64,000 bases of DNA, from assembly GCA_009914755.4 (NCBI GenBank), contig CP086569.2, positions 28,704,001-28,768,000 of the forward strand, written 5' to 3'. Below the pieces are notes generated by a model. That model did no database searches. It was not told the origin of the DNA and worked only from the letters and a program-made list of their open reading frames with translations. Of the stretch, positions 1 to 64,000 are shown in pieces. The translations under genes were made by a program, and so were the position numbers. Every line of letters starts with the position of its first letter. Within the stretch, counting starts at the first letter, position 1. Source of the DNA: the human T2T-CHM13v2.0 reference genome, Homo sapiens.

Positions 1-851
1 CATTCCATTACATTTGATCCTATTTTATTAAATTTCATTCTATTCGAGTGATTTCCTTTCGAGTCCTTTCCATTCGATTCCATTCCATTCTATTCCATTC
101 CTTTGGATTCCATTCCATTCCGTTCCGTTCACATCCATTCCTTGCGATTCCATTACATTGGATTTCTTGCCGTTCGATTCCATTCCTTTTGACTCCATTT
201 CATTCGATTCTATTCCATTCCATTAATTTCCATTCCATTCGAGACCTTTCCATTGCAGTCTTTTCACTTCGAGTCCATTCCGTTCGATACCATTCCATTC
301 GATTCCATTCCATTGGAGTCCATACCAGTCGAGTCCATTCTATTCCAGTCCATTAGTTTCCACTCCATTGCATTCGAGTGCATTCCATTCCGTGGCTGTT
401 GATTCCATTCCGTTTGATGCCATTCCATACGATTCCATTCAATTCGAGACCATTCTATTCCTGTCCATTCCTTGCGGTTCGATTCCATTTCACTCTAGTC
501 CATTCCATTCCATTCAATTCCATTCGACTCTATTCCGTTCCATTCAATTCCATTCCATTCGATTCCATTTTTGTCGAGATCCTTCCATTACACTCCCTTC
601 CATTCCAGTGCATTCCATTCCAGTCTCTTCAGTTCGATTCCATTCCATTCGTTTAGATTCCTTTCCATTCCAGCCCATTCCATTCCATTCCATTCCTTTC
701 CTTTCCGTTTCATTAGATTCCATTGCATTCCATTCCATTCAATTCAATTCCGTGCTATTCAATTTGATTCACTTCCATTTAATTCCATTCCATTAGATTC
801 CATTCCGTACGATTCCATTCCTTTTGAATCCATTCCATTGGAGTCCATTCA

Positions 852-866
852 CTTCCAGAACATTCC
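852..866. promoter_or_regulatory. Perfect heat-shock-element trimer 'cTTCcaGAAcaTTCc' (HSE site 1 of the unit)
   Basis: Matches nTTCnnGAAnnTTCn. Recurs once per unit at the same unit coordinate (see the following features). Confidence 0.35.
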
Positions 867-1605
867 ATTCCAGTCGAATCCATTCGAGTACATTCCATTA
901 AAGTTCATTACATTCTAATACATTCCATTCCATTGCATTCCATTCCATTCCATTCGATGCCATTCGATTCCATTCCATGCCAAATCATTGCATTCCTTTC
1001 CATTCCGTTCCTATCAATTCCATTCCATTCGATTTAGTTCGATTCTATTCACTTCCATTCCATTCGATTCCATTCCATTGGAGTCAATTCCTTTCGACAC
1101 CCAGCCTTTCCAGTCAATGATTTTGGATTCCATTTTTTTGCATTCCATTACATTCTATGACATTCGATTCCGTTTCATTGCATTCCATTCCATACATTTT
1201 TATTCCATTCGAGACCGTAGCATTCCACTTTATTCCAGGCCTGTCCATTACACTACATTCCCTTCCATTCCAATGAATTCCATTCCATTCCAATCCATTC
1301 CTTTCCTTTCGCTTGCATTCCATTCTATTCCCTTCTACTGCATACAATTTCACTCCATTCGTTCCCATTCCATTCAATTCCATTCCATTCAATTCCATTC
1401 CATTTGTTTCCATTCTCTTCGATTCCATTTCTTTATATTCCATGCCATTCGAATCCATTCTATTGGATTGCATTACATTCGTGTTCATTCCATTCCAGAC
1501 CATTCCATTTGACTCCATTCCTTTCGAGCCCTTTCAATTTGAGTCCATTCCTTTCCAGTCCATTTCACTCCAGTCCATTACTATCCATTCCATCCCATTC
1601 CATAC

Positions 1606-1655
1606 CATTCCATTCCATTCCATTCCATTCCATTCCATTCCATTCCATTCCATTC
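1606..1655 (+). repeat. Perfect (CATTC)10 microsatellite core; slippage-variable (9 copies in the sister copy at 50567-50611)
   Basis: Counted directly from the sequence. The flanks '…cataccattc' and 'cattg…' are identical in both copies. Confidence 0.9.
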
Positions 1656-3104
1656 CATTGCATTCCATTCCAATCCATTCCATTGCACTGCACTCCATTC
1701 CATTACATTCTACTCTATCTGAGTCGGTTTTATTGCATTAGATTCTATTCCATTGGATTACTTTCCATTCGATTACATTCCATTCATGTACATTCCATTC
1801 CAGTCAATTACATTCGAGTTCATTACATTACATTCCAGTATATTCCATTGTATTCGATCCCATTCCTTTCAATTCCATTTCATTCGACTCCATTATATTC
1901 GATTCCATTCCACTCGAATCCTTTCCATTAGAGGACATTCCATTCCAGTGCATTCCATTCCATTCCATAGCATTCCATTGCATTCGATTCCATTCCATTT
2001 GATGCCATTCCATTTGATGCCATTCCATGACATTCCATTCCATTCGAGTCCATTCCGTTCCAATTCATTCCATTCCGTTTCATGAAATTCGAGTCCTTTC
2101 CAGTACATTTCATTCCAATCCCATCCAATCCCATCTACTCCATTCAATTCCTTTCCATTCCATTTGATTTGATTCCATTGACTTGATTCCATTCATTTTG
2201 ATTCCATTCCTTGAAATTTCGTTCCATTCTATTCCATTGCATTACTTTCCATTCCATTCCATTCCATTTCATTTCAGTCCATTCGCTTCCTTTCCTTTCG
2301 ATTCAATTCCATTTGATTCCACTCCATTCTATGCGATTTCATTCCAATCGATTCAATTCCATTCGATGACATTCCTTTCGTTTCCATTCCATTCGAGTCC
2401 ATTCAATTTGAGCATTCGTGTCCATTCTATTCGAGTCCATTCCATTACCGTCTATTCTATTCCCTTCCATTCCTGTTGATTCAATTTCATTCCCTTCCAT
2501 TCGATTCCTTTCCATTCGATTCCATTCCTTTCCATTCCATTCCATTCGTTCCCATTCCATGTGATTTCATTCCATTCCAGTCCATTATATTCGAGTCCAC
2601 TCCACTCCATTCTATTACATTCAATTCCTTTTGAGTCCGTTCCATAACACTCCATTCATTTCGATTCCATTTCTTGCCAGTTTTCTTCCATTTTATTCCT
2701 TTCCGTTCGATTCCATTCCATTCGATTGCATTCCATTCGAATCCTTTCCATTCCATTTCATTCCATTCCTTTCTATTCCATTCCATTTCATTCGATTTGA
2801 TTCCATTCTGTTCTATTCCATTCAATTCTTTTTCATTCCATTCGAATCCTTTCTATTGCAGTCCATTCCAATCCCTTCCATTCCATTCCATTACAGTCCA
2901 TTCCAATAGATTCCATTCCTTTGCCTTCCATTCGAATCCATTCCATTCTAGTCCATTCCATTTGAGTCAATTCCATTCCATTCCATTCTATTCCTTTCCA
3001 ATCCATTCGATTCCATTCGATTCAATTCCATTTGATTCTCTTTCATTCTATTTTATTCCATGCCATTTGATTGCATTGCATTCCATTCCGTTTGATTCCA
3101 GTCC

Positions 3105-3119
3105 ATTCAAGAAAGTTCC
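3105..3119. promoter_or_regulatory. Perfect heat-shock-element trimer 'aTTCaaGAAagTTCc' (HSE site 2 of the unit)
   Basis: Matches nTTCnnGAAnnTTCn. Recurs once per unit. Confidence 0.35.
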
Positions 3120-4410
3120 ATTCCAGTCCATTGCTTTCCAGTCCATTCCATTCCACTCTAGTCTATTCCACTCCATTCCTTTCCATTCCATTCCATACTA
3201 TTCCATTCCATTCCTTTGCATTCCGTTTCCAATCTATTCGAGTCCATTGCATTCCACTCCAATCCATTCGATTACATTCCTTTTGATTCCCTGCCAGTCG
3301 ATTGCATTGCATACTACACCATTCCAAAGGAGTCCATTCCATTCTATCTCAAAACTTTCCATTCCACTCTGTTCGAGTCCATTCCATTCCAGTCCATTTA
3401 ATTCAAGGGCATTCCATTCCATTCCATTCCATTCCATTTCATATTATTCCATTCCATTCAATTCCATTCCAGATGATTCCATTCCATTCTATACCATTGC
3501 TCTCTGTTCCATTCCATTCCATCTGTCTCCATTCCTTTCGTTTCGATTCCTTTCCATTCCATTCCATTACATTTGATCCTATTTTATTAAATTGCATTCT
3601 ATTCGAGTGATTTCCATTCGAGTCCTTTCCATTCGATTCCATTCCATTCTATTCCATTCCTTTGGATTCCATTCTATTCCGTTCCGTTCACATCAATTCC
3701 TTGCGATTCCATTACATTCGATTTCTTGCCATTCGATTCCATTCCTTTTGACTCCATTTCATTCGATTCCATTCCATTCCATTAATTTCCATTCCATTCG
3801 AGACCTTTCCATTGCAGTCTTTTCCCTTCGAGTCCATTCCGTTCGATTCCCTTCCATTCGATTCCATTCCATTGGAGTCTGTACCAGTCGAGTCCATTCT
3901 ATTCCAGTCCATTAGTTTCGACTCCATTGCATTCGAGTGCATTCCATTCCGTGGCTGTCCATTCCATTCCGTTTGATGCCATTCCATACGATTCATTTCA
4001 ATTCGAGACCATTCTATTCCTGTCCATTCCTTGTGGTTCGATTCCATTTCACTCTAGTCCATTCCATTCCATTCAATTCCATTCGACTCTATTCCGTTCC
4101 ATTCAATTCCATTCCATTCGATTCCATTTTTTTCGAGAACCTTCCATTACACTCCCTTCCATTCCAGTGCATTCCATTCCAGTCTTTTCAGTTCGATTCC
4201 ATTCCATTCGTTTCGATTCCTTTCCATTCCAGCCCATTCCATTCCATTCCATTCCTTTCCTTTCCGTTTCATTAGATTCCATTGCATTCCATTCCATTCA
4301 ATTCAATTCCGTGCTATTCAATTTGATTCACTTCCATTTAATTCCATTCCATTAGATTCCATTCCGTACGATTCCATTCCTTTTGAATCCATTCCATTGG
4401 AGTCCATTCA

Positions 4411-4425
4411 CTTCCAGAACATTCC
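4411..4425. promoter_or_regulatory. HSE site 1 in U2 ('cttccagaacattcc')
   Basis: Same motif, 3,559 bp after the U1 site. Confidence 0.35.
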
Positions 4426-6672
4426 ATTCCAGTCGAATCCATTCGAGTACATTCCATTAAAGTTCATTACATTCTAATACATTCCATTCCATTGCATTGC
4501 ATTCCATTCCATTCGATGCCATTCGATTCCATTCCATGCCAAATCATTGCATTCCTTTCCATTCCGTTCCTATCAATTCCATTCCATTCGATTTAGTTCG
4601 ATTCTATTCACTTCCATTCCATTCGATTCCATTCCATTGGAGTCAATTCCTTTCGACACCCAGCCTTTGCAGTCAATGATTTTGGATTCCATTTTTTTGC
4701 ATTCCATTACATTCTATGACATTCGATTCCGTTTCATTGCATTCCATTCCATACATTTTTAGTCCATTCGAGACCGTAGCATTCCACTTTATTCCAGGCC
4801 TGTCCATTACACTACATTCCCTTCCATTCCAATGAATTCCATTCCATTCCAATCCATTCCTTTCCTTTCGCTTGCATTCCATTCTATTCCCTTCTACTGC
4901 ATACAATTTCACTCATTCGTTCCCATTCCATTCAATTCCATTCCATTCAATTCCATTCCATTTGTTTCCATTCTCTTCGATTCCATTTCTTTATATTCCA
5001 TGCCATTCGATTCCATTCTATTGGATTGCATTACATTCGTGTTCATTCCATTCCAGACCATTCCATTTGACTCCATTCCTTTCGAGCCCTTTCAATTTGA
5101 GTCCATTCCTTTCCAGTCCATTTCACTCCAGTCCATTACTATCCATTCCATCCCATTCCATCCCATTCCATTCCATTCCATTCCATTCCATTCCATTCCG
5201 TTCCATTCCATTGCATTCCATTCCATTCCATTCCATTGCAGTGCACTCCATTCCATTACATTCTACTCTATCTGAGTCGGTTTTATTGCATTAGATTCTA
5301 TTCCATTGGATTACTTTCCATTCGATTACATTCCATTCATGTACATTCCATTCCAGTCAATTACATTCGAGTTCATTACATTACATTCCAGTATATTCCA
5401 TTGTATTCGATCCCATTCCTTTCAATTCCATTTCATTCGACTCCATTATATTCGATTCCATTCCACTCGAATCCATTCCATTAGAGGACATTCCATTCCA
5501 ATGCATTCCATTCCATTCCATCACATTCCATTGCATTCGATTCCATTCCATTTGATGCCATTCCATTTGATGCCATTCCATGACATTCCATTCCATTCGA
5601 GTCCATTCCGTTCCAATTCATTCCATTCCGTTTCATGAAATTCGAGTCCTTTCCAGTACATTTCATTCCAATCCCATCCAATCCAATCTACTCCATTCAA
5701 TTCCTTTCCATTCCATTTGATTTGATTCCATTGATTTGATTCCATTCAGTTTGATTCCATTCCGTGAAATTTCGTTCCATTCTATTCCATTGCATTACTT
5801 TCCATTCAATTCCATTCCATTTCATTTCAGTCCATTCGCTTCCTTTCCTTTCGATTCAATTCCATTTGATTCCACTCCATTCTATGCGATTTCATTCCAA
5901 TCGATTCAATTCCATTGGATGACATTCCTTTCGTTTCCATTCCTTTCGAGTCCATTCAATTTGAGCATTCGTGTCCATTCTATTCGAGTCCATTCCATTA
6001 CCGTCTATTCTATTCCCTTCCATTCCTGTTGATTCAATTTCATTCCCTTCCATTCGATTCCTTTCCATTCGATTCCATTCCTTTCCATTCCATTCCATTC
6101 GTTCCCATTCCATGTGATTTCATTCCATTCCAGTCCATTATATTCGAGTCCACTCCACTCCATTCTATTACATTCAATTCCTTTTGAGTCCGTTCCATAA
6201 CACTCCATTCATTTCGATTCCATTTCTTGCCAGTTTTCTTCCATTTTATTCCATTCCGTTCGATTCCATTCCATTCGATTGCATTCCATTCGAATCCTTT
6301 CCATTCCATTTCATTCCATTCCTTTCTATTCCATTCCATTTCATTCGATTTGATTCCATTCTGCTCTATTCCATTCAATTCTTTTTCATTCCATTCGAAT
6401 CCTTTCTATTGCAGTCCATTCCATTCGAGTCCATTCCAATCCCTTCCATTCCATTCCATTACAGTCCATTCCAATAGATTCCATTCCTTTGCCTTCCATT
6501 CGAATCCATTCCATTCTAGTCCATTCCATTTGAGTCAATTCCATTCCATTCCATTCTATTCCTTTCCAATCCATTCGATTCCATTCGATTCAATTCCATT
6601 TGATTCTCTTTCATTCTATTTTATTCCATGCCATTTGATTGCATTGCATTCCATTCCGTTGGATTCCAGTCC

Positions 6673-6687
6673 ATTCAAGAAAGTTCC
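6673..6687. promoter_or_regulatory. HSE site 2 in U2 ('attcaagaaagttcc')
   Basis: Same motif, 3,568 bp after the U1 site. Confidence 0.35.
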
Positions 6688-7159
6688 ATTCCAGTCCATT
6701 GCTTTCCAGTCCATTCCATTCCACTCTAGTCTATTCCACTCCATTCCTTTCCATTCCATTCCATACTATTCCATTCCATTCCTTTGCATTCCGTTTCCAA
6801 TCTATTCGAGTCCATTGCATTCCAGTCCAATCCATTCCATTACATTCCTTTTGATTCCCTGCCAGTCGATTGCATTGCATACTACACCATTCCAAAGGAG
6901 TCCATTCCATTCTATCTCAACACTTTCCATTCCACTCTGTTCGAGTCCATTCCATTCCAGTCCATTTAATTCAAGGGCATTCCATTCCATTCCATTCCAT
7001 TCCATTTCATATTATTCCATTCCATTCAATTCCATTCCAGATGATTCCATTCCATTCTATACCATTGCTCTCTGTTCCATTCCATTCCATCTGTCTCCAT
7101 TCCTTTCGTTTCGATTCCTTTCCATTCCATTCCATTCCATTTGATCCTATTTTATTAAG

Positions 7160-10100
7160 TTGCATTCTATTCGAGTGATTTCCATTCGAGTCCTTTCCAT
7201 TCGATTCCATTCCATTCTATTCCATTCCTTTGGATTCCATTCCATTCCGTTCCGTTCACATCAATTAATTGCGATTCCATTACATTCGATTTCTTGCCAT
7301 TTGATTCCATTCCTTTTGACTCCATTTCATTCGATTCCATTCCATTCCATTAATTTCCATTCCATTCGAGACCTTTCCATTGCAGTCTTTTCCCTTCGAG
7401 TCCATTCCGTTCGATTCCCTTCCATTCGATTCCATTCCATTGGAGTCCGTACCAGTCGAGTCCATTCTATTCCAGTCCATTAGTTTCGACTCCATTGCAT
7501 TCGAGTGCATTCCATTCCGTGGCTGTCCATTCCATTCCGTTTGATGCCATTCCATACGATTCCGTTCAATTCGAGACCATTCTATTCCTGTCCATTCCTT
7601 GTGGTTCGATTCCATTTCACTCTAGTCCATTCCATTCCATTCAATTCCATTCGACTCTATTCCGTTCCATTCAATTCCATTCCATTCGATTCCATTTTTT
7701 TCGAGAACCTTCCATTACACTCCCTTCCATTCCAGTGCATTCCATTCCAGTCTCTTCAGTTCGATTCCATTCCATTCGTTTCGATTCCTTTCCATTCCAG
7801 CCCATTCCATTCCATTCCATTCCTTTCCTTTCCGTTTCATTAGATTCCATTGCATTCCATTCCATTCAATTCAATTCCGTGCTATTCAATTTGATTCACT
7901 TCCATTTAATTCCATTCCATTAGATTCCATTCCGTACGATTCCATTCCTTTTGAATCCATTCCATTGGAGTCCATTCACTTCCAGAACATTCCATTCCAG
8001 TCGAATCCATTCGAGTACATTCCATTAAAGTTCATTACATTCTAATACATTCCATTCCATTGCATTCCATTCCATTCCATTCGATGCCATTCGATTCCAT
8101 TCCATGCCAAATCATTGCATTCCTTTCCATTCCGTTCCTATCAATTCCATTCCATTCGATTTAGTTCGATTCTATTCACTTCCATTCCATTCGATTCCAT
8201 TCCATTGGAGTCAATTCCTTTCGACACCCAGCCTTTCCAGTCAATGATTTTGGATTCCATTTTTTTGCATTCCATTACATTCTATGACATTCGATTCCGT
8301 TTCATTGCATTCCATTCCATACATTTTTAGTCCATTCGAGACCGTAGCATTCCACTTTATTCCAGGCCTGTCCATTACACTACATTCCCTTCCATTCCAA
8401 TGAATTCCATTCCATTCCAATCCATTCCTTTCCTTTCGCTTGCATTCCATTCTATTCCCTTCTACTGCATACAATTTCACTCATTCGTTCCCATTCCATT
8501 CAATTCCATTCCATTCAATTCCATTCCATTTGTTTCCATTCTCTTCGATTCCATTTCTTTATATTCCATGCCATTCGAATCCATTCTATTGGATTGCATT
8601 ACATTCGTGTTCATTCCATTCCAGACCATTCCATTTGACTCCATTCCTTTCGAGCCCTTTCAATTTGAGTCCATTCCTTTCCAGTCCATTTCACTCCAGT
8701 CCATTACTATCCATTCCATCCCATTCCATCCCATTCCATTCCATTCCATTCCATTCCATTCCATTCCATTCCGTTCCATTCCATTGCATTCCATTCCATT
8801 CCATTCCATTGCACTGCACTCCATTCCATTACATTCTACTCTATCTGAGTCGGTTTTATTGCATTAGATTCTATTCCATTGGATTACTTTCCATTCGATT
8901 ACATTCCATTCATGTACATTCCATTCCAGTCAATTACATTCGAGTTCATTACATTACATTCCAGTATATTCCATTGTATTCGATCCCATTCCTTTCAATT
9001 CCATTTCATTCGACTCCATTATATTCGATTCCATTCCACTCGAATCCATTCCATTAGAGGACATTCCATTCCAATGCATTCCATTCCATTCCATCACATT
9101 CCATTGCATTCGATTCCATTCCATTTGATGCCATTCCATTTGATGCCATTCCATGACATTCCATTCCATTCGAGTCCATTCCGTTCCAATTCATTCCATT
9201 CCGTTTCATGAAATTCGAGTCCTTTCCAGTACATTTCATTCCAATCCCATCCAATCCAATCTACTCCATTCAATTCCTTTCCATTCCATTTGATTTGATT
9301 CCATTGATTTGATTCCATTCAGTTTGATTCCATTCCGTGAAATTTCGTTCCATTCTATTCCATTGCATTACTTTCCATTCAATTCCATTCCATTTCATTT
9401 CAGTCCATTCGCTTCCTTTCCTTTCGATTCAATTCCATTTGATTCCACTCCATTCTATGCGATTTCATTCCAATCGATTCAATTCCATTGGATGACATTC
9501 CTTTCGTTTCCATTCCTTTCGAGTCCATTCAATTTGAGCATTCGTGTCCATTCTATTCGAGTCCATTCCATTACCGTCTATTCTATTCCCTTCCATTCCT
9601 GTTGATTCAATTTCATTCCCTTCCATTCGATTCCTTTCCATTCGATTCCATTCCTTTCCATTCCATTCCATTCGTTCCCATTCCATGTGATTTCATTCCA
9701 TTCCAGTCCATTATATTCGAGTCCACTCCACTCCATTCTATTACATTCAATTCCTTTTGAGTCCGTTCCATAACACTCCATTCATTTCGATTCCATTTCT
9801 TGCCAGTTTTCTTCCATTTTATTCCATTCCGTTCGATTCCATTCCATTCGATTGCATTCCATTCGAATCCTTTCCATTCCATTTCATTCCATTCCTTTCT
9901 ATTCCATTCCATTTCATTCGATTTGATTCCATTCTGTTCTATTCCATTCAATTCTTTTTCATTCCATTCGAATCCTTTCTATTGCAGTCCATTCCATTCG
10001 AGTCCATTCCAATCCCTTCCATTCCATTCCATTACAGTCCATTCCAATAGATTCCATTCCTTTGCCTTCCATTCGAATCCATTCCATTCTAGTCCATTCC

Positions 10101-10732
10101 ATTTGAGTCAATTCCATTCCATTCCATTCTATTCCTTTCCAATCCATTCGATTCCATTCGATTCAATTCCATTTGATTCTCTTTCATTCTATTTTATTCC
10201 ATGCCATTTGATTGCATTGCATTCCATTCCGTTGGATTCCAGTCCATTCAAGAAAGTTCCATTCCAGTCCATTGCTTTCCAGTCCATTCCATTCCACTCT
10301 AGTCTATTCCACTCCATTCCTTTCCATTCCATTCCATACTATTCCATTCCATTCCTTTGCATTCCGTTTCCAATCTATTCGAGTCCATTGCATTCCAGTC
10401 CAATCCATTCCATTACATTCCTTTTGATTCCCTGCCAGTCGATTGCATTGCATACTACACCATTCCAAAGGAGTCCATTCCATTCTATCTCAACACTTTC
10501 CATTCCACTCTGTTCGAGTCCATTCCATTCCAGTCCATTTAATTCAAGGGCATTCCATTCCATTCCATTCCATTCCATTTCATATTATTCCATTCCATTC
10601 AATTCCATTCCAGATGATTCCATTCCATTCTATACCATTGCTCTCTGTTCCATTCCATTCCATCTGTCTCCATTCCTTTCGTTTCGATTCCTTTCCATTC
10701 CATTCCATTCCATTTGATCCTATTTTATTAAG
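7160..10732 (+). repeat. HOR unit U3 (3,573 bp), A-type
   Basis: Landmark periodicity. Identical to U17 (56116-59688) in the ORF track. Confidence 0.8.
7979..7993. promoter_or_regulatory. HSE site 1 in U3
   Basis: Same motif 'cttccagaacattcc'. Confidence 0.35.
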
Positions 10733-13700
10733 TTGCATTCTATTCGAGTGATTTCCATTCGAGTCCTTTCCATTCGATTCCATTCCATTCTATTCCATTC
10801 CTTTGGATTCCATTCCATTCCGTTCCGTTCACATCAATTAATTGCGATTCCATTACATTCGATTTCTTGCCATTTGATTCCATTCCTTTTGACTCCATTT
10901 CATTCGATTCCATTCCATTCCATTAATTTCCATTCCATTCGAGACCTTTCCATTGCAGTCTTTTCCCTTCGAGTCCATTCCGTTCGATTCCCTTCTATTC
11001 GATTCCATTCCATTGGAGTCCGTACCAGTCGAGTCCATTCTATTCCAGTCCATTAGTTTCGACTCCATTGCATTCGAGTGCATTCCATTCCGTGGCTGTC
11101 CATTCCATTCCGTTTGATGCCATTCCATACGATTCCATTCAATTCGAGACCATTCTATTCCTGTCCATTCCTTGCGGTTCGATTCCATTTCACTCTAGTC
11201 CATTCCATTCCATTCAATTCCATTCGACTCTATTCCGTTCCATTCAATTCCATTCCATTCGATTCCATTTTTTTCGAGAACCTTCCATTACACTCCCTTC
11301 CATTCCAGTGCATTCCATTCCAGTCTCTTCAGTTCGATTCCATTCCATTCGTTTAGATTCCTTTCCATTCCAGCCCATTCCATTCCATTCCATTCCTTTC
11401 CTTTCCGTTTCATTAGATTCCATTGCATTCCATTCCATTCAATTCAATTCCGTGCTATTCAATTTGATTCACTTCCATTTAATTCCATTCCATTAGATTC
11501 CATTCCGTACGATTCCATTCCTTTTGAATCCATTCCATTGGAGTCCATTCACTTCCAGAACATTCCATTCCAGTCGAATCCATTCGAGTACATTCCATTA
11601 AAGTTCATTACATTCTAATACATTCCATTCCATTGCATTCCATTCCATTCCATTCGATGCCATTCGATTCCATTCCATGCCAAATCATTGCATTCCTTTC
11701 CATTCCGTTCCTATCAATTCCATTCCATTCGATTTAGTTCGATTCTATTCACTTCCATTCCATTCGATTCCATTCCATTGGAGTCAATTCCTTTCGACAC
11801 CCAGCCTTTGCAGTCAATGATTTTGGATTCCATTTTTTTGCATTCCATTACATTCTATGACATTCGATTCCGTTTCATTGCATTCCATTCCATACATTTT
11901 TATTCCATTCGAGACCGTAGCATTCCACTTTATTCCAGGCCTGTCCATTACACTACATTCCCTTCCATTCCAATGAATTCCATTCCATTCCAATCCATTC
12001 CTTTCCTTTCGCTTGCATTCCATTCTATTCCCTTCTACTGCATACAATTTCACTCCATTCGTTCCCATTCCATTCAATTCCATTCCATTCAATTCCATTC
12101 CATTTGTTTCCATTCTCTTCGATTCCATTTCTTTATATTCCATGCCATTCGATTCCATTCTAATGGATTGCATTACATTCGTGTTCATTCCATTCCAGAC
12201 CATTCCATTTGACTCCATTCCTTTCGAGCCCTTTCAATTTGAGTCCATTCCTTTCCAGTCCATTTCACTCCAGTCCATTACTATCCATTCCATCCCATTC
12301 CATCCCATTCCATTCCATTCCATTCCATTCCATTCCATTCCATTCCATTGCATTCCATTCCATTCCATTCCATTGCACTGCACTCCATTCCATTACATTC
12401 TACTCTATCTGAGTCGGTTTTATTGCATTAGATTCTATTCCATTGGATTACTTTCCATTCGATTACATTCCATTCATGTACATTCCATTCCAGTCAATTA
12501 CATTCGAGTTCATTACATTACATTCCAGTATATTCCATTGTATTCGATCCCATTCCTTTCAATTCCATTTCATTCGACTCCATTATATTCGATTCCATTC
12601 CACTCGAATCCATTCCATTAGAGGACATTCCATTCCAATGCATTCCATTCCATTCCATAACATTCCATTGCATTCGATTCCATTCCATTTGATGCCATTC
12701 CATTTGATGCCATTCCATGACATTCCATTCCATTCGAGTCCATTCCGTTCCAATTCATTCCATTCCTTTTCATGAAATTCGAGTCCTTTCCAGTACATTT
12801 CATTCCAATCCCATCCAATCCAATCTACTCCATTCAATTCCTTTCCATTCCATTTGATTAGATTCCATTGATTTGATTCCATTCAGTTTGATTCCATTCC
12901 GTGAAATTTCGTTCCATTCTATTCCATTGCATTACTTTCCATTCAATTCCATTCCATTTCATTTCAGTCCATTCGCTTCCTTTCCTTTCGATTCAATTCC
13001 ATTTGATTCCACTCCATTCTATGCGATTTCATTCCAATCGATTCAATTCCATTCGATGACATTCCTTTCGTTTCCATTCCATTCGAGTCCATTCAATTTG
13101 AGCATTCGTGTCCATTCTATTCGAGTCCATTCCATTACCGTCTATTCTATTCCCTTCCATTCCTGTTGATTCAATTTCATTCCCTTCTATTCGATTCCTT
13201 TCCATTCGATTCCATTCCTTTCCATTCCATTCCATTCGTTCCCATTCCATCTGATTTCATTCCATTCCAGTCCATTATATTCGAGTCCACTCCACTCCAT
13301 TCTATTACATTCAATTCCTTTTGAGTCCGTTCCATAACACTCCATTAATTTCGATTCCATTTCTTGCCAGTTTTCTTCCATTTTATTCCATTCCGTTCGA
13401 TTCCATTCCATTCGATTGCATTCCATTCGAATCCTTTCCATTCCATTTCATTCCATTCCTTTCTATTCCATTCCATTTCATTCGATTTGATTCCATTCTG
13501 TTCTATTCCATTCAATTCTTTTTCATTCCATTCGAATCCTTTCTATTGCAGTCCATTCCATTCGAGTCCATTCCAGTCCCTTCCATTCCATTCCATTACA
13601 GTCCATTGCAATAGATTCCATTCCTTTGCCTTCCATTCGAATCCATTCCATTCTAGTCCATTCCATTTGAGTCAATTCCATTCCATTCCATTCTATTCCT

Positions 13701-14296
13701 TTCCAATCCATTCGATTCCATTCGATTCAATTCCATTTGATTCTCTTTCATTCTATTTTATTCCATGCCATTTGATTGCATTGCATTCCATTCCGTTTGA
13801 TTCCAGTCCATTCAAGAAAGTTCCATTCCAGTCCATTGCTTTCCAGTCTATTCCATTCCACTCTAGTCTATTCCACTCCATTCCTTTCCATTCCATTCCA
13901 TACTATTCCATTCCATTCCTTTGCATTCCGTTTCCAATCTATTCGAGTCCATTGCATTCCAGTCCAATCCATTCGATTACATTCCTTTTGATTCCCTGCC
14001 AGTCGATTGCATTGCATACTACACCATTCCAAAGGAGTCCATTCCATTCTATCTCAACACTTTCCATTCCACTCTGTTCGAGTCCATTCCATTCCAGTCC
14101 ATTTAATTCAAGGGCATTCCATTCCATTCCATTCCATTCCATTTCATATTATTCCATTCCATTCAATTCCATTCCAGATGATTCCATTCCATTCTATACC
14201 ATTGCTCTCTGTTCCATTCCATTCCATCTGTCTCCATTCCTTTCGTTTCGATTCCTTTCCATTCCATTCCATTACATTTGATCCTATTTTATTAAA
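10733..14296 (+). repeat. HOR unit U4 (3,564 bp), A-type
   Basis: Landmark periodicity. Identical to U18 (59689-63252) in the ORF track. Confidence 0.8.
11552..11566. promoter_or_regulatory. HSE site 1 in U4
   Basis: Same motif 'cttccagaacattcc'. Confidence 0.35.
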
Positions 14297-17200
14297 TTGC
14301 ATTCTATTCGAGTGATTTCCATTCGAGTCCTTTCCATTCGATTCCATTCCATTCTATTCCATTCCTTTGGATTCCATTCCATTCCGTTCCGTTCACATCA
14401 ATTCCTTGCGATTCCATTACATTCGATTTCTTGCCATTCGATTCCATTCCTTTTGACTCCATTTCATTCGATTCCATTCCATTCCATTAATTTCCATTCC
14501 ATTCGAGACCTTTCCATTGCAGTCTTTTCCCTTCGAGTCCATTCCGTTCGATTCCCTTCCATTCGATTCCATTCCATTGGAGTCCGTACCAGTCGAGTCC
14601 ATTCTATTCCAGTCCATTAGTTTCGACTCCATTGCATTCGAGTGCATTCCATTCCGTGGCTGTCCATTCCATTCCGTTTGATGCCATTCCATACGATTCC
14701 ATTCAATTCGAGACCATTCTATTCCTGTCCATTCCTTGCGGTTCGATTCCATTTCACTCTAGTCCATTCCATTCCATTCAATTCCATTCGACTCTATTCC
14801 GTTCCATTCAATTCCATTCCATTCGATTCCATTTTTTTCGAGAACCTTCCATTACACTCCCTTCCATTCCAGTGCATTCCATTCCAGTCTCTTCAGTTCG
14901 ATTCCATTCCATTCGTTTAGATTCCTTTCCATTCCAGCCCATTCCATTCCATTCCATTCCTTTCCTTTCCGTTTCATTAGATTCCATTGCATTCCATTCC
15001 ATTCAATTCAATTCCGTGCTATTCAATTTGATTCACTTCCATTTAATTCCATTCCATTAGATTCCATTCCGTACGATTCCATTCCTTTTGAATCCATTCC
15101 ATTGGAGTCCATTCACTTCCAGAACATTCCATTCCAGTCGAATCCATTCGAGTACATTCCATTAAAGTTCATTACATTCTAATACATTCCATTCCATTGC
15201 ATTCCATTCCATTCCATTCGATGCCATTCGATTCCATTCCATGCCAAATCATTGCATTCCTTTCCATTCCGTTCCTATCAATTCCATTCCATTCGATTTA
15301 GTTCGATTCTATTCACTTCCATTCCATTCGATTCCATTCCATTGGAGTCAATTCCTTTCGACACCCAGCCTTTCCAGTCAATGATTTTGGATTCCATTTT
15401 GTTGCATTCCATTACATTCTATGACATTCGATTCCGTTTCATTGCATTCCATTCCATACATTTTTATTCCATTCGAGACCGTAGCATTCCACTTTATTCC
15501 AGGCCTGTCCATTACACTACATTCCCTTCCATTCCAATGAATTCCATTCCATTCCAATCCATTCCTTTCCTTTCGCTTGCATTCCATTCTATTCCCTTCT
15601 ACTGCATACAATTTCACTCCATTCGTTCCCATTCCATTCAATTCCATTCCATTCAATTCCATTCCATTTGTTTCCATTCTCTTCGATTCCATTTCTTTAT
15701 ATTCCATGCCATTCGATTCCATTCTATTGGATTGCATTACATTCGTGTTCATTCCATTCCAGACCATTCCATTTGACTCCATTCCTTTCGAGCCCTTTCA
15801 ATTTGAGTCCATTCCTTTCCAGTCCATTTCACTCCAGTCCATTACTATCCATTCCATCCCATTCCATCCCATTCCATTCCATTCCATTCCATTCCATTCC
15901 ATTCCATTCCATTCCATTTCATTCCATTCCATTCCATTCCATTGCACTGCACTCCATTCCATTACATTCTACTCTATCTGAGTCGGTTTAATTGCATTAG
16001 ATTCTATTCCATTGGATTACTTTCCATTCGATTACATTCCATTCATGTACATTCCATTCCAGTCAATTACATTCGAGTTCATTACATTACATTCCAGTAT
16101 ATTCCATTGTGTTCGATCCCATTCCTTTCAATTCCATTTCATTCGACTCCATTATATTCGATTCCATTCCACTCGAATCCATTCCATTAGAGGACATTCC
16201 ATTCCAATGCATTCCATTCCATTCCATAACATTCCATTGCATTCGATTCCATTCCATTTGATGCCATTCCATTTGATGCCATTCCATGACATTCCATTCC
16301 ATTCGAGTCCATTCCGTTCCAATTCATTCCATTCCGTTTCATGAAATTCGAGTCCTTTCCAGTACATTTCATTCCAATCCCATCCAATCCAATCTACTCC
16401 ATTCAATTCCTTTCCATTCCATTTGATTAGATTCCATTGATTTGATTCCATTCAGTTTGATTCCATTCCGTGAAATTTCGTTCCATTCTATTCCATTGCA
16501 TTACTTTCCATTCAATTCCATTCCATTTCATTTCAGTCCATTCGCTTCCTTTCCTTTCGATTCAATTCCATTTGATTCCACTCCATTCTATGCGATTTCA
16601 TTCCAATCGATTCAATTCCATTGGATGACATTCCTTTCGTTTCCATTCCTTTCGAGTCCATTCAATTTGAGCATTCGTGTCCATTCTATTCGAGTCCATT
16701 CCATTACCGTCTATTCTATTCCCTTCCATTCCTGTTGATTCAATTTCATTCCCTTCCATTCGATTCCTTTCCATTCGATTCCATTCCTTTCCATTCCATT
16801 CCATTCGTTCCCATTCCATGTGATTTCATTCCATTCCAGTCCATTATATTCGAGTCCACTCCACTCCATTCTATTACATTCAATTCCTTTGGAGTCCGTT
16901 CCATAACACTCCATTCATTTCGATTCCATTTCTTGCCAGTTTTCTTCCATTTTATTCCATTCCGTTCGATTCCATTCCATTCGATTGCATTCCATTCGAA
17001 TCCTTTCCATTCCATTTCATTCCATTCCTTTCTATTCCATTCCATTTCATTCGATTTGATTCCATTCTGTTCTATTCCATTCAATTCTTTTTCATTCCAT
17101 TCGAATCCTTTCTATTGCAGTCCATTCCATTCGAGTCCATTCCAATCCCTTCCATTCCATTCCATTACAGACCATTCCAATAGATTCCGTTCCTTTGCCT

Positions 17201-17850
17201 TCCATTCGAATCCATTCCATTCTAGTCCATTCCATTTGAGTCAATTCCATTCCATTCCATTCTATTCCTTTCCAATCCATTCGATTCCATTCGATTCAAT
17301 TCCATTTGATTCTCTTTCATTCTATTTTATTCCATGCCATTTGATTGCATTGCATTCCATTCCGTTTGATTCCAGTCCATTCAAGAAAGTTCCATTCCAG
17401 TCCATTGCTTTCCAGTCCATTCCATTCCACTCTAGTCTATTCCACTCCATTCCTTTCCATTCCATTCCATACTATTCCATTCCGTTTCCAATCTATTCGA
17501 GTCCATTGCATTCCAGTCCAATCCATTCGATTACATTCCTTTTGATTCCCTGCCAGTCGATTGCATTGCATACTACACCATTCCAAAGGAGTCCATTCCA
17601 TTCTATCTCAACACTTTCCATTCCACTCTGTTCGAGTCCATTCCATTCCAGTCCGTTTAATTCAAGGGCATTCCATTCCATTCCATTCCATTCCATTTCA
17701 TATTATTCCATTCCATTCAATTCCATTCCAGATGATTCCATTCCATTCTATACCATTGCTCTCTGTTCCATTCCATTCCATCTGTCTCCATTCCTTTCGT
17801 TTCGATTCCTTTCCATTCCATTCCATTCCATTTGATCCTATTTTATTAAG
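14297..17850 (+). repeat. HOR unit U5 (3,554 bp), A-type; carries a 15-bp (three-pentamer) deletion near 17471 and a TGA-removing substitution near 16891
   Basis: Landmark periodicity. Compared with other units it reads 'ccatactattccattccgtttcc' where they read 'ccatactattccattccattcctttgcattccgtttcc'. Confidence 0.75.
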
Positions 17851-20800
17851 TTGCATTCTATTCGAGTGATTTCCATTCGAGTCCTTTCCATTCGATTCCA
17901 TTCCATTCTATTCCATTCCTTTGGATTCCATTCCATTCCGTTCCGTTCACATCAATTCCTTGCGATTCCATTACATTCGATTTCTTGCCATTCGATTCCA
18001 TTCCTTTTGACTCCATTTCATTCGATTCCATTCCATTCCATTAATTTCCATTCCATTCGAGACCTTTCCATTGCAGTCTTTTCCCTTCGAGTCCATTCCG
18101 TTCGAATCCCTTCCATTCGATTCCATTCCATTGGAGTCCGTACCAGTCGAGTCCATTCTATTCCAGTCCATAAGTTTCGACTCCGTTGCATTCGAGTGCA
18201 TTCCATTCCGTGGCTGTCCATTCCATTCCGTTTGATGCCATTCCATACGATTCCATTCAATTCGAGACCATTCTATTCCTGTCCATTCCTTGTGGTTTGA
18301 TTCCATTTCACTCTAGTCCATTCCATTCCATTCAATTCCATTCGACTCTATTCCGTTCCATTCAATTCCATTCCATTCGATTCCATTTTTTTCGAGAACC
18401 TTCCATTACACTCCCTTCCATTCCAGTGCATTCCATTCCAGTCTCTTCAGTTCGATTCCATTCCATTCGTTTCGATTCCTTTCCATTCCAGCCCATTCCA
18501 TTCCATTCCATTCCTTTCCTTTCCGTTTCATTAGATTCCATTGCATTCCATTCCATTCAATTCAATTCCGTGCTATTCAATTTGATTCCTTTGCATTTAA
18601 TTCCATTCCATTAGATTCCATTCCGTTCGATTCCATTCCTTTCGAATCCATTCCATTGGAGTCCATTCACTTCCAGAACATTCCATTTCAGTCGAATCAA
18701 TTCGAGTACATTCCATTAATGTTCATTACATTCTAATACATTCCATTCCATTGCATTCCATTCCATTCCATTCGATGCCATTCGATTCCATTCCGTGCCA
18801 AATGATTGCATTCCTTTCCATTCCGTTCCTATCAATTCCATTCCATTCGATTTAGTTCGATTCTATTCACTTCCATTCCATTCGATTCCATTCCATTGGA
18901 GTCAATTCCTTTCGACACCCAGCCTTTCCAGTCAATGATTTTGGATTCCATTTTTTTGCATTCCATTACATTCTATGACATTCGATTCCGTTTCATTGCA
19001 TTCCATTCCATACATTTTTATTCCATTCGAGACCGTAGCATTCCACTTTATTCCAGGCCTGTCCATTACACTACATTCCCTTCCATTCCAATGAATTCCA
19101 TTCCATTCCAATCCATTCCTTTCCTTTGGCTTGCATTCCATTCTATTCCCTTCTACTGCATACAATTTCACTCCATTCGTTCCCATTCCATTCAATTCCA
19201 TTCCATTCAATTCCATTCCATTTGTTTCCATTCTCTTCGATTCCATTTCTTTATATTCCATGACATTCGATTCCATTCTATTGGATTGCATTACATTCGT
19301 GTTCATTCCATTCCAGACCATTCCATTTGACTCCATTCCTTTCGAGCCCTTTCAATTTGAGTCCATTCCTTTCCAGTCCATTTCACTCCAGTCCATTACT
19401 ATCCATTCCATACCATTCCATCCCATTCCATCCCATTCCATTCCATTCCATTCCATTCCATTCCATTCCATTCCATTCCATTCCATTCAATTGCATTCCA
19501 TTCCATTCCATTCCATTGCACTGCACTCCATTCCATTACATTCTACTCTATCTGAGTTGATTTTATTGCATTAGATTATATTCCATTGGATTATTTTCCA
19601 TTCGATTACATTCCATTCATATACATTCCATTCCAGTCAATTACATTCGAGTTCATTACATTACATTCCAGTATATTCCATTGTATTCGATCCCATTCCT
19701 TTCAATTCCATTTCATTCGACTCCATTATATTCGATTTCATTCCACTCGAATCCATTCCATTAGAGGACATTCCATTCCAATGCATTCCATTCCATTCCA
19801 TAGCATTCCATTGCATTCGATTCCATTCCATTTGATGCCATTCCATTTGATGCCATTCCATGACATTCCATTCCATTCGAGTCCATTCCGTTCCAATTCA
19901 TTCCATTCCGTTTCATGAAATTCGAGTCCTTTCCAGTACATTTCATTCCAATCCCATCCAATCCAATCTACTCCATTCAATTCCTTTCCATTCCATTTGA
20001 TTTGATTCCATTGATTTGATTCCATTCAGTTTGATTCCATTCCGTGAAATTTCGTTCCATTCTATTCCATTGCATTACTTTCCATTCAATTCCATTCCAT
20101 TTCATTTCAGTCCATTCGCTTCCTTTCCTTTCGATTCAATTCCATTTGATTCCACTCCATTCTATGCGATTTCATTCCAATCGATTCAATTCCATTCGAT
20201 GACATTCCTTTCGTTTCCATTCCATTCGAGTCCATTCAATTTGAGCATTCGTGTCCATTCTATTCGAGTCCATTCCATTACCGTCTATTCTATTCCCTTC
20301 CATTCCTGTTGATTCAATTTCATTCCCTTCCATTCGATTCCTTTCCATTCGATTCCATTCCTTTCCATTCCATTCCATTCGTTCCCATTCCATGTGATTT
20401 CATTCCATTCCAGTCCATTATATTCGAGTCCACTCCACTCCATTCTATTACATTCAATTCCTTTTGAGTCCGTTCCATAACACTCCATTCATTTCGATTC
20501 CATTTCTTGCCAGTTTTCTTCCATTTTATTCCATTCCGTTCGATTCCATTCCATTCGATTGCATTCCATTCGAATCCTTTCCATTCCATTTCATTCCATT
20601 CCTTTCTATTCCATTCCATTTCATTCGATTTGATTCCATTCTGTTCTATTCCATTCAATTCTTTTTCATTCCATTCGAATCCTTTCTATTGCAGTCCATT
20701 CCATTCGAGTCCATTCCAATCCCTTCCATTCCATTCCATTACAGTCCATTCCAATAGATTCCATTCCTTTGCCTTCCATTCGAATCCATTCCATTCTAGT

Positions 20801-21433
20801 CCATTCCATTTGAGTCAATTCCATTCCATTCCATTCTATTCCTTTCCAATCCATTCGATTCAATTCCATTTGATTCTCTTTCATTCTATTTTATTCCATG
20901 CCATTGATTGCATTGCATTCCATTCCGTTTGATTCCAGTCCATTCAAGAAAGTTCCATTCCAGTCCATTGCTTTCCAGTCCATTCCATTCCACTCTAGTC
21001 TATTCCACTCCATTCCTTTCCATTCCATTCCATACTATTCCATTCCATTCCTTTGCATTCCGTTTCCAATCTATTCGAGTCCATTGCATTCCAGTCCAAT
21101 CCATTCCATTACATTCCTTTTGATTCCCTGCCAGTCGATTGCATTGCATACTACACCATTCCAAAGGAGTCCATTCCATTCTATCTCAACACTTTCCATT
21201 CCACTCTGTTCGAGTCCATTCCATTCCAGTCCATTTAATTCAAGGGCATTCCATTCCATTCCATTCCATTCAATTCCATTTCATATTATTCCATTCCATT
21301 CAATTCCATTCCAGATGATTCCATTCCATTCTATACCATTGCTCTCTGTTCCCTTCCATTCCATCTGTCTCCATTCCTTTCGTTTCGATTCCTTTCCATT
21401 CCATTCCATTACATTTGATCCTATTTTATTAAA
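17851..21433 (+). repeat. HOR unit U6 (3,583 bp), A-type with small indels (10-bp deletion ~20853, 1-bp deletion ~20903, 5-bp pentamer insertion ~21270)
   Basis: Landmark periodicity and comparison with U4. Confidence 0.7.
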
Positions 21434-24400
21434 TTGCATTCTATTCGAGTGATTTCCATTCGAGTCCTTTCCATTCGATTCCATTCCATTCTATTCCATT
21501 CCTTTGGATTCCATTCCATTCCCTTCCGTTCACATCAATTCCTTGCGATTCCATTACATTCGATTTCTTGCCATTCGATTCCATTCCTTTTGACTCCATT
21601 TCATTCGATTCCATTCCATTCCATTAATTTCCATTCCATTCGAGACCATTCCATTGCAGTCTTTTCCCTTCGAGTCCATTCCGTTCGATTCCCTTCCATT
21701 CGATTCCATTCCATTGGAGTCCGTACCAGTCGAGTCCATTCTATTCCAGTCCATTAGTTTCGACTCCATTACATTCGAGTGCATTCCATTCCGTGGCTGT
21801 CCATTCCATTCCGTTTGATGCCATTCCATATGATTCCATTCAATTCGAGACCATTCTATTCCTGTCCATTCCTTGTGCTTCGATTCCATTTCACTCTAGT
21901 CCATTCCATTCCATTCAATTCCATTCGACTCTATTCCGTTCCATTCAATTCCATTCCATTCGATTCCATTTTTTTCGAGAACCTTCCATTACACTCCCTT
22001 CCATTCCAGTGCATTCCATTCCAGTCTCTTCAGTTCGATTCCATTCCATTCGTTTCGATTCCTTTCCATTCCAGCCCATTCCATTCCATTCCATTCCTTT
22101 CCTTTCCGTTTCATTAGATTCCATTGCATTCCATTCCATTCAATTCAATTCCGTGCTATTCAATTTGATTCATATCCATTTAATTCCATTCCATTAGATT
22201 CCATTCCGTACGATTCCATTCCTTTGGAATCCATTCCATTGGAGTCCATTCACTTCCAGAACATTCCATTCCAGTCGAATCCATTCGAGTACATTCCATT
22301 AAAGTTCATTACATTCTAATACATTCCATTCCATTGCATTCCATTCCATTCCATTCGATGCCATTCGATTCCATTCCATGCCAAATCATTGCATTCCTTT
22401 CCATTCCGTTCCTATCAATTCCATTCCATTCGATTTAGTTCGATTCTATTCACTTCCATTCCATTCGATTCCATTCCATTGGAGTCAATTCCTTTCGACA
22501 CCCAGCCTTTCCAGTCAATGATTTTGGAGTCCATTTTTTTGCATTCCATTACATTCTATGACATTCGATTCCGTTTCATTGCATTCCATTCCATACATTT
22601 TTATTCCATTCGAGACCGTAGCATTCCACTTTATTCCAGACCTGTCCATTACACTACATTCCCTTCCATTCCAATGAATTCCATTCCATTCCAATCCATT
22701 CCTTTCCTTTCGCTTGCATTCCATTCTATTCCCTTCTACTGCATACAATTTCACTCCATTCGTTCCCATTCCATTCAATTCCATTCCATTCAATTCCATT
22801 CCATTTGTTTCCATTCTCTTCGATTCCATTTCTTTATATTCCATGCCATTCGATTCCATTCTATTGGATTGCATTACATTCGTGTTCATTCCATTCCAGA
22901 CCATTCCATTTGACTCCATTCCTTTCGAGCCCTTTCAATTTGAGTCCATTCCTTTCCAGTCCAGTTCACTCCAGTCCATTACTATCCATTCCATACCATT
23001 CCATCCCATTCCATTCCATTCCATTCCATTCCATTCCATTCCATTCCATTGCATTCAATTCCATTCCATTCCATTGCACTGCACTCCATTCCATTACATT
23101 CTACTCTATCTGAGTCGGTTTTATTGCATTAGATTCTATTCCATTGGATTACTTTCCATTCGATTACATTCCATTCATGTACATTCCATTCCAGTCAATT
23201 ACATTCGAGTTCATTACATTACATTCCAGTATATTCCATTCTATTCGATCCCATTCCTTTCAATTCCATTTCATTCGACTCCATTATATTCGATTCCATT
23301 CCACTCGAATCCATTCCATTAGAGGACATTCCATTCCAATGCATTCCATTCCATTCCATAACATTCCATTGCATTCGATTCCATTCCATTTGATGCCATT
23401 CCATTTGATGCCATTCCATGACATTCCATTCCATTCGAGTCCATTCCGTTCCAATTCATTCCATTCCGTTTCATGAAATTCGAGTCCTTTCCAGTACATT
23501 TCATTCCAATCCCATCCAATCCAATCTACTCCATTCAATTCCTTTCCATTCCATTTGATTAGATTCCATTGATTTGATTCCATTCAGTTTGATTCCATTC
23601 CGTGAAATTTCGTTCCATTCTATTCCATTGCATTACTTTCCATTCAATTCCATTCCATTTCATTTCAGTCCATTCGCTTCCTTTCCTTTCGATTCAATTC
23701 CATTTGATTCCACTCCATTCTATGCGATTTCATTCCAATCGATTCAATTCCATTCGATGACATTCCTTTCGTTTCCATTCCATTCGAGTCCATTCAATTT
23801 GAGCATTCGTGTCCATTCTATTCGAGTCCATTCCATTTCCGTCTATTCTATTCCCTTCCATTCCTGTTGATTCAATTTCATTCCCTTCCATTCGATTCCT
23901 TTCCATTCGATTCCATTCCTTTCCATTCCATTCCATTCGTTCCCATTCCATGTGATTTCATTCCATTCCAGTCCATTATATTCGAGTCCACTCCACTCCA
24001 TTCTATTACATTCAATTCCTTTTGAGTCCGTTCCATAACACTCCATTCATTTCGCTTCCATTTCTTGCCAGTTTGCTTCCATTTTATTCCATTCCGTTCG
24101 ATTCCATTCCATTCGATTGCATTCCATTCGAATCCTTTCCATTCCATTTCATTCCATTCCTTTCTATTCCATTCCATTTCATTCGATTTGATTCCATTCT
24201 GTTCTATTCCATTCAATTCTTTTTCATTCCATTCGAATCCTTTCTATTGCAGTCCATTCCGTTCGAGTCCATTCCAATCCCTTCCATTCCATTCCATTAC
24301 AGTCCATTCCAATAGATTCCATTCCTTTGCCTTCCATTCGAATCCATTCCATTCTAGTCCATTCCATTTGAGTCAATTCCATTCCATTCCATTCTATTCC

Positions 24401-25012
24401 TTTCCAATCCATTAGATTCCATTCGATTCAATTCCATTTGATTCTCTTTCATTCTATTTTATTCCATGCCATTTGATTGCATTGCATTCCATTCCGTTTG
24501 ATTCCAGTCCATTCAAGAAAGTTCCATTCCAGTCCATTGCTTTCCAGTCCATTCCATTCCATTCTAGTCTATTCCACTCCATTCCTTTCCATTCCATTCC
24601 ATACTATTCCATTCCATTCTTTTGCATTCCGTTTCCAATCTATTCGAGTCCATTGCATTCCAGTCCAGTCCATTCCATTACATTCCTTTTGATTCCCTGC
24701 CAGTCGATTGCATTGCATACTACACCATTCCAAAGGAGTCCATTCCATTCTATCTCAACACTTTCCATTCCACTCTGTTCGAGTCCATTCCATTCCAGTC
24801 CATTTAATTCAAGGGCATTCCATTCCATTCCATTCCATTCCATTCCATTCCATTCCATTTCATATTATTCCATTCCATTCAATTCCATTCCAGATGATTC
24901 CATTCCATTCTATACCATTGCTCTCTGTTCCCTTCCATTCCATCTGTCTCCATTCCTTTCGTTTCGATTCCTTTCCATTCCATTCCATTACATTTGATCC
25001 TATTTTATTAAA
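21434..25012 (+). repeat. HOR unit U7 (3,579 bp), B-type (GGCC lost: 'ccagacctg' at 22636-22644)
   Basis: Landmark periodicity and shared variants with U8, U10 and U12. Confidence 0.75.
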
Positions 25013-28000
25013 TTGCATTCTATTCGAGTGATTTCCATTCGAGTCCTTTCCATTCGATTCCATTCCATTCTATTCCATTCCTTTGGATTCCATTCCATTC
25101 CCTTCCGTTCACATCAATTCCTTGCGATTCCATTACATTCGATTTCTTGCCATTCGATTCCATTCCTTTTGACTCCATTTCATTCGATTCCATTCCATTC
25201 CATTAATTTCCATTCCATTCGAGACCATTCCATTGCAGTCTTTTCCCTTCGAGTCCATTCCGTTCGATTCCCTTCCATTCGATTCCATTCCATTGGAGTC
25301 CGTACCAGTCGAGTCCATTCTATTCCAGTCCATTAGTTTCGACTCCATTACATTCGAGTGCATTCCATTCCGTGGCTGTCCATTCCATTCCGTTTGATGC
25401 CATTCCATACGATTCCATTCAATTCGAGACCATTCTATTCCTGTCCATTCCTTGTGCTTCGATTCCATTTCACTCTGGTCCATTCCATTCCATTCAATTC
25501 CATTCGACTCTATTCCGTTCCATTCAATTCCATTCCATTCGATTCCATTTTTTTCGAGAACCTTCCATTACACTCCCTTCCATTCCAGTGCATTCCATTC
25601 CAGTCTCTTCAGTTCGATTCCATTCCATTCGTTTCGATTCCTTTCCATTCCAGCCCATTCCATTCCATTCCATTCCTTTCCTTTCCGTTTCATTAGATTC
25701 CATTGCATTCCATTCCATTCAATTCAATTCCGTGCTATTCAATTTGATTCATATCCATTTAATTCCATTCCATTAGATTCCATTCCGTACGATTCCATTC
25801 CTTTGGAATCCATTCCATTGGAGTCCATTCACTTCCAGAACATTCCATTCCAGTCGAATCCATTCGAGTACATTCCATTAAAGTTCATTACATTCTAATA
25901 CATTCCATTCCATTGCATTCCATTCCATTCCATTCGATGCCATTCGATTCCATTCCATGCCAAATCATTGCATTCCTTTCCATTCCGTTCCTATCAATTC
26001 CATTCCATTCGATTTAGTTCGATTCTATTCACTTCCATTCCATTCGATTCCATTCCATTGGAGTCAATTCCTTTCGACACCCAGCCTTTCCAGTCAATGA
26101 TTTTGGAGTCCATTTTTTTGCATTCCATTACATTCTATGACATTCGATTCCGTTTCATTGCATTCCATTCCATACATTTTTATTCCATTCGAGACCGTAG
26201 CATTCCACTTTATTCCAGACCTGTCCATTACACTACATTCCCTTCCATTCCAATGAATTCCATTCCATTCCAATCCATTCCTTTCCTTTCGCTTGCATTC
26301 CATTCTATTCCCTTCTACTGCATACAATTTCACTCCATTCGTTCCCATTCCATTCAATTCCATTCCATTCAATTCCATTCCATTTGTTTCCATTCTCTTC
26401 GATTCCATTTCTTTATATTCCATGCCATTCGATTCCATTCTATTGGATTGCATGACTTTCGTGTTCATTCCATTCCAGACCATTCCATTTGACTCCATTC
26501 CTTTCGAGCCCTTTCAATTTGAGTCCATTCCTTTCCAGTCCATTTCACTCCAGTCCATTACTATCCATTCCATACCATTCCATCCCATTCCATTAAATTC
26601 CATTCCATTCCATTCCATTCCATTCCATTGCATTCCATTCCATTCCATTCCATTGCACTGCACTCCATTCCATTACATTCTACTCTATTTGAGTCGATTT
26701 TATTGCATTAGATTCTATTCCATTGGATTACTTTCCATTCGATTACATTCCATTCATGTACATTCCATTCCAGTCAATTACATTCGAGTTCATTACATTA
26801 CATTCCAGTATATTCCATTGTATTCGATCCCATTCCTTTCAATTCCATTTCATTCGACTCCATTATATTCGATTCCATTCCACTCGAATCCATTCCATTA
26901 GAGGACATTCCATTCCAATGCATTCCATTCCATTCCATAGCATTCCGTTGCATTCGATTCCATTCCATTTGATGCCATTCCATTTGATGCCATTCCATGA
27001 CATTCTATTCCATTCGAGTCCATTCCGTTCCAATTCATTCCATTCCGTTTCATGAAATTCGAGTCCTTTCCAGTACATTTCATTCCAATCCCATCCAATC
27101 CAATCTACTCCATTCAATTCCTTTCCATTCCATTTGATTAGATTCCATTGATTTGATTCCATTCAGTTTGATTCCATTCCGTGAAATTTCGTTCCATTCT
27201 ATTCCATTGCATTACTTTCCATTCAATTCCATTCCATTTCATTTCAGTCCATTCGATTCCTTTCCTTTCGATTCAATTCCATTTGATTCCACTCCATTCT
27301 ATGCGATTTCATTCCAATCGATTCAATTCCATTCGATGACATTCCTTTCGTTTCCATTCCATTCGAGTCCATTCAATTTGAGTATTCGTGTCCATTCAAT
27401 TCGAGTCCATTCCATTACCGTCTATTCTATTCCCTTCCATTCCTGTTGATTCAATTTCATTCCCTTCCATTCGATTCCTTTCCATTCAATTCCATTCCTT
27501 TCCATTCCATTCCATTCCTTCCCATTCCATGTGATTTCATTCCATTCCAGTCCATTATATTCGAGTCCACTCCACTCCATTCTATTACATTCAATTCCTT
27601 TTGAGTCCGTTCCATAACACTCCATTCATTTCGATTCCATTTCTTGCCAGTTTTCTTCCATTTTATTCCATTCCGTTCGATTCCATTCCATTCGATTGCA
27701 TTCCATTCGAATCCTTTCCATTCCATTTCATTCCATTCCTTTCTATTCCATTCCATTTCATTCGATTTGATTCCATTCTGTTCTATTCCATTCAATTCTT
27801 TTTCATTCCATTCGAATCCTTTCTATTGCAGTCCATTCCATTCGAGTCCATTCCAATCCCTTCCATTCCATTCCATTACAGTCCATTCCAATAGATTCCA
27901 TTCCTTTGCCTTCCATTCGAATCCATTCCATTCTAGTCCATTCCATTTGAGTCAATTCCATTCCATTCCATTCTATTCCTTTCCAATCCATTCGATTCCA

Positions 28001-29851
28001 TTCGATTCAATTCCATTTGATTCTCTTTCATTCTATTTTATTCCATGCCATTTGATTGCATTGCATTCCATTCCGTTTGATTCCAGTCCATTCAAGAAAG
28101 TTCCATTCCTGTCCATTTCTTTCCAGTCCATTCCATTCCACTCTAGTCTATTCCACTCCATTCCTTTCCATTCCATTCCATACTATTCCATTCCATTCCT
28201 TTGCATTCCGTTTGCAATCTATTCGAGTCCATTGCATTCCAGTCCAATCCATTCGATTACATTCCTTTTGATTCCCTGCCAGTCGATTGCATTGCATACT
28301 AGACCATTCCAAACGAGTCCATTCCATTCTATCTCAAAACTTTCCATTCCACTCTGTTCGAGTCCATTCCATTCCAGTCCATTTAATTCAAGGGCATTCC
28401 ATTCCATTCCATTCCATTCCATTTCATATTATTCCATTCCATTCAATTCCATTCCAGATGATTCCATTCCATTCTATACCATTGCTCTCTGTTCCATTCC
28501 ATTCCATCTGTCTCCATTCCTTTCGTTTCGATTCCTTTCCATTCCATTCCATTACATTTGATCCTATTTTATTAAATTGCATTCTATTCGAGTGATTTCC
28601 ATTCGAGTCCTTTCCATTCGATTCCATTCCATTCTATTCCATTCCTTTGGATTCCATTCCATTCCGTTCCGTTCACATCAATTCCTTGCGATTCCATTAC
28701 ATTCGATTTCTTGCCATTCGATTCCATTCCTTTTGACTCCATTTCATTCGATTCCATTCCATTCCATTAATTTCCATTCCATTCGAGACCTTTCCATTGC
28801 AGTCTTTTCCCTTCGAGTCCATTCCTTTCGATTCCCTTCCATTCGATTCCATTCCATTGGAGTCCGTACCAGTCGAGTCCATTCTATTCCAGTCCATTAG
28901 TTTCGACTCCATTGCATTCGAGTGCATTCCATTCCGTGGCTGTCCATTCCATTCCGTTTGATGCCATTCCATACGATTCCATTCAATTCGAGACCATTCT
29001 ATTCCTGTCCATTCCTTGTGGTTCGATTCCATTTCACTCTAGTCCATTCCATTCCATTCAATTCCATTCGACTCTATTCCGTTCCATTCAATTCCATTCC
29101 ATTCGATTCCATTTTTGTCGAGAACCTTCCATTACACTCCCTTCCATTCCAGTGCATTCCATTCCAGTCTCTTCAGTTCGATTCCATTCCATTCGTTTCG
29201 ATTCCTTTCCATTCCAGCCCATTCCATTCCATTCCTTTCCTTTCCGTTTCATTAGATTCCATTGCATTCGATTCCATTCAATTCAATTCCATGCTATTCA
29301 ATTTGATTCATTTCCATTTAATTCCATTCCATTAGATTCCATTCCGTACGATTCCATTCCTTTTGAATCCATTCCATTGGAGTCCATTCACTTCCAGAAC
29401 ATTCCATTCCAGTCGAATCCATTCGAGTACATTCCATTAAAGTTCATTAGATTCTAATACGTTCCATTCCATTGCATTCCATTCCATTCCATTCGATGCC
29501 ATTCGATTCCATTCCGTGCCAAATCATTGCATTCCTTTCCATTCCGTTCCTATCAATTCCATTCCATTCGATTTAGTTCGATTCTATTCACTTCCACTCC
29601 ATTCGATTCCATTCCATTGGAGTCAATTCCTTTCGACACCCAGCCTTTCCAGTCAATGATTTTGGATTCCATTTTTTTGCATTCCATTACATTCTATGAC
29701 ATTCGATTCCGTTTCATTGCATTCCATTCCATACATTTTTATTCCATTCGAGACCGTAGCATTCCACTTTATTCCAGGCCTGTCCATTACACTACATTCC
29801 CTTCCATTCCAATGAATTCCATTCCATTCCAATCCATTCCTTTCCTTTCGC
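22714..29851 (+). repeat. Dimeric (two-unit, 7,138-bp) nested HOR, copy 1
   Basis: ORF-track peptides at 22714, 23144, 23574, 24065, 24473, 25013, 25968, 26094 and 27153 recur identically at +7,138 bp. Confidence 0.65.
25013..28576 (+). repeat. HOR unit U8 (3,564 bp), B-type (GGCC lost)
   Basis: Landmark periodicity. Near-identical to U10 at +7,138 bp. Confidence 0.75.
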
Positions 29852-32150
29852 TTGCATTCCATTCTATTCCCTTCTACTGCATACAATTTCACTCCATTCG
29901 TTCCCATTCCATTCAATTCCATTCCATTCAATTCCATTCCATTTGTTTCCATTCTCTTCGATTCCATTTCTTTATATTCCATGCCATTCGATTCCATTCT
30001 ATTGGATTGCATTACATTCGTGTTCATTCCATTCCAGACCATTCCATTTGACTCCATTCCTTTCGAGCCCTTTCAATTTGAGTCCATTCCTTTCCAGTCC
30101 AGTTCACTCCAGTCCATTACTATCCATTCCATACCATTCCATCCCATTCCATTCCATTCCATTCCATTCCATTCCATTCCATTCCATTGCATTCAATTCC
30201 ATTCCATTCCATTGCACTGCACTCCATTCCATTACATTCTACTCTATCTGAGTCGGTTTTATTGCATTAGATTCTATTCCATTGGATTACTTTCCATTCG
30301 ATTACATTCCATTCATGTACATTCCATTCCAGTCAATTACATTCGAGTTCATTACATTACATTCCAGTATATTCCATTCTATTCGATCCCATTCCTTTCA
30401 ATTCCATTTCATTCGACTCCATTATATTCGATTCCATTCCACTCGAATCCATTCCATTAGAGGACATTCCATTCCAATGCATTCCATTCCATTCCATAAC
30501 ATTCCATTGCATTCGATTCCATTCCATTTGATGCCATTCCATTTGATGCCATTCCATGACATTCCATTCCATTCGAGTCCATTCCGTTCCAATTCATTCC
30601 ATTCCGTTTCATGAAATTCGAGTCCTTTCCAGTACATTTCATTCCAATCCCATCCAATCCAATCTACTCCATTCAATTCCTTTCCATTCCATTTGATTAG
30701 ATTCCATTGATTTGATTCCATTCAGTTTGATTCCATTCCGTGAAATTTCGTTCCATTCTATTCCATTGCATTACTTTCCATTCAATTCCATTCCATTTCA
30801 TTTCAGTCCATTCGCTTCCTTTCCTTTCGATTCAATTCCATTTGATTCCACTCCATTCTATGCGATTTCATTCCAATCGATTCAATTCCATTCGATGACA
30901 TTCCTTTCGTTTCCATTCCATTCGAGTCCATTCAATTTGAGCATTCGTGTCCATTCTATTCGAGTCCATTCCATTTCCGTCTATTCTATTCCCTTCCATT
31001 CCTGTTGATTCAATTTCATTCCCTTCCATTCGATTCCTTTCCATTCGATTCCATTCCTTTCCATTCCATTCCATTCGTTCCCATTCCATGTGATTTCATT
31101 CCATTCCAGTCCATTATATTCGAGTCCACTCCACTCCATTCTATTACATTCAATTCCTTTTGAGTCCGTTCCATAACACTCCATTCATTTCGCTTCCATT
31201 TCTTGCCAGTTTGCTTCCATTTTATTCCATTCCGTTCGATTCCATTCCATTCGATTGCATTCCATTCGAATCCTTTCCATTCCATTTCATTCCATTCCTT
31301 TCTATTCCATTCCATTTCATTCGATTTGATTCCATTCTGTTCTATTCCATTCAATTCTTTTTCATTCCATTCGAATCCTTTCTATTGCAGTCCATTCCGT
31401 TCGAGTCCATTCCAATCCCTTCCATTCCATTCCATTACAGTCCATTCCAATAGATTCCATTCCTTTGCCTTCCATTCGAATCCATTCCATTCTAGTCCAT
31501 TCCATTTGAGTCAATTCCATTCCATTCCATTCTATTCCTTTCCAATCCATTAGATTCCATTCGATTCAATTCCATTTGATTCTCTTTCATTCTATTTTAT
31601 TCCATGCCATTTGATTGCATTGCATTCCATTCCGTTTGATTCCAGTCCATTCAAGAAAGTTCCATTCCAGTCCATTGCTTTCCAGTCCATTCCATTCCAT
31701 TCTAGTCTATTCCACTCCATTCCTTTCCATTCCATTCCATACTATTCCATTCCATTCTTTTGCATTCCGTTTCCAATCTATTCGAGTCCATTGCATTCCA
31801 GTCCAGTCCATTCCATTACATTCCTTTTGATTCCCTGCCAGTCGATTGCATTGCATACTACACCATTCCAAAGGAGTCCATTCCATTCTATCTCAACACT
31901 TTCCATTCCACTCTGTTCGAGTCCATTCCATTCCAGTCCATTTAATTCAAGGGCATTCCATTCCATTCCATTCCATTCCATTCCATTCCATTCCATTTCA
32001 TATTATTCCATTCCATTCAATTCCATTCCAGATGATTCCATTCCATTCTATACCATTGCTCTCTGTTCCCTTCCATTCCATCTGTCTCCATTCCTTTCGT
32101 TTCGATTCCTTTCCATTCCATTCCATTACATTTGATCCTATTTTATTAAA
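28577..32150 (+). repeat. HOR unit U9 (3,574 bp), A-type (GGCC retained)
   Basis: Landmark periodicity. Near-identical to U11 at +7,137 bp. Confidence 0.75.
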
Positions 32151-35100
32151 TTGCATTCTATTCGAGTGATTTCCATTCGAGTCCTTTCCATTCGATTCCA
32201 TTCCATTCTATTCCATTCCTTTGGATTCCATTCCATTCCCTTCCGTTCACATCAATTCCTTGCGATTCCATTACATTCGATTTCTTGCCATTCGATTCCA
32301 TTCCTTTTGACTCCATTTCATTCGATTCCATTCCATTCCATTAATTTCCATTCCATTCGAGACCATTCCATTGCAGTCTTTTCCCTTCGAGTCCATTCCG
32401 TTCGATTCCCTTCCATTCGATTCCATTCCATTGGAGTCCGTACCAGTCGAGTCCATTCTATTCCAGTCCATTAGTTTCGACTCCATTACATTCGAGTGCA
32501 TTCCATTCCGTGGCTGTCCATTCCATTCCGTTTGATGCCATTCCATACGATTCCATTCAATTCGAGACCATTCTATTCCTGTCCATTCCTTGTGCTTCGA
32601 TTCCATTTCACTCTAGTCCATTCCATTCCATTCAATTCCATTCGACTCTATTCCGTTCCATTCAATTCCATTCCATTCGATTCCATTTTTTTCGAGAACC
32701 TTCCATTACACTCCCTTCCATTCCAGTGCATTCCATTCCAGTCTCTTCAGTTCGATTCCATTCCATTCGTTTCGATTCCTTTCCATTCCAGCCCATTCCA
32801 TTCCATTCCATTCCTTTCCTTTCCGTTTCATTAGATTCCATTGCATTCCATTCCATTCAATTCAATTCCGTGCTATTCAATTTGATTCATATCCATTTAA
32901 TTCCATTCCATTAGATTCCATTCCGTACGATTCCATTCCTTTGGAATCCATTCCATTGGAGTCCATTCACTTCCAGAACATTCCATTCCAGTCGAATCCA
33001 TTCGAGTACATTCCATTAAAGTTCATTACATTCTAATACATTCCATTCCATTGCATTCCATTCCATTCCATTCGATGCCATTCGATTCCATTCCATGCCA
33101 AATCATTGCATTCCTTTCCATTCCGTTCCTATCAATTCCATTCCATTCGATTTAGTTCGATTCTATTCACTTCCATTCCATTCGATTCCATTCCATTGGA
33201 GTCAATTCCTTTCGACACCCAGCCTTTCCAGTCAATGATTTTGGAGTCCATTTTTTTGCATTCCATTACATTCTATGACATTCGATTCCGTTTCATTGCA
33301 TTCCATTCCATACATTTTTATTCCATTCGAGACCGTAGCATTCCACTTTATTCCAGACCTGTCCATTACACTACATTCCCTTCCATTCCAATGAATTCCA
33401 TTCCATTCCAATCCATTCCTTTCCTTTCGCTTGCATTCCATTCTATTCCCTTCTACTGCATACAATTTCACTCCATTCGTTCCCATTCCATTCAATTCCA
33501 TTCCATTCAATTCCATTCCATTTGTTTCCATTCTCTTCGATTCCATTTCTTTATATTCCATGCCATTCGATTCCATTCTATTGGATTGCATGACTTTCGT
33601 GTTCATTCCATTCCAGACCATTCCATTTGACTCCATTCCTTTCGAGCCCTTTCAATTTGAGTCCATTCCTTTCCAGTCCATTTCACTCCAGTCCATTACT
33701 ATCCATTCCATACCATTCCATCCCATTCCATTAAATTCCATTCCATTCCATTCCATTCCATTCCATTGCATTCCATTCCATTCCATTCCATTGCACTGCA
33801 CTCCATTCCATTACATTCTACTCTATTTGAGTCGATTTTATTGCATTAGATTCTATTCCATTGGATTACTTTCCATTCGATTACATTCCATTAATGTACA
33901 TTCCATTCCAGTCAATTACATTCGAGTTCATTAGATTACATTCCAGTATATTCCATTCTATTTGATCCCATTCCTTTCAATTCCATTTCATTCGACTCCA
34001 TTATATTCGATTCCATTCCACTCGAATCCATTCCATTAGAGGACATTCCATTCCAATGCATTCCATTCCATTCCATAGCATTCCATTGCATTCGATTCCA
34101 TTCCATTTGATGCCATTCCATTTGATGCCATTCCATGACATTCCATTCCATTCGAGTCCATTCCGTTCCAATTCATTCCATTCCGTTTCATGAAATTCGA
34201 GTCCTTTCCAGTACATTTCATTCCAATCCCATCCAATCCAATCTACTCCATTCAATTCCTTTCCATTCCATTTGATTAGATTCCATTGATTTGATTCCAT
34301 TCAGTTTGATTCCATTCCGTGAAATTTCGTTCCATTCTATTCCATTGCATTACTTTCCATTCAATTCCATTCCATTTCATTTCAGTCCATTCGATTCCTT
34401 TCCTTTCGATTCAATTCCATTTGATTCCACTCCATTCTATGCGATTTCATTCCAATCGATTCAATTCCATTCGATGACATTCCTTTCGTTTCCATTCCAT
34501 TCGAGTCCATTCAATTTGAGTATTCGTGTCCATTCAATTCGAGTCCATTCCATTACCGTCTATTCTATTCCCTTCCATTCCTGTTGATTCAATTTCATTC
34601 CCTTCCATTCGATTCCTTTCCATTCAATTCCATTCCTTTCCATTCCATTCCATTCCTTCCCATTCCATGTGATTTCATTCCATTCCAGTCCATTATATTC
34701 GAGTCCACTCCACTCCATTCTATTACATTCAATTCCTTTTGAGTCCGTTCCATAACACTCCATTCATTTCGATTCCATTTCTTGCCAGTTTTCTTCCATT
34801 TTATTCCATTCCGTTCGATTCCCTTCCATTCGATTGCATTCCATTCGAATCCTTTCCATTCCATTTCATTCCATTCCTTTCTATTCCATTCCATTTCATT
34901 CGATTTGATTCCATTCTGTTCTATTCCATTCAATTCTTTTTCATTCCATTCGAATCCTTTCTATTGCAGTCCATTCCATTCGAGTCCATTCCAATCCCTT
35001 CCATTCCATTCCATTACAGTCCATTCCAATAGATTCCATTCCTTTGCCTTCCATTCGAATCCATTCCATTCTAGTCCATTCCATTTGAGTCAATTCCATT

Positions 35101-36988
35101 CCATTCCATTCTATTCCTTTCCAATCCATTCGATTCCATTCGATTCAATTCCATTTGATTCTCTTTCATTCTATTTTATTCCATGCCATTTGATTGCATT
35201 GCATTCCATTCCGTTTGATTCCAGTCCATTCAAGAAAGTTCCATTCCAGTCCATTGCTTTCCAGTCCATTCCATTCCACTCTAGTCTATTCCACTCCATT
35301 CCTTTCCATTCCATTCCATACTATTCTATTCCATTCCTTTGCATTCCGTTTGCAATCTATTCGAGTCCATTGCATCCAGTCCAATCCATTCGATTACATT
35401 CCTTTTGATTCCCTGCCAGTCGATTGCATTGCATACTAGACCATTCCAAACGAGTCCATTCCATTCTATCTCAAAACTTTCCATTCCACTCTGTTCGAGT
35501 CCATTCCATTCCAGTCCATTTAATTCAAGGGCATTCCATTCCATTCCATTCCATTCCATTTCATATTATTCCATTCCATTCAATTCCATTCCAGATGATT
35601 CCATTCCATTCTATACCATTGCTCTCTGTTCCATTCCATTCCATCTGTCTCCATTCCTTTCGTTTCGATTCCTTTCCATTCCATTCCATTACATTTGATC
35701 CTATTTTATTAAATTGCATTCTATTCGAGTGATTTCCATTCGAGTCCTTTCCATTCGATTCCATTCCATTCTATTCCATTCCTTTGGATTCCATTCCATT
35801 CCGTTCCGTTCACATCAATTCCTTGCGATTCCATTACATTCGATTTCTTGCCATTCGATTCCATTCCTTTTGACTCCATTTCATTCGATTCCATTCCATT
35901 CCATTAATTTCCATTCCATTCGAGACCTTTCCATTGCAGTCTTTTCCCTTCGAGTCCATTCCGTTCGATTCCCTTCCATTCGATTCCATTCCATTGGAGT
36001 CCGTACCAGTCGAGTCCATTCTATTCCAGTCCATTAGTTTCGACTCCATTGCATTCGAGTGCATTCCATTCCGTGGCTGTCCATTCCATTCCGTTTGATG
36101 CCATTCCATACGATTCCATTCAATTCGAGACCATTCTATTCCTGTCCATTCCTTGTGGTTCGATTCCATTTCACTCTAGTCCATTCCATTCCATTCAATT
36201 CCATTCGACTCTATTCCGTTCCATTCAATTCCATTCCATTCGATTCCATTTTTGTCGAGAACCTTCCATTACACTCCCTTCCATTCCAGTGCATTCCATT
36301 CCAGTCTCTTCAGTTCGATTCCATTCCATTCGTTTCGATTCCTTTCCATTCCAGCCCATTCCATTCCATTCCTTTCCTTTCCGTTTCATTAGATTCCATT
36401 GCATTCGATTCCATTCAATTCAATTCCATGCTATTCAATTTGATTCATTTCCATTTAATTCCATTCCATTAGATTCCATTCCGTACGATTCCATTCCTTT
36501 TGAATCCATTCCATTGGAGTCCATTCACTTCCAGAACATTCCATTCCAGTCGAATCCATTCGAGTACATTCCATTAAAGTTCATTAGATTCTAATACGTT
36601 CCATTCCATTGCATTCCATTCCATTCCATTCGATGCCATTCGATTCCATTCCGTGCCAAATCATTGCATTCCTTTCCATTCCGTTCCTATCAATTCCATT
36701 CCATTCGATTTAGTTCGATTCTATTCACTTCCACTCCATTCGATTCCATTCCATTGGAGTCAATTCCTTTCGACACCCAGCCTTTCCAGTCAATGATTTT
36801 GGATTCCATTTTTTTGCATTCCATTACATTCTATGACATTCGATTCCGTTTCATTGCATTCCATTCCATACATTTTTATTCCATTCGAGACCGTAGCATT
36901 CCACTTTATTCCAGGCCTGTCCATTACACTACATTCCCTTCCATTCCAATGAATTCCATTCCATTCCAATCCATTCCTTTCCTTTCGC
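29852..36988 (+). repeat. Dimeric nested HOR, copy 2
   Basis: Offset 7,137-7,138 bp from copy 1 with only a few substitutions. Confidence 0.65.
32151..35713 (+). repeat. HOR unit U10 (3,563 bp), B-type; 2-bp deletion near 35375
   Basis: Landmark periodicity. Reads 'ccattgcatccagtcc' where U8 reads 'ccattgcattccagtcc'. Confidence 0.75.
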
Positions 36989-39232
36989 TTGCATTCCATT
37001 CTATTCCCTTCTACTGCATACAATTTCACTCCATTCGTTCCCATTCCATTCAATTCCATTCCATTCAATTCCATTCCATTTGTTTCCATTCTCTTCGATT
37101 CCATTTCTTTATATTCCATGCCATTCGATTCCATTCTATTGGAATGCGTTACATTCGTGTTCATTCCATTCCAGACCATTCCATTTGACTCCATTCCTTT
37201 CGAGCCCTTTCAATTTGAGTCCATTCCTTTCCAGTCCATTTCACTCCAGTCCATTACTATCCATTGCATACCATTCCATCCCATTCCATTCCATTCCATT
37301 CCATTCCATTCCATTCCATTCCATTGCACTGCACTCCATTCCATTACATTCTACTCTATCTGAGTCGGTTTTATTGCATTAGATTCTATTCCATTGGATT
37401 ACTTTCCATTCGATTACATTCCATTCATGTACATTCCATTCCAGTCAATTACATTCGAGTTCATTACATTACATTCCAGTATATTCCATTCTATTCGATC
37501 CCATTCCTTTCAATTCCATTTCATTCGACTCCATTATATTCGATTCCATTCCACTCAAATCCATTCCATTAGAGGACATTCCATTCCAATGCATTCCATT
37601 CCATTCCATAACATTCCATTGCATTCGATTCCATTCCATTTGATGCCATTCCATGACATTCCATTCCATTCGAGTCCATTCCGTTCCAATTCATTCCATT
37701 CCATTTCATGAAATTCGAGTCCTTTCCAGTACATTTCATTCCAATCCCATCCAATCCAATCTACTCCATTCAATTCCTTTCCATTCCATTTGATTAGATT
37801 CCATTGATTTGATTCCATTCAGTTTGATTCCATTCCGTGAAATTTCGTTCCATTCTATTCCATTGCATTACTTTCCATTCAATTCCATTCCATTTCATTT
37901 CAGTCCATTCGCTTCCTTTCCTTTCGATTCAATTCCATTTGATTCCACTCCATTCTATGCGATTTCATTCCAATCGATTCAATTCCATTCGATGACATTC
38001 CTTTCGTTTCCATTCCATTCGAGTCCATTCAATTTGAGCATTCGTGTCCATTCTATTCGAGTCCATTCCATTTCCGTCTATTCTATTCCCTTCCATTCCT
38101 GTTGATTCAATTTCGTTCCCTTCCATTCGATTCCTTTCCATTCGATTCCATTCCTTTCCATTCCATTCCATTCGTTCCCATTCCATGTGATTTCATTCCA
38201 TTCCAGTCCATTATATTCGAGTCCACTCCACTCCATTCTATTACATTCAATTCCTTTTGAGTCCGTTCCATAACACTCCATTCATTTCGATTCCATTTCT
38301 TGCCAGTTTTCTTCCATTTTATTCCATTCCGTTCGATTCCATTCCATTCGATTGCATTCCATTCGAATCCTTTCCATTCCATTTCATTCCATTCCTTTCT
38401 ATTCCATTCCATTTCATTCGATTTGATTCCATTCTGTTCTATTCCATTCAATTCTTTTTCATTCCATTCGAATCCTTTCTATTGCAGTCCATTCCATTCG
38501 AGTCCATTCCAATCCCTTCCATTCCATTCCATTACAGTCCATTCCAATAGATTCCATTCCTTTGCCTTCCATTCGAATCCATTCCATTCTAGTCCATTCC
38601 ATTTGAGTCAATTCCATTCCATTCCATTCTATTCCTTTCCAATCCATTAGATTCCATTCGATTCAATTCCATTTGATTCTCTTTCATTCTATTTTATTCC
38701 ATGCCATTTGATTGCATTGCATTCCATTCCGTTTGATTCCAGTCCATTCAAGAAAGTTCCATTCCATTCCATTGCTTTCCAGTCCATTCCATTCCATTCT
38801 AGTCTATTCCACTCCATTCCTTTCCATTCCATTCCATACTATTCCATTCCATTCTTTTGCATTCCGTTTCCAATCTATTCGAGTCCATTGCATTCCAGTC
38901 CAGTCCATTCCATTACATTCCTTTTGATTCCCTGCCAGTCGATTGCATTGCATACTACACCATTCCAAACGAGTCCATTCCATTCTATCTCAACACTTTC
39001 CATTCCACTCTGTTCGAGTCCATTCCATTCCAGTCCATTTAATTCAAGGGCATTCCATTCCATTCCATTCCATTCCATTTCATATTATTCCATTCCATTC
39101 AATTCCATTCCAGATGATTCCATTCCATTCTATACCATTGCTCTCTGTTCCCTTCCATTCCATCTGTCTCCATTCCTTTCGTTTCGATTCCTTTCCATTC
39201 CATTCCATTACATTTGATCCTATTTTATTAAA
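35714..39232 (+). repeat. HOR unit U11 (3,519 bp), A-type, shortened pure-pentamer tracts
   Basis: Landmark periodicity. About 45 bp shorter than typical units. Confidence 0.75.
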
Positions 39233-41050
39233 TTGCATTCTATTCGAGTGATTTCCATTCGAGTCCTTTCCATTCGATTCCGTTCCATTCTATTCCATTC
39301 CTTTGGATTCCATTCCATTCCGTTCCGTTCACATCAATTCCTTGCGATTCCATTCCATTCGATTTCTTGCCATTCGATTCCATTCCTTTTGACTCCATTT
39401 CATTCGATTCCATTCCATTCCATTAATTTCCATTCCATTCGAGACCATTCCATTGCAGTCTTTTCCCTTCGAGTCCATTCCGTTCGATTCCCTTCCATTC
39501 GATTCCATTCCATTGGAGTCCGTACCAGTCGAGTCCATTCTATTCCAGTCCATTAGTTTCGACTCCATTACATTCGAGTGCATTCCATTCCGTGGCTGTC
39601 CATTCCATTCCGTTTGATGCCATTCCATACGATTCCATTCAATTCGAGACCATTCTATTCCTGTCCATTCCTTGTGCTTCGATTCCAATTCACTCTAGTC
39701 CATTCCATTCCATTCAATTCCATTCGACTCTATTCCGTTCCATTCAATTCCATTCCATTCGATTCCATTTTTTTCGAGAACCTTCCATTACACTCCCTTC
39801 CATTCCAGTGCATTCCATTCCAGTCTCTTCAGTTCGATTCCATTCCATTCGTTTCGATTCCTTTCCATTCCAGCCCATTCCATTCCATTCCATTCCTTTC
39901 CTTTCCGTTTCATTAGATTCCATTGCATTCCATTCCATTCAATTCAATTCCGTGCTATTCAATTTGATTCATATCCATTTAATTCCATTCCATTAGATTC
40001 CATTCCGTACGATTCCATTCCTTTGGAATCCATTCCAATGGAGTCCATTCACTTCCAGAACATTCCATTCCAGTCGAATCCATTCGAGTACATTCCATTA
40101 AAGTTCATTACATTCTAATACATTCCATTCCATTGCATTCCATTCCATTCCATTCGATGCCATTCGATTCCATTCCATGCCAAATCATTGCATTCCTTTC
40201 CATTCCGTTCCTATCAATTCCATTCCATTCGATTTAGTTCGATTCTATTCACTTCCATTCCATTCGATTCCATTCCATTGGAGTCAATTCCTTTCGACAC
40301 CCAGCCTTTCCAGTCAATGATTTTGGATTCCATTTTTTTGCATTCCATTACATTCTATGACATTCGATTCCGTTTCATTGCATTCCATTCCATACATTTT
40401 TATTCCATTCGAGACCGTAGCATTCCACTTTATTCCAGACCTGTCCATTACACTACATTCCCTTCCATTCCAATGAATTCCATTCCATTCCAATCCATTC
40501 CTTTCCTTTCGCTTGCATTCCATTCTATTCCCTTCTACTGCATACAATTTCACTCCATTCGTTCCCATTCCATTCAATTCCATTCCATTCAATTCCATTC
40601 CATTTGTTTCCATTCTCTTCGATTCCATTTCTTTATATTCCATGCCATTCGATTCCATTCTATTGAATTGCATTACTTTCGTGTTCATTCCATTCCAGAC
40701 CATTCCATTTGACTCCATTCTTTCGAGCCCTTTCAATTTGAGTCCATTCCTTTCCAGTCCATTTCACTCCAGTCCATTACTATCCATTCCATACCATTCC
40801 ATCCCATTCCATTAAATTCCATTCCATTCCATTCCATTCCATTGCATTCCATTCCATTCCATTCCATTGCACTGCACTCCATTCCATTACATTCTACTCT
40901 ATTTGAGTCGATTTTATTGCATTAGATTCTATTCCATTGGATTACTTTCCACTCGATTACATTCCATTCATGTACATTCCATTCCAGTCAATTACATTCG
41001 ACTTTGTTACATTGCACTCCAGTATATTCCATTCTATTCGATCCCATTCC
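36989..41050 (+). repeat. Dimeric nested HOR, copy 3 (more diverged, truncated by the U12 deletion)
   Basis: Shares derived variants with copy 2 (for example 'FFCIPF' and 'SSPVHS' in the 38708 and 31611 peptides) but at roughly 98-99% similarity. Confidence 0.5.
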
Positions 41051-41905
41051 TTTCCATTCCATTTCATTCCATTCCTTCTTATTCCATTCCGTTTCATTCG
41101 ATTTGATTCCATTCTGTTCTATTCCATTCAATTCTTTTTCATTCCATTCGAATCTTTCTATTGCAGTACATTCAATTCGAGTCCATTCCAATCCCTTCCA
41201 TTCCATTCCATTACAGTCCATTCCAATAGATTCTATTCTTTTGCCTTCCATTCGAATCCATTCCATTCTAGTCCATTCCATTTGAGTCAATTCCATTCCA
41301 TTCCATTCTATTCCTTTCCAATCCATTCGATTCCATTCGATTCAATTCCATTTGATTCTCTTTCATTCTATTTTATTCCATGCCATTTGATTGCATTGCA
41401 TTCCATTCCGTTTGATTCCAGTCCATTCAAGAAAGTTCCATTCCAGTCCATTGCTTTCGTGTCCATTCCATTCCACTCTAGTCTATTCCACTGCATTCCT
41501 TTCCATTCCATTCCATACTATTCCATTCCATTCCTTTGCATTCCGTTTGCAATCTATTCGAGTCCATTGCATTCCAGTCCAATCCATTCGATTACATTCC
41601 TTTTGATTCCCTGCCAGTCGATGCATTGCATATTAGACCATTCCAAAGGAGTCCATTCCATTCTATTTCAACACTTTCCATTCCAGTCTGTTCGAGTCCA
41701 TTCCATTCCAGTCCATTTAATTCAAGGGCATTCCATTCCATTCCATTCCATATCATATTATTCCATTCCATTCAATTCCATTCCAGATGATTCCATTCCA
41801 TTCTATACCATTGCTCTCTGTTCCATTCCATTCCATCTGTCTCCATTCCTTTCGTTTCGATTCCTTTCCATTCCATTCCATTACATTTCATCCTATTTTA
41901 TTAAA
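39233..41905 (+). repeat. HOR unit U12 (2,673 bp), B-type with ~0.87-0.89-kb internal deletion (junction ~41046-41075)
   Basis: Unit is about 890 bp short. Sequence colinear with other units up to 'gatcccattcctttc', then resumes at 'cattccatttcattccattcc', which normally lies about 870 bp downstream. Confidence 0.75.
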
Positions 41906-44900
41906 TTGCATTCTATTCGAGTGATTTCCATTCGAGTCCTTTCCATTCGATTCAATTCCATTCTATACCATTCCTTTGGATTCCATTCCATTCCGTTCCG
42001 TTCACATCCATTCCTTGCGATTCCATTACATTCGATTTCTTGCCATTCGATTCCATTCCTTTTGACTCCATTTCATTCGATTCCATTCCATTCCATTAAT
42101 TTCCATTCCATTCGAAACCTTTCCATTGCAGTCTTTTCACTTCGAGTCCATTCCGTTCGATTCCATTTCATTCGATTCCATTCCTTTGGAGTGCGTACCA
42201 GTCGAGTCCATTCTATTCCACTCCATTAGTTTCGACTCCATTGCATTCGAGTGCATTCAATTCCTTGGCTGTCCATTCCATTCCGTTTGATGCCATTCCA
42301 TAGGATTCCATTCAATTCGAGACCATTCTATTCCTGTCCATTCCTTGTGATTCGATTCCATTTCACTCTAGTCCATTCTATTCCATTCAATTCCATTCGA
42401 CTCTATTCCGTTCCATTCAATTAAATTCCATTCGATTCCATTTGTTTCGAGAACCTTCCATTACACTCCCTTCCATTCCAGTGCATTCCATTCCAGTCTC
42501 TTCAGTTCGATTCCATTCCATTCGTTTCGATTCCTTTCCATTCCAGCCCATTCCATTCCATTCCATTCCTTTCCTTTCCGTTTCATTAGATTCCATTGCG
42601 TTCGATTCCATTCAATTCAATTCCGTGCTATTCAGTTTGATTCCTTTCCATTTAATTCCATTCCATTAGATAACATTCCGTTCGATTCCATTCCTTTCGA
42701 ATCCATTCCATTGGAGTCCATTCACTTCCAGAACATTCCATTCCAGTCGAATCCATTCGAGTACATTCCATTAAAGTTCATTACATTCTAATACATTCCA
42801 TTCCATTGCATTCCATTCCATTCCATTCGATGCCATTCGATTCCATTCCATGCCAAATCATTCCATTCCTTTCCATTCCGTTCCGGTCAATTGCATTCCA
42901 TTCAATTTAGTTCGATTCTATTCACTTCCATTCCATTCGATTCCATTCCATTGGAGTCAATTCCTTTCGACACACAGTCTTTCCAGTCAATGACTTTGGA
43001 GTCCATTTTTTTGCATTCCATTACATTCTATGACATTCGATTCCGTTTCATTGCATTCCATTCCATACATTTTTATTCCATTCGAGACCGTAGCATTCCA
43101 GTTTATTCCAGGCCTGTCCATTACACTACATTCCCTTCCATTCCAATGAATTCCATTCCATTCTAATCCATTCCTTTCCTTTCGCTTGCATTCCATTCTA
43201 TTCTCTTCTATTCCATACAATTTCACTCCATTCGTTCCCATTCCATTCAATTCCATTCCATTCAATTCCATTCCATTTCTTTCCATTCTCTTCGATTCCA
43301 TTTCTTTATATTCCATGCCATTCGATTCCATTCCATTGGATTGCATTACATTCGAGTTCATTCCATTCCAGACCATTCCATTTGACTCCATTCCTTTCGA
43401 GCCCTTTCAATTTGAGTCCATTGCTTTCCAGTCCATTTCACTCCAGTCCATTCCTATCCATTCCATACCATTCCATCCCATTCCATTCCATTCCATTCCA
43501 CTCCATTGCATTCCATTCCATTCCATTCCATTGCACTGCATTCCATTCCATTACATTCTATTCCATTTGAGTCGATTTTATTGCATTAGATTCTATTCCA
43601 TTGGATTACTTTCCATTCGATTACATTCCATTCATGTACATTCCATTCCAGTCAATTACATTCGACTTCATTACATTACATGCTAGTATATTCCATTCTA
43701 TTCGATCCCATTCCTTTCAATTCCATTTCATTCGACTCCATTATATTCAATTCCATTCCACTCGAATCCATTCCATTAGAGGACATTTCATTCCAATACA
43801 TTCCATTCCATTCCATAACATTCCATTGCATTCGATTCCATTCCATTTGATGCCATTCCATGACTTTCCATTCCATTCGAGTCCATTGCATTCCAATTCA
43901 TTCCATTCCGTTTCATAAAGTTCGAATCCTTTCCATTCCATTGCATTCCAATCCGTTCCAATCCAATCTATTCCATTCAATTCCTTTCCATTCCATTTGA
44001 TTATATTCCATTGATTTGATTCCATTCAGTTTGATTCCATTCCGTGAAATTTCGTTCCATTCTATTCCATTGCATTACTTTCCATTCAATTCCATTCCAT
44101 TTCATTTCAGTCCATTCGCTTCCTTTCCTTTCGATTCAATTCTATTTGATTCCACTCCATTCTATGACATTTCATTCCAATCGATACAATTCCATTCGAT
44201 GATATTCCTTTCGTTTCCATTCTATTCGAGTCCATTCAATTTGAGCATTCGTGTCCATTCTATTCGAGTCCATTCCATTACAGTCTATTCTATTCCCTTC
44301 CATTCCTGTTGATTCAATTTCATTCCCTTCCATTTGATTCCTTTGCATTCGATTCCATTCCGTTCCATTCCATTCCATTCGTTCCCATTCCATGTGATTC
44401 CATTCCATTCCAGTCCATTATATTCGAGTCCACTCCACTCCATTCTATTACATTCCATTCCTTTTGAGTCCGTTCCATAACACTCCATTCATTTCGATTC
44501 CATTTATTGCCAGTTTGCTTCCATCTTATTCCATTCCGTTCGTTTCCATTCCATTCGATTGCATTCCATTCGATTGCATTCCATTCGAATCCTTTCCATT
44601 CCATTTCATTCCATTCCTTTCTATTCCATTCCATTTCATTCGATTTGATTCCATTCTGTTCTATTCCATTCAATTATTTTTCATTCCATTCGAATCCTTT
44701 CTATTGCAGTCCATTCCATTCGAGTCCATTCCAATCCCTTCCATTCCATTCCATTACAGTCCATTCCAATAGATTCTATTCCTTTGCCTTCCATTCGACT
44801 CCCTTCTATTCTAGTCCATTCCATTTGTGTCAATTCCATTCCATTCCATTCTATTCCTTTCCAATCCATTCGATTCCATTCGACTCAATTCCATTCGATT

Positions 44901-45449
44901 CTCTTTCATTCTATTTTATTCCATGCCATTTGATTGCATTGCATTCCATTCCGTTTGATTCCAGTCCATTCAAGAAAGTTCCATTCCAGTCCATTGCTTT
45001 CGAGTCCATTCCATTCCACTCTAGTCTATTCCACTCCATTTCTTTCCATTCCATTCCATACTATTCCATTCCATTCCTTTGCATTCCGTTTCTAATCTAT
45101 TCGAGTCGATTGCATTCCAGTCCAATCCATTCGATTACATTCCTTTTGATTCCCTGCCAGTCGATTGCATTGCATATTAGACCATTCCAAAGGAGTCCAT
45201 TCCATTCTATTTCAACACTTTCCATTCCACTCTGTTCGAGTCCATTCCATTCCAGTCCATTTAATTCAAGGGCATTCCATTCCATTCCATTCCATATCAT
45301 ATTATTCCATTCCATTCAATTCCATTCCAGATGATTCCATTCCATTCTATACCATTGCTCTCTGTTCCATTCCATTCCATCTGTCTCCATTCCTTTCGTT
45401 TCGATTCCTTTCCATTCCATTCCATTACATTTGATCCTATTTTACTAAA
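41906..45449 (+). repeat. HOR unit U13 (3,544 bp), diverged C-type
   Basis: Landmark periodicity. Carries many private substitutions shared only with U14, for example 'ggagtgcgtacc' and 'ttcgaaacctttcc'. Confidence 0.7.
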
Positions 45450-48400
45450 TTGCATTCTATTCGAGTGATTTCCATTCGAGTCCTTTCCATTCGATTCCAT
45501 TCCATTCTATACCATTCCTTTGGATTCCATTCCATTCCGTTCCGTTCACATCCATTCCTTGCGAATCCATTACATTCGATTTCTTGCCATTCGATTCCAT
45601 TCCTTTTGACTCCATTTCATTCGATTCCATTCCATTCCATTAATTTCCATTCCATTCGAAACCTTTCCATTGCAGTCTTTTCACTCCGAGTCCATTCCGT
45701 TCGATTCCATTCCATTCGATTCCATTCCATTGGAGTGCGTACCAGTCGAGTCCATTCTATTCCACTCCATTAGTTTCGACTCCATTGCATTCGAGTGCAT
45801 TCCATTCCTTGGCTGTCCATTCCATTCCGTTTGATGCCATTCCATACGATTCCATTCAATTCGAGACCATTCTATTCCTGTCCATTCCTTGTGATTCGAT
45901 TCCATTTCACTCTAATCCATTCCATTCCATTCAATTCCATTCGACTCTATTCCGTTCCATTCAATTAAATTCCATTCGATTCCATTTGTTTCGAGAACCT
46001 TCCATTACACTCCCTTCCATTCCAGTGCATTCCATTCCAGTCTCTTCAGTTCGATTCCATTCCATTCGTTTCGATTCCATTCCATTCCAGCCCATTCCAT
46101 TCCATTCCATTCCTTTCCTTTCCGTTTCATTAGATTCCACTGCGTTCGATTCCATTCAATTCAATTCTGTGCTATTCAGTTTGATTCCTTTCCATTTAAT
46201 TCCATTCCATTAGATAACATTCCGTTCGATTCCATTCCTTTCGAATCCATTCCATTGGAGTCCATTCACTTCCAGAACATTCCATTCCAGTCGAATCCAT
46301 TCGAGTACATTCCATTAAAGTTCATTACATTCTAATACATTCCATTCCATTGCATTCCATTCCATTCCATTCGATGCCATTCGATTCCATTCCATGCCAA
46401 ATCATTGCATTCCTTTCCATTCCGTTCCTGTCAATTGCATTCCATTCGATTTAGTTCGATTCTATTCACTTCCATTCCATTCGATTCCATTCCATTGGAG
46501 TCAATTCCTTTCGACACACAGTCTTTCCAGTCAATGACTTTGGAGCCCATTTTTTTGCATTCCATTACATTCTATGACATTCGATTCCGTTTCATTGCAT
46601 TCCATTCCATAAATTTTTATTCCATTCGAGACCGTAGCATTCCAGTTTATTCCAGCCCTGTCCATTACAATACATTCCCTTCCATTCCAATGAATTCCAT
46701 TCCATTCTAATCCATTCCTTTCCTTTCGCTTGCATTCCATTCTATTCTCTTCTATTCCATACAATTTCACTCCATTCGTTCCCATTCCATTCAAATCCAT
46801 TCCATTCAATTCCATTCCATTTCTTTCCATTCTCTTCGATTCCATTTCTTTATATTCCATGCCATTCGATTCCATTCCATTGGATTGCATTACATTCGAG
46901 TTCATTCCATTCCAGACCATTCCATTTGACTCCATTCCTTTCGAGCCCTTTCAATTTGAGTCCATTCCTTTCCAGTCCATTTCACTCCAGTCCATTCCTA
47001 TCCATTCCATACCATTCCATCCCATTCCATTCCATTCCATTCCACTCCATTGCATTCCATTCCATTCCATTCCATTGCACTGCATTCCATTCCATTACAT
47101 TCTATTCCATTTGAGTCGATTTTATTGCATTAGATTCTATTCCATTGGATTACTTTCCATTCGATTACATTCCATTCATGTACATTCCATTCCAGTCAAT
47201 TACATACGACTTCATTACATTACATGCTAGTATATTCCATTCTATTCGATCCCATTCCTTTCAATTCCATTTCATTCGACTCCATTATATTCAATTCCAT
47301 TCCACTCGAATCCATTCCATTAGAGGACATTTCATTCCAATACATTCCATTCCATTCCATAACATTCCATTGCATTCGATTCCATTCCATTTGATGCCAT
47401 TCCATGACATTCCATTCCATTCGAGTCCATTCCATTCCAATTCATTCCATTCCGTTTCATGAAATTCGAGTCCTTTCCATTCCATTGCATTCCAATCCCT
47501 TCCAATCCAATCTATTCCATTCAATTCCTTTCCATTCCATTTGATTATATTCCATTGATTTGATTCCATTCTGTTTGATTCCATTCCGAGAAATTTCGTT
47601 CCATTCTATTCCATTGCATTACTTTCCATTCAATTCCATTCCATTCCATTTCAGTCCATTCGCTTCCTTTCCTTTCGATTCAATTCCATTTGATTCCACT
47701 CCATTCTATACCATTTAATTCCAATCGATTCAATTCCATTCGATGGCATTCCTTTCGTTTCCATTCTATTCGAGTCCATTCAATTTGAGCCTTCGTGTCC
47801 ATTCTATTCGAGTCCATTCCATTACAGTCTATTCTATTCCCTTCCGTTCCCGTTGATTCAATTTCATTCCCTTCCATTCGATTCCTTTCCTTTCGATTCC
47901 ATTCCTTTCCATTCCATTACATTCGTTCCCATTCCACGTGATTCCATTCCATTCCAGTCCATTATATTCGAGTCCACTCCACTCCATTCTGTTACTTTCA
48001 ATTCCTTTTGAGTCCGTTCCATAACACTCCATTCATTTCGATTCCATTTCCTGCCAGTTTTCTTCCATTTTATTCCATTCCGTTCGATTCCATTCCATTC
48101 GATTGCATTCCATTCGATTACATTCCATTCGAATCCTTTCCATTCCATTTCATTCCATTCCTTTCTATTCCATTCCATTTCATTCGATTTGATTCCATTC
48201 TGTTCTATTCCATTCAATTCTTTTTCATTCCATTCGAATCCTTTCTATTGCAGTCCATTCCATTCGAGTCCATTCCAATCCCTTCCTTTCCATTCCATTA
48301 CAGTCCATTCCAATAGATTCTATTCCTTTGCCTTCCATTCGACTCCATTCCATTCTAGTCCATTCCATTTGAGTCAATTCCATTCCATTCCATTCTATTC

Positions 48401-49008
48401 CTTTCGAATCCATTCGATTCCATTCGATTCAATTCCATTTGATTCTCTTTCATTCTATTTTATTCCATGCCATTTGATTGCATTGCATTCCATTCCGTTT
48501 GATTCCAGTCCATTCAAGAAAGTTCCATTCCAGTCCATTGCTTTCGAGACCATTCCATTCCACTCTAGTCTATTCCACTCCATTCCTTTCCATTCCATTC
48601 CATACTTTTCCATTCCATTCCTTTGCATTCCGTTTCCAATCTATTCGAGTCCATTGCATTCCAGTCCAATCCATTCGATTACATTCCTTTTGATTCCCTG
48701 CCAGTCGATTGCATTGCATACTAGACCATTCCAAAGGAGTCCATTCCATTCTATTTCAACACTTTCCATTCCACTCTGTTCGAGTCCATTCCATTCCAGT
48801 CCATTTAATTTAAGGGCATTCCATTCCATTCCATTCCATTTCATATTATTCCATTCCATTCAATTCCATTCCAGATGATTCCATTCCATTCTATGCCATT
48901 GCTCTCTGTTCCATTCCATTACATCTGTCTCCATTCCTTTCGTTTCGATTCCTTTCCATTCCATTCCATTACATTTGATCCTATTTTATTAAATTTCATT
49001 CTATTCGA
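45450..49008 (+). repeat. HOR unit U14 (3,559 bp), diverged C-type (GGCC lost: 'ccagccctg' ~46653-46661)
   Basis: Landmark periodicity. Shares C-type variants with U13. Confidence 0.7.
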
Positions 49009-52000
49009 GTGATTTCCTTTCGAGTCCTTTCCATTCGATTCCATTCCATTCTATTCCATTCCTTTGGATTCCATTCCATTCCGTTCCGTTCACATCCATT
49101 CCTTGCGATTCCATTACATTGGATTTCTTGCCATTCGATTCCATTCCTTTTGACTCCATTTCATTCGATTCTATTCCATTCCATTAATTTCCATTCCATT
49201 CGAGACCTTTCCATTGCAGTCTTTTCACTTCGAGTCCATTCCGTTCGATACCATTCCATTCGATTCCATTCCATTGGAGTCCATACCAGTCGAGTCCATT
49301 CTATTCCAGTCCATTAGTTTCCACTCCATTGCATTCGAGTGCATTCCATTCCGTGGCTGTTGATTCCATTCCGTTTGATGCCATTCCATACGATTCCATT
49401 CAATTCGAGACCATTCTATTCCTGTCCATTCCTTGCGGTTCGATTCCATTTCACTCTAGTCCATTCCATTCCATTCAATTCCATTCGACTCTATTCCGTT
49501 CCATTCAATTCCATTCCATTCGATTCCATTTTTGTCGAGATCCTTCCATTACACTCCCTTCCATTCCAGTGCATTCCATTCCAGTCTCTTCAGTTCGATT
49601 CCATTCCATTCGTTTAGATTCCTTTCCATTCCAGCCCATTCCATTCCATTCCATTCCTTTCCTTTCCGTTTCATTAGATTCCATTGCATTCCATTCCATT
49701 CAATTCAATTCCGTGCTATTCAATTTGATTCACTTCCATTTAATTCCATTCCATTAGATTCCATTCCGTACGATTCCATTCCTTTTGAATCCATTCCATT
49801 GGAGTCCATTCACTTCCAGAACATTCCATTCCAGTCGAATCCATTCGAGTACATTCCATTAAAGTTCATTACATTCTAATACATTCCATTCCATTGCATT
49901 CCATTCCATTCCATTCGATGCCATTCGATTCCATTCCATGCCAAATCATTGCATTCCTTTCCATTCCGTTCCTATCAATTCCATTCCATTCGATTTAGTT
50001 CGATTCTATTCACTTCCATTCCATTCGATTCCATTCCATTGGAGTCAATTCCTTTCGACACCCAGCCTTTCCAGTCAATGATTTTGGATTCCATTTTTTT
50101 GCATTCCATTACATTCTATGACATTCGATTCCGTTTCATTGCATTCCATTCCATACATTTTTATTCCATTCGAGACCGTAGCATTCCACTTTATTCCAGG
50201 CCTGTCCATTACACTACATTCCCTTCCATTCCAATGAATTCCATTCCATTCCAATCCATTCCTTTCCTTTCGCTTGCATTCCATTCTATTCCCTTCTACT
50301 GCATACAATTTCACTCCATTCGTTCCCATTCCATTCAATTCCATTCCATTCAATTCCATTCCATTTGTTTCCATTCTCTTCGATTCCATTTCTTTATATT
50401 CCATGCCATTCGAATCCATTCTATTGGATTGCATTACATTCGTGTTCATTCCATTCCAGACCATTCCATTTGACTCCATTCCTTTCGAGCCCTTTCAATT
50501 TGAGTCCATTCCTTTCCAGTCCATTTCACTCCAGTCCATTACTATCCATTCCATCCCATTCCATACCATTCCATTCCATTCCATTCCATTCCATTCCATT
50601 CCATTCCATTCCATTGCATTCCATTCCAATCCATTCCATTGCACTGCACTCCATTCCATTACATTCTACTCTATCTGAGTCGGTTTTATTGCATTAGATT
50701 CTATTCCATTGGATTACTTTCCATTCGATTACATTCCATTCATGTACATTCCATTCCAGTCAATTACATTCGAGTTCATTACATTACATTCCAGTATATT
50801 CCATTGTATTCGATCCCATTCCTTTCAATTCCATTTCATTCGACTCCATTATATTCGATTCCATTCCACTCGAATCCTTTCCATTAGAGGACATTCCATT
50901 CCAGTGCATTCCATTCCATTCCATAGCATTCCATTGCATTCGATTCCATTCCATTTGATGCCATTCCATTTGATGCCATTCCATGACATTCCATTCCATT
51001 CGAGTCCATTCCGTTCCAATTCATTCCATTCCGTTTCATGAAATTCGAGTCCTTTCCAGTACATTTCATTCCAATCCCATCCAATCCCATCTACTCCATT
51101 CAATTCCTTTCCATTCCATTTGATTTGATTCCATTGACTTGATTCCATTCATTTTGATTCCATTCCTTGAAATTTCGTTCCATTCTATTCCATTGCATTA
51201 CTTTCCATTCCATTCCATTCCATTTCATTTCAGTCCATTCGCTTCCTTTCCTTTCGATTCAATTCCATTTGATTCCACTCCATTCTATGCGATTTCATTC
51301 CAATCGATTCAATTCCATTCGATGACATTCCTTTCGTTTCCATTCCATTCGAGTCCATTCAATTTGAGCATTCGTGTCCATTCTATTCGAGTCCATTCCA
51401 TTACCGTCTATTCTATTCCCTTCCATTCCTGTTGATTCAATTTCATTCCCTTCCATTCGATTCCTTTCCATTCGATTCCATTCCTTTCCATTCCATTCCA
51501 TTCGTTCCCATTCCATGTGATTTCATTCCATTCCAGTCCATTATATTCGAGTCCACTCCACTCCATTCTATTACATTCAATTCCTTTTGAGTCCGTTCCA
51601 TAACACTCCATTCATTTCGATTCCATTTCTTGCCAGTTTTCTTCCATTTTATTCCTTTCCGTTCGATTCCATTCCATTCGATTGCATTCCATTCGAATCC
51701 TTTCCATTCCATTTCATTCCATTCCTTTCTATTCCATTCCATTTCATTCGATTTGATTCCATTCTGTTCTATTCCATTCAATTCTTTTTCATTCCATTCG
51801 AATCCTTTCTATTGCAGTCCATTCCAATCCCTTCCATTCCATTCCATTACAGTCCATTCCAATAGATTCCATTCCTTTGCCTTCCATTCGAATCCATTCC
51901 ATTCTAGTCCATTCCATTTGAGTCAATTCCATTCCATTCCATTCTATTCCTTTCCAATCCATTCGATTCCATTCGATTCAATTCCATTTGATTCTCTTTC

Positions 52001-52547
52001 ATTCTATTTTATTCCATGCCATTTGATTGCATTGCATTCCATTCCGTTTGATTCCAGTCCATTCAAGAAAGTTCCATTCCAGTCCATTGCTTTCCAGTCC
52101 ATTCCATTCCACTCTAGTCTATTCCACTCCATTCCTTTCCATTCCATTCCATACTATTCCATTCCATTCCTTTGCATTCCGTTTCCAATCTATTCGAGTC
52201 CATTGCATTCCACTCCAATCCATTCGATTACATTCCTTTTGATTCCCTGCCAGTCGATTGCATTGCATACTACACCATTCCAAAGGAGTCCATTCCATTC
52301 TATCTCAAAACTTTCCATTCCACTCTGTTCGAGTCCATTCCATTCCAGTCCATTTAATTCAAGGGCATTCCATTCCATTCCATTCCATTCCATTTCATAT
52401 TATTCCATTCCATTCAATTCCATTCCAGATGATTCCATTCCATTCTATACCATTGCTCTCTGTTCCATTCCATTCCATCTGTCTCCATTCCTTTCGTTTC
52501 GATTCCTTTCCATTCCATTCCATTACATTTGATCCTATTTTATTAAA
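49009..52547 (+). repeat. HOR unit U15 (3,539 bp), A-type; super-repeat copy of U1
   Basis: Identical to U1 except for one CATTC pentamer fewer (50567-50611 versus 1606-1655) and a G/A difference at 172 versus 49133. Confidence 0.8.
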
Positions 52548-55500
52548 TTGCATTCTATTCGAGTGATTTCCATTCGAGTCCTTTCCATTCGATTCCATTC
52601 CATTCTATTCCATTCCTTTGGATTCCATTCTATTCCGTTCCGTTCACATCAATTCCTTGCGATTCCATTACATTCGATTTCTTGCCATTCGATTCCATTC
52701 CTTTTGACTCCATTTCATTCGATTCCATTCCATTCCATTAATTTCCATTCCATTCGAGACCTTTCCATTGCAGTCTTTTCCCTTCGAGTCCATTCCGTTC
52801 GATTCCCTTCCATTCGATTCCATTCCATTGGAGTCTGTACCAGTCGAGTCCATTCTATTCCAGTCCATTAGTTTCGACTCCATTGCATTCGAGTGCATTC
52901 CATTCCGTGGCTGTCCATTCCATTCCGTTTGATGCCATTCCATACGATTCATTTCAATTCGAGACCATTCTATTCCTGTCCATTCCTTGTGGTTCGATTC
53001 CATTTCACTCTAGTCCATTCCATTCCATTCAATTCCATTCGACTCTATTCCGTTCCATTCAATTCCATTCCATTCGATTCCATTTTTTTCGAGAACCTTC
53101 CATTACACTCCCTTCCATTCCAGTGCATTCCATTCCAGTCTTTTCAGTTCGATTCCATTCCATTCGTTTCGATTCCTTTCCATTCCAGCCCATTCCATTC
53201 CATTCCATTCCTTTCCTTTCCGTTTCATTAGATTCCATTGCATTCCATTCCATTCAATTCAATTCCGTGCTATTCAATTTGATTCACTTCCATTTAATTC
53301 CATTCCATTAGATTCCATTCCGTACGATTCCATTCCTTTTGAATCCATTCCATTGGAGTCCATTCACTTCCAGAACATTCCATTCCAGTCGAATCCATTC
53401 GAGTACATTCCATTAAAGTTCATTACATTCTAATACATTCCATTCCATTGCATTGCATTCCATTCCATTCGATGCCATTCGATTCCATTCCATGCCAAAT
53501 CATTGCATTCCTTTCCATTCCGTTCCTATCAATTCCATTCCATTCGATTTAGTTCGATTCTATTCACTTCCATTCCATTCGATTCCATTCCATTGGAGTC
53601 AATTCCTTTCGACACCCAGCCTTTGCAGTCAATGATTTTGGATTCCATTTTTTTGCATTCCATTACATTCTATGACATTCGATTCCGTTTCATTGCATTC
53701 CATTCCATACATTTTTAGTCCATTCGAGACCGTAGCATTCCACTTTATTCCAGGCCTGTCCATTACACTACATTCCCTTCCATTCCAATGAATTCCATTC
53801 CATTCCAATCCATTCCTTTCCTTTCGCTTGCATTCCATTCTATTCCCTTCTACTGCATACAATTTCACTCATTCGTTCCCATTCCATTCAATTCCATTCC
53901 ATTCAATTCCATTCCATTTGTTTCCATTCTCTTCGATTCCATTTCTTTATATTCCATGCCATTCGATTCCATTCTATTGGATTGCATTACATTCGTGTTC
54001 ATTCCATTCCAGACCATTCCATTTGACTCCATTCCTTTCGAGCCCTTTCAATTTGAGTCCATTCCTTTCCAGTCCATTTCACTCCAGTCCATTACTATCC
54101 ATTCCATCCCATTCCATCCCATTCCATTCCATTCCATTCCATTCCATTCCATTCCGTTCCATTCCATTGCATTCCATTCCATTCCATTCCATTGCAGTGC
54201 ACTCCATTCCATTACATTCTACTCTATCTGAGTCGGTTTTATTGCATTAGATTCTATTCCATTGGATTACTTTCCATTCGATTACATTCCATTCATGTAC
54301 ATTCCATTCCAGTCAATTACATTCGAGTTCATTACATTACATTCCAGTATATTCCATTGTATTCGATCCCATTCCTTTCAATTCCATTTCATTCGACTCC
54401 ATTATATTCGATTCCATTCCACTCGAATCCATTCCATTAGAGGACATTCCATTCCAATGCATTCCATTCCATTCCATCACATTCCATTGCATTCGATTCC
54501 ATTCCATTTGATGCCATTCCATTTGATGCCATTCCATGACATTCCATTCCATTCGAGTCCATTCCGTTCCAATTCATTCCATTCCGTTTCATGAAATTCG
54601 AGTCCTTTCCAGTACATTTCATTCCAATCCCATCCAATCCAATCTACTCCATTCAATTCCTTTCCATTCCATTTGATTTGATTCCATTGATTTGATTCCA
54701 TTCAGTTTGATTCCATTCCGTGAAATTTCGTTCCATTCTATTCCATTGCATTACTTTCCATTCAATTCCATTCCATTTCATTTCAGTCCATTCGCTTCCT
54801 TTCCTTTCGATTCAATTCCATTTGATTCCACTCCATTCTATGCGATTTCATTCCAATCGATTCAATTCCATTGGATGACATTCCTTTCGTTTCCATTCCT
54901 TTCGAGTCCATTCAATTTGAGCATTCGTGTCCATTCTATTCGAGTCCATTCCATTACCGTCTATTCTATTCCCTTCCATTCCTGTTGATTCAATTTCATT
55001 CCCTTCCATTCGATTCCTTTCCATTCGATTCCATTCCTTTCCATTCCATTCCATTCGTTCCCATTCCATGTGATTTCATTCCATTCCAGTCCATTATATT
55101 CGAGTCCACTCCACTCCATTCTATTACATTCAATTCCTTTTGAGTCCGTTCCATAACACTCCATTCATTTCGATTCCATTTCTTGCCAGTTTTCTTCCAT
55201 TTTATTCCATTCCGTTCGATTCCATTCCATTCGATTGCATTCCATTCGAATCCTTTCCATTCCATTTCATTCCATTCCTTTCTATTCCATTCCATTTCAT
55301 TCGATTTGATTCCATTCTGCTCTATTCCATTCAATTCTTTTTCATTCCATTCGAATCCTTTCTATTGCAGTCCATTCCATTCGAGTCCATTCCAATCCCT
55401 TCCATTCCATTCCATTACAGTCCATTCCAATAGATTCCATTCCTTTGCCTTCCATTCGAATCCATTCCATTCTAGTCCATTCCATTTGAGTCAATTCCAT

Positions 55501-56115
55501 TCCATTCCATTCTATTCCTTTCCAATCCATTCGATTCCATTCGATTCAATTCCATTTGATTCTCTTTCATTCTATTTTATTCCATGCCATTTGATTGCAT
55601 TGCATTCCATTCCGTTGGATTCCAGTCCATTCAAGAAAGTTCCATTCCAGTCCATTGCTTTCCAGTCCATTCCATTCCACTCTAGTCTATTCCACTCCAT
55701 TCCTTTCCATTCCATTCCATACTATTCCATTCCATTCCTTTGCATTCCGTTTCCAATCTATTCGAGTCCATTGCATTCCAGTCCAATCCATTCCATTACA
55801 TTCCTTTTGATTCCCTGCCAGTCGATTGCATTGCATACTACACCATTCCAAAGGAGTCCATTCCATTCTATCTCAACACTTTCCATTCCACTCTGTTCGA
55901 GTCCATTCCATTCCAGTCCATTTAATTCAAGGGCATTCCATTCCATTCCATTCCATTCCATTTCATATTATTCCATTCCATTCAATTCCATTCCAGATGA
56001 TTCCATTCCATTCTATACCATTGCTCTCTGTTCCATTCCATTCCATCTGTCTCCATTCCTTTCGTTTCGATTCCTTTCCATTCCATTCCATTCCATTTGA
56101 TCCTATTTTATTAAG
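52548..56115 (+). repeat. HOR unit U16 (3,568 bp), copy of U2
   Basis: Same length as U2 and identical ORF-track translations. Confidence 0.8.
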
Positions 56116-59100
56116 TTGCATTCTATTCGAGTGATTTCCATTCGAGTCCTTTCCATTCGATTCCATTCCATTCTATTCCATTCCTTTGGATTCCATTCCA
56201 TTCCGTTCCGTTCACATCAATTAATTGCGATTCCATTACATTCGATTTCTTGCCATTTGATTCCATTCCTTTTGACTCCATTTCATTCGATTCCATTCCA
56301 TTCCATTAATTTCCATTCCATTCGAGACCTTTCCATTGCAGTCTTTTCCCTTCGAGTCCATTCCGTTCGATTCCCTTCCATTCGATTCCATTCCATTGGA
56401 GTCCGTACCAGTCGAGTCCATTCTATTCCAGTCCATTAGTTTCGACTCCATTGCATTCGAGTGCATTCCATTCCGTGGCTGTCCATTCCATTCCGTTTGA
56501 TGCCATTCCATACGATTCCGTTCAATTCGAGACCATTCTATTCCTGTCCATTCCTTGTGGTTCGATTCCATTTCACTCTAGTCCATTCCATTCCATTCAA
56601 TTCCATTCGACTCTATTCCGTTCCATTCAATTCCATTCCATTCGATTCCATTTTTTTCGAGAACCTTCCATTACACTCCCTTCCATTCCAGTGCATTCCA
56701 TTCCAGTCTCTTCAGTTCGATTCCATTCCATTCGTTTCGATTCCTTTCCATTCCAGCCCATTCCATTCCATTCCATTCCTTTCCTTTCCGTTTCATTAGA
56801 TTCCATTGCATTCCATTCCATTCAATTCAATTCCGTGCTATTCAATTTGATTCACTTCCATTTAATTCCATTCCATTAGATTCCATTCCGTACGATTCCA
56901 TTCCTTTTGAATCCATTCCATTGGAGTCCATTCACTTCCAGAACATTCCATTCCAGTCGAATCCATTCGAGTACATTCCATTAAAGTTCATTACATTCTA
57001 ATACATTCCATTCCATTGCATTCCATTCCATTCCATTCGATGCCATTCGATTCCATTCCATGCCAAATCATTGCATTCCTTTCCATTCCGTTCCTATCAA
57101 TTCCATTCCATTCGATTTAGTTCGATTCTATTCACTTCCATTCCATTCGATTCCATTCCATTGGAGTCAATTCCTTTCGACACCCAGCCTTTCCAGTCAA
57201 TGATTTTGGATTCCATTTTTTTGCATTCCATTACATTCTATGACATTCGATTCCGTTTCATTGCATTCCATTCCATACATTTTTAGTCCATTCGAGACCG
57301 TAGCATTCCACTTTATTCCAGGCCTGTCCATTACACTACATTCCCTTCCATTCCAATGAATTCCATTCCATTCCAATCCATTCCTTTCCTTTCGCTTGCA
57401 TTCCATTCTATTCCCTTCTACTGCATACAATTTCACTCATTCGTTCCCATTCCATTCAATTCCATTCCATTCAATTCCATTCCATTTGTTTCCATTCTCT
57501 TCGATTCCATTTCTTTATATTCCATGCCATTCGAATCCATTCTATTGGATTGCATTACATTCGTGTTCATTCCATTCCAGACCATTCCATTTGACTCCAT
57601 TCCTTTCGAGCCCTTTCAATTTGAGTCCATTCCTTTCCAGTCCATTTCACTCCAGTCCATTACTATCCATTCCATCCCATTCCATCCCATTCCATTCCAT
57701 TCCATTCCATTCCATTCCATTCCATTCCGTTCCATTCCATTGCATTCCATTCCATTCCATTCCATTGCACTGCACTCCATTCCATTACATTCTACTCTAT
57801 CTGAGTCGGTTTTATTGCATTAGATTCTATTCCATTGGATTACTTTCCATTCGATTACATTCCATTCATGTACATTCCATTCCAGTCAATTACATTCGAG
57901 TTCATTACATTACATTCCAGTATATTCCATTGTATTCGATCCCATTCCTTTCAATTCCATTTCATTCGACTCCATTATATTCGATTCCATTCCACTCGAA
58001 TCCATTCCATTAGAGGACATTCCATTCCAATGCATTCCATTCCATTCCATCACATTCCATTGCATTCGATTCCATTCCATTTGATGCCATTCCATTTGAT
58101 GCCATTCCATGACATTCCATTCCATTCGAGTCCATTCCGTTCCAATTCATTCCATTCCGTTTCATGAAATTCGAGTCCTTTCCAGTACATTTCATTCCAA
58201 TCCCATCCAATCCAATCTACTCCATTCAATTCCTTTCCATTCCATTTGATTTGATTCCATTGATTTGATTCCATTCAGTTTGATTCCATTCCGTGAAATT
58301 TCGTTCCATTCTATTCCATTGCATTACTTTCCATTCAATTCCATTCCATTTCATTTCAGTCCATTCGCTTCCTTTCCTTTCGATTCAATTCCATTTGATT
58401 CCACTCCATTCTATGCGATTTCATTCCAATCGATTCAATTCCATTGGATGACATTCCTTTCGTTTCCATTCCTTTCGAGTCCATTCAATTTGAGCATTCG
58501 TGTCCATTCTATTCGAGTCCATTCCATTACCGTCTATTCTATTCCCTTCCATTCCTGTTGATTCAATTTCATTCCCTTCCATTCGATTCCTTTCCATTCG
58601 ATTCCATTCCTTTCCATTCCATTCCATTCGTTCCCATTCCATGTGATTTCATTCCATTCCAGTCCATTATATTCGAGTCCACTCCACTCCATTCTATTAC
58701 ATTCAATTCCTTTTGAGTCCGTTCCATAACACTCCATTCATTTCGATTCCATTTCTTGCCAGTTTTCTTCCATTTTATTCCATTCCGTTCGATTCCATTC
58801 CATTCGATTGCATTCCATTCGAATCCTTTCCATTCCATTTCATTCCATTCCTTTCTATTCCATTCCATTTCATTCGATTTGATTCCATTCTGTTCTATTC
58901 CATTCAATTCTTTTTCATTCCATTCGAATCCTTTCTATTGCAGTCCATTCCATTCGAGTCCATTCCAATCCCTTCCATTCCATTCCATTACAGTCCATTC
59001 CAATAGATTCCATTCCTTTGCCTTCCATTCGAATCCATTCCATTCTAGTCCATTCCATTTGAGTCAATTCCATTCCATTCCATTCTATTCCTTTCCAATC

Positions 59101-59688
59101 CATTCGATTCCATTCGATTCAATTCCATTTGATTCTCTTTCATTCTATTTTATTCCATGCCATTTGATTGCATTGCATTCCATTCCGTTGGATTCCAGTC
59201 CATTCAAGAAAGTTCCATTCCAGTCCATTGCTTTCCAGTCCATTCCATTCCACTCTAGTCTATTCCACTCCATTCCTTTCCATTCCATTCCATACTATTC
59301 CATTCCATTCCTTTGCATTCCGTTTCCAATCTATTCGAGTCCATTGCATTCCAGTCCAATCCATTCCATTACATTCCTTTTGATTCCCTGCCAGTCGATT
59401 GCATTGCATACTACACCATTCCAAAGGAGTCCATTCCATTCTATCTCAACACTTTCCATTCCACTCTGTTCGAGTCCATTCCATTCCAGTCCATTTAATT
59501 CAAGGGCATTCCATTCCATTCCATTCCATTCCATTTCATATTATTCCATTCCATTCAATTCCATTCCAGATGATTCCATTCCATTCTATACCATTGCTCT
59601 CTGTTCCATTCCATTCCATCTGTCTCCATTCCTTTCGTTTCGATTCCTTTCCATTCCATTCCATTCCATTTGATCCTATTTTATTAAG
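56116..59688 (+). repeat. HOR unit U17 (3,573 bp), copy of U3
   Basis: Same length as U3 and identical ORF-track translations. Confidence 0.8.
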
Positions 59689-62600
59689 TTGCATTCTATT
59701 CGAGTGATTTCCATTCGAGTCCTTTCCATTCGATTCCATTCCATTCTATTCCATTCCTTTGGATTCCATTCCATTCCGTTCCGTTCACATCAATTAATTG
59801 CGATTCCATTACATTCGATTTCTTGCCATTTGATTCCATTCCTTTTGACTCCATTTCATTCGATTCCATTCCATTCCATTAATTTCCATTCCATTCGAGA
59901 CCTTTCCATTGCAGTCTTTTCCCTTCGAGTCCATTCCGTTCGATTCCCTTCTATTCGATTCCATTCCATTGGAGTCCGTACCAGTCGAGTCCATTCTATT
60001 CCAGTCCATTAGTTTCGACTCCATTGCATTCGAGTGCATTCCATTCCGTGGCTGTCCATTCCATTCCGTTTGATGCCATTCCATACGATTCCATTCAATT
60101 CGAGACCATTCTATTCCTGTCCATTCCTTGCGGTTCGATTCCATTTCACTCTAGTCCATTCCATTCCATTCAATTCCATTCGACTCTATTCCGTTCCATT
60201 CAATTCCATTCCATTCGATTCCATTTTTTTCGAGAACCTTCCATTACACTCCCTTCCATTCCAGTGCATTCCATTCCAGTCTCTTCAGTTCGATTCCATT
60301 CCATTCGTTTAGATTCCTTTCCATTCCAGCCCATTCCATTCCATTCCATTCCTTTCCTTTCCGTTTCATTAGATTCCATTGCATTCCATTCCATTCAATT
60401 CAATTCCGTGCTATTCAATTTGATTCACTTCCATTTAATTCCATTCCATTAGATTCCATTCCGTACGATTCCATTCCTTTTGAATCCATTCCATTGGAGT
60501 CCATTCACTTCCAGAACATTCCATTCCAGTCGAATCCATTCGAGTACATTCCATTAAAGTTCATTACATTCTAATACATTCCATTCCATTGCATTCCATT
60601 CCATTCCATTCGATGCCATTCGATTCCATTCCATGCCAAATCATTGCATTCCTTTCCATTCCGTTCCTATCAATTCCATTCCATTCGATTTAGTTCGATT
60701 CTATTCACTTCCATTCCATTCGATTCCATTCCATTGGAGTCAATTCCTTTCGACACCCAGCCTTTGCAGTCAATGATTTTGGATTCCATTTTTTTGCATT
60801 CCATTACATTCTATGACATTCGATTCCGTTTCATTGCATTCCATTCCATACATTTTTATTCCATTCGAGACCGTAGCATTCCACTTTATTCCAGGCCTGT
60901 CCATTACACTACATTCCCTTCCATTCCAATGAATTCCATTCCATTCCAATCCATTCCTTTCCTTTCGCTTGCATTCCATTCTATTCCCTTCTACTGCATA
61001 CAATTTCACTCCATTCGTTCCCATTCCATTCAATTCCATTCCATTCAATTCCATTCCATTTGTTTCCATTCTCTTCGATTCCATTTCTTTATATTCCATG
61101 CCATTCGATTCCATTCTAATGGATTGCATTACATTCGTGTTCATTCCATTCCAGACCATTCCATTTGACTCCATTCCTTTCGAGCCCTTTCAATTTGAGT
61201 CCATTCCTTTCCAGTCCATTTCACTCCAGTCCATTACTATCCATTCCATACCATTCCATCCCATTCCATTCCATTCCATTCCATTCCATTCCATTCCATT
61301 CCATTGCATTCCATTCCATTCCATTCCATTGCACTGCACTCCATTCCATTACATTCTACTCTATCTGAGTCGGTTTTATTGCATTAGATTCTATTCCATT
61401 GGATTACTTTCCATTCGATTACATTCCATTCATGTACATTCCATTCCAGTCAATTACATTCGAGTTCATTACATTACATTCCAGTATATTCCATTGTATT
61501 CGATCCCATTCCTTTCAATTCCATTTCATTCGACTCCATTATATTCGATTCCATTCCACTCGAATCCATTCCATTAGAGGACATTCCATTCCAATGCATT
61601 CCATTCCATTCCATAACATTCCATTGCATTCGATTCCATTCCATTTGATGCCATTCCATTTGATGCCATTCCATGACATTCCATTCCATTCGAGTCCATT
61701 CCGTTCCAATTCATTCCATTCCTTTTCATGAAATTCGAGTCCTTTCCAGTACATTTCATTCCAATCCCATCCAATCCAATCTACTCCATTCAATTCCTTT
61801 CCATTCCATTTGATTAGATTCCATTGATTTGATTCCATTCAGTTTGATTCCATTCCGTGAAATTTCGTTCCATTCTATTCCATTGCATTACTTTCCATTC
61901 AATTCCATTCCATTTCATTTCAGTCCATTCGCTTCCTTTCCTTTCGATTCAATTCCATTTGATTCCACTCCATTCTATGCGATTTCATTCCAATCGATTC
62001 AATTCCATTCGATGACATTCCTTTCGTTTCCATTCCATTCGAGTCCATTCAATTTGAGCATTCGTGTCCATTCTATTCGAGTCCATTCCATTACCGTCTA
62101 TTCTATTCCCTTCCATTCCTGTTGATTCAATTTCATTCCCTTCTATTCGATTCCTTTCCATTCGATTCCATTCCTTTCCATTCCATTCCATTCGTTCCCA
62201 TTCCATCTGATTTCATTCCATTCCAGTCCATTATATTCGAGTCCACTCCACTCCATTCTATTACATTCAATTCCTTTTGAGTCCGTTCCATAACACTCCA
62301 TTAATTTCGATTCCATTTCTTGCCAGTTTTCTTCCATTTTATTCCATTCCGTTCGATTCCATTCCATTCGATTGCATTCCATTCGAATCCTTTCCATTCC
62401 ATTTCATTCCATTCCTTTCTATTCCATTCCATTTCATTCGATTTGATTCCATTCTGTTCTATTCCATTCAATTCTTTTTCATTCCATTCGAATCCTTTCT
62501 ATTGCAGTCCATTCCATTCGAGTCCATTCCAGTCCCTTCCATTCCATTCCATTACAGTCCATTGCAATAGATTCCATTCCTTTGCCTTCCATTCGAATCC

Positions 62601-63252
62601 ATTCCATTCTAGTCCATTCCATTTGAGTCAATTCCATTCCATTCCATTCTATTCCTTTCCAATCCATTCGATTCCATTCGATTCAATTCCATTTGATTCT
62701 CTTTCATTCTATTTTATTCCATGCCATTTGATTGCATTGCATTCCATTCCGTTTGATTCCAGTCCATTCAAGAAAGTTCCATTCCAGTCCATTGCTTTCC
62801 AGTCTATTCCATTCCACTCTAGTCTATTCCACTCCATTCCTTTCCATTCCATTCCATACTATTCCATTCCATTCCTTTGCATTCCGTTTCCAATCTATTC
62901 GAGTCCATTGCATTCCAGTCCAATCCATTCGATTACATTCCTTTTGATTCCCTGCCAGTCGATTGCATTGCATACTACACCATTCCAAAGGAGTCCATTC
63001 CATTCTATCTCAACACTTTCCATTCCACTCTGTTCGAGTCCATTCCATTCCAGTCCATTTAATTCAAGGGCATTCCATTCCATTCCATTCCATTCCATTT
63101 CATATTATTCCATTCCATTCAATTCCATTCCAGATGATTCCATTCCATTCTATACCATTGCTCTCTGTTCCATTCCATTCCATCTGTCTCCATTCCTTTC
63201 GTTTCGATTCCTTTCCATTCCATTCCATTACATTTGATCCTATTTTATTAAA
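59689..63252 (+). repeat. HOR unit U18 (3,564 bp), copy of U4
   Basis: Same length as U4 and identical ORF-track translations. Confidence 0.8.
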
Positions 63253-64000
63253 TTGCATTCTATTCGAGTGATTTCCATTCGAGTCCTTTCCATTCGATTC
63301 CATTCCATTCTATTCCATTCCTTTGGATTCCATTCCATTCCGTTCCGTTCACATCAATTCCTTGCGATTCCATTACATTCGATTTCTTGCCATTCGATTC
63401 CATTCCTTTTGACTCCATTTCATTCGATTCCATTCCATTCCATTAATTTCCATTCCATTCGAGACCTTTCCATTGCAGTCTTTTCCCTTCGAGTCCATTC
63501 CGTTCGATTCCCTTCCATTCGATTCCATTCCATTGGAGTCCGTACCAGTCGAGTCCATTCTATTCCAGTCCATTAGTTTCGACTCCATTGCATTCGAGTG
63601 CATTCCATTCCGTGGCTGTCCATTCCATTCCGTTTGATGCCATTCCATACGATTCCATTCAATTCGAGACCATTCTATTCCTGTCCATTCCTTGCGGTTC
63701 GATTCCATTTCACTCTAGTCCATTCCATTCCATTCAATTCCATTCGACTCTATTCCGTTCCATTCAATTCCATTCCATTCGATTCCATTTTTTTCGAGAA
63801 CCTTCCATTACACTCCCTTCCATTCCAGTGCATTCCATTCCAGTCTCTTCAGTTCGATTCCATTCCATTCGTTTAGATTCCTTTCCATTCCAGCCCATTC
63901 CATTCCATTCCATTCCTTTCCTTTCCGTTTCATTAGATTCCATTGCATTCCATTCCATTCAATTCAATTCCGTGCTATTCAATTTGATTCACTTCCATTT
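63253..64000 (+). repeat. HOR unit U19 (partial, 748 bp), copy of the start of U5
   Basis: ORF-track translations identical to 14297-15044. Confidence 0.75.

What the first reader, a model, noticed from the sequence alone, without database searches (positions are those of the whole stretch)
1..64000. Entire window is a 3.56-kb-period Satellite III array with DYZ1 hallmarks
A landmark period of 3,539-3,583 bp, (CATTC)n composition, one EcoRI (GAATTC, e.g. 1275-1280) and one HaeIII (GGCC, e.g. 1238-1241 inside AGGCCT) site per unit reproduce the textbook description of DYZ1. DYZ1 is the male-specific 3.56-kb pentanucleotide repeat that fills much of Yq12. No interspersed transposons, genes or other satellite families (e.g. 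DYZ2/HSat1B) occur in the 64 kb, so the window lies inside one homogeneous block.
Basis: partly seen in the sequence, partly recalled or inferred. Interest (0 to 1): 0.5.

Follow-up and report, generated by a model that had tools for sequence, protein, structure and literature searches.

The report
Human Y-chromosome DYZ1 satellite array

Summary
The finding holds up. The window contains 17 complete and 2 partial head-to-tail copies of a ~3.56-kb repeat made of diverged CATTC pentamers, all in one orientation, with no transposon, gene or other satellite.

Identity with DYZ1 (HSat3A6) was tested against published sequence:
- A 400-nt stretch of the Nakahori type clone matches once per unit at 96.5–99.0%.
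- The HSat3A6-specific 24-mer occurs 30 times; markers of the other 13 HSat2/3 subfamilies occur 0 times.
- A published DYZ qPCR assay and seven mapped DYZ1 primers hit once per unit at or near published map positions.
- The unit consensus is exactly 3,564 bp.
- GC content and CpG density match published DYZ1 values.

- Unit length ranges 3,524–3,583 bp, and one unit is 2,673 bp because of an 863-bp internal deletion.
- Only 13 of 18 units keep the HaeIII site.
- Three adjacent units are divergent (96–97.6%).

Also seen: a near-identical copy of at least 15 kb at a 49-kb offset, a 7.1-kb two-unit duplication, and three perfect heat-shock elements per unit. Published ChIP shows HSF1 binding this Yq12 satellite.

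Y-chromosomal location could not be tested directly because no human assembly was available. This is already known and of low interest.

The parts
1..64000 (+). Uninterrupted DYZ1 (HSat3A6) array, CATTC strand on +; 2 partial and 17 full units
1..1274 (+). Partial unit u00 (3' part of a unit, up to the first EcoRI site); near-identical to 48962-50235
1275..4833 (+). Unit u01, 3,559 bp (EcoRI-phased)
4834..8401 (+). Unit u02, 3,568 bp
8402..11974 (+). Unit u03, 3,573 bp
11975..15538 (+). Unit u04, 3,564 bp, no indel relative to the consensus, 13 mismatches; closest to the canonical unit
15539..19092 (+). Unit u05, 3,554 bp
19093..22675 (+). Unit u06, 3,583 bp
22676..29813 (+). Units u07+u08 (3,579 + 3,559 bp): first copy of a 7.14-kb two-unit duplication
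   Evidence: 12 mismatches and one 1-bp indel against 29814-36950
29814..36950 (+). Units u09+u10 (3,579 + 3,558 bp): second copy of the two-unit duplication
36951..40474 (+). Unit u11, 3,524 bp
40475..43147 (+). Short unit u12, 2,673 bp: a DYZ1 unit with one 863-bp internal deletion (junction after 41047) between ~22-bp direct repeats TCCTTTC[A/C]ATTCCATTTCATTC; otherwise 96-100% DYZ1 along its length
43148..46691 (+). Unit u13, 3,544 bp, the most divergent (96.3-97.6% to the others)
46692..50235 (+). Unit u14, 3,544 bp, divergent (96.6-97.6%); HaeIII site changed to GCCC
50236..53789 (+). Unit u15, 3,554 bp, a near-identical copy of u01
53790..57357 (+). Unit u16, 3,568 bp, a copy of u02
57358..60930 (+). 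Unit u17, 3,573 bp, a copy of u03
60931..64000 (+). Partial unit u18, a copy of the start of u04
48962..64000 (+). Second copy of window 1-15044 (offset 48,956/48,961 bp, 14 units): 2 mismatches and one 5-bp indel in 15,039 bp; the match is cut by both window ends
852..1251 (-). Match to the printed 400-nt fragment of the Nakahori DYZ1 clone X06228.1 (99.0%, ungapped); 17 further copies, one per unit
1237..1242 (.). AGGCCT containing the HaeIII site GGCC (example); present in 13 of 18 units
1275..1280 (.). EcoRI site GAATTC (example); exactly one per unit, 18 in all
3933..3987 (+). 55-bp amplicon of the published human DYZ qPCR assay (forward primer, probe, reverse primer all exact; example). 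17 copies have exact primers; 2 more, in u12 and u13, have 2 and 1 forward-primer mismatches
3538..3561 (+). HSat3A6-specific 24-mer TCGTTTCGATTCCTTTCCATTCCA (example; 30 exact copies)
853..865 (+). Perfect heat-shock element A, TTCCAGAACATTC (GAATGTTCTGGAA on the - strand); 18 copies. It ends the printed fragment that contains the published HSF1 ChIP amplicon
4132..4144 (+). Perfect heat-shock element B, TTCGAGAACCTTC; 15 copies, lost in 4 units
3106..3118 (+). Perfect heat-shock element C, TTCAAGAAAGTTC; 18 copies

Best explanation
The window is an internal piece of a DYZ1 array (HSat3 subfamily A6) from the Yq12 heterochromatin of a human Y chromosome. It holds about 18 head-to-tail copies of a 3,564-bp higher-order repeat. 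That repeat is about 713 diverged copies of the pentamer CATTC with only four phase shifts and no intermediate sub-repeat.

It encodes nothing. It is constitutive heterochromatin whose sequence is kept homogeneous, and whose length changes, by replication slippage and unequal exchange between misaligned repeats on the non-recombining Y. The traces of that process are visible in the window (shown):
- Nearly all indels between units are multiples of 5 bp.
- One unit lost 863 bp between two ~22-bp direct repeats.
- A two-unit (7.14-kb) block is duplicated in tandem.
- At least 15 kb recurs almost unchanged 14 units (49 kb) downstream.

The one sequence-specific activity documented for this satellite is stress-induced transcription. 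Each unit carries three perfect trimeric heat-shock elements (shown). Published ChIP and FISH show HSF1 binding Yq12 SatIII on heat shock, which drives SATIII non-coding RNA and nuclear stress bodies that recruit SRSF1 (from the literature; not shown for these particular copies). The published RNA-FISH probe detects (GGAAU)n, which corresponds to the minus strand of this window.
For: Structure:
- Period, EcoRI phasing and unit identity.
- The consensus is 3,564 bp and indels are multiples of 5.
- No internal sub-repeat; only ~70% self-similarity at offsets that are mostly multiples of 5; five phase segments.

Identity:
- Nakahori clone fragment at 99.0% to the consensus, once per unit; off-register matches only 70-72%.
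- HSat3A6 24-mer 30 times, the other 13 subfamily markers 0 times.
- Published 3,564-bp unit length assigned to chromosome Y.
- DYZ qPCR assay.
- DYZ1 primers A-G at or within about 15 bp of published map offsets, and the listed single-cutter enzymes cutting 0.72-1.5 times per unit.
- GC and CpG density equal to published DYZ1 values.
- Unit identity agrees with 'vast majority over 98%' in T2T-Y.
- Six contaminant contigs in unrelated bacterial assemblies are 98.2-99.6% identical over their full length. This is the contamination pattern T2T-Y described for Y HSat3.

Turnover:
- Duplications and the deletion junction.
- T2T-Y reports iterative tandem duplications and sister-chromatid exchange in Yq12.

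HSF1:
- 51 perfect HSEs against about 1 in shuffles, at three fixed positions per unit.
- HSF1 ChIP, the requirement for Yq12, and SRSF1 recruitment.
Against: - No human genome assembly was available, so Y-chromosomal placement is inferred from published marker specificity. Altemose's flow-sorted data also gave a minor (~94 kb) HSat3A6 signal on chr7, which the authors regard as uncertain.
- The type clone could be compared over only 400 of 3,564 nt.
- I find three perfect HSEs per unit under the strict 13-nt definition. The paper reports four in X06228.1, and its definition could not be reproduced.
- HSE retention (51 of 54) is no higher than neutral expectation from 1% divergence (P = 0.33). 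This window therefore gives no evidence that the HSEs are under selection, as opposed to being carried along by amplification.
- The near-perfect 49-kb repeat could in principle be an assembly artefact.
Confidence: 0.96

Rival explanations
1. An autosomal HSat3 array with a similar higher-order length, above all HSat3A5 (D15Z1) on chromosome 15, whose published unit is 1.8/3.6 kb, or HSat3B5 on 9q12.
For: Same pentamer and a similar 3.6-kb period for the chr15 subfamily (Altemose Table S1). HSat3 occurs on many chromosomes.
Against: - The subfamily-specific 24-mers of HSat3A5 and HSat3B5 have 0 exact hits, with best Hamming distances of 3 and 2, against 30 exact hits for HSat3A6.
- No KpnI site anywhere in the window.
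- No CAACCCGA/TCGGGTTG B-type motif.
- 99% identity to the Y clone X06228.1.
Confidence: 0.01
2. A different Y-linked pentameric array rather than Yq12 DYZ1 proper: DYZ17/HSat3A3, the pericentromeric Yq11.1 array with a 3.36-kb repeat, or the DYZ18-region 3.1-kb and 2.7-kb arrays at the Yq11/Yq12 border. The 2.7-kb repeat is 77% DYZ1-derived.
For: - One unit is 2,673 bp and three units are about 97% identical to the consensus, the same figure Hallast et al. give for the DYZ1-derived part of the 2.7-kb repeat.
- Peripheral units of arrays are reported to be more divergent.
Against: - 16 of 17 full units are 3.52-3.58 kb, and the consensus is 3,564 bp.
- The single short unit is a plain deletion derivative with even 96-100% identity to DYZ1 in every 200-column window. 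It has no ~600-bp segment of lower identity, as a DYZ18-derived part would give.
- The HSat3A3 marker is absent.
- No DYZ18 sequence was available for a direct comparison.
Confidence: 0.03
3. A homologous Y satellite from a non-human great ape, or another non-human source.
For: [quoted passage not shown] No species label comes with the window.
Against: - 99% identity to a human clone.
- Exact matches to 24-mers defined on a human genome (HuRef).
- Exact matches to human qPCR and PCR primers at or near their published map positions.
- A 3,564-bp consensus equal to the human unit.
- My inference, not tested: such identity is not expected for a rapidly turning-over satellite after more than 6 million years.
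Confidence: 0.01
4. About the sub-feature only: the near-identical 15-kb repeat at a 49-kb offset is an assembly artefact (a falsely duplicated or mis-joined stretch) rather than a real recent duplication.
For: 99.99% identity over 15 kb, cut by both window ends. Long satellite arrays are the hardest regions to assemble, and Hallast et al. note unplaced Yq12 contigs.
Against: - The two copies are not perfectly identical: 2 substitutions plus a 5-bp change in a (CATTC)n tract.
- Large recent tandem duplications are documented in Yq12.
- The intervening 34 kb contains distinct unit variants that would anchor long reads.
Confidence: 0.15

Closest known systems
DYZ1 = HSat3A6, the 3.56-kb Y-specific Satellite III repeat of Yq12 (Nakahori et al. 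1986, GenBank X06228.1; Altemose et al. 2014; Rhie et al. 2023; Hallast et al. 2023)
   Same: - Pentamer CATTC/TTCCA base.
- 3,564-bp consensus unit.
- One EcoRI site per unit, and a HaeIII site in most units.
- 99% identity to the printed part of the type clone.
- The subfamily-specific 24-mer.
- Primer and probe sites at or near published map positions.
- 38-39% GC and 1 CpG per 35 bp.
- Units mostly over 98% identical.
- 5- and 15-bp indels between units, as reported between cloned units.
   Different: Nothing that goes beyond known intra-array variation. Five units lack the HaeIII site, one unit carries an 863-bp deletion, and three adjacent units are 2.4-3.7% divergent.
HSat3A5 / D15Z1, the chromosome-15 Satellite III with a 1.8/3.6-kb KpnI unit
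   Same: CATTC-based satellite with a higher-order period near 3.6 kb.
   Different: Its marker 24-mer is absent (best match has 3 mismatches), and there is no KpnI site in 64 kb.
The 2.7-kb repeat of the DYZ18 subregion (Hallast et al. 2023), a DYZ18/DYZ1 chimera
   Same: One unit here is 2,673 bp and about 97% identical to DYZ1.
   Different: Here it is a single unit inside a 3.56-kb array. It is a simple 863-bp deletion derivative with no segment of foreign origin.
9q12 Satellite III (HSat3B5), the classical HSF1 target that nucleates nuclear stress bodies
   Same: A pentameric SatIII carrying heat-shock elements. Published work shows Yq12 SatIII behaves the same way on heat shock.
   Different: A different subfamily: the B-type CAACCCGA motif and the HSat3B5 marker are absent here. 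In DYZ1 the perfect HSEs sit at three fixed positions of a long higher-order unit.

Membership tests
DYZ1 / HSat3A6 | Built from the pentamer CATTC (TTCCA / GGAAT) | tested here: met
   TRF finds period 5 with consensus TTCCA. 34% of the window is exact CATTC and 73% is within 1 mismatch.
DYZ1 / HSat3A6 | Higher-order unit of about 3.56 kb (3,564 bp in the type clone) | tested here: met
   16 of 17 EcoRI intervals are 3,524-3,583 bp. The majority consensus is exactly 3,564 bp. Published length.
DYZ1 / HSat3A6 | Sequence identity to the type clone X06228.1 | tested here: met
   The 400 nt printed in PMC7889540 Fig. S4 match at 99.0% to the consensus and 96.5-99.0% to each of 18 copies, ungapped. 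The other 3,164 nt of the clone were not available.
DYZ1 / HSat3A6 | Carries HSat3A6-specific 24-mers and lacks those of other HSat2/3 subfamilies | tested here: met
   30 exact hits against 0 for each of the other 13 subfamilies. Only the top marker per subfamily was tested, because the held part of the full list contains no 3A6 rows.
DYZ1 / HSat3A6 | One HaeIII site per unit (the classical 3.4/3.56-kb male-specific HaeIII band) | tested here: met
   13 of 18 units keep GGCC. 8 of 12 HaeIII intervals are 3,554-3,573 bp and the rest are multimers. The modal fragment in complete assemblies is 3,569 bp.
DYZ1 / HSat3A6 | One EcoRI site per unit, and the restriction map of cloned units | tested here: met
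   18 EcoRI sites, one per unit. 18 enzymes listed as single cutters of cloned units cut 0.72-1.5 times per unit.
DYZ1 / HSat3A6 | Published DYZ/DYZ1 PCR primers and probe present at their mapped positions | tested here: met
   - qPCR assay: 17 exact and 2 near-exact amplicons of 55 bp.
- Primers A-G lie at or within about 15 bp of the published offsets from the HaeIII site.
- Primer H as printed lacks one base and could not be matched without a gap.
- The Kogan Y1.1/Y1.2 primers also match (154 bp), but I recalled their sequences from memory and could not find them in the library.
DYZ1 / HSat3A6 | Composition: about 38% GC and 1 CpG per 35 bp | tested here: met
   38.8% GC and 1 CpG per 35.5 bp, against the Hallast et al. 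values.
DYZ1 / HSat3A6 | Male-specific; located in Yq12, alternating with DYZ2 (HSat1B) blocks | not testable with these tools
   No human assembly or read sets were available. No DYZ2 junction lies in the window, which fits published DYZ1 block sizes of 50 kb to 3.6 Mb.
HSat3A5 (chr15 D15Z1) | Subfamily-specific 24-mer; KpnI 1.8/3.6-kb unit | tested here: not met
   0 hits, best Hamming distance 3. No GGTACC in the window.
HSat3 B-type subfamilies (e.g. 9q12 HSat3B5) | Interspersed CAACCCGA(A/G)T motif (from general knowledge) and subfamily 24-mers | tested here: not met
   The motif and its complement occur 0 times. The 3B1-3B5 markers have 0 hits.
2.7-kb DYZ18/DYZ1 chimeric repeat (Hallast 2023) | About 23% of the unit derived from DYZ18; arranged as its own tandem array | tested here: not met
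   There is a single 2,673-bp unit. Every 200-column window of it is 96-100% identical to DYZ1, and it differs by one 863-bp deletion. This is indirect, because no DYZ18 sequence was at hand.
HSF1-responsive SATIII loci (nuclear stress body nucleators) | Canonical trimeric heat-shock elements in the repeat | tested here: met
   51 perfect TTCnnGAAnnTTC sites against about 1 in shuffles, three positions per unit. One of them is the HSE at the end of the printed fragment holding the published ChIP amplicon.
HSF1-responsive SATIII loci (nuclear stress body nucleators) | HSF1 occupancy and heat-induced transcription | not testable with these tools
   Known only from PMC7889540 for Yq12 as a whole.

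The most novel reading that the evidence does not exclude
The window shows 1.3 periods of a 14-unit (~49-kb) super-repeat. It contains a fixed deletion unit, three old divergent units and a nested two-unit duplication, and its copies differ by only 2 substitutions in 15 kb. If this super-unit is itself tandemly iterated, part of Yq12 would be organised as a second-order higher-order repeat. That repeat would have been amplified very recently, on the order of 10^4-10^5 years by a crude Y mutation-rate estimate. It could serve as a lineage-specific structural marker of Y haplogroups.
Probability: 0.3. Interest if true: 0.2.

Novelty: already known. Interest (0 to 1): 0.08.

Why it matters
It matters little as a discovery. 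DYZ1 has been known since the 1970s-80s and is fully assembled in T2T-Y and in 43 or more further Y chromosomes. The practical value lies elsewhere:
- The window can be labelled confidently as human male-specific heterochromatin.
- It illustrates at base resolution how such arrays turn over: pentamer-register slippage, deletion between internal direct repeats, and multi-unit block duplication.
- The same sequence turns up as a contaminant in public bacterial assemblies.

Tried and rejected
- Literature search for the exact Kogan Y1.1/Y1.2 primer strings, whole, spaced and as substrings, found nothing. Those matches rest on my memory and are given little weight.
- A search for 'DYZ1 primers 154 bp' returned an unrelated sex-typing paper.
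- The Nakahori 1986 paper (PMC311781) is not held.
- The stored part of Altemose's full 24-mer list contains only HSat2A1 rows, so only the 14 Table-1 markers were used.
- The Rfam scan found nothing.
- ORF listing gives 45 ORFs of at least 150 aa, all on the + strand. I rejected them as genes: (CATTC)n has no stop codon in any frame, most start at TTG, and they recur with the repeat.
- I looked for an intermediate sub-repeat inside the unit and found none.
- I tested whether the short unit or the divergent units hide a foreign (DYZ18-like) segment. They do not.
- I tested whether the HSEs are better conserved than background. They are not.
- I did not use protein-homology, structure, phage/plasmid/E. 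coli or metagenome tools, because they cannot bear on a human satellite.

Full report
OBSERVATION

The window is a single, uninterrupted pentameric satellite.
- Base composition is constant: GC 0.38-0.40 and GC skew -0.54 to -0.60 in every 2-kb bin. The array therefore never changes orientation.
- Exact CATTC covers 34% of the bases, its complement 0.008%, and CATTC within one mismatch 73%.
- Tandem Repeats Finder reports one array of period 5 with consensus TTCCA.
- On top of the pentamer lies a long period. Nearest-neighbour offsets of 24-mers pile up at 3,544-3,583 bp.
- GAATTC occurs 18 times, exactly once per period, at 1275, 4834... 60931.
- Cutting at EcoRI gives 17 full units and 2 partial ones. 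The full units are 96.3-100% identical pairwise, mean 98.3%.
- Nothing else is present. There is no Rfam family (so no 7SL/Alu-like match), no poly-A run and no KpnI site. The longest stretch that departs from the pentamer is 25 bp and is itself part of every unit.
- The 45 ORFs of at least 150 aa all lie on the CATTC strand and recur with the repeat. (CATTC)n has no stop codon in any frame, so these are compositional artefacts.

- Unit lengths are 3,524-3,583 bp, and one unit (40475-43147) is 2,673 bp.
- The HaeIII/StuI site is kept in 13 of 18 units only.
- The block is not uniform: units u12-u14 (40475-50235) are 2.4-3.7% divergent from the rest and from each other.

WHAT IT IS

No human genome is among the tools, so I tested identity against published sequence.

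1. Altemose et al. [quoted passage not shown] The HSat3A6 marker has 30 exact hits here. HSat3A6 is the subfamily they equate with DYZ1 and localise to Y. The other 13 markers have none. That includes HSat3A5 of chromosome 15, the only other subfamily with a published ~3.6-kb unit.
2. Supplementary Fig. S4 of PMC7889540 prints 400 nt of the Nakahori DYZ1 type clone X06228.1. It matches the minus strand once per unit, 18 times, without gaps. Identity is 96.5-99.0%, and 99.0% to the window consensus. Out-of-register matches reach only 70-72%.
3. The majority consensus of the 17 units is exactly 3,564 bp, the published unit length, and unit u04 has that length with no indel.
4. A published human DYZ qPCR assay (PMC4184833) is found as a 55-bp amplicon in the order forward primer, probe, reverse primer. 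There are 17 copies with exact primers and 2 more with 1-2 forward-primer mismatches in the divergent units.
5. Seven of eight DYZ1 primers of PMC3925983 map about once per unit (16-19 hits each), in the published order. Their offsets from the HaeIII site equal or lie within about 15 bp of the published coordinates: 763, 861, about 1668, about 2570, about 2640 and -35. Primer H as printed lacks one base of GGCC, so an ungapped search cannot find it. The 18 enzymes that cut cloned units once cut 0.72-1.5 times per unit here.
6. GC content (38.8%) and CpG density (1 per 35.5 bp) equal the DYZ1 values of Hallast et al. (38%, 1 per 35 bp). Unit identity fits T2T-Y's 'vast majority over 98%'.
7. 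A scan of 185,579 bacterial and archaeal species genomes found six small contigs with an exact 33-mer. They come from unrelated 'bacterial' assemblies: Actinomadura, three Streptomyces, Senimuribacter and a Polyangiaceae MAG. They are 98.2-99.6% identical to the window over their full lengths. One is 3,637 bp with a 63-bp terminal overlap, which is a collapsed 3,574-bp unit. This is the human-Y HSat3 contamination that the T2T-Y paper described.

ANATOMY AND TURNOVER

The unit has no intermediate sub-repeat. Internal self-similarity is a flat ~70% at offsets that are mostly multiples of 5, and the pentamer register shifts only four times in 3,564 bp. There is a weak 15-bp super-period: shift-15 identity is 0.69 against 0.64 at shift 5, and 57% of TaqI spacings are multiples of 15.

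Differences between units show how the array evolves.
- Nearly all indels are 5, 10, 15 or 25 bp. The same kind of 5- and 15-bp indels was reported between cloned DYZ1 units.
- The short unit lost 863 bp between two ~22-bp direct repeats, TCCTTTC[A/C]ATTCCATTTCATTC, with the junction after 41047. Otherwise it is evenly 96-100% DYZ1. It is therefore a deletion derivative, not the DYZ18/DYZ1 chimeric 2.7-kb repeat of Hallast et al..
- Units u07+u08 (22676-29813) are duplicated as u09+u10 (29814-36950) with 12 mismatches, split unevenly as 1 and 11.
- Window 1-15044 recurs at 48962-64000 with 2 substitutions and one 5-bp change in a (CATTC)n tract. This is a 14-unit, ~49-kb offset whose true extent is hidden by both window ends.

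T2T-Y documents iterative tandem duplications and sister-chromatid exchange in Yq12. The inferred mechanism is unequal exchange plus slippage on a non-recombining chromosome. Crude ages from a general Y substitution rate (my assumption of 0.8e-9 per bp per year) are about 8e4 years for the 49-kb copy, with 95% limits of 1e4-3e5 years. These should not be leaned on.

FUNCTION

The array is non-coding heterochromatin. The one sequence-specific activity documented for it is heat-shock-induced transcription.

PMC7889540 reports the following:
- HSF1 foci form on Yq12 in male cells.
- A Y chromosome lacking Yq12 does not form them.
- HSF1 ChIP enriches a Y-specific SatIII amplicon.
- SRSF1 is recruited to these sites.

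In the window:
- Both ChIP primers are present, spanning 1081-1247 (one exact, the other with one mismatch) and 215 bp from a perfect HSE.
- There are 51 perfect trimeric HSEs (TTCnnGAAnnTTC on the + strand) against about 1 in dinucleotide shuffles.
- They sit at three fixed positions per unit: site A 18 copies, B 15, C 18.
- The excess over shuffles simply reflects amplification of a unit that contains them.
- Their retention (51 of 54) is what 1% neutral divergence predicts (0.916, P = 0.33). This window therefore offers no evidence of selection on them.
- The paper counts four HSEs in X06228.1 under a definition I could not reproduce.

COMPARISON, NOVELTY, VERDICT

Every testable defining feature of DYZ1/HSat3A6 is met. 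The features of its nearest rivals are not met: chr15 HSat3A5, B-type HSat3, and the 2.7-kb DYZ18-region repeat. Y-chromosomal placement and the alternation with DYZ2 could not be tested here. A non-human ape origin is very unlikely given 99% identity to a human clone and exact human markers, but it was not excluded by direct alignment.

The finding is a correct identification of a long-known satellite. It is already known and of low interest. The most novel reading left open is that the 14-unit, 49-kb block is a recently amplified second-order repeat. That would be a minor structural detail of a kind already described for Yq12.

Noticed in passing
window 1-15044 vs 48962-64000: At least 15 kb recurs 48,956/48,961 bp (14 units) downstream with only 2 substitutions and one 5-bp indel in a (CATTC)n tract near 1610-1654. 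The match is cut by both window ends, so the window may show 1.3 copies of a ~49-kb super-repeat. An assembly artefact is not excluded.
   Followed up: partly
window 22676-29813 vs 29814-36950: Tandem duplication of a two-unit (7.14-kb) block with very uneven divergence: 1 mismatch in the first unit pair and 11 in the second. This hints at later conversion or two separate events.
   Followed up: partly
window 40475-43147 (junction after 41047): A 2,673-bp unit produced by an 863-bp deletion between two ~22-bp direct repeats, TCCTTTC[A/C]ATTCCATTTCATTC. It has no foreign sequence, so it is distinct from the published 2.7-kb DYZ18/DYZ1 repeat.
   Followed up: yes
window 40475-50235: Three adjacent units (u12-u14) are 96.3-97.6% identical to the rest and to each other, and share variants in overlapping pairs (u12+u13: 27, u13+u14: 30, all three: 13). 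They form an island of older variants inside a ~99% homogeneous array, sitting just before the start of the second copy of the 49-kb repeat.
   Followed up: partly
whole window, e.g. 853-865, 3106-3118, 4132-4144: Three perfect trimeric heat-shock elements per unit (51 in all, about 1 expected in shuffles). One is the HSE at the end of the printed fragment that holds the published HSF1 ChIP amplicon. Their conservation does not exceed the neutral expectation.
   Followed up: yes
whole window: Differences between units have an unusual spectrum: transitions/transversions = 0.71, and variants at CpG positions are only about 2-fold enriched. CpG itself is not depleted (observed/expected 1.10), although the region is reported to be methylated. 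In 49 of 263 variants the new base equals the base 5 nt away. This suggests that processes other than ordinary point mutation (out-of-register conversion or slippage), or sequencing error, contribute.
   Followed up: partly
whole window: A 15-bp super-period is stronger than the 5-bp one: self-identity is 0.69 at shift 15 against 0.64 at shift 5. TaqI sites are most often 15 or 30 bp apart. CATTCGATTCCATTC is the commonest 15-mer that is not pure (CATTC)n.
   Followed up: no
L001-L006 (BMRF01000076.1, BMTH01000092.1, BMUF01000112.1, CALPCJ010000057.1, BMTN01000077.1, CAYVXY010000078.1): Contigs of 0.7-3.6 kb in assemblies labelled Actinomadura cremea, three Streptomyces species (JCM strains), Senimuribacter sp. 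and a Polyangiaceae MAG are 98.2-99.6% identical to this satellite over their full length. They are human male DNA contamination in public bacterial genome records.
   Followed up: yes
window 988-63237, + strand: 45 ORFs of 150-430 aa, all on the CATTC strand and mostly starting at TTG, recur with the repeat. They arise because the pentamer lacks stop codons, and a gene caller could mis-call them as proteins.
   Followed up: yes

What the first reader, a model, noticed from the sequence alone, without database searches (positions are those of the whole stretch)
1..64000. ~48.96-kb super-repeat: first 15 kb and last 15 kb of the window are near-identical
Units U1-U4 plus the start of U5 (1-15044) reappear at 48962-64000 with matching unit lengths (3544/3568/3573/3564 versus 3539/3568/3573/3564) and essentially identical six-frame translations. 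Adjacent units inside each copy differ from one another far more. Sequence identity between units is therefore a function of distance modulo ~49 kb, not of adjacency. That signals a very recent tandem amplification of a ~13.75-unit block, a much higher order of organisation than the 3.56-kb HOR. The boundaries and copy number cannot be seen from this window.
Basis: seen in the sequence. Interest (0 to 1): 0.7.

Follow-up and report, generated by a model that had tools for sequence, protein, structure and literature searches.

The report
Recent 49-kb duplication inside Y-chromosome satellite
The window is human Y-chromosome DYZ1 satellite DNA in which a block of 14 repeat units (about 49 kb) was copied recently, so the first and last 15 kb are almost identical; this is real but is the ordinary, already described way such arrays grow.

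Summary
Positions 1-15044 and 48962-64000 are 99.95% identical: two substitutions and one 5-bp pentamer indel, with a 10,684-bp exact match. Every other unit lag gives 1.4-2.0% mean divergence.

The window is 18.2 units of a ~3.56-kb repeat built from (CATTC)n. It meets the sequence criteria of human DYZ1 / HSat3A6, the Yq12 heterochromatin satellite.

The period is not 13.75 units. It is 14 units in register, and one of them (U12) carries an 878-bp internal deletion.

The best explanation is a recent in-register unequal exchange, or an equivalent replication-based event, that duplicated a 14-unit block. From two substitutions it dates to roughly 170 generations at the published Yq12 rate, or about 2,200 at a euchromatic Y rate.

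Recent nested tandem duplications in Yq12, attributed to unequal exchange, are already described for the T2T-Y assembly.

The window cannot show copy number, block boundaries or read support. So "identity is a function of distance modulo 49 kb" is over-generalised from a single pair of copies. Interest is low: a correct observation of a known process.

The parts
1..15044 (+). Copy A of the near-identical segment (U1-U4 and the first 780 bases of U5). Its left end is cut by the window edge.
   Evidence: It is 99.953% identical to 48962-64000. The differences are listed.
48962..64000 (+). Copy B of the near-identical segment (U15-U18 and partial U19). Its right end is cut by the window edge.
   Evidence: A 10,684-bp exact match at offset 48,956 starts at 1610.
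1..48961 (+). One full period in an arbitrary phase: 14 DYZ1 units (U1-U14), 48,961 bp in copy A and 48,956 bp after the pentamer loss.
   Evidence: Unit starts from blastn with U1, unit table and lag table.
39201..41873 (+). U12, a truncated unit of 2,673 bp. It has an 878-bp internal deletion with junction 41047|41048, between two ~22-bp intra-unit direct repeats TCCTTTC(A/C)ATTCCATTTCATTC. This is why the period is not a multiple of 3.56 kb, and it is a unique marker of the block.
   Evidence: The 38-mer spanning the junction is unique in the window even with 3 mismatches allowed.
41874..48961 (+). U13-U14, a divergent variant pair. They are 3.3-3.9% from all other units and 2.1% from each other, with 114 shared variant alignment columns spread over the whole unit.
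21402..41873 (+). An older local 2-unit (7.14-kb) layer. U7/U9/U11 differ by about 0.5% and U8/U10 by 0.34%, with U12 as the deleted partner.
   Evidence: The 20-mer peak at offsets 7137/7138 is, and the 2,836-bp exact match at offset 7,138 is.
172..172 (+). Difference 1: G in copy A versus A at 49133. All 18 other units have A, so G is a private derived A>G change in U1.
1605..1609 (+). Difference 2: one CCATT pentamer more in copy A than in copy B (at 50565/50566), inside a (CCATT)n run. It is a slippage-type change.
12294..12294 (+). Difference 3: C in U4 versus A in U18 (61250). A is also the state of U6-U14 and C that of U1-U5, so this may be a point mutation or a short gene conversion from a paralogous unit.

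Best explanation
The window is part of a human Y-chromosome DYZ1 (HSat3A6) array in Yq12. It consists of ~3.56-kb nested tandem repeat units derived from (CATTC)n.

Within this array a block of 14 consecutive units (about 48.96 kb, including one unit with an 878-bp deletion and two divergent variant units) was duplicated in tandem. The duplication was in register with the unit phase. The most likely mechanism is unequal sister-chromatid exchange between units 14 positions apart. A replication-based template switch or break-induced replication would give the same product.

The two copies have since acquired only two substitutions and one pentamer slippage in 15 kb. The event is therefore young: a few hundred generations at the measured Yq12 rate, or a few thousand at a euchromatic rate.

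It sits on top of an older 2-unit (7.14-kb) duplication layer. This is the usual hierarchical growth of satellite arrays.

Shown: the identity pattern, the unit structure, and the sequence-level DYZ1 criteria. Inferred: the mechanism, that copy length equals spacing, the date, and the Y-chromosomal location.
For: Family identity
- TRF finds period 5 with consensus TTCCA over 53-7141.
- There are 18.2 units of 3519-3583 bp, excluding the truncated U12.
- The HSat3A6-specific 24-mer of Altemose 2014 Table 1 occurs 30 times. The marker 24-mers of the 13 other HSat2/3 subfamilies occur 0 times.
- A virtual HaeIII digest gives fragments of 3554-3573 bp. Hallast 2023 reports a modal 3,569-bp HaeIII fragment.
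- GC is 38.8% and CpG density is 1 per 36 bp. Hallast gives 38% and 1 per 35 bp for DYZ1.
- The classic DYZ1 sexing primers, recalled from memory, hit once per unit and define a 154-bp amplicon.
- Related contigs that are 97-99.6% identical occur as contaminants, including one in a human gut metagenome. Rhie 2023 predicted this.

Duplication
- The two copies are 99.953% identical over 15,044 bp, against 98.8% or less at other shifts.
- Divergence at lag 14 is 0.02%, against 1.4-2.0% at other lags.
- There is a 10,684-bp exact match.
- The order of unit-specific variants is preserved (U2=U16, U3=U17).
- The period equals 14 units once the U12 deletion is counted, which means the exchange was in register.
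- The differences are ordinary mutation types.

Mechanism context
- Rhie 2023 reports iterative tandem duplications in Yq12 consistent with unequal exchange. It also reports sister-chromatid exchanges in Yq12 in about 15% of Strand-seq libraries.
- Porubsky 2025 reports about one de novo whole-unit structural variant per Y transmission in Yq12 and an SNV rate of 3.86e-7 per bp per generation.
Against: - Only 1.3 periods are visible. Both ends of the match are cut by the window edges, so it is not shown that the copy is a full 49 kb long (tandem) rather than a copy of 15 kb or more placed 49 kb away.
- No reads are available, so an assembly false duplication cannot be excluded.
- No recombinant junction can be recognised, as expected for homologous in-register exchange. 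The mechanism is therefore inferred, not observed.
- Chromosomal origin cannot be verified directly, because none of the tools holds a human genome collection.
- The date depends on a rate that includes gene conversion. Conversion could also erase or add differences.
Confidence: 0.8

Rival explanations
1. There is a true multi-copy 49-kb higher-order periodicity. The 14-unit block is repeated three or more times (possibly many), forming a third nested level: 5 bp, 3.56 kb, 49 kb.
For: The identity at lag 14 runs to both window edges without decay. Rhie 2023 describes the Yq12 duplications as iterative.
Against: Nothing in the window speaks to a third copy. The U12 junction 38-mer was not found in any metagenome or bacterial-genome contaminant contig. 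A generic DYZ1 23-mer was found in 39 stretches of DNA from those collections, so the block-specific junction is not abundant. This is weak evidence, because few contigs are sampled.
Confidence: 0.22
2. It is an assembly artefact. The assembler placed the same reads twice (a false duplication) in a satellite array, and the few differences are consensus errors.
For: Satellite arrays are the hardest regions to assemble. One of the three differences is a pentamer-count change in a (CCATT)n run, which is a class of change that can also be a consensus error.
Against: The two substitutions are not typical long-read consensus errors. One is a private A>G and the other matches the state of paralogous units. 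The 34 kb between the copies is distinct sequence with its own markers (U12 deletion, U13/U14 variants, 2-unit layer), and the join is in phase. Recent duplications of this type are validated in T2T-Y.
Confidence: 0.07
3. It is a long-tract non-reciprocal copying event (gene conversion or break-induced replication). This overwrote 15 kb or more of a pre-existing stretch 14 units away, with no change in array length.
For: Porubsky 2025 infers that 29% of Yq12 de novo SNVs are conversion-like. The third difference (61250 A) matches paralogous units.
Against: Conversion tracts are usually far shorter than 15 kb (established knowledge, not tested here). The match reaches both window edges, and all indel-length variants of four successive units are copied exactly. 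A duplication explains this more simply.
Confidence: 0.06

Closest known systems
DYZ1 / HSat3A6 satellite of human Yq12 (3.56-kb HaeIII repeat; Altemose 2014, Rhie 2023, Hallast 2023)
   Same: It shares the pentamer CATTC/TTCCA base, unit lengths of 3.55-3.58 kb, the subfamily-specific 24-mer, the HaeIII periodicity, 38.8% GC and a CpG density of 1 per 36 bp.
   Different: No tested feature differs. Location on the Y chromosome could not be checked with the collections available.
Recent iterative tandem duplications in Yq12 (Rhie et al. 2023, Extended Data Fig. 8: exact 2000-mer dotplot; unequal exchange)
   Same: It has direct-orientation copies and multi-kilobase exact matches (10,684 bp here). 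It is nested on older layers and lies inside DYZ satellite sequence.
   Different: The events highlighted in that paper are up to 5 Mb and span several DYZ1/DYZ2 blocks. The smaller-scale events it illustrates are in HSat1B sub-arrays. This one is 49 kb and lies wholly inside a DYZ1 array. I found no paper that lists this particular event.
Layered expansions and recent intra-array duplications in alpha-satellite HOR arrays (Altemose et al. 2022)
   Same: Satellite growth is hierarchical. Blocks of many repeat units are duplicated, and young copies are more alike than neighbouring units.
   Different: It is a different satellite family with no centromere function. The DYZ1 unit is a nested tandem repeat, not a HOR of discrete monomers.

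Membership tests
DYZ1 / HSat3A6 | Derived from the tandem pentamer CATTC (TTCCA) | tested here: met
   TRF finds period 5 with consensus TTCCA and 64% matches over 53-7141. There are 4,330 exact CATTC on the + strand and 5 GGAAT.
DYZ1 / HSat3A6 | Nested repeat unit of about 3.56-3.6 kb | tested here: met
   There are 17 full units of 3519-3583 bp and one unit of 2,673 bp with a deletion. The 20-mer offset peaks lie at 3544-3579.
DYZ1 / HSat3A6 | Subfamily-specific 24-mer TCGTTTCGATTCCTTTCCATTCCA (Altemose 2014, Table 1) | tested here: met
   It has 30 exact occurrences. The marker 24-mers of the 13 other HSat2/3 subfamilies have 0 occurrences.
DYZ1 / HSat3A6 | One HaeIII (GGCC) site per unit, giving fragments of about 3.56 kb | tested here: met
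   Fragments are 3554-3573 bp. Fragments of 6.2-10.7 kb arise where the site is mutated. Hallast reports a modal fragment of 3,569 bp.
DYZ1 / HSat3A6 | About 38% GC and about 1 CpG per 35 bp | tested here: met
   GC is 38.8% and CpG density is 1 per 36 bp.
DYZ1 / HSat3A6 | Male-specific, located in Yq12 | not testable with these tools
   No human genome collection is available. There is only indirect support: the DYZ1 sexing primers (recalled from memory) hit once per unit, and contaminant contigs include one from a human gut metagenome.
Recent tandem duplication by unequal exchange within a satellite array | Copies in direct orientation, far more alike than the background identity between units | tested here: met
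   Divergence is 0.02% at lag 14, against 1.4-2.0% at other lags. There is a 10,684-bp exact match.
Recent tandem duplication by unequal exchange within a satellite array | Exchange in register with the repeat unit (period equal to a whole number of units) | tested here: met
   The period is 14 units, and the odd length is explained by the 878-bp deletion in U12.
Recent tandem duplication by unequal exchange within a satellite array | Copy length equals copy spacing (head-to-tail, no spacer) | tested here: inconclusive
   The match runs from window base 1 to base 64000. Only 15,044 of a possible 48,956 bp of overlap can be seen.
Recent tandem duplication by unequal exchange within a satellite array | Supported by reads spanning both copies | not testable with these tools
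   No read data are available.
Higher-order periodic repeat (multi-copy 49-kb super-unit) | Three or more successive copies at the same period | not testable with these tools
   The window covers 1.3 periods.

The most novel reading that the evidence does not exclude
The 14-unit, 48.96-kb block may be a stable third level of periodicity in this DYZ1 array rather than a one-off duplication. In that case it would be repeated many times over hundreds of kilobases (5 bp, 3.56 kb, 49 kb). The U12 deletion junction and the U13/U14 variant pair would serve as its recurring landmarks. Such a block could be haplogroup-specific and usable as a marker of Yq12 array evolution.
Probability: 0.2. Interest if true: 0.3.

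Novelty: already known. Interest (0 to 1): 0.15.

Why it matters
It matters little beyond being a clean worked example. It shows at base resolution how a Yq12 satellite array grows by in-register duplication of multi-unit blocks on top of older layers.

It also gives unique markers that would let this particular event be counted and dated in long reads or in other Y assemblies. These are the 38-mer across the U12 deletion junction and the three differences between the copies.

It does not open a new question. Rapid size change of DYZ1 by unequal exchange, recent nested duplications and a raised mutation and conversion rate in Yq12 are all published.

Tried and rejected
- **Junction marker scans.** I scanned metagenome contigs and genome contigs for the 38-mer across the U12 deletion junction, hoping for independent copies of the block. 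Both scans returned 0 hits.
- **Generic DYZ1 scans.** I scanned the same collections for a generic DYZ1 23-mer and got 39 loci. All are 74-99.6% identical to window units and none reaches 99.9%, so none is a copy of this block.
- **Long metagenome contigs.** Three contigs of 52-55 kb (BNJT01001888.1, BNJU01004413.1, BNJU01001848.1) might have shown similar super-structure in another male. Only 2.6-11.8 kb pieces of them were returned, and they are noisy (90-98% identity with many gaps). They were uninformative.
- **Primer citation.** I looked for a paper printing the DYZ1 sexing primers. None in the library holds the sequences, so the primer identity rests on memory only.
- **Rfam.** A scan at gathering thresholds gave no match.
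- **ORFs.** There are 21 ORFs of 200 aa or more, all on the + strand with TTG starts. I rejected them as mechanical, because CATTC repeats contain no stop codon in the + frames.
- **Fractional block.** I rejected the 13.75-unit reading, because the U12 deletion accounts for the odd length.
- **Foreign insertion.** I rejected an insertion of foreign sequence as the cause of the odd period. Composition is flat across the window, and the unit alignment shows no insertion longer than a few pentamers.
Full report
**What the window is**

The whole 64-kb window is one uninterrupted satellite array. Base composition is flat, at 38-40% GC with strong C-over-G and T-over-A skew throughout.

Tandem Repeats Finder reports a 5-bp period with consensus TTCCA. 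Exact CATTC occurs 4,330 times on the + strand.

A second period of about 3.56 kb lies on top of the pentamer. Using the first 3,559 bases as a probe, blastn finds 18 successive copies. I numbered them U1 to U19. Full units are 3,519-3,583 bp, U12 (39201-41873) is only 2,673 bp, and U19 is cut by the window end.

**Which satellite family it belongs to**

The sequence meets every sequence-level criterion I could test for human DYZ1, also called HSat3A6, the Y-specific HSat3 subfamily of Yq12.

- The HSat3A6-specific 24-mer in Table 1 of Altemose et al. 2014 (PMC4022460) occurs 30 times. The marker 24-mers of the 13 other HSat2/3 subfamilies in that table do not occur at all.
- A virtual HaeIII digest gives fragments of 3,554-3,573 bp. 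Hallast et al. 2023 used the same digest and found 3,569 bp as the modal DYZ1 fragment.
- GC content is 38.8% and CpG density is one per 36 bp. Hallast et al. give 38% and one per 35 bp for DYZ1.
- The two classic DYZ1 sexing primers each hit once per unit and define a 154-bp amplicon. I recalled them from memory and could not find them printed in the paper library.

A 23-mer from the unit also picked up 39 stretches of DNA in public collections. Six are in assemblies labelled as bacteria, and one is in a contig labelled human gut metagenome. They are up to 99.6% identical to window units. This is the human-satellite contamination that Rhie et al. 2023 reported.

Location on the Y chromosome itself could not be tested, because no human genome collection is available here.

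**Checking the observation**

Positions 1-15044 align to 48962-64000 at 99.953% identity, with 2 mismatches and one 5-base gap.

The same 15 kb shifted by one unit gives 98.83% identity, with 120 mismatches and 57 gap bases. Shifts of 2-7 units give 98.0-98.5%.

Unit by unit, U2=U16 and U3=U17 are identical. U1/U15 differ by 0.06% and U4/U18 by 0.03%.

Mean divergence at a lag of 14 units is 0.02%, against 1.41-2.02% at each of lags 1 to 13.

The longest exact match in the window is 10,684 bp at offset 48,956. The longest that belongs to a different relationship is 2,836 bp at offset 7,138. This is far beyond chance and beyond the background homogeneity of the array.

**The three differences between the copies**

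- **172 G vs 49133 A.** All other units have A, so G is a private derived change in U1.
- **1605-1609.** Copy A has one more CCATT pentamer than copy B, inside a (CCATT)n run.
- **12294 C vs 61250 A.** A is the state of U6-U14 and C the state of U1-U5. This could be a point mutation or a short conversion from a paralogous unit.

The period is not 13.75 units. It is 14 units in register. U12 has lost 878 bp internally between two ~22-bp direct repeats, TCCTTTC(A/C)ATTCCATTTCATTC, that flank the missing segment in intact units. The junction is at 41047|41048. The duplication therefore respected the unit phase, as expected from homologous exchange between units 14 positions apart.

In a fixed phase the first unit is 3,559 vs 3,554 bp rather than 3,544 vs 3,539. 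The 5-bp difference and the other three lengths are as stated.

**Older layers inside the block**

The block is internally heterogeneous.

- U13 and U14 (41874-48961) are a distinct variant pair. They are 3.3-3.9% from every other unit and 2.1% from each other. Their 114 shared variant columns are spread evenly along the unit.
- U7-U12 show an older two-unit (7.14-kb) layer. U7, U9 and U11 are about 0.5% apart and U8 and U10 are 0.34% apart.

The visible hierarchy is therefore 5 bp, then 3.56 kb, then a local 7.14-kb layer at about 0.4% divergence, then 48.96 kb at 0.02%.

**Most likely mechanism**

The best-supported explanation is a recent in-register tandem duplication of a 14-unit block. 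The likely cause is unequal sister-chromatid exchange, because the male-specific Y has no homologue to pair with. A replication-based template switch would give the same product and cannot be told apart from sequence.

This part is inference. Homologous in-register exchange leaves no recognisable junction, and the block phase is arbitrary.

The literature supports the context. Rhie et al. 2023 describe recent iterative tandem duplications in Yq12 that are consistent with unequal exchange. They also found sister-chromatid exchanges in Yq12 in about 15% of Strand-seq libraries. Porubsky et al. 2025 found about one de novo whole-unit structural variant per Y transmission in Yq12. They measured an SNV rate of 3.86e-7 per bp per generation, with 29% of the changes conversion-like.

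**Dating**

Two substitutions in 15,039 aligned bases give the following estimates.

| Rate used | Generations (95% Poisson interval) |
|---|---|
| Yq12 rate, 3.86e-7 per bp per generation (Porubsky 2025) | about 172 (21-622) |
| Euchromatic Y rate, about 3e-8 (value from memory) | about 2,200 (270-8,000) |

The event is young on the scale of human Y lineages, but it is not necessarily a few generations old.

**Rival explanations**

- **Multi-copy 49-kb periodicity.** Three or more copies cannot be tested in 1.3 periods. The U12 junction 38-mer was absent from collections in which a generic DYZ1 23-mer was found in 39 stretches. This is weak evidence against high abundance.
- **Assembly false duplication.** This cannot be excluded without reads. 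It is made less likely by two base substitutions of ordinary mutational type and by 34 kb of distinct, in-phase sequence between the copies.
- **Long-tract conversion or break-induced replication patch.** This would need a tract of at least 15 kb that reproduces all length variants of four successive units.

**Novelty and verdict**

The thing observed is an ordinary instance of a published process in a classic satellite.

I found no paper that lists this particular 49-kb event. However, exact-match dotplots of the entire Yq region and the inference of nested recent duplications are already in Rhie et al. 2023. The concept of layered expansions in satellite arrays is in Altemose et al. 2022.

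The claim that identity depends on distance modulo 49 kb is an extrapolation from one pair of copies. Interest is low.

Noticed in passing
window 39201-41873 (junction 41047|41048): Unit U12 has an 878-bp internal deletion. It lies between two ~22-bp direct repeats, TCCTTTC(A/C)ATTCCATTTCATTC, that flank the missing segment in intact units. This looks like an intra-unit homology-mediated deletion. The 38-mer across the junction is unique in the window and absent from the public contig collections scanned.
   Followed up: yes
window 41874-48961: Units U13 and U14 are a distinct DYZ1 variant pair. They are 3.3-3.9% divergent from all other units and 2.1% from each other. Their 114 shared variant alignment columns are spread evenly over the unit. 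Where this variant lineage comes from is unexplained; it could be a relic of the array periphery or an import from another array.
   Followed up: partly
window 21402-41873: There is an older two-unit (7.14-kb) duplication layer. U7/U9/U11 are about 0.5% apart and U8/U10 are 0.34% apart. A 2,836-bp exact match lies at offset 7,138 (22641 vs 29779).
   Followed up: partly
window 22625-22647, 26204-26226, 33342-33364, 40424-40446, 46641-46663: The unit's single HaeIII site (GGCC) is mutated to GACC in U7, U8, U10 and U12 and to GCCC in U14. A HaeIII digest here would therefore give 6.2-10.7-kb fragments instead of 3.56 kb. U7 lacks the site although its closest relatives U9 and U11 keep it, which hints at a short conversion or a recurrent CpG-independent change.
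   Followed up: no
window 35682-39200 (U11), alignment column 2004: U11 shares a 15-bp deletion with the divergent units U13 and U14, although it is otherwise of the U7/U9 type. It may be a mosaic or conversion patch.
   Followed up: no
L001-L006 (e.g. L001 = BMRF01000076.1, Actinomadura cremea JCM 3308, 3,637 bp): Contigs deposited in bacterial genome assemblies are 98.4-99.6% identical to window units over their full length. The assemblies are Actinomadura, Streptomyces, Streptosporangium, Senimuribacter and a Polyangiaceae MAG. This is human Y-satellite contamination of those assemblies.
   Followed up: partly
L029 (ERZ1036477 NODE-110, 7,186 bp): Two adjacent DYZ1 units in this metagenome contig are 99.945% identical (2 mismatches in 3,625 bp). 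Neighbouring units in the window are far less alike (0.45-3.7% divergent). Either homogeneity differs strongly between array regions, or short-read assembly collapsed the variants.
   Followed up: no
window, + strand, e.g. 40937-42229 and 16621-17835: There are 21 open reading frames of 200-430 aa, all on the + strand with TTG starts. They arise mechanically, because CATTC-derived sequence has no stop codon in the + frames. They are not evidence of genes.
   Followed up: partly

What the first reader, a model, noticed from the sequence alone, without database searches (positions are those of the whole stretch)
22714..41050. Nested dimeric (7.14-kb) higher-order repeat in the middle of the window
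From ~22.7 kb, peptides in the ORF track recur identically at +7,138 bp (e.g. 24065 and 31203; 24473 and 31611; 25968 and 33106; 26094 and 33232). A third, more diverged copy follows with offset 7,082-7,097 bp. This corresponds to alternating B-type units (GGCC lost: 'ccagacctg' at 22636-22644) and A-type units. So at least three hierarchy levels coexist in one array: 5 bp, 3.56 kb, 7.14 kb, and 48.96 kb. In the dimer region HaeIII would cut out 7.1-kb rather than 3.56-kb fragments.
Basis: seen in the sequence. Interest (0 to 1): 0.55.

Follow-up and report, generated by a model that had tools for sequence, protein, structure and literature searches.

The report
Local two-unit duplication in Y-chromosome satellite
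The window is the well-known human Y-chromosome DYZ1 satellite, and the 7.14-kb periodicity is real but is a short, local run of about three copies of a two-unit block, which is the ordinary footprint of unequal exchange in a tandem array.

Summary
From 22,641 to about 37,100 the sequence repeats at +7,138 bp with 99.80% identity (14 differences; longest exact run 2,836 bp). Neighbouring 3.56-kb units there are only 98.6% alike. A third, more diverged copy follows: U11 is 99.4% identical to U9, at offsets 7,137 falling to 7,082.

The whole window is human Y DYZ1 (HSat3A6). It derives from the TTCCA pentamer and has 3.55-3.58-kb HaeIII units. Eight published DYZ1 primers hit about once per unit at the published positions. 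An HSat3A6-specific 24-mer is present, while 24-mers of 12 other HSat subfamilies are absent.

The units form two types, alpha (U7, U9, U11 and the tail of U6) and beta (U8, U10 and the head of U12), with bootstrap support of 94-100%. The lost HaeIII site (GACC) goes with the alpha tail.

The periodicity covers about 2.8 dimers (~20 kb) and nothing else in the window. U12 as a whole clusters with U13, not with beta. HaeIII yields a single 7,137-bp alpha-beta fragment; the others are 10,721, 6,197 and 7,088 bp. The alpha and beta private variants are missing from 55 independent DYZ1 fragments.

The best explanation is stepwise unequal sister-chromatid exchange or gene conversion in a two-unit register. 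This is ordinary satellite dynamics and of low interest.

The parts
1..64000 (+). Human Y-chromosome DYZ1 (HSat3A6) satellite array, TTCCA strand. It holds 17 complete units of ~3.56 kb (U1-U17, starting at 1208, 4767, 8335, 11908, 15472, 19026, 22609, 26188, 29747, 33326, 36884, 40408, 43081, 46625, 50169, 53723, 57291) and two partial units (U0, U18).
   Evidence: TRF finds period 5 (TTCCA) over 53-63971. A 61-nt anchor defines the unit starts. DYZ1 primers and the HSat3A6 24-mer match. GC is 0.38-0.40.
21100..22640 (+). Alpha-like 3' tail of hybrid unit U6, ending in the mutated HaeIII site GACC (22639-22642). This is the left edge of the dimer domain. The start coordinate is approximate.
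   Evidence: U6 shares the alpha variants from alignment column ~2107 onward. It has 0-2 differences per 400 bp from U7 in columns 2400-3619. Lag-1 differences drop to 2-3 per kb at 21.5-22.5 kb. Tail type and site state are linked.
22641..26219 (+). Alpha unit, copy 1 (body of U7). It ends in GACC, so HaeIII does not cut.
   Evidence: 99.94% identical to copy 2. 20 of 20 alpha-diagnostic alleles.
26220..29778 (+). Beta unit, copy 1 (body of U8). It ends in an intact GGCC at 29777-29780.
   Evidence: 99.69% identical to U10. 24 of 24 beta-diagnostic alleles.
29779..33357 (+). Alpha unit, copy 2 (body of U9). It ends in GACC.
33358..36915 (+). Beta unit, copy 2 (body of U10). It ends in GGCC at 36914-36917. 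Together, 29779-36915 is the single 7,137-bp HaeIII alpha-beta fragment.
36916..40439 (+). Alpha unit, copy 3 (body of U11), more diverged: 18 substitutions and deletions of 25, 15 and 15 bp relative to U9. It ends in GACC.
   Evidence: 99.4% identical to U9. 13 of 20 alpha alleles. {U7,U9,U11} has 94% bootstrap support.
40440..41090 (+). Beta-like head of the truncated mosaic unit U12. This is the right edge of the dimer domain. The end coordinate, at the ~900-bp deletion, is approximate.
   Evidence: The first 350 columns differ from U8/U10 at 2 positions, against 12-13 from U13/U14. Alignment columns 712-1632 are deleted.
26755..28826 (+). Core of beta copy 1, which holds 12 of the 14 differences between dimer copies 1 and 2. 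Its partner is 33893-35963.
48957..64000 (+). Second copy of the ~48.96-kb (14-unit) block. It repeats 1-15044 with only three differences.

Best explanation
The window is a stretch of the human Y-chromosome heterochromatic satellite DYZ1 (HSat3A6). Its 3.56-kb HaeIII units are themselves built from degenerate TTCCA pentamers. Between ~21.1 and ~41.1 kb two slightly different unit variants alternate, about 1.4% apart: alpha, whose 3' end has lost the HaeIII site (GGCC to GACC), and beta, which keeps it. The order is alpha-tail, alpha, beta, alpha, beta, alpha, beta-head. The pattern was produced by misaligned exchange between sister chromatids, or within one chromatid, with pairing two units (7,138 bp) out of register, and this happened at least twice. 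An older event or events generated three alpha-beta dimers that are now ~0.6% apart. A later exchange or conversion in the same register homogenised ~5 kb of dimers 1 and 2 to about 1 difference in 5 kb. After that, a 14-unit (~49 kb) block of the array was duplicated (99.98% identity). The dimer has no specific function. It is a historical footprint of how the array expands and homogenises. What is shown: the identities, the unit types, the linkage of the site to the unit tail, and the order of divergences. What is inferred: the mechanism (unequal exchange or gene conversion) and the order of events.
For: Identity as DYZ1. The TTCCA period spans the whole window. HaeIII spacing is 3,554-3,573 bp in the regular part. 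Eight primers published for the 3,564-bp DYZ1 unit (PMC3925983) hit about once per unit, on the expected strand and at the published positions. The HSat3A6 24-mer from PMC4022460 occurs 30 times, and 24-mers of 12 other subfamilies occur 0 times. 55 in-register fragments recovered from contaminated microbial and metagenome contigs are mostly 96-99.6% identical, down to ~90.5% for a few short ones.

Dimer. Identity at lag 7,138 is 99.80%, against 98.6% at lag 1. The diagnostic columns alternate perfectly. Bootstrap support is {U7,U9} 99.7%, {U8,U10} 100%, {U6,U7,U9,U11} 99%. The site state follows the tail of the preceding unit in 11 of 11 junctions.

Graded ages. Alpha versus beta 1.4%; dimer 3 versus dimer 2 0.6%; the beta core of dimers 1 and 2 0.58%; the rest of dimers 1 and 2 ~0.02%; the 49-kb copies 0.02%.

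Hybrid boundary units (U6, U12) are what crossover junctions would leave.

Literature. [quoted passage not shown] De novo changes consistent with gene conversion have been reported in Yq12 (10.64898/2026.06.03.729890).
Against: The mechanism is inferred from the pattern alone; no exchange was observed. A single duplication event does not fit: 12 of the 14 differences cluster in 2.07 kb (post-hoc scan P ~4e-4), so the two-step history is an added assumption. Only one haplotype and 64 kb are available. The region between 15 and 49 kb is seen only once, so whether the dimer domain recurs in other 49-kb blocks is unknown. Assembly errors in so repetitive a region cannot be excluded without reads.
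Confidence: 0.85

Rival explanations
1. An established dimeric higher-order repeat: the alpha-beta dimer is the real homogenisation unit of a large DYZ1 sub-array, and the window shows only a small, partly degraded piece of it.
For: Three consecutive dimers appear in the alpha units and in the HaeIII site pattern. Exchange in the two-unit register seems to have happened more than once. The whole domain lies inside a 49-kb block that is itself repeated, so it may recur outside the window.
Against: Lag-2 identity exceeds lag-1 only for U7-U9; the other 12 unit positions show no alternation. U12 does not cluster with beta (0% bootstrap). The alpha and beta private alleles are essentially absent from 55 external DYZ1 fragments, apart from single isolated alleles in a few of them. 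The GACC variant appears in 0 of 42 external sites, although the search pattern allowed either base. That external sample is small and biased towards consensus, because most of it comes from collapsed short-read assemblies.
Confidence: 0.1
2. Assembly artefact: the near-identical 7.14-kb copies, and/or the 49-kb copies, are a false duplication produced when a highly repetitive satellite was assembled.
For: Identity is very high (99.80% and 99.98%) in a region known to be hard to assemble. An external 7,186-bp contig (L027) turned out to be exactly such an artefact: two identical units with a 48-bp terminal overlap.
Against: The two dimer copies differ at 14 positions, and these are private to one copy or the other. 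The copies sit between distinct flanking units, U6 and U11, which are themselves related but diverged. That graded, tree-like pattern is what history produces and not what a duplicated contig produces.
Confidence: 0.04
3. Pure gene conversion with no change in copy number: the units were already in place, and long conversion tracts between units two positions apart created the lag-2 similarity.
For: Identity is patchy. Near-identical tracts of 4.1 kb and 1.2 kb flank a 2.07-kb core that is 0.58% diverged. De novo events in Yq12 consistent with gene conversion have been reported.
Against: It does not explain why alpha and beta alternate in the first place, nor the three-fold repetition. The tracts, 4.1 and 1.2 kb in exactly the same register, are long for conversion. 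It may still account for the latest homogenisation step, and in that role it is already part of the best explanation.
Confidence: 0.3

Closest known systems
DYZ1 / HSat3A6, the 3.56-kb HaeIII male-specific repeat of human Yq12
   Same: Pentamer TTCCA base, ~3.56-kb HaeIII unit, GC ~38-39%, primer sites, and the subfamily-specific 24-mer. Identity to independent DYZ1 copies is mostly 96-99.6%. [quoted passage not shown]
   Different: Nothing at the family level. This stretch carries local private variants (alpha, beta, and the diverged U12-U14) and one truncated unit.
Iterative tandem duplications in Yq12 reported for T2T-Y (unequal exchange)
   Same: Nested duplications of whole numbers of units, with identity that depends on their age. 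[quoted passage not shown]
   Different: The scale. Here the events involve 1 unit (U2/U3, 99.7%), 2 units (7.14 kb) and 14 units (49 kb), far below the 2,000-mer dot-plot scale discussed there. I found no explicit description of a 7.1-kb DYZ1 dimer in the searchable library.
Alpha-satellite dimeric and multimeric higher-order repeats
   Same: The logic is the same: units of distinct types in a fixed order, with copies of the multimer more alike than its constituent units.
   Different: Alpha-satellite higher-order repeats run to hundreds or thousands of copies, with 20-40% divergence between monomers. Here there are ~2.8 copies, 1.4% divergence between units, and a 3.56-kb 'monomer' that is itself a higher-order unit of pentamers.
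Higher-order repeats of six ~3.5-kb units in the human MaLR LTR arrays (PMC2588610)
   Same: Kilobase-scale units are grouped into a higher-order unit, and individual arrays show gain or loss of units by unequal crossing-over.
   Different: The sequence family is unrelated. Those repeats are marked by a transposon insertion and recur on several chromosomes.

Membership tests
DYZ1 / HSat3A6 (human Yq12 satellite) | Derived from tandem TTCCA (CATTC/GGAAT) pentamers | tested here: met
   TRF finds period 5 with consensus TTCCA over 53-63971.
DYZ1 / HSat3A6 (human Yq12 satellite) | ~3.56-kb unit bounded by one HaeIII (GGCC) site | tested here: met
   GGCC spacing is 3,554-3,573 bp wherever the site is intact. 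One site-bearing anchor per unit, 18 anchors in all.
DYZ1 / HSat3A6 (human Yq12 satellite) | Published DYZ1 primer sites at the published positions and orientations within the unit | tested here: met
   Primers A-H of PMC3925983, Table 5, each hit 15-19 times with at most 2 errors, on the expected strand only and within ~25 bp of the published coordinates. Truncated or indel-bearing units (U12 especially) deviate further.
DYZ1 / HSat3A6 (human Yq12 satellite) | Subfamily-specific 24-mer present and those of other HSat2/3 subfamilies absent | tested here: met
   The HSat3A6 24-mer has 30 hits and the 12 other subfamily 24-mers have 0. Only one example 24-mer per subfamily was available.
DYZ1 / HSat3A6 (human Yq12 satellite) | High identity to independently sequenced DYZ1 copies | tested here: met
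   In-register identity to human-derived contaminant contigs is mostly 96-99.6% (down to ~90.5% for a few short fragments), against ~70% out of register.
DYZ1 / HSat3A6 (human Yq12 satellite) | Male-specific, located at Yq12, alternating with DYZ2 blocks | not testable with these tools
   No human reference genome is available here, and no DYZ2 or flanking sequence lies in the window.
Higher-order repeat in the satellite sense | Copies of the multimer are more alike than its adjacent constituent units | tested here: met
   99.80% (dimer 1 vs 2) and 99.4% (U9 vs U11), against 98.6% for alpha vs beta.
Higher-order repeat in the satellite sense | Constituent unit types recur in a fixed order and cluster by type in a tree | tested here: inconclusive
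   The alpha clade {U6,U7,U9,U11} has 99% support and the beta clade {U8,U10} 100%. The third 'beta', U12, groups with U13 (93%), and only its first 350 bp is beta-like.
Higher-order repeat in the satellite sense | The multimer is tandemly reiterated many times and dominates the array | tested here: not met
   There are about 2.8 copies. No lag-2 excess is seen at the other 12 unit positions of the window. The alpha and beta alleles are essentially absent from 55 external fragments.

The most novel reading that the evidence does not exclude
The alpha-beta dimer may be an emerging, actively homogenised higher-order unit of one DYZ1 block. Exchange in the 7.14-kb register has occurred repeatedly, and the whole dimer domain is being propagated by the 49-kb duplication. 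That block of Yq12 would then carry a four-level nested periodicity (5 bp, 3.56 kb, 7.14 kb, 49 kb), and that periodicity could serve as a lineage-specific marker of Y heterochromatin evolution.
Probability: 0.2. Interest if true: 0.3.

Novelty: already known. Interest (0 to 1): 0.12.

Why it matters
It matters little beyond bookkeeping. The result shows at base resolution, within one 64-kb stretch, how the DYZ1 array grows and homogenises through exchanges in registers of 1, 2 and 14 units. Recent complete Y assemblies already attribute this process to unequal exchange. Two practical points follow. First, loss of the HaeIII site in alpha tails means that virtual or real HaeIII digests will give multimers of 7.1, 10.7 and 6.2 kb. 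These should not be mistaken for a different repeat family. Second, private variants such as the alpha and beta alleles could serve as markers to trace block duplications within Yq12 across Y haplogroups.

Tried and rejected
1. A DYZ1 primer pair recalled from memory (TCCACTTTATTCCAGGCCTGTCC / TTGAATGGAATGGGAACGAATGG) could not be found in the paper library. I did not use it as evidence and used the primers printed in PMC3925983 instead.

2. The external 7,186-bp contig L027 looked like an independent dimer. Its two units are identical and its ends overlap by 48 bp, so it is an assembly artefact and says nothing.

3. The long-read metagenome contig L010 (three units) is too noisy, with 46-60 gap events per unit pair, to test lag-2 against lag-1.

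4. A fuzzy regex search for degenerate anchors in the external loci timed out. BLAST and MAFFT replaced it.

5. The fixed-lag sliding alignment gives meaningless values (~200 differences per kb) once a target falls across the 900-bp deletion in U12. These occur at query positions from ~30 kb (lag 3), ~33.5 kb (lag 2) and ~37 kb (lag 1). Only the values before those points were used.

6. I first read the A/G difference between U7 and U9 at the HaeIII site as marking a crossover junction at 29779-30006. I dropped this once the site state proved to follow the tail of the preceding unit.

7. A single-event duplication model was rejected because 12 of the 14 differences cluster in 2.07 kb.

8. Literature searches for a described DYZ1 HaeIII dimer found nothing relevant.
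Full report
**What the window is.** The whole 64-kb window is one tandem array derived from the pentamer TTCCA; TRF reports period 5 over 53-63971. GC content is a uniform 0.38-0.40 and strand asymmetry is strong. Exact 24-mer matches pile up at multiples of ~3.56 kb. A 61-nt anchor around the HaeIII site occurs 18 times and defines units U1-U18 of 3,524-3,583 bp. One unit, U12, is truncated to 2,673 bp, and there are two partial end units.

This is the human Y-chromosome satellite DYZ1 (HSat3A6), on four lines of evidence.
- Eight primers published for the 3,564-bp DYZ1 HaeIII unit (PMC3925983, Table 5) hit about once per unit, only on the expected strand, and within ~25 bp of their published positions in full-length units.
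- The HSat3A6-specific 24-mer listed in PMC4022460 occurs 30 times, while the example 24-mers of 12 other HSat2/3 subfamilies occur 0 times.
- A 34-nt pattern around the site retrieved 35 loci from bacterial genome assemblies and metagenomes. These are human contaminants. Their in-register identity to unit U4 is mostly 96-99.6%, against ~70% out of register.

The chromosomal location itself cannot be tested with these tools.

**Checking the observation.** Over 22641-28236 the ungapped identity at lag 7,138 is 99.80%, against 65-80% at the one-unit lags. The longest exact run is 2,836 bp. A gapped alignment of 22609-29746 with 29747-36883 shows 14 differences in 7,138 bp.

In the unit matrix, U7-U9 are 99.94% identical, U8-U10 99.69% and U9-U11 99.43%, while neighbouring units in this region are 98.6% alike.

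**Anatomy.** A neighbour-joining tree of the 17 complete units, with 300 bootstrap replicates, gives these groups:
- a canonical group (U1-U5, U15-U17);
- an alpha clade {U6,U7,U9,U11} at 99%, with {U7,U9,U11} at 94% and {U7,U9} at 99.7%;
- a beta clade {U8,U10} at 100%;
- a diverged group {U12,U13,U14} at 100%.

U12 never joins the beta clade (0%). Segment-wise comparison shows why. Its first 350 columns differ from U8/U10 at only 2 positions, against 12-13 from U13/U14. Its 3' third is closest to U13, and about 900 bp in between is deleted. U6 is also a hybrid: its 3' part from column ~2107 is alpha. The domain therefore reads alpha-tail (U6), alpha, beta, alpha, beta, alpha, beta-head (U12). 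That is about 2.8 dimers over ~21.1-41.1 kb.

The HaeIII site state looked inconsistent at first, because U7 starts with GACC and the near-identical U9 starts with GGCC. It becomes fully consistent once the site is assigned to the end of the preceding unit: every alpha tail is followed by GACC and every beta tail by GGCC, in 11 of 11 junctions. The in-silico HaeIII fragments across the region are 10,721 bp (U6+U7+U8), 7,137 bp (the one canonical alpha-beta dimer), 6,197 bp (U11 plus the truncated U12) and 7,088 bp (U13+U14). The last arises from a different mutation, GCCC.

**How local it is.** Lag-2 identity exceeds lag-1 only for U7, U8 and U9. At the other twelve positions the difference is zero or negative. 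In 55 in-register DYZ1 fragments from other people's DNA, the alpha-private and beta-private alleles are essentially absent. Only a few positions that are polymorphic across DYZ1 in general (534, 777, 2154, 3142) are shared. None of the 42 external sites carries GACC, although the search pattern allowed A or G. That sample is small, and much of it comes from collapsed short-read assemblies, so it is biased towards consensus. It still gives no sign that alpha and beta are widespread DYZ1 subtypes.

**History and mechanism (inferred).** The divergences are graded:
- alpha versus beta, 1.4%;
- third dimer versus second, 0.6%;
- first versus second dimer, 0.2% overall;
- the two copies of the 48.96-kb, 14-unit block (1-15044 versus 48957-64000), 0.02%, or 3 events in 15 kb.

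The 14 differences between dimers 1 and 2 are not evenly spread. Twelve lie in a 2.07-kb tract in the beta core (26755-28826). One lies in the preceding 4.1 kb, one is the site position itself at 22640, and none lies in the following 1.2 kb. A post-hoc scan statistic gives P ~4e-4. All twelve are singletons private to U8 or U10 and are essentially unseen in external copies. The divergence of that core, 0.58%, equals the U9-U11 divergence.

The simplest account has two steps. First, amplification of the alpha-beta dimer to three copies. Later, a second exchange or long conversion in the same 7,138-bp register homogenised about 5 kb of dimers 1 and 2. The 49-kb block duplication came last.

The hybrid units U6 and U12 are what crossover junctions at the edges of such a domain would look like. 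Elsewhere in the window a one-unit event is visible (U2-U3, 99.7%). All of this fits unequal sister-chromatid or intrachromatid exchange with gene conversion. The T2T-Y authors propose the same process for Yq12, where they also observed sister-chromatid exchanges, and a 2026 pedigree study reports de novo changes in Yq12 consistent with conversion. No exchange was observed here, so the mechanism is inferred from the pattern.

**Rivals.**
- An established array-wide dimeric higher-order repeat is not supported within the window. It cannot be excluded outside it, because the dimer domain lies in the part of the 49-kb block that the window shows only once.
- An assembly artefact is unlikely given the 14 private differences and the graded, tree-like relationships. 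Read-level data are needed to exclude it.
- Pure gene conversion may explain the latest homogenisation but not the alternation itself.

**Comparison with what is known, and novelty.** Membership in DYZ1/HSat3A6 passes every test that could be run. As a higher-order repeat, the dimer meets the criterion that copies are more alike than their constituent units. It fails the criterion of many reiterated copies dominating the array. I found no explicit description of a 7.1-kb DYZ1 dimer in the searchable library. Even so, local duplications of whole numbers of units are the expected and already reported behaviour of this satellite. I rate the finding as already known in kind and of low interest (0.12). 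The most novel reading still open is that this is an emerging higher-order unit propagated with the 49-kb block. I give that a probability of about 0.2, and it would be of modest interest even if true.

Noticed in passing
window 1-15044 vs 48957-64000: A ~48.96-kb (14-unit) block is repeated with only 3 differences in 15 kb (99.98%): G>A at 172/49133, a 5-bp CCATT indel at 1605, and C>A at 12294/61250. It is the youngest event visible in the window.
   Followed up: partly
window 40408-43080 (U12): This unit is truncated to 2,673 bp by a ~900-bp deletion (alignment columns 712-1632). It is a mosaic, beta-like at the 5' end and U13-like at the 3' end.
   Followed up: yes
window 43081-50168 (U13, U14): Two units are ~3% diverged from all the others (96.4-97.5%). 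U14 has a different HaeIII-site mutation (GCCC at ~46655), which gives a 7,088-bp HaeIII fragment unrelated to the alpha-beta dimer. U14 is 99.9% identical to the partial U0, its partner in the 49-kb repeat.
   Followed up: partly
window 4767-11907 (U2, U3) and 53723-60863 (U16, U17): Adjacent units U2 and U3 are 99.7% identical, with 1-4 differences per kb at lag 3,568-3,573. This is a recent one-unit duplication or homogenisation, and the 49-kb duplication copied it along.
   Followed up: partly
window 26755-28826 / 33893-35963: Twelve of the 14 differences between dimer copies 1 and 2 cluster in a 2.07-kb tract of the beta core. All are private singletons, six in U8 and six in U10. The post-hoc scan gives P ~4e-4. 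No single-event model explains this.
   Followed up: partly
whole window: Short-range autocorrelation is highest at 15 bp (0.689), then 30 bp (0.667) and 45 bp (0.650), all above 5 bp (0.644). This suggests a 15-bp (three-pentamer) sub-periodicity inside the 3.56-kb unit.
   Followed up: no
whole window (unit alignment): Among biallelic substitution columns of U1-U14, transversions outnumber transitions (169 to 119). That is unusual for human germline variation. It may reflect the constrained pentamer context, or conversion among pentamer variants.
   Followed up: no
L001-L006 (e.g. BMRF01000076.1 Actinomadura cremea JCM 3308; BNBB01000077.1 Streptosporangium violaceochromogenes; BMTN01000077.1 Streptomyces kurssanovii; NZ_JBFAJD010000109.1 Streptomyces sp.): Contigs in public bacterial genome assemblies are human DYZ1, 98-99.6% identical to the window's units. 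This is human Y-satellite contamination of the type the T2T-Y paper describes. Several contigs are ~3.6 kb, that is, one collapsed unit.
   Followed up: partly
L027 (ERZ1036477 NODE-110, 7,186 bp): This metagenome contig has two DYZ1 units that are identical to each other, and its ends overlap by 48 bp. It is a two-lap assembly artefact of a collapsed repeat, not a real dimer.
   Followed up: yes
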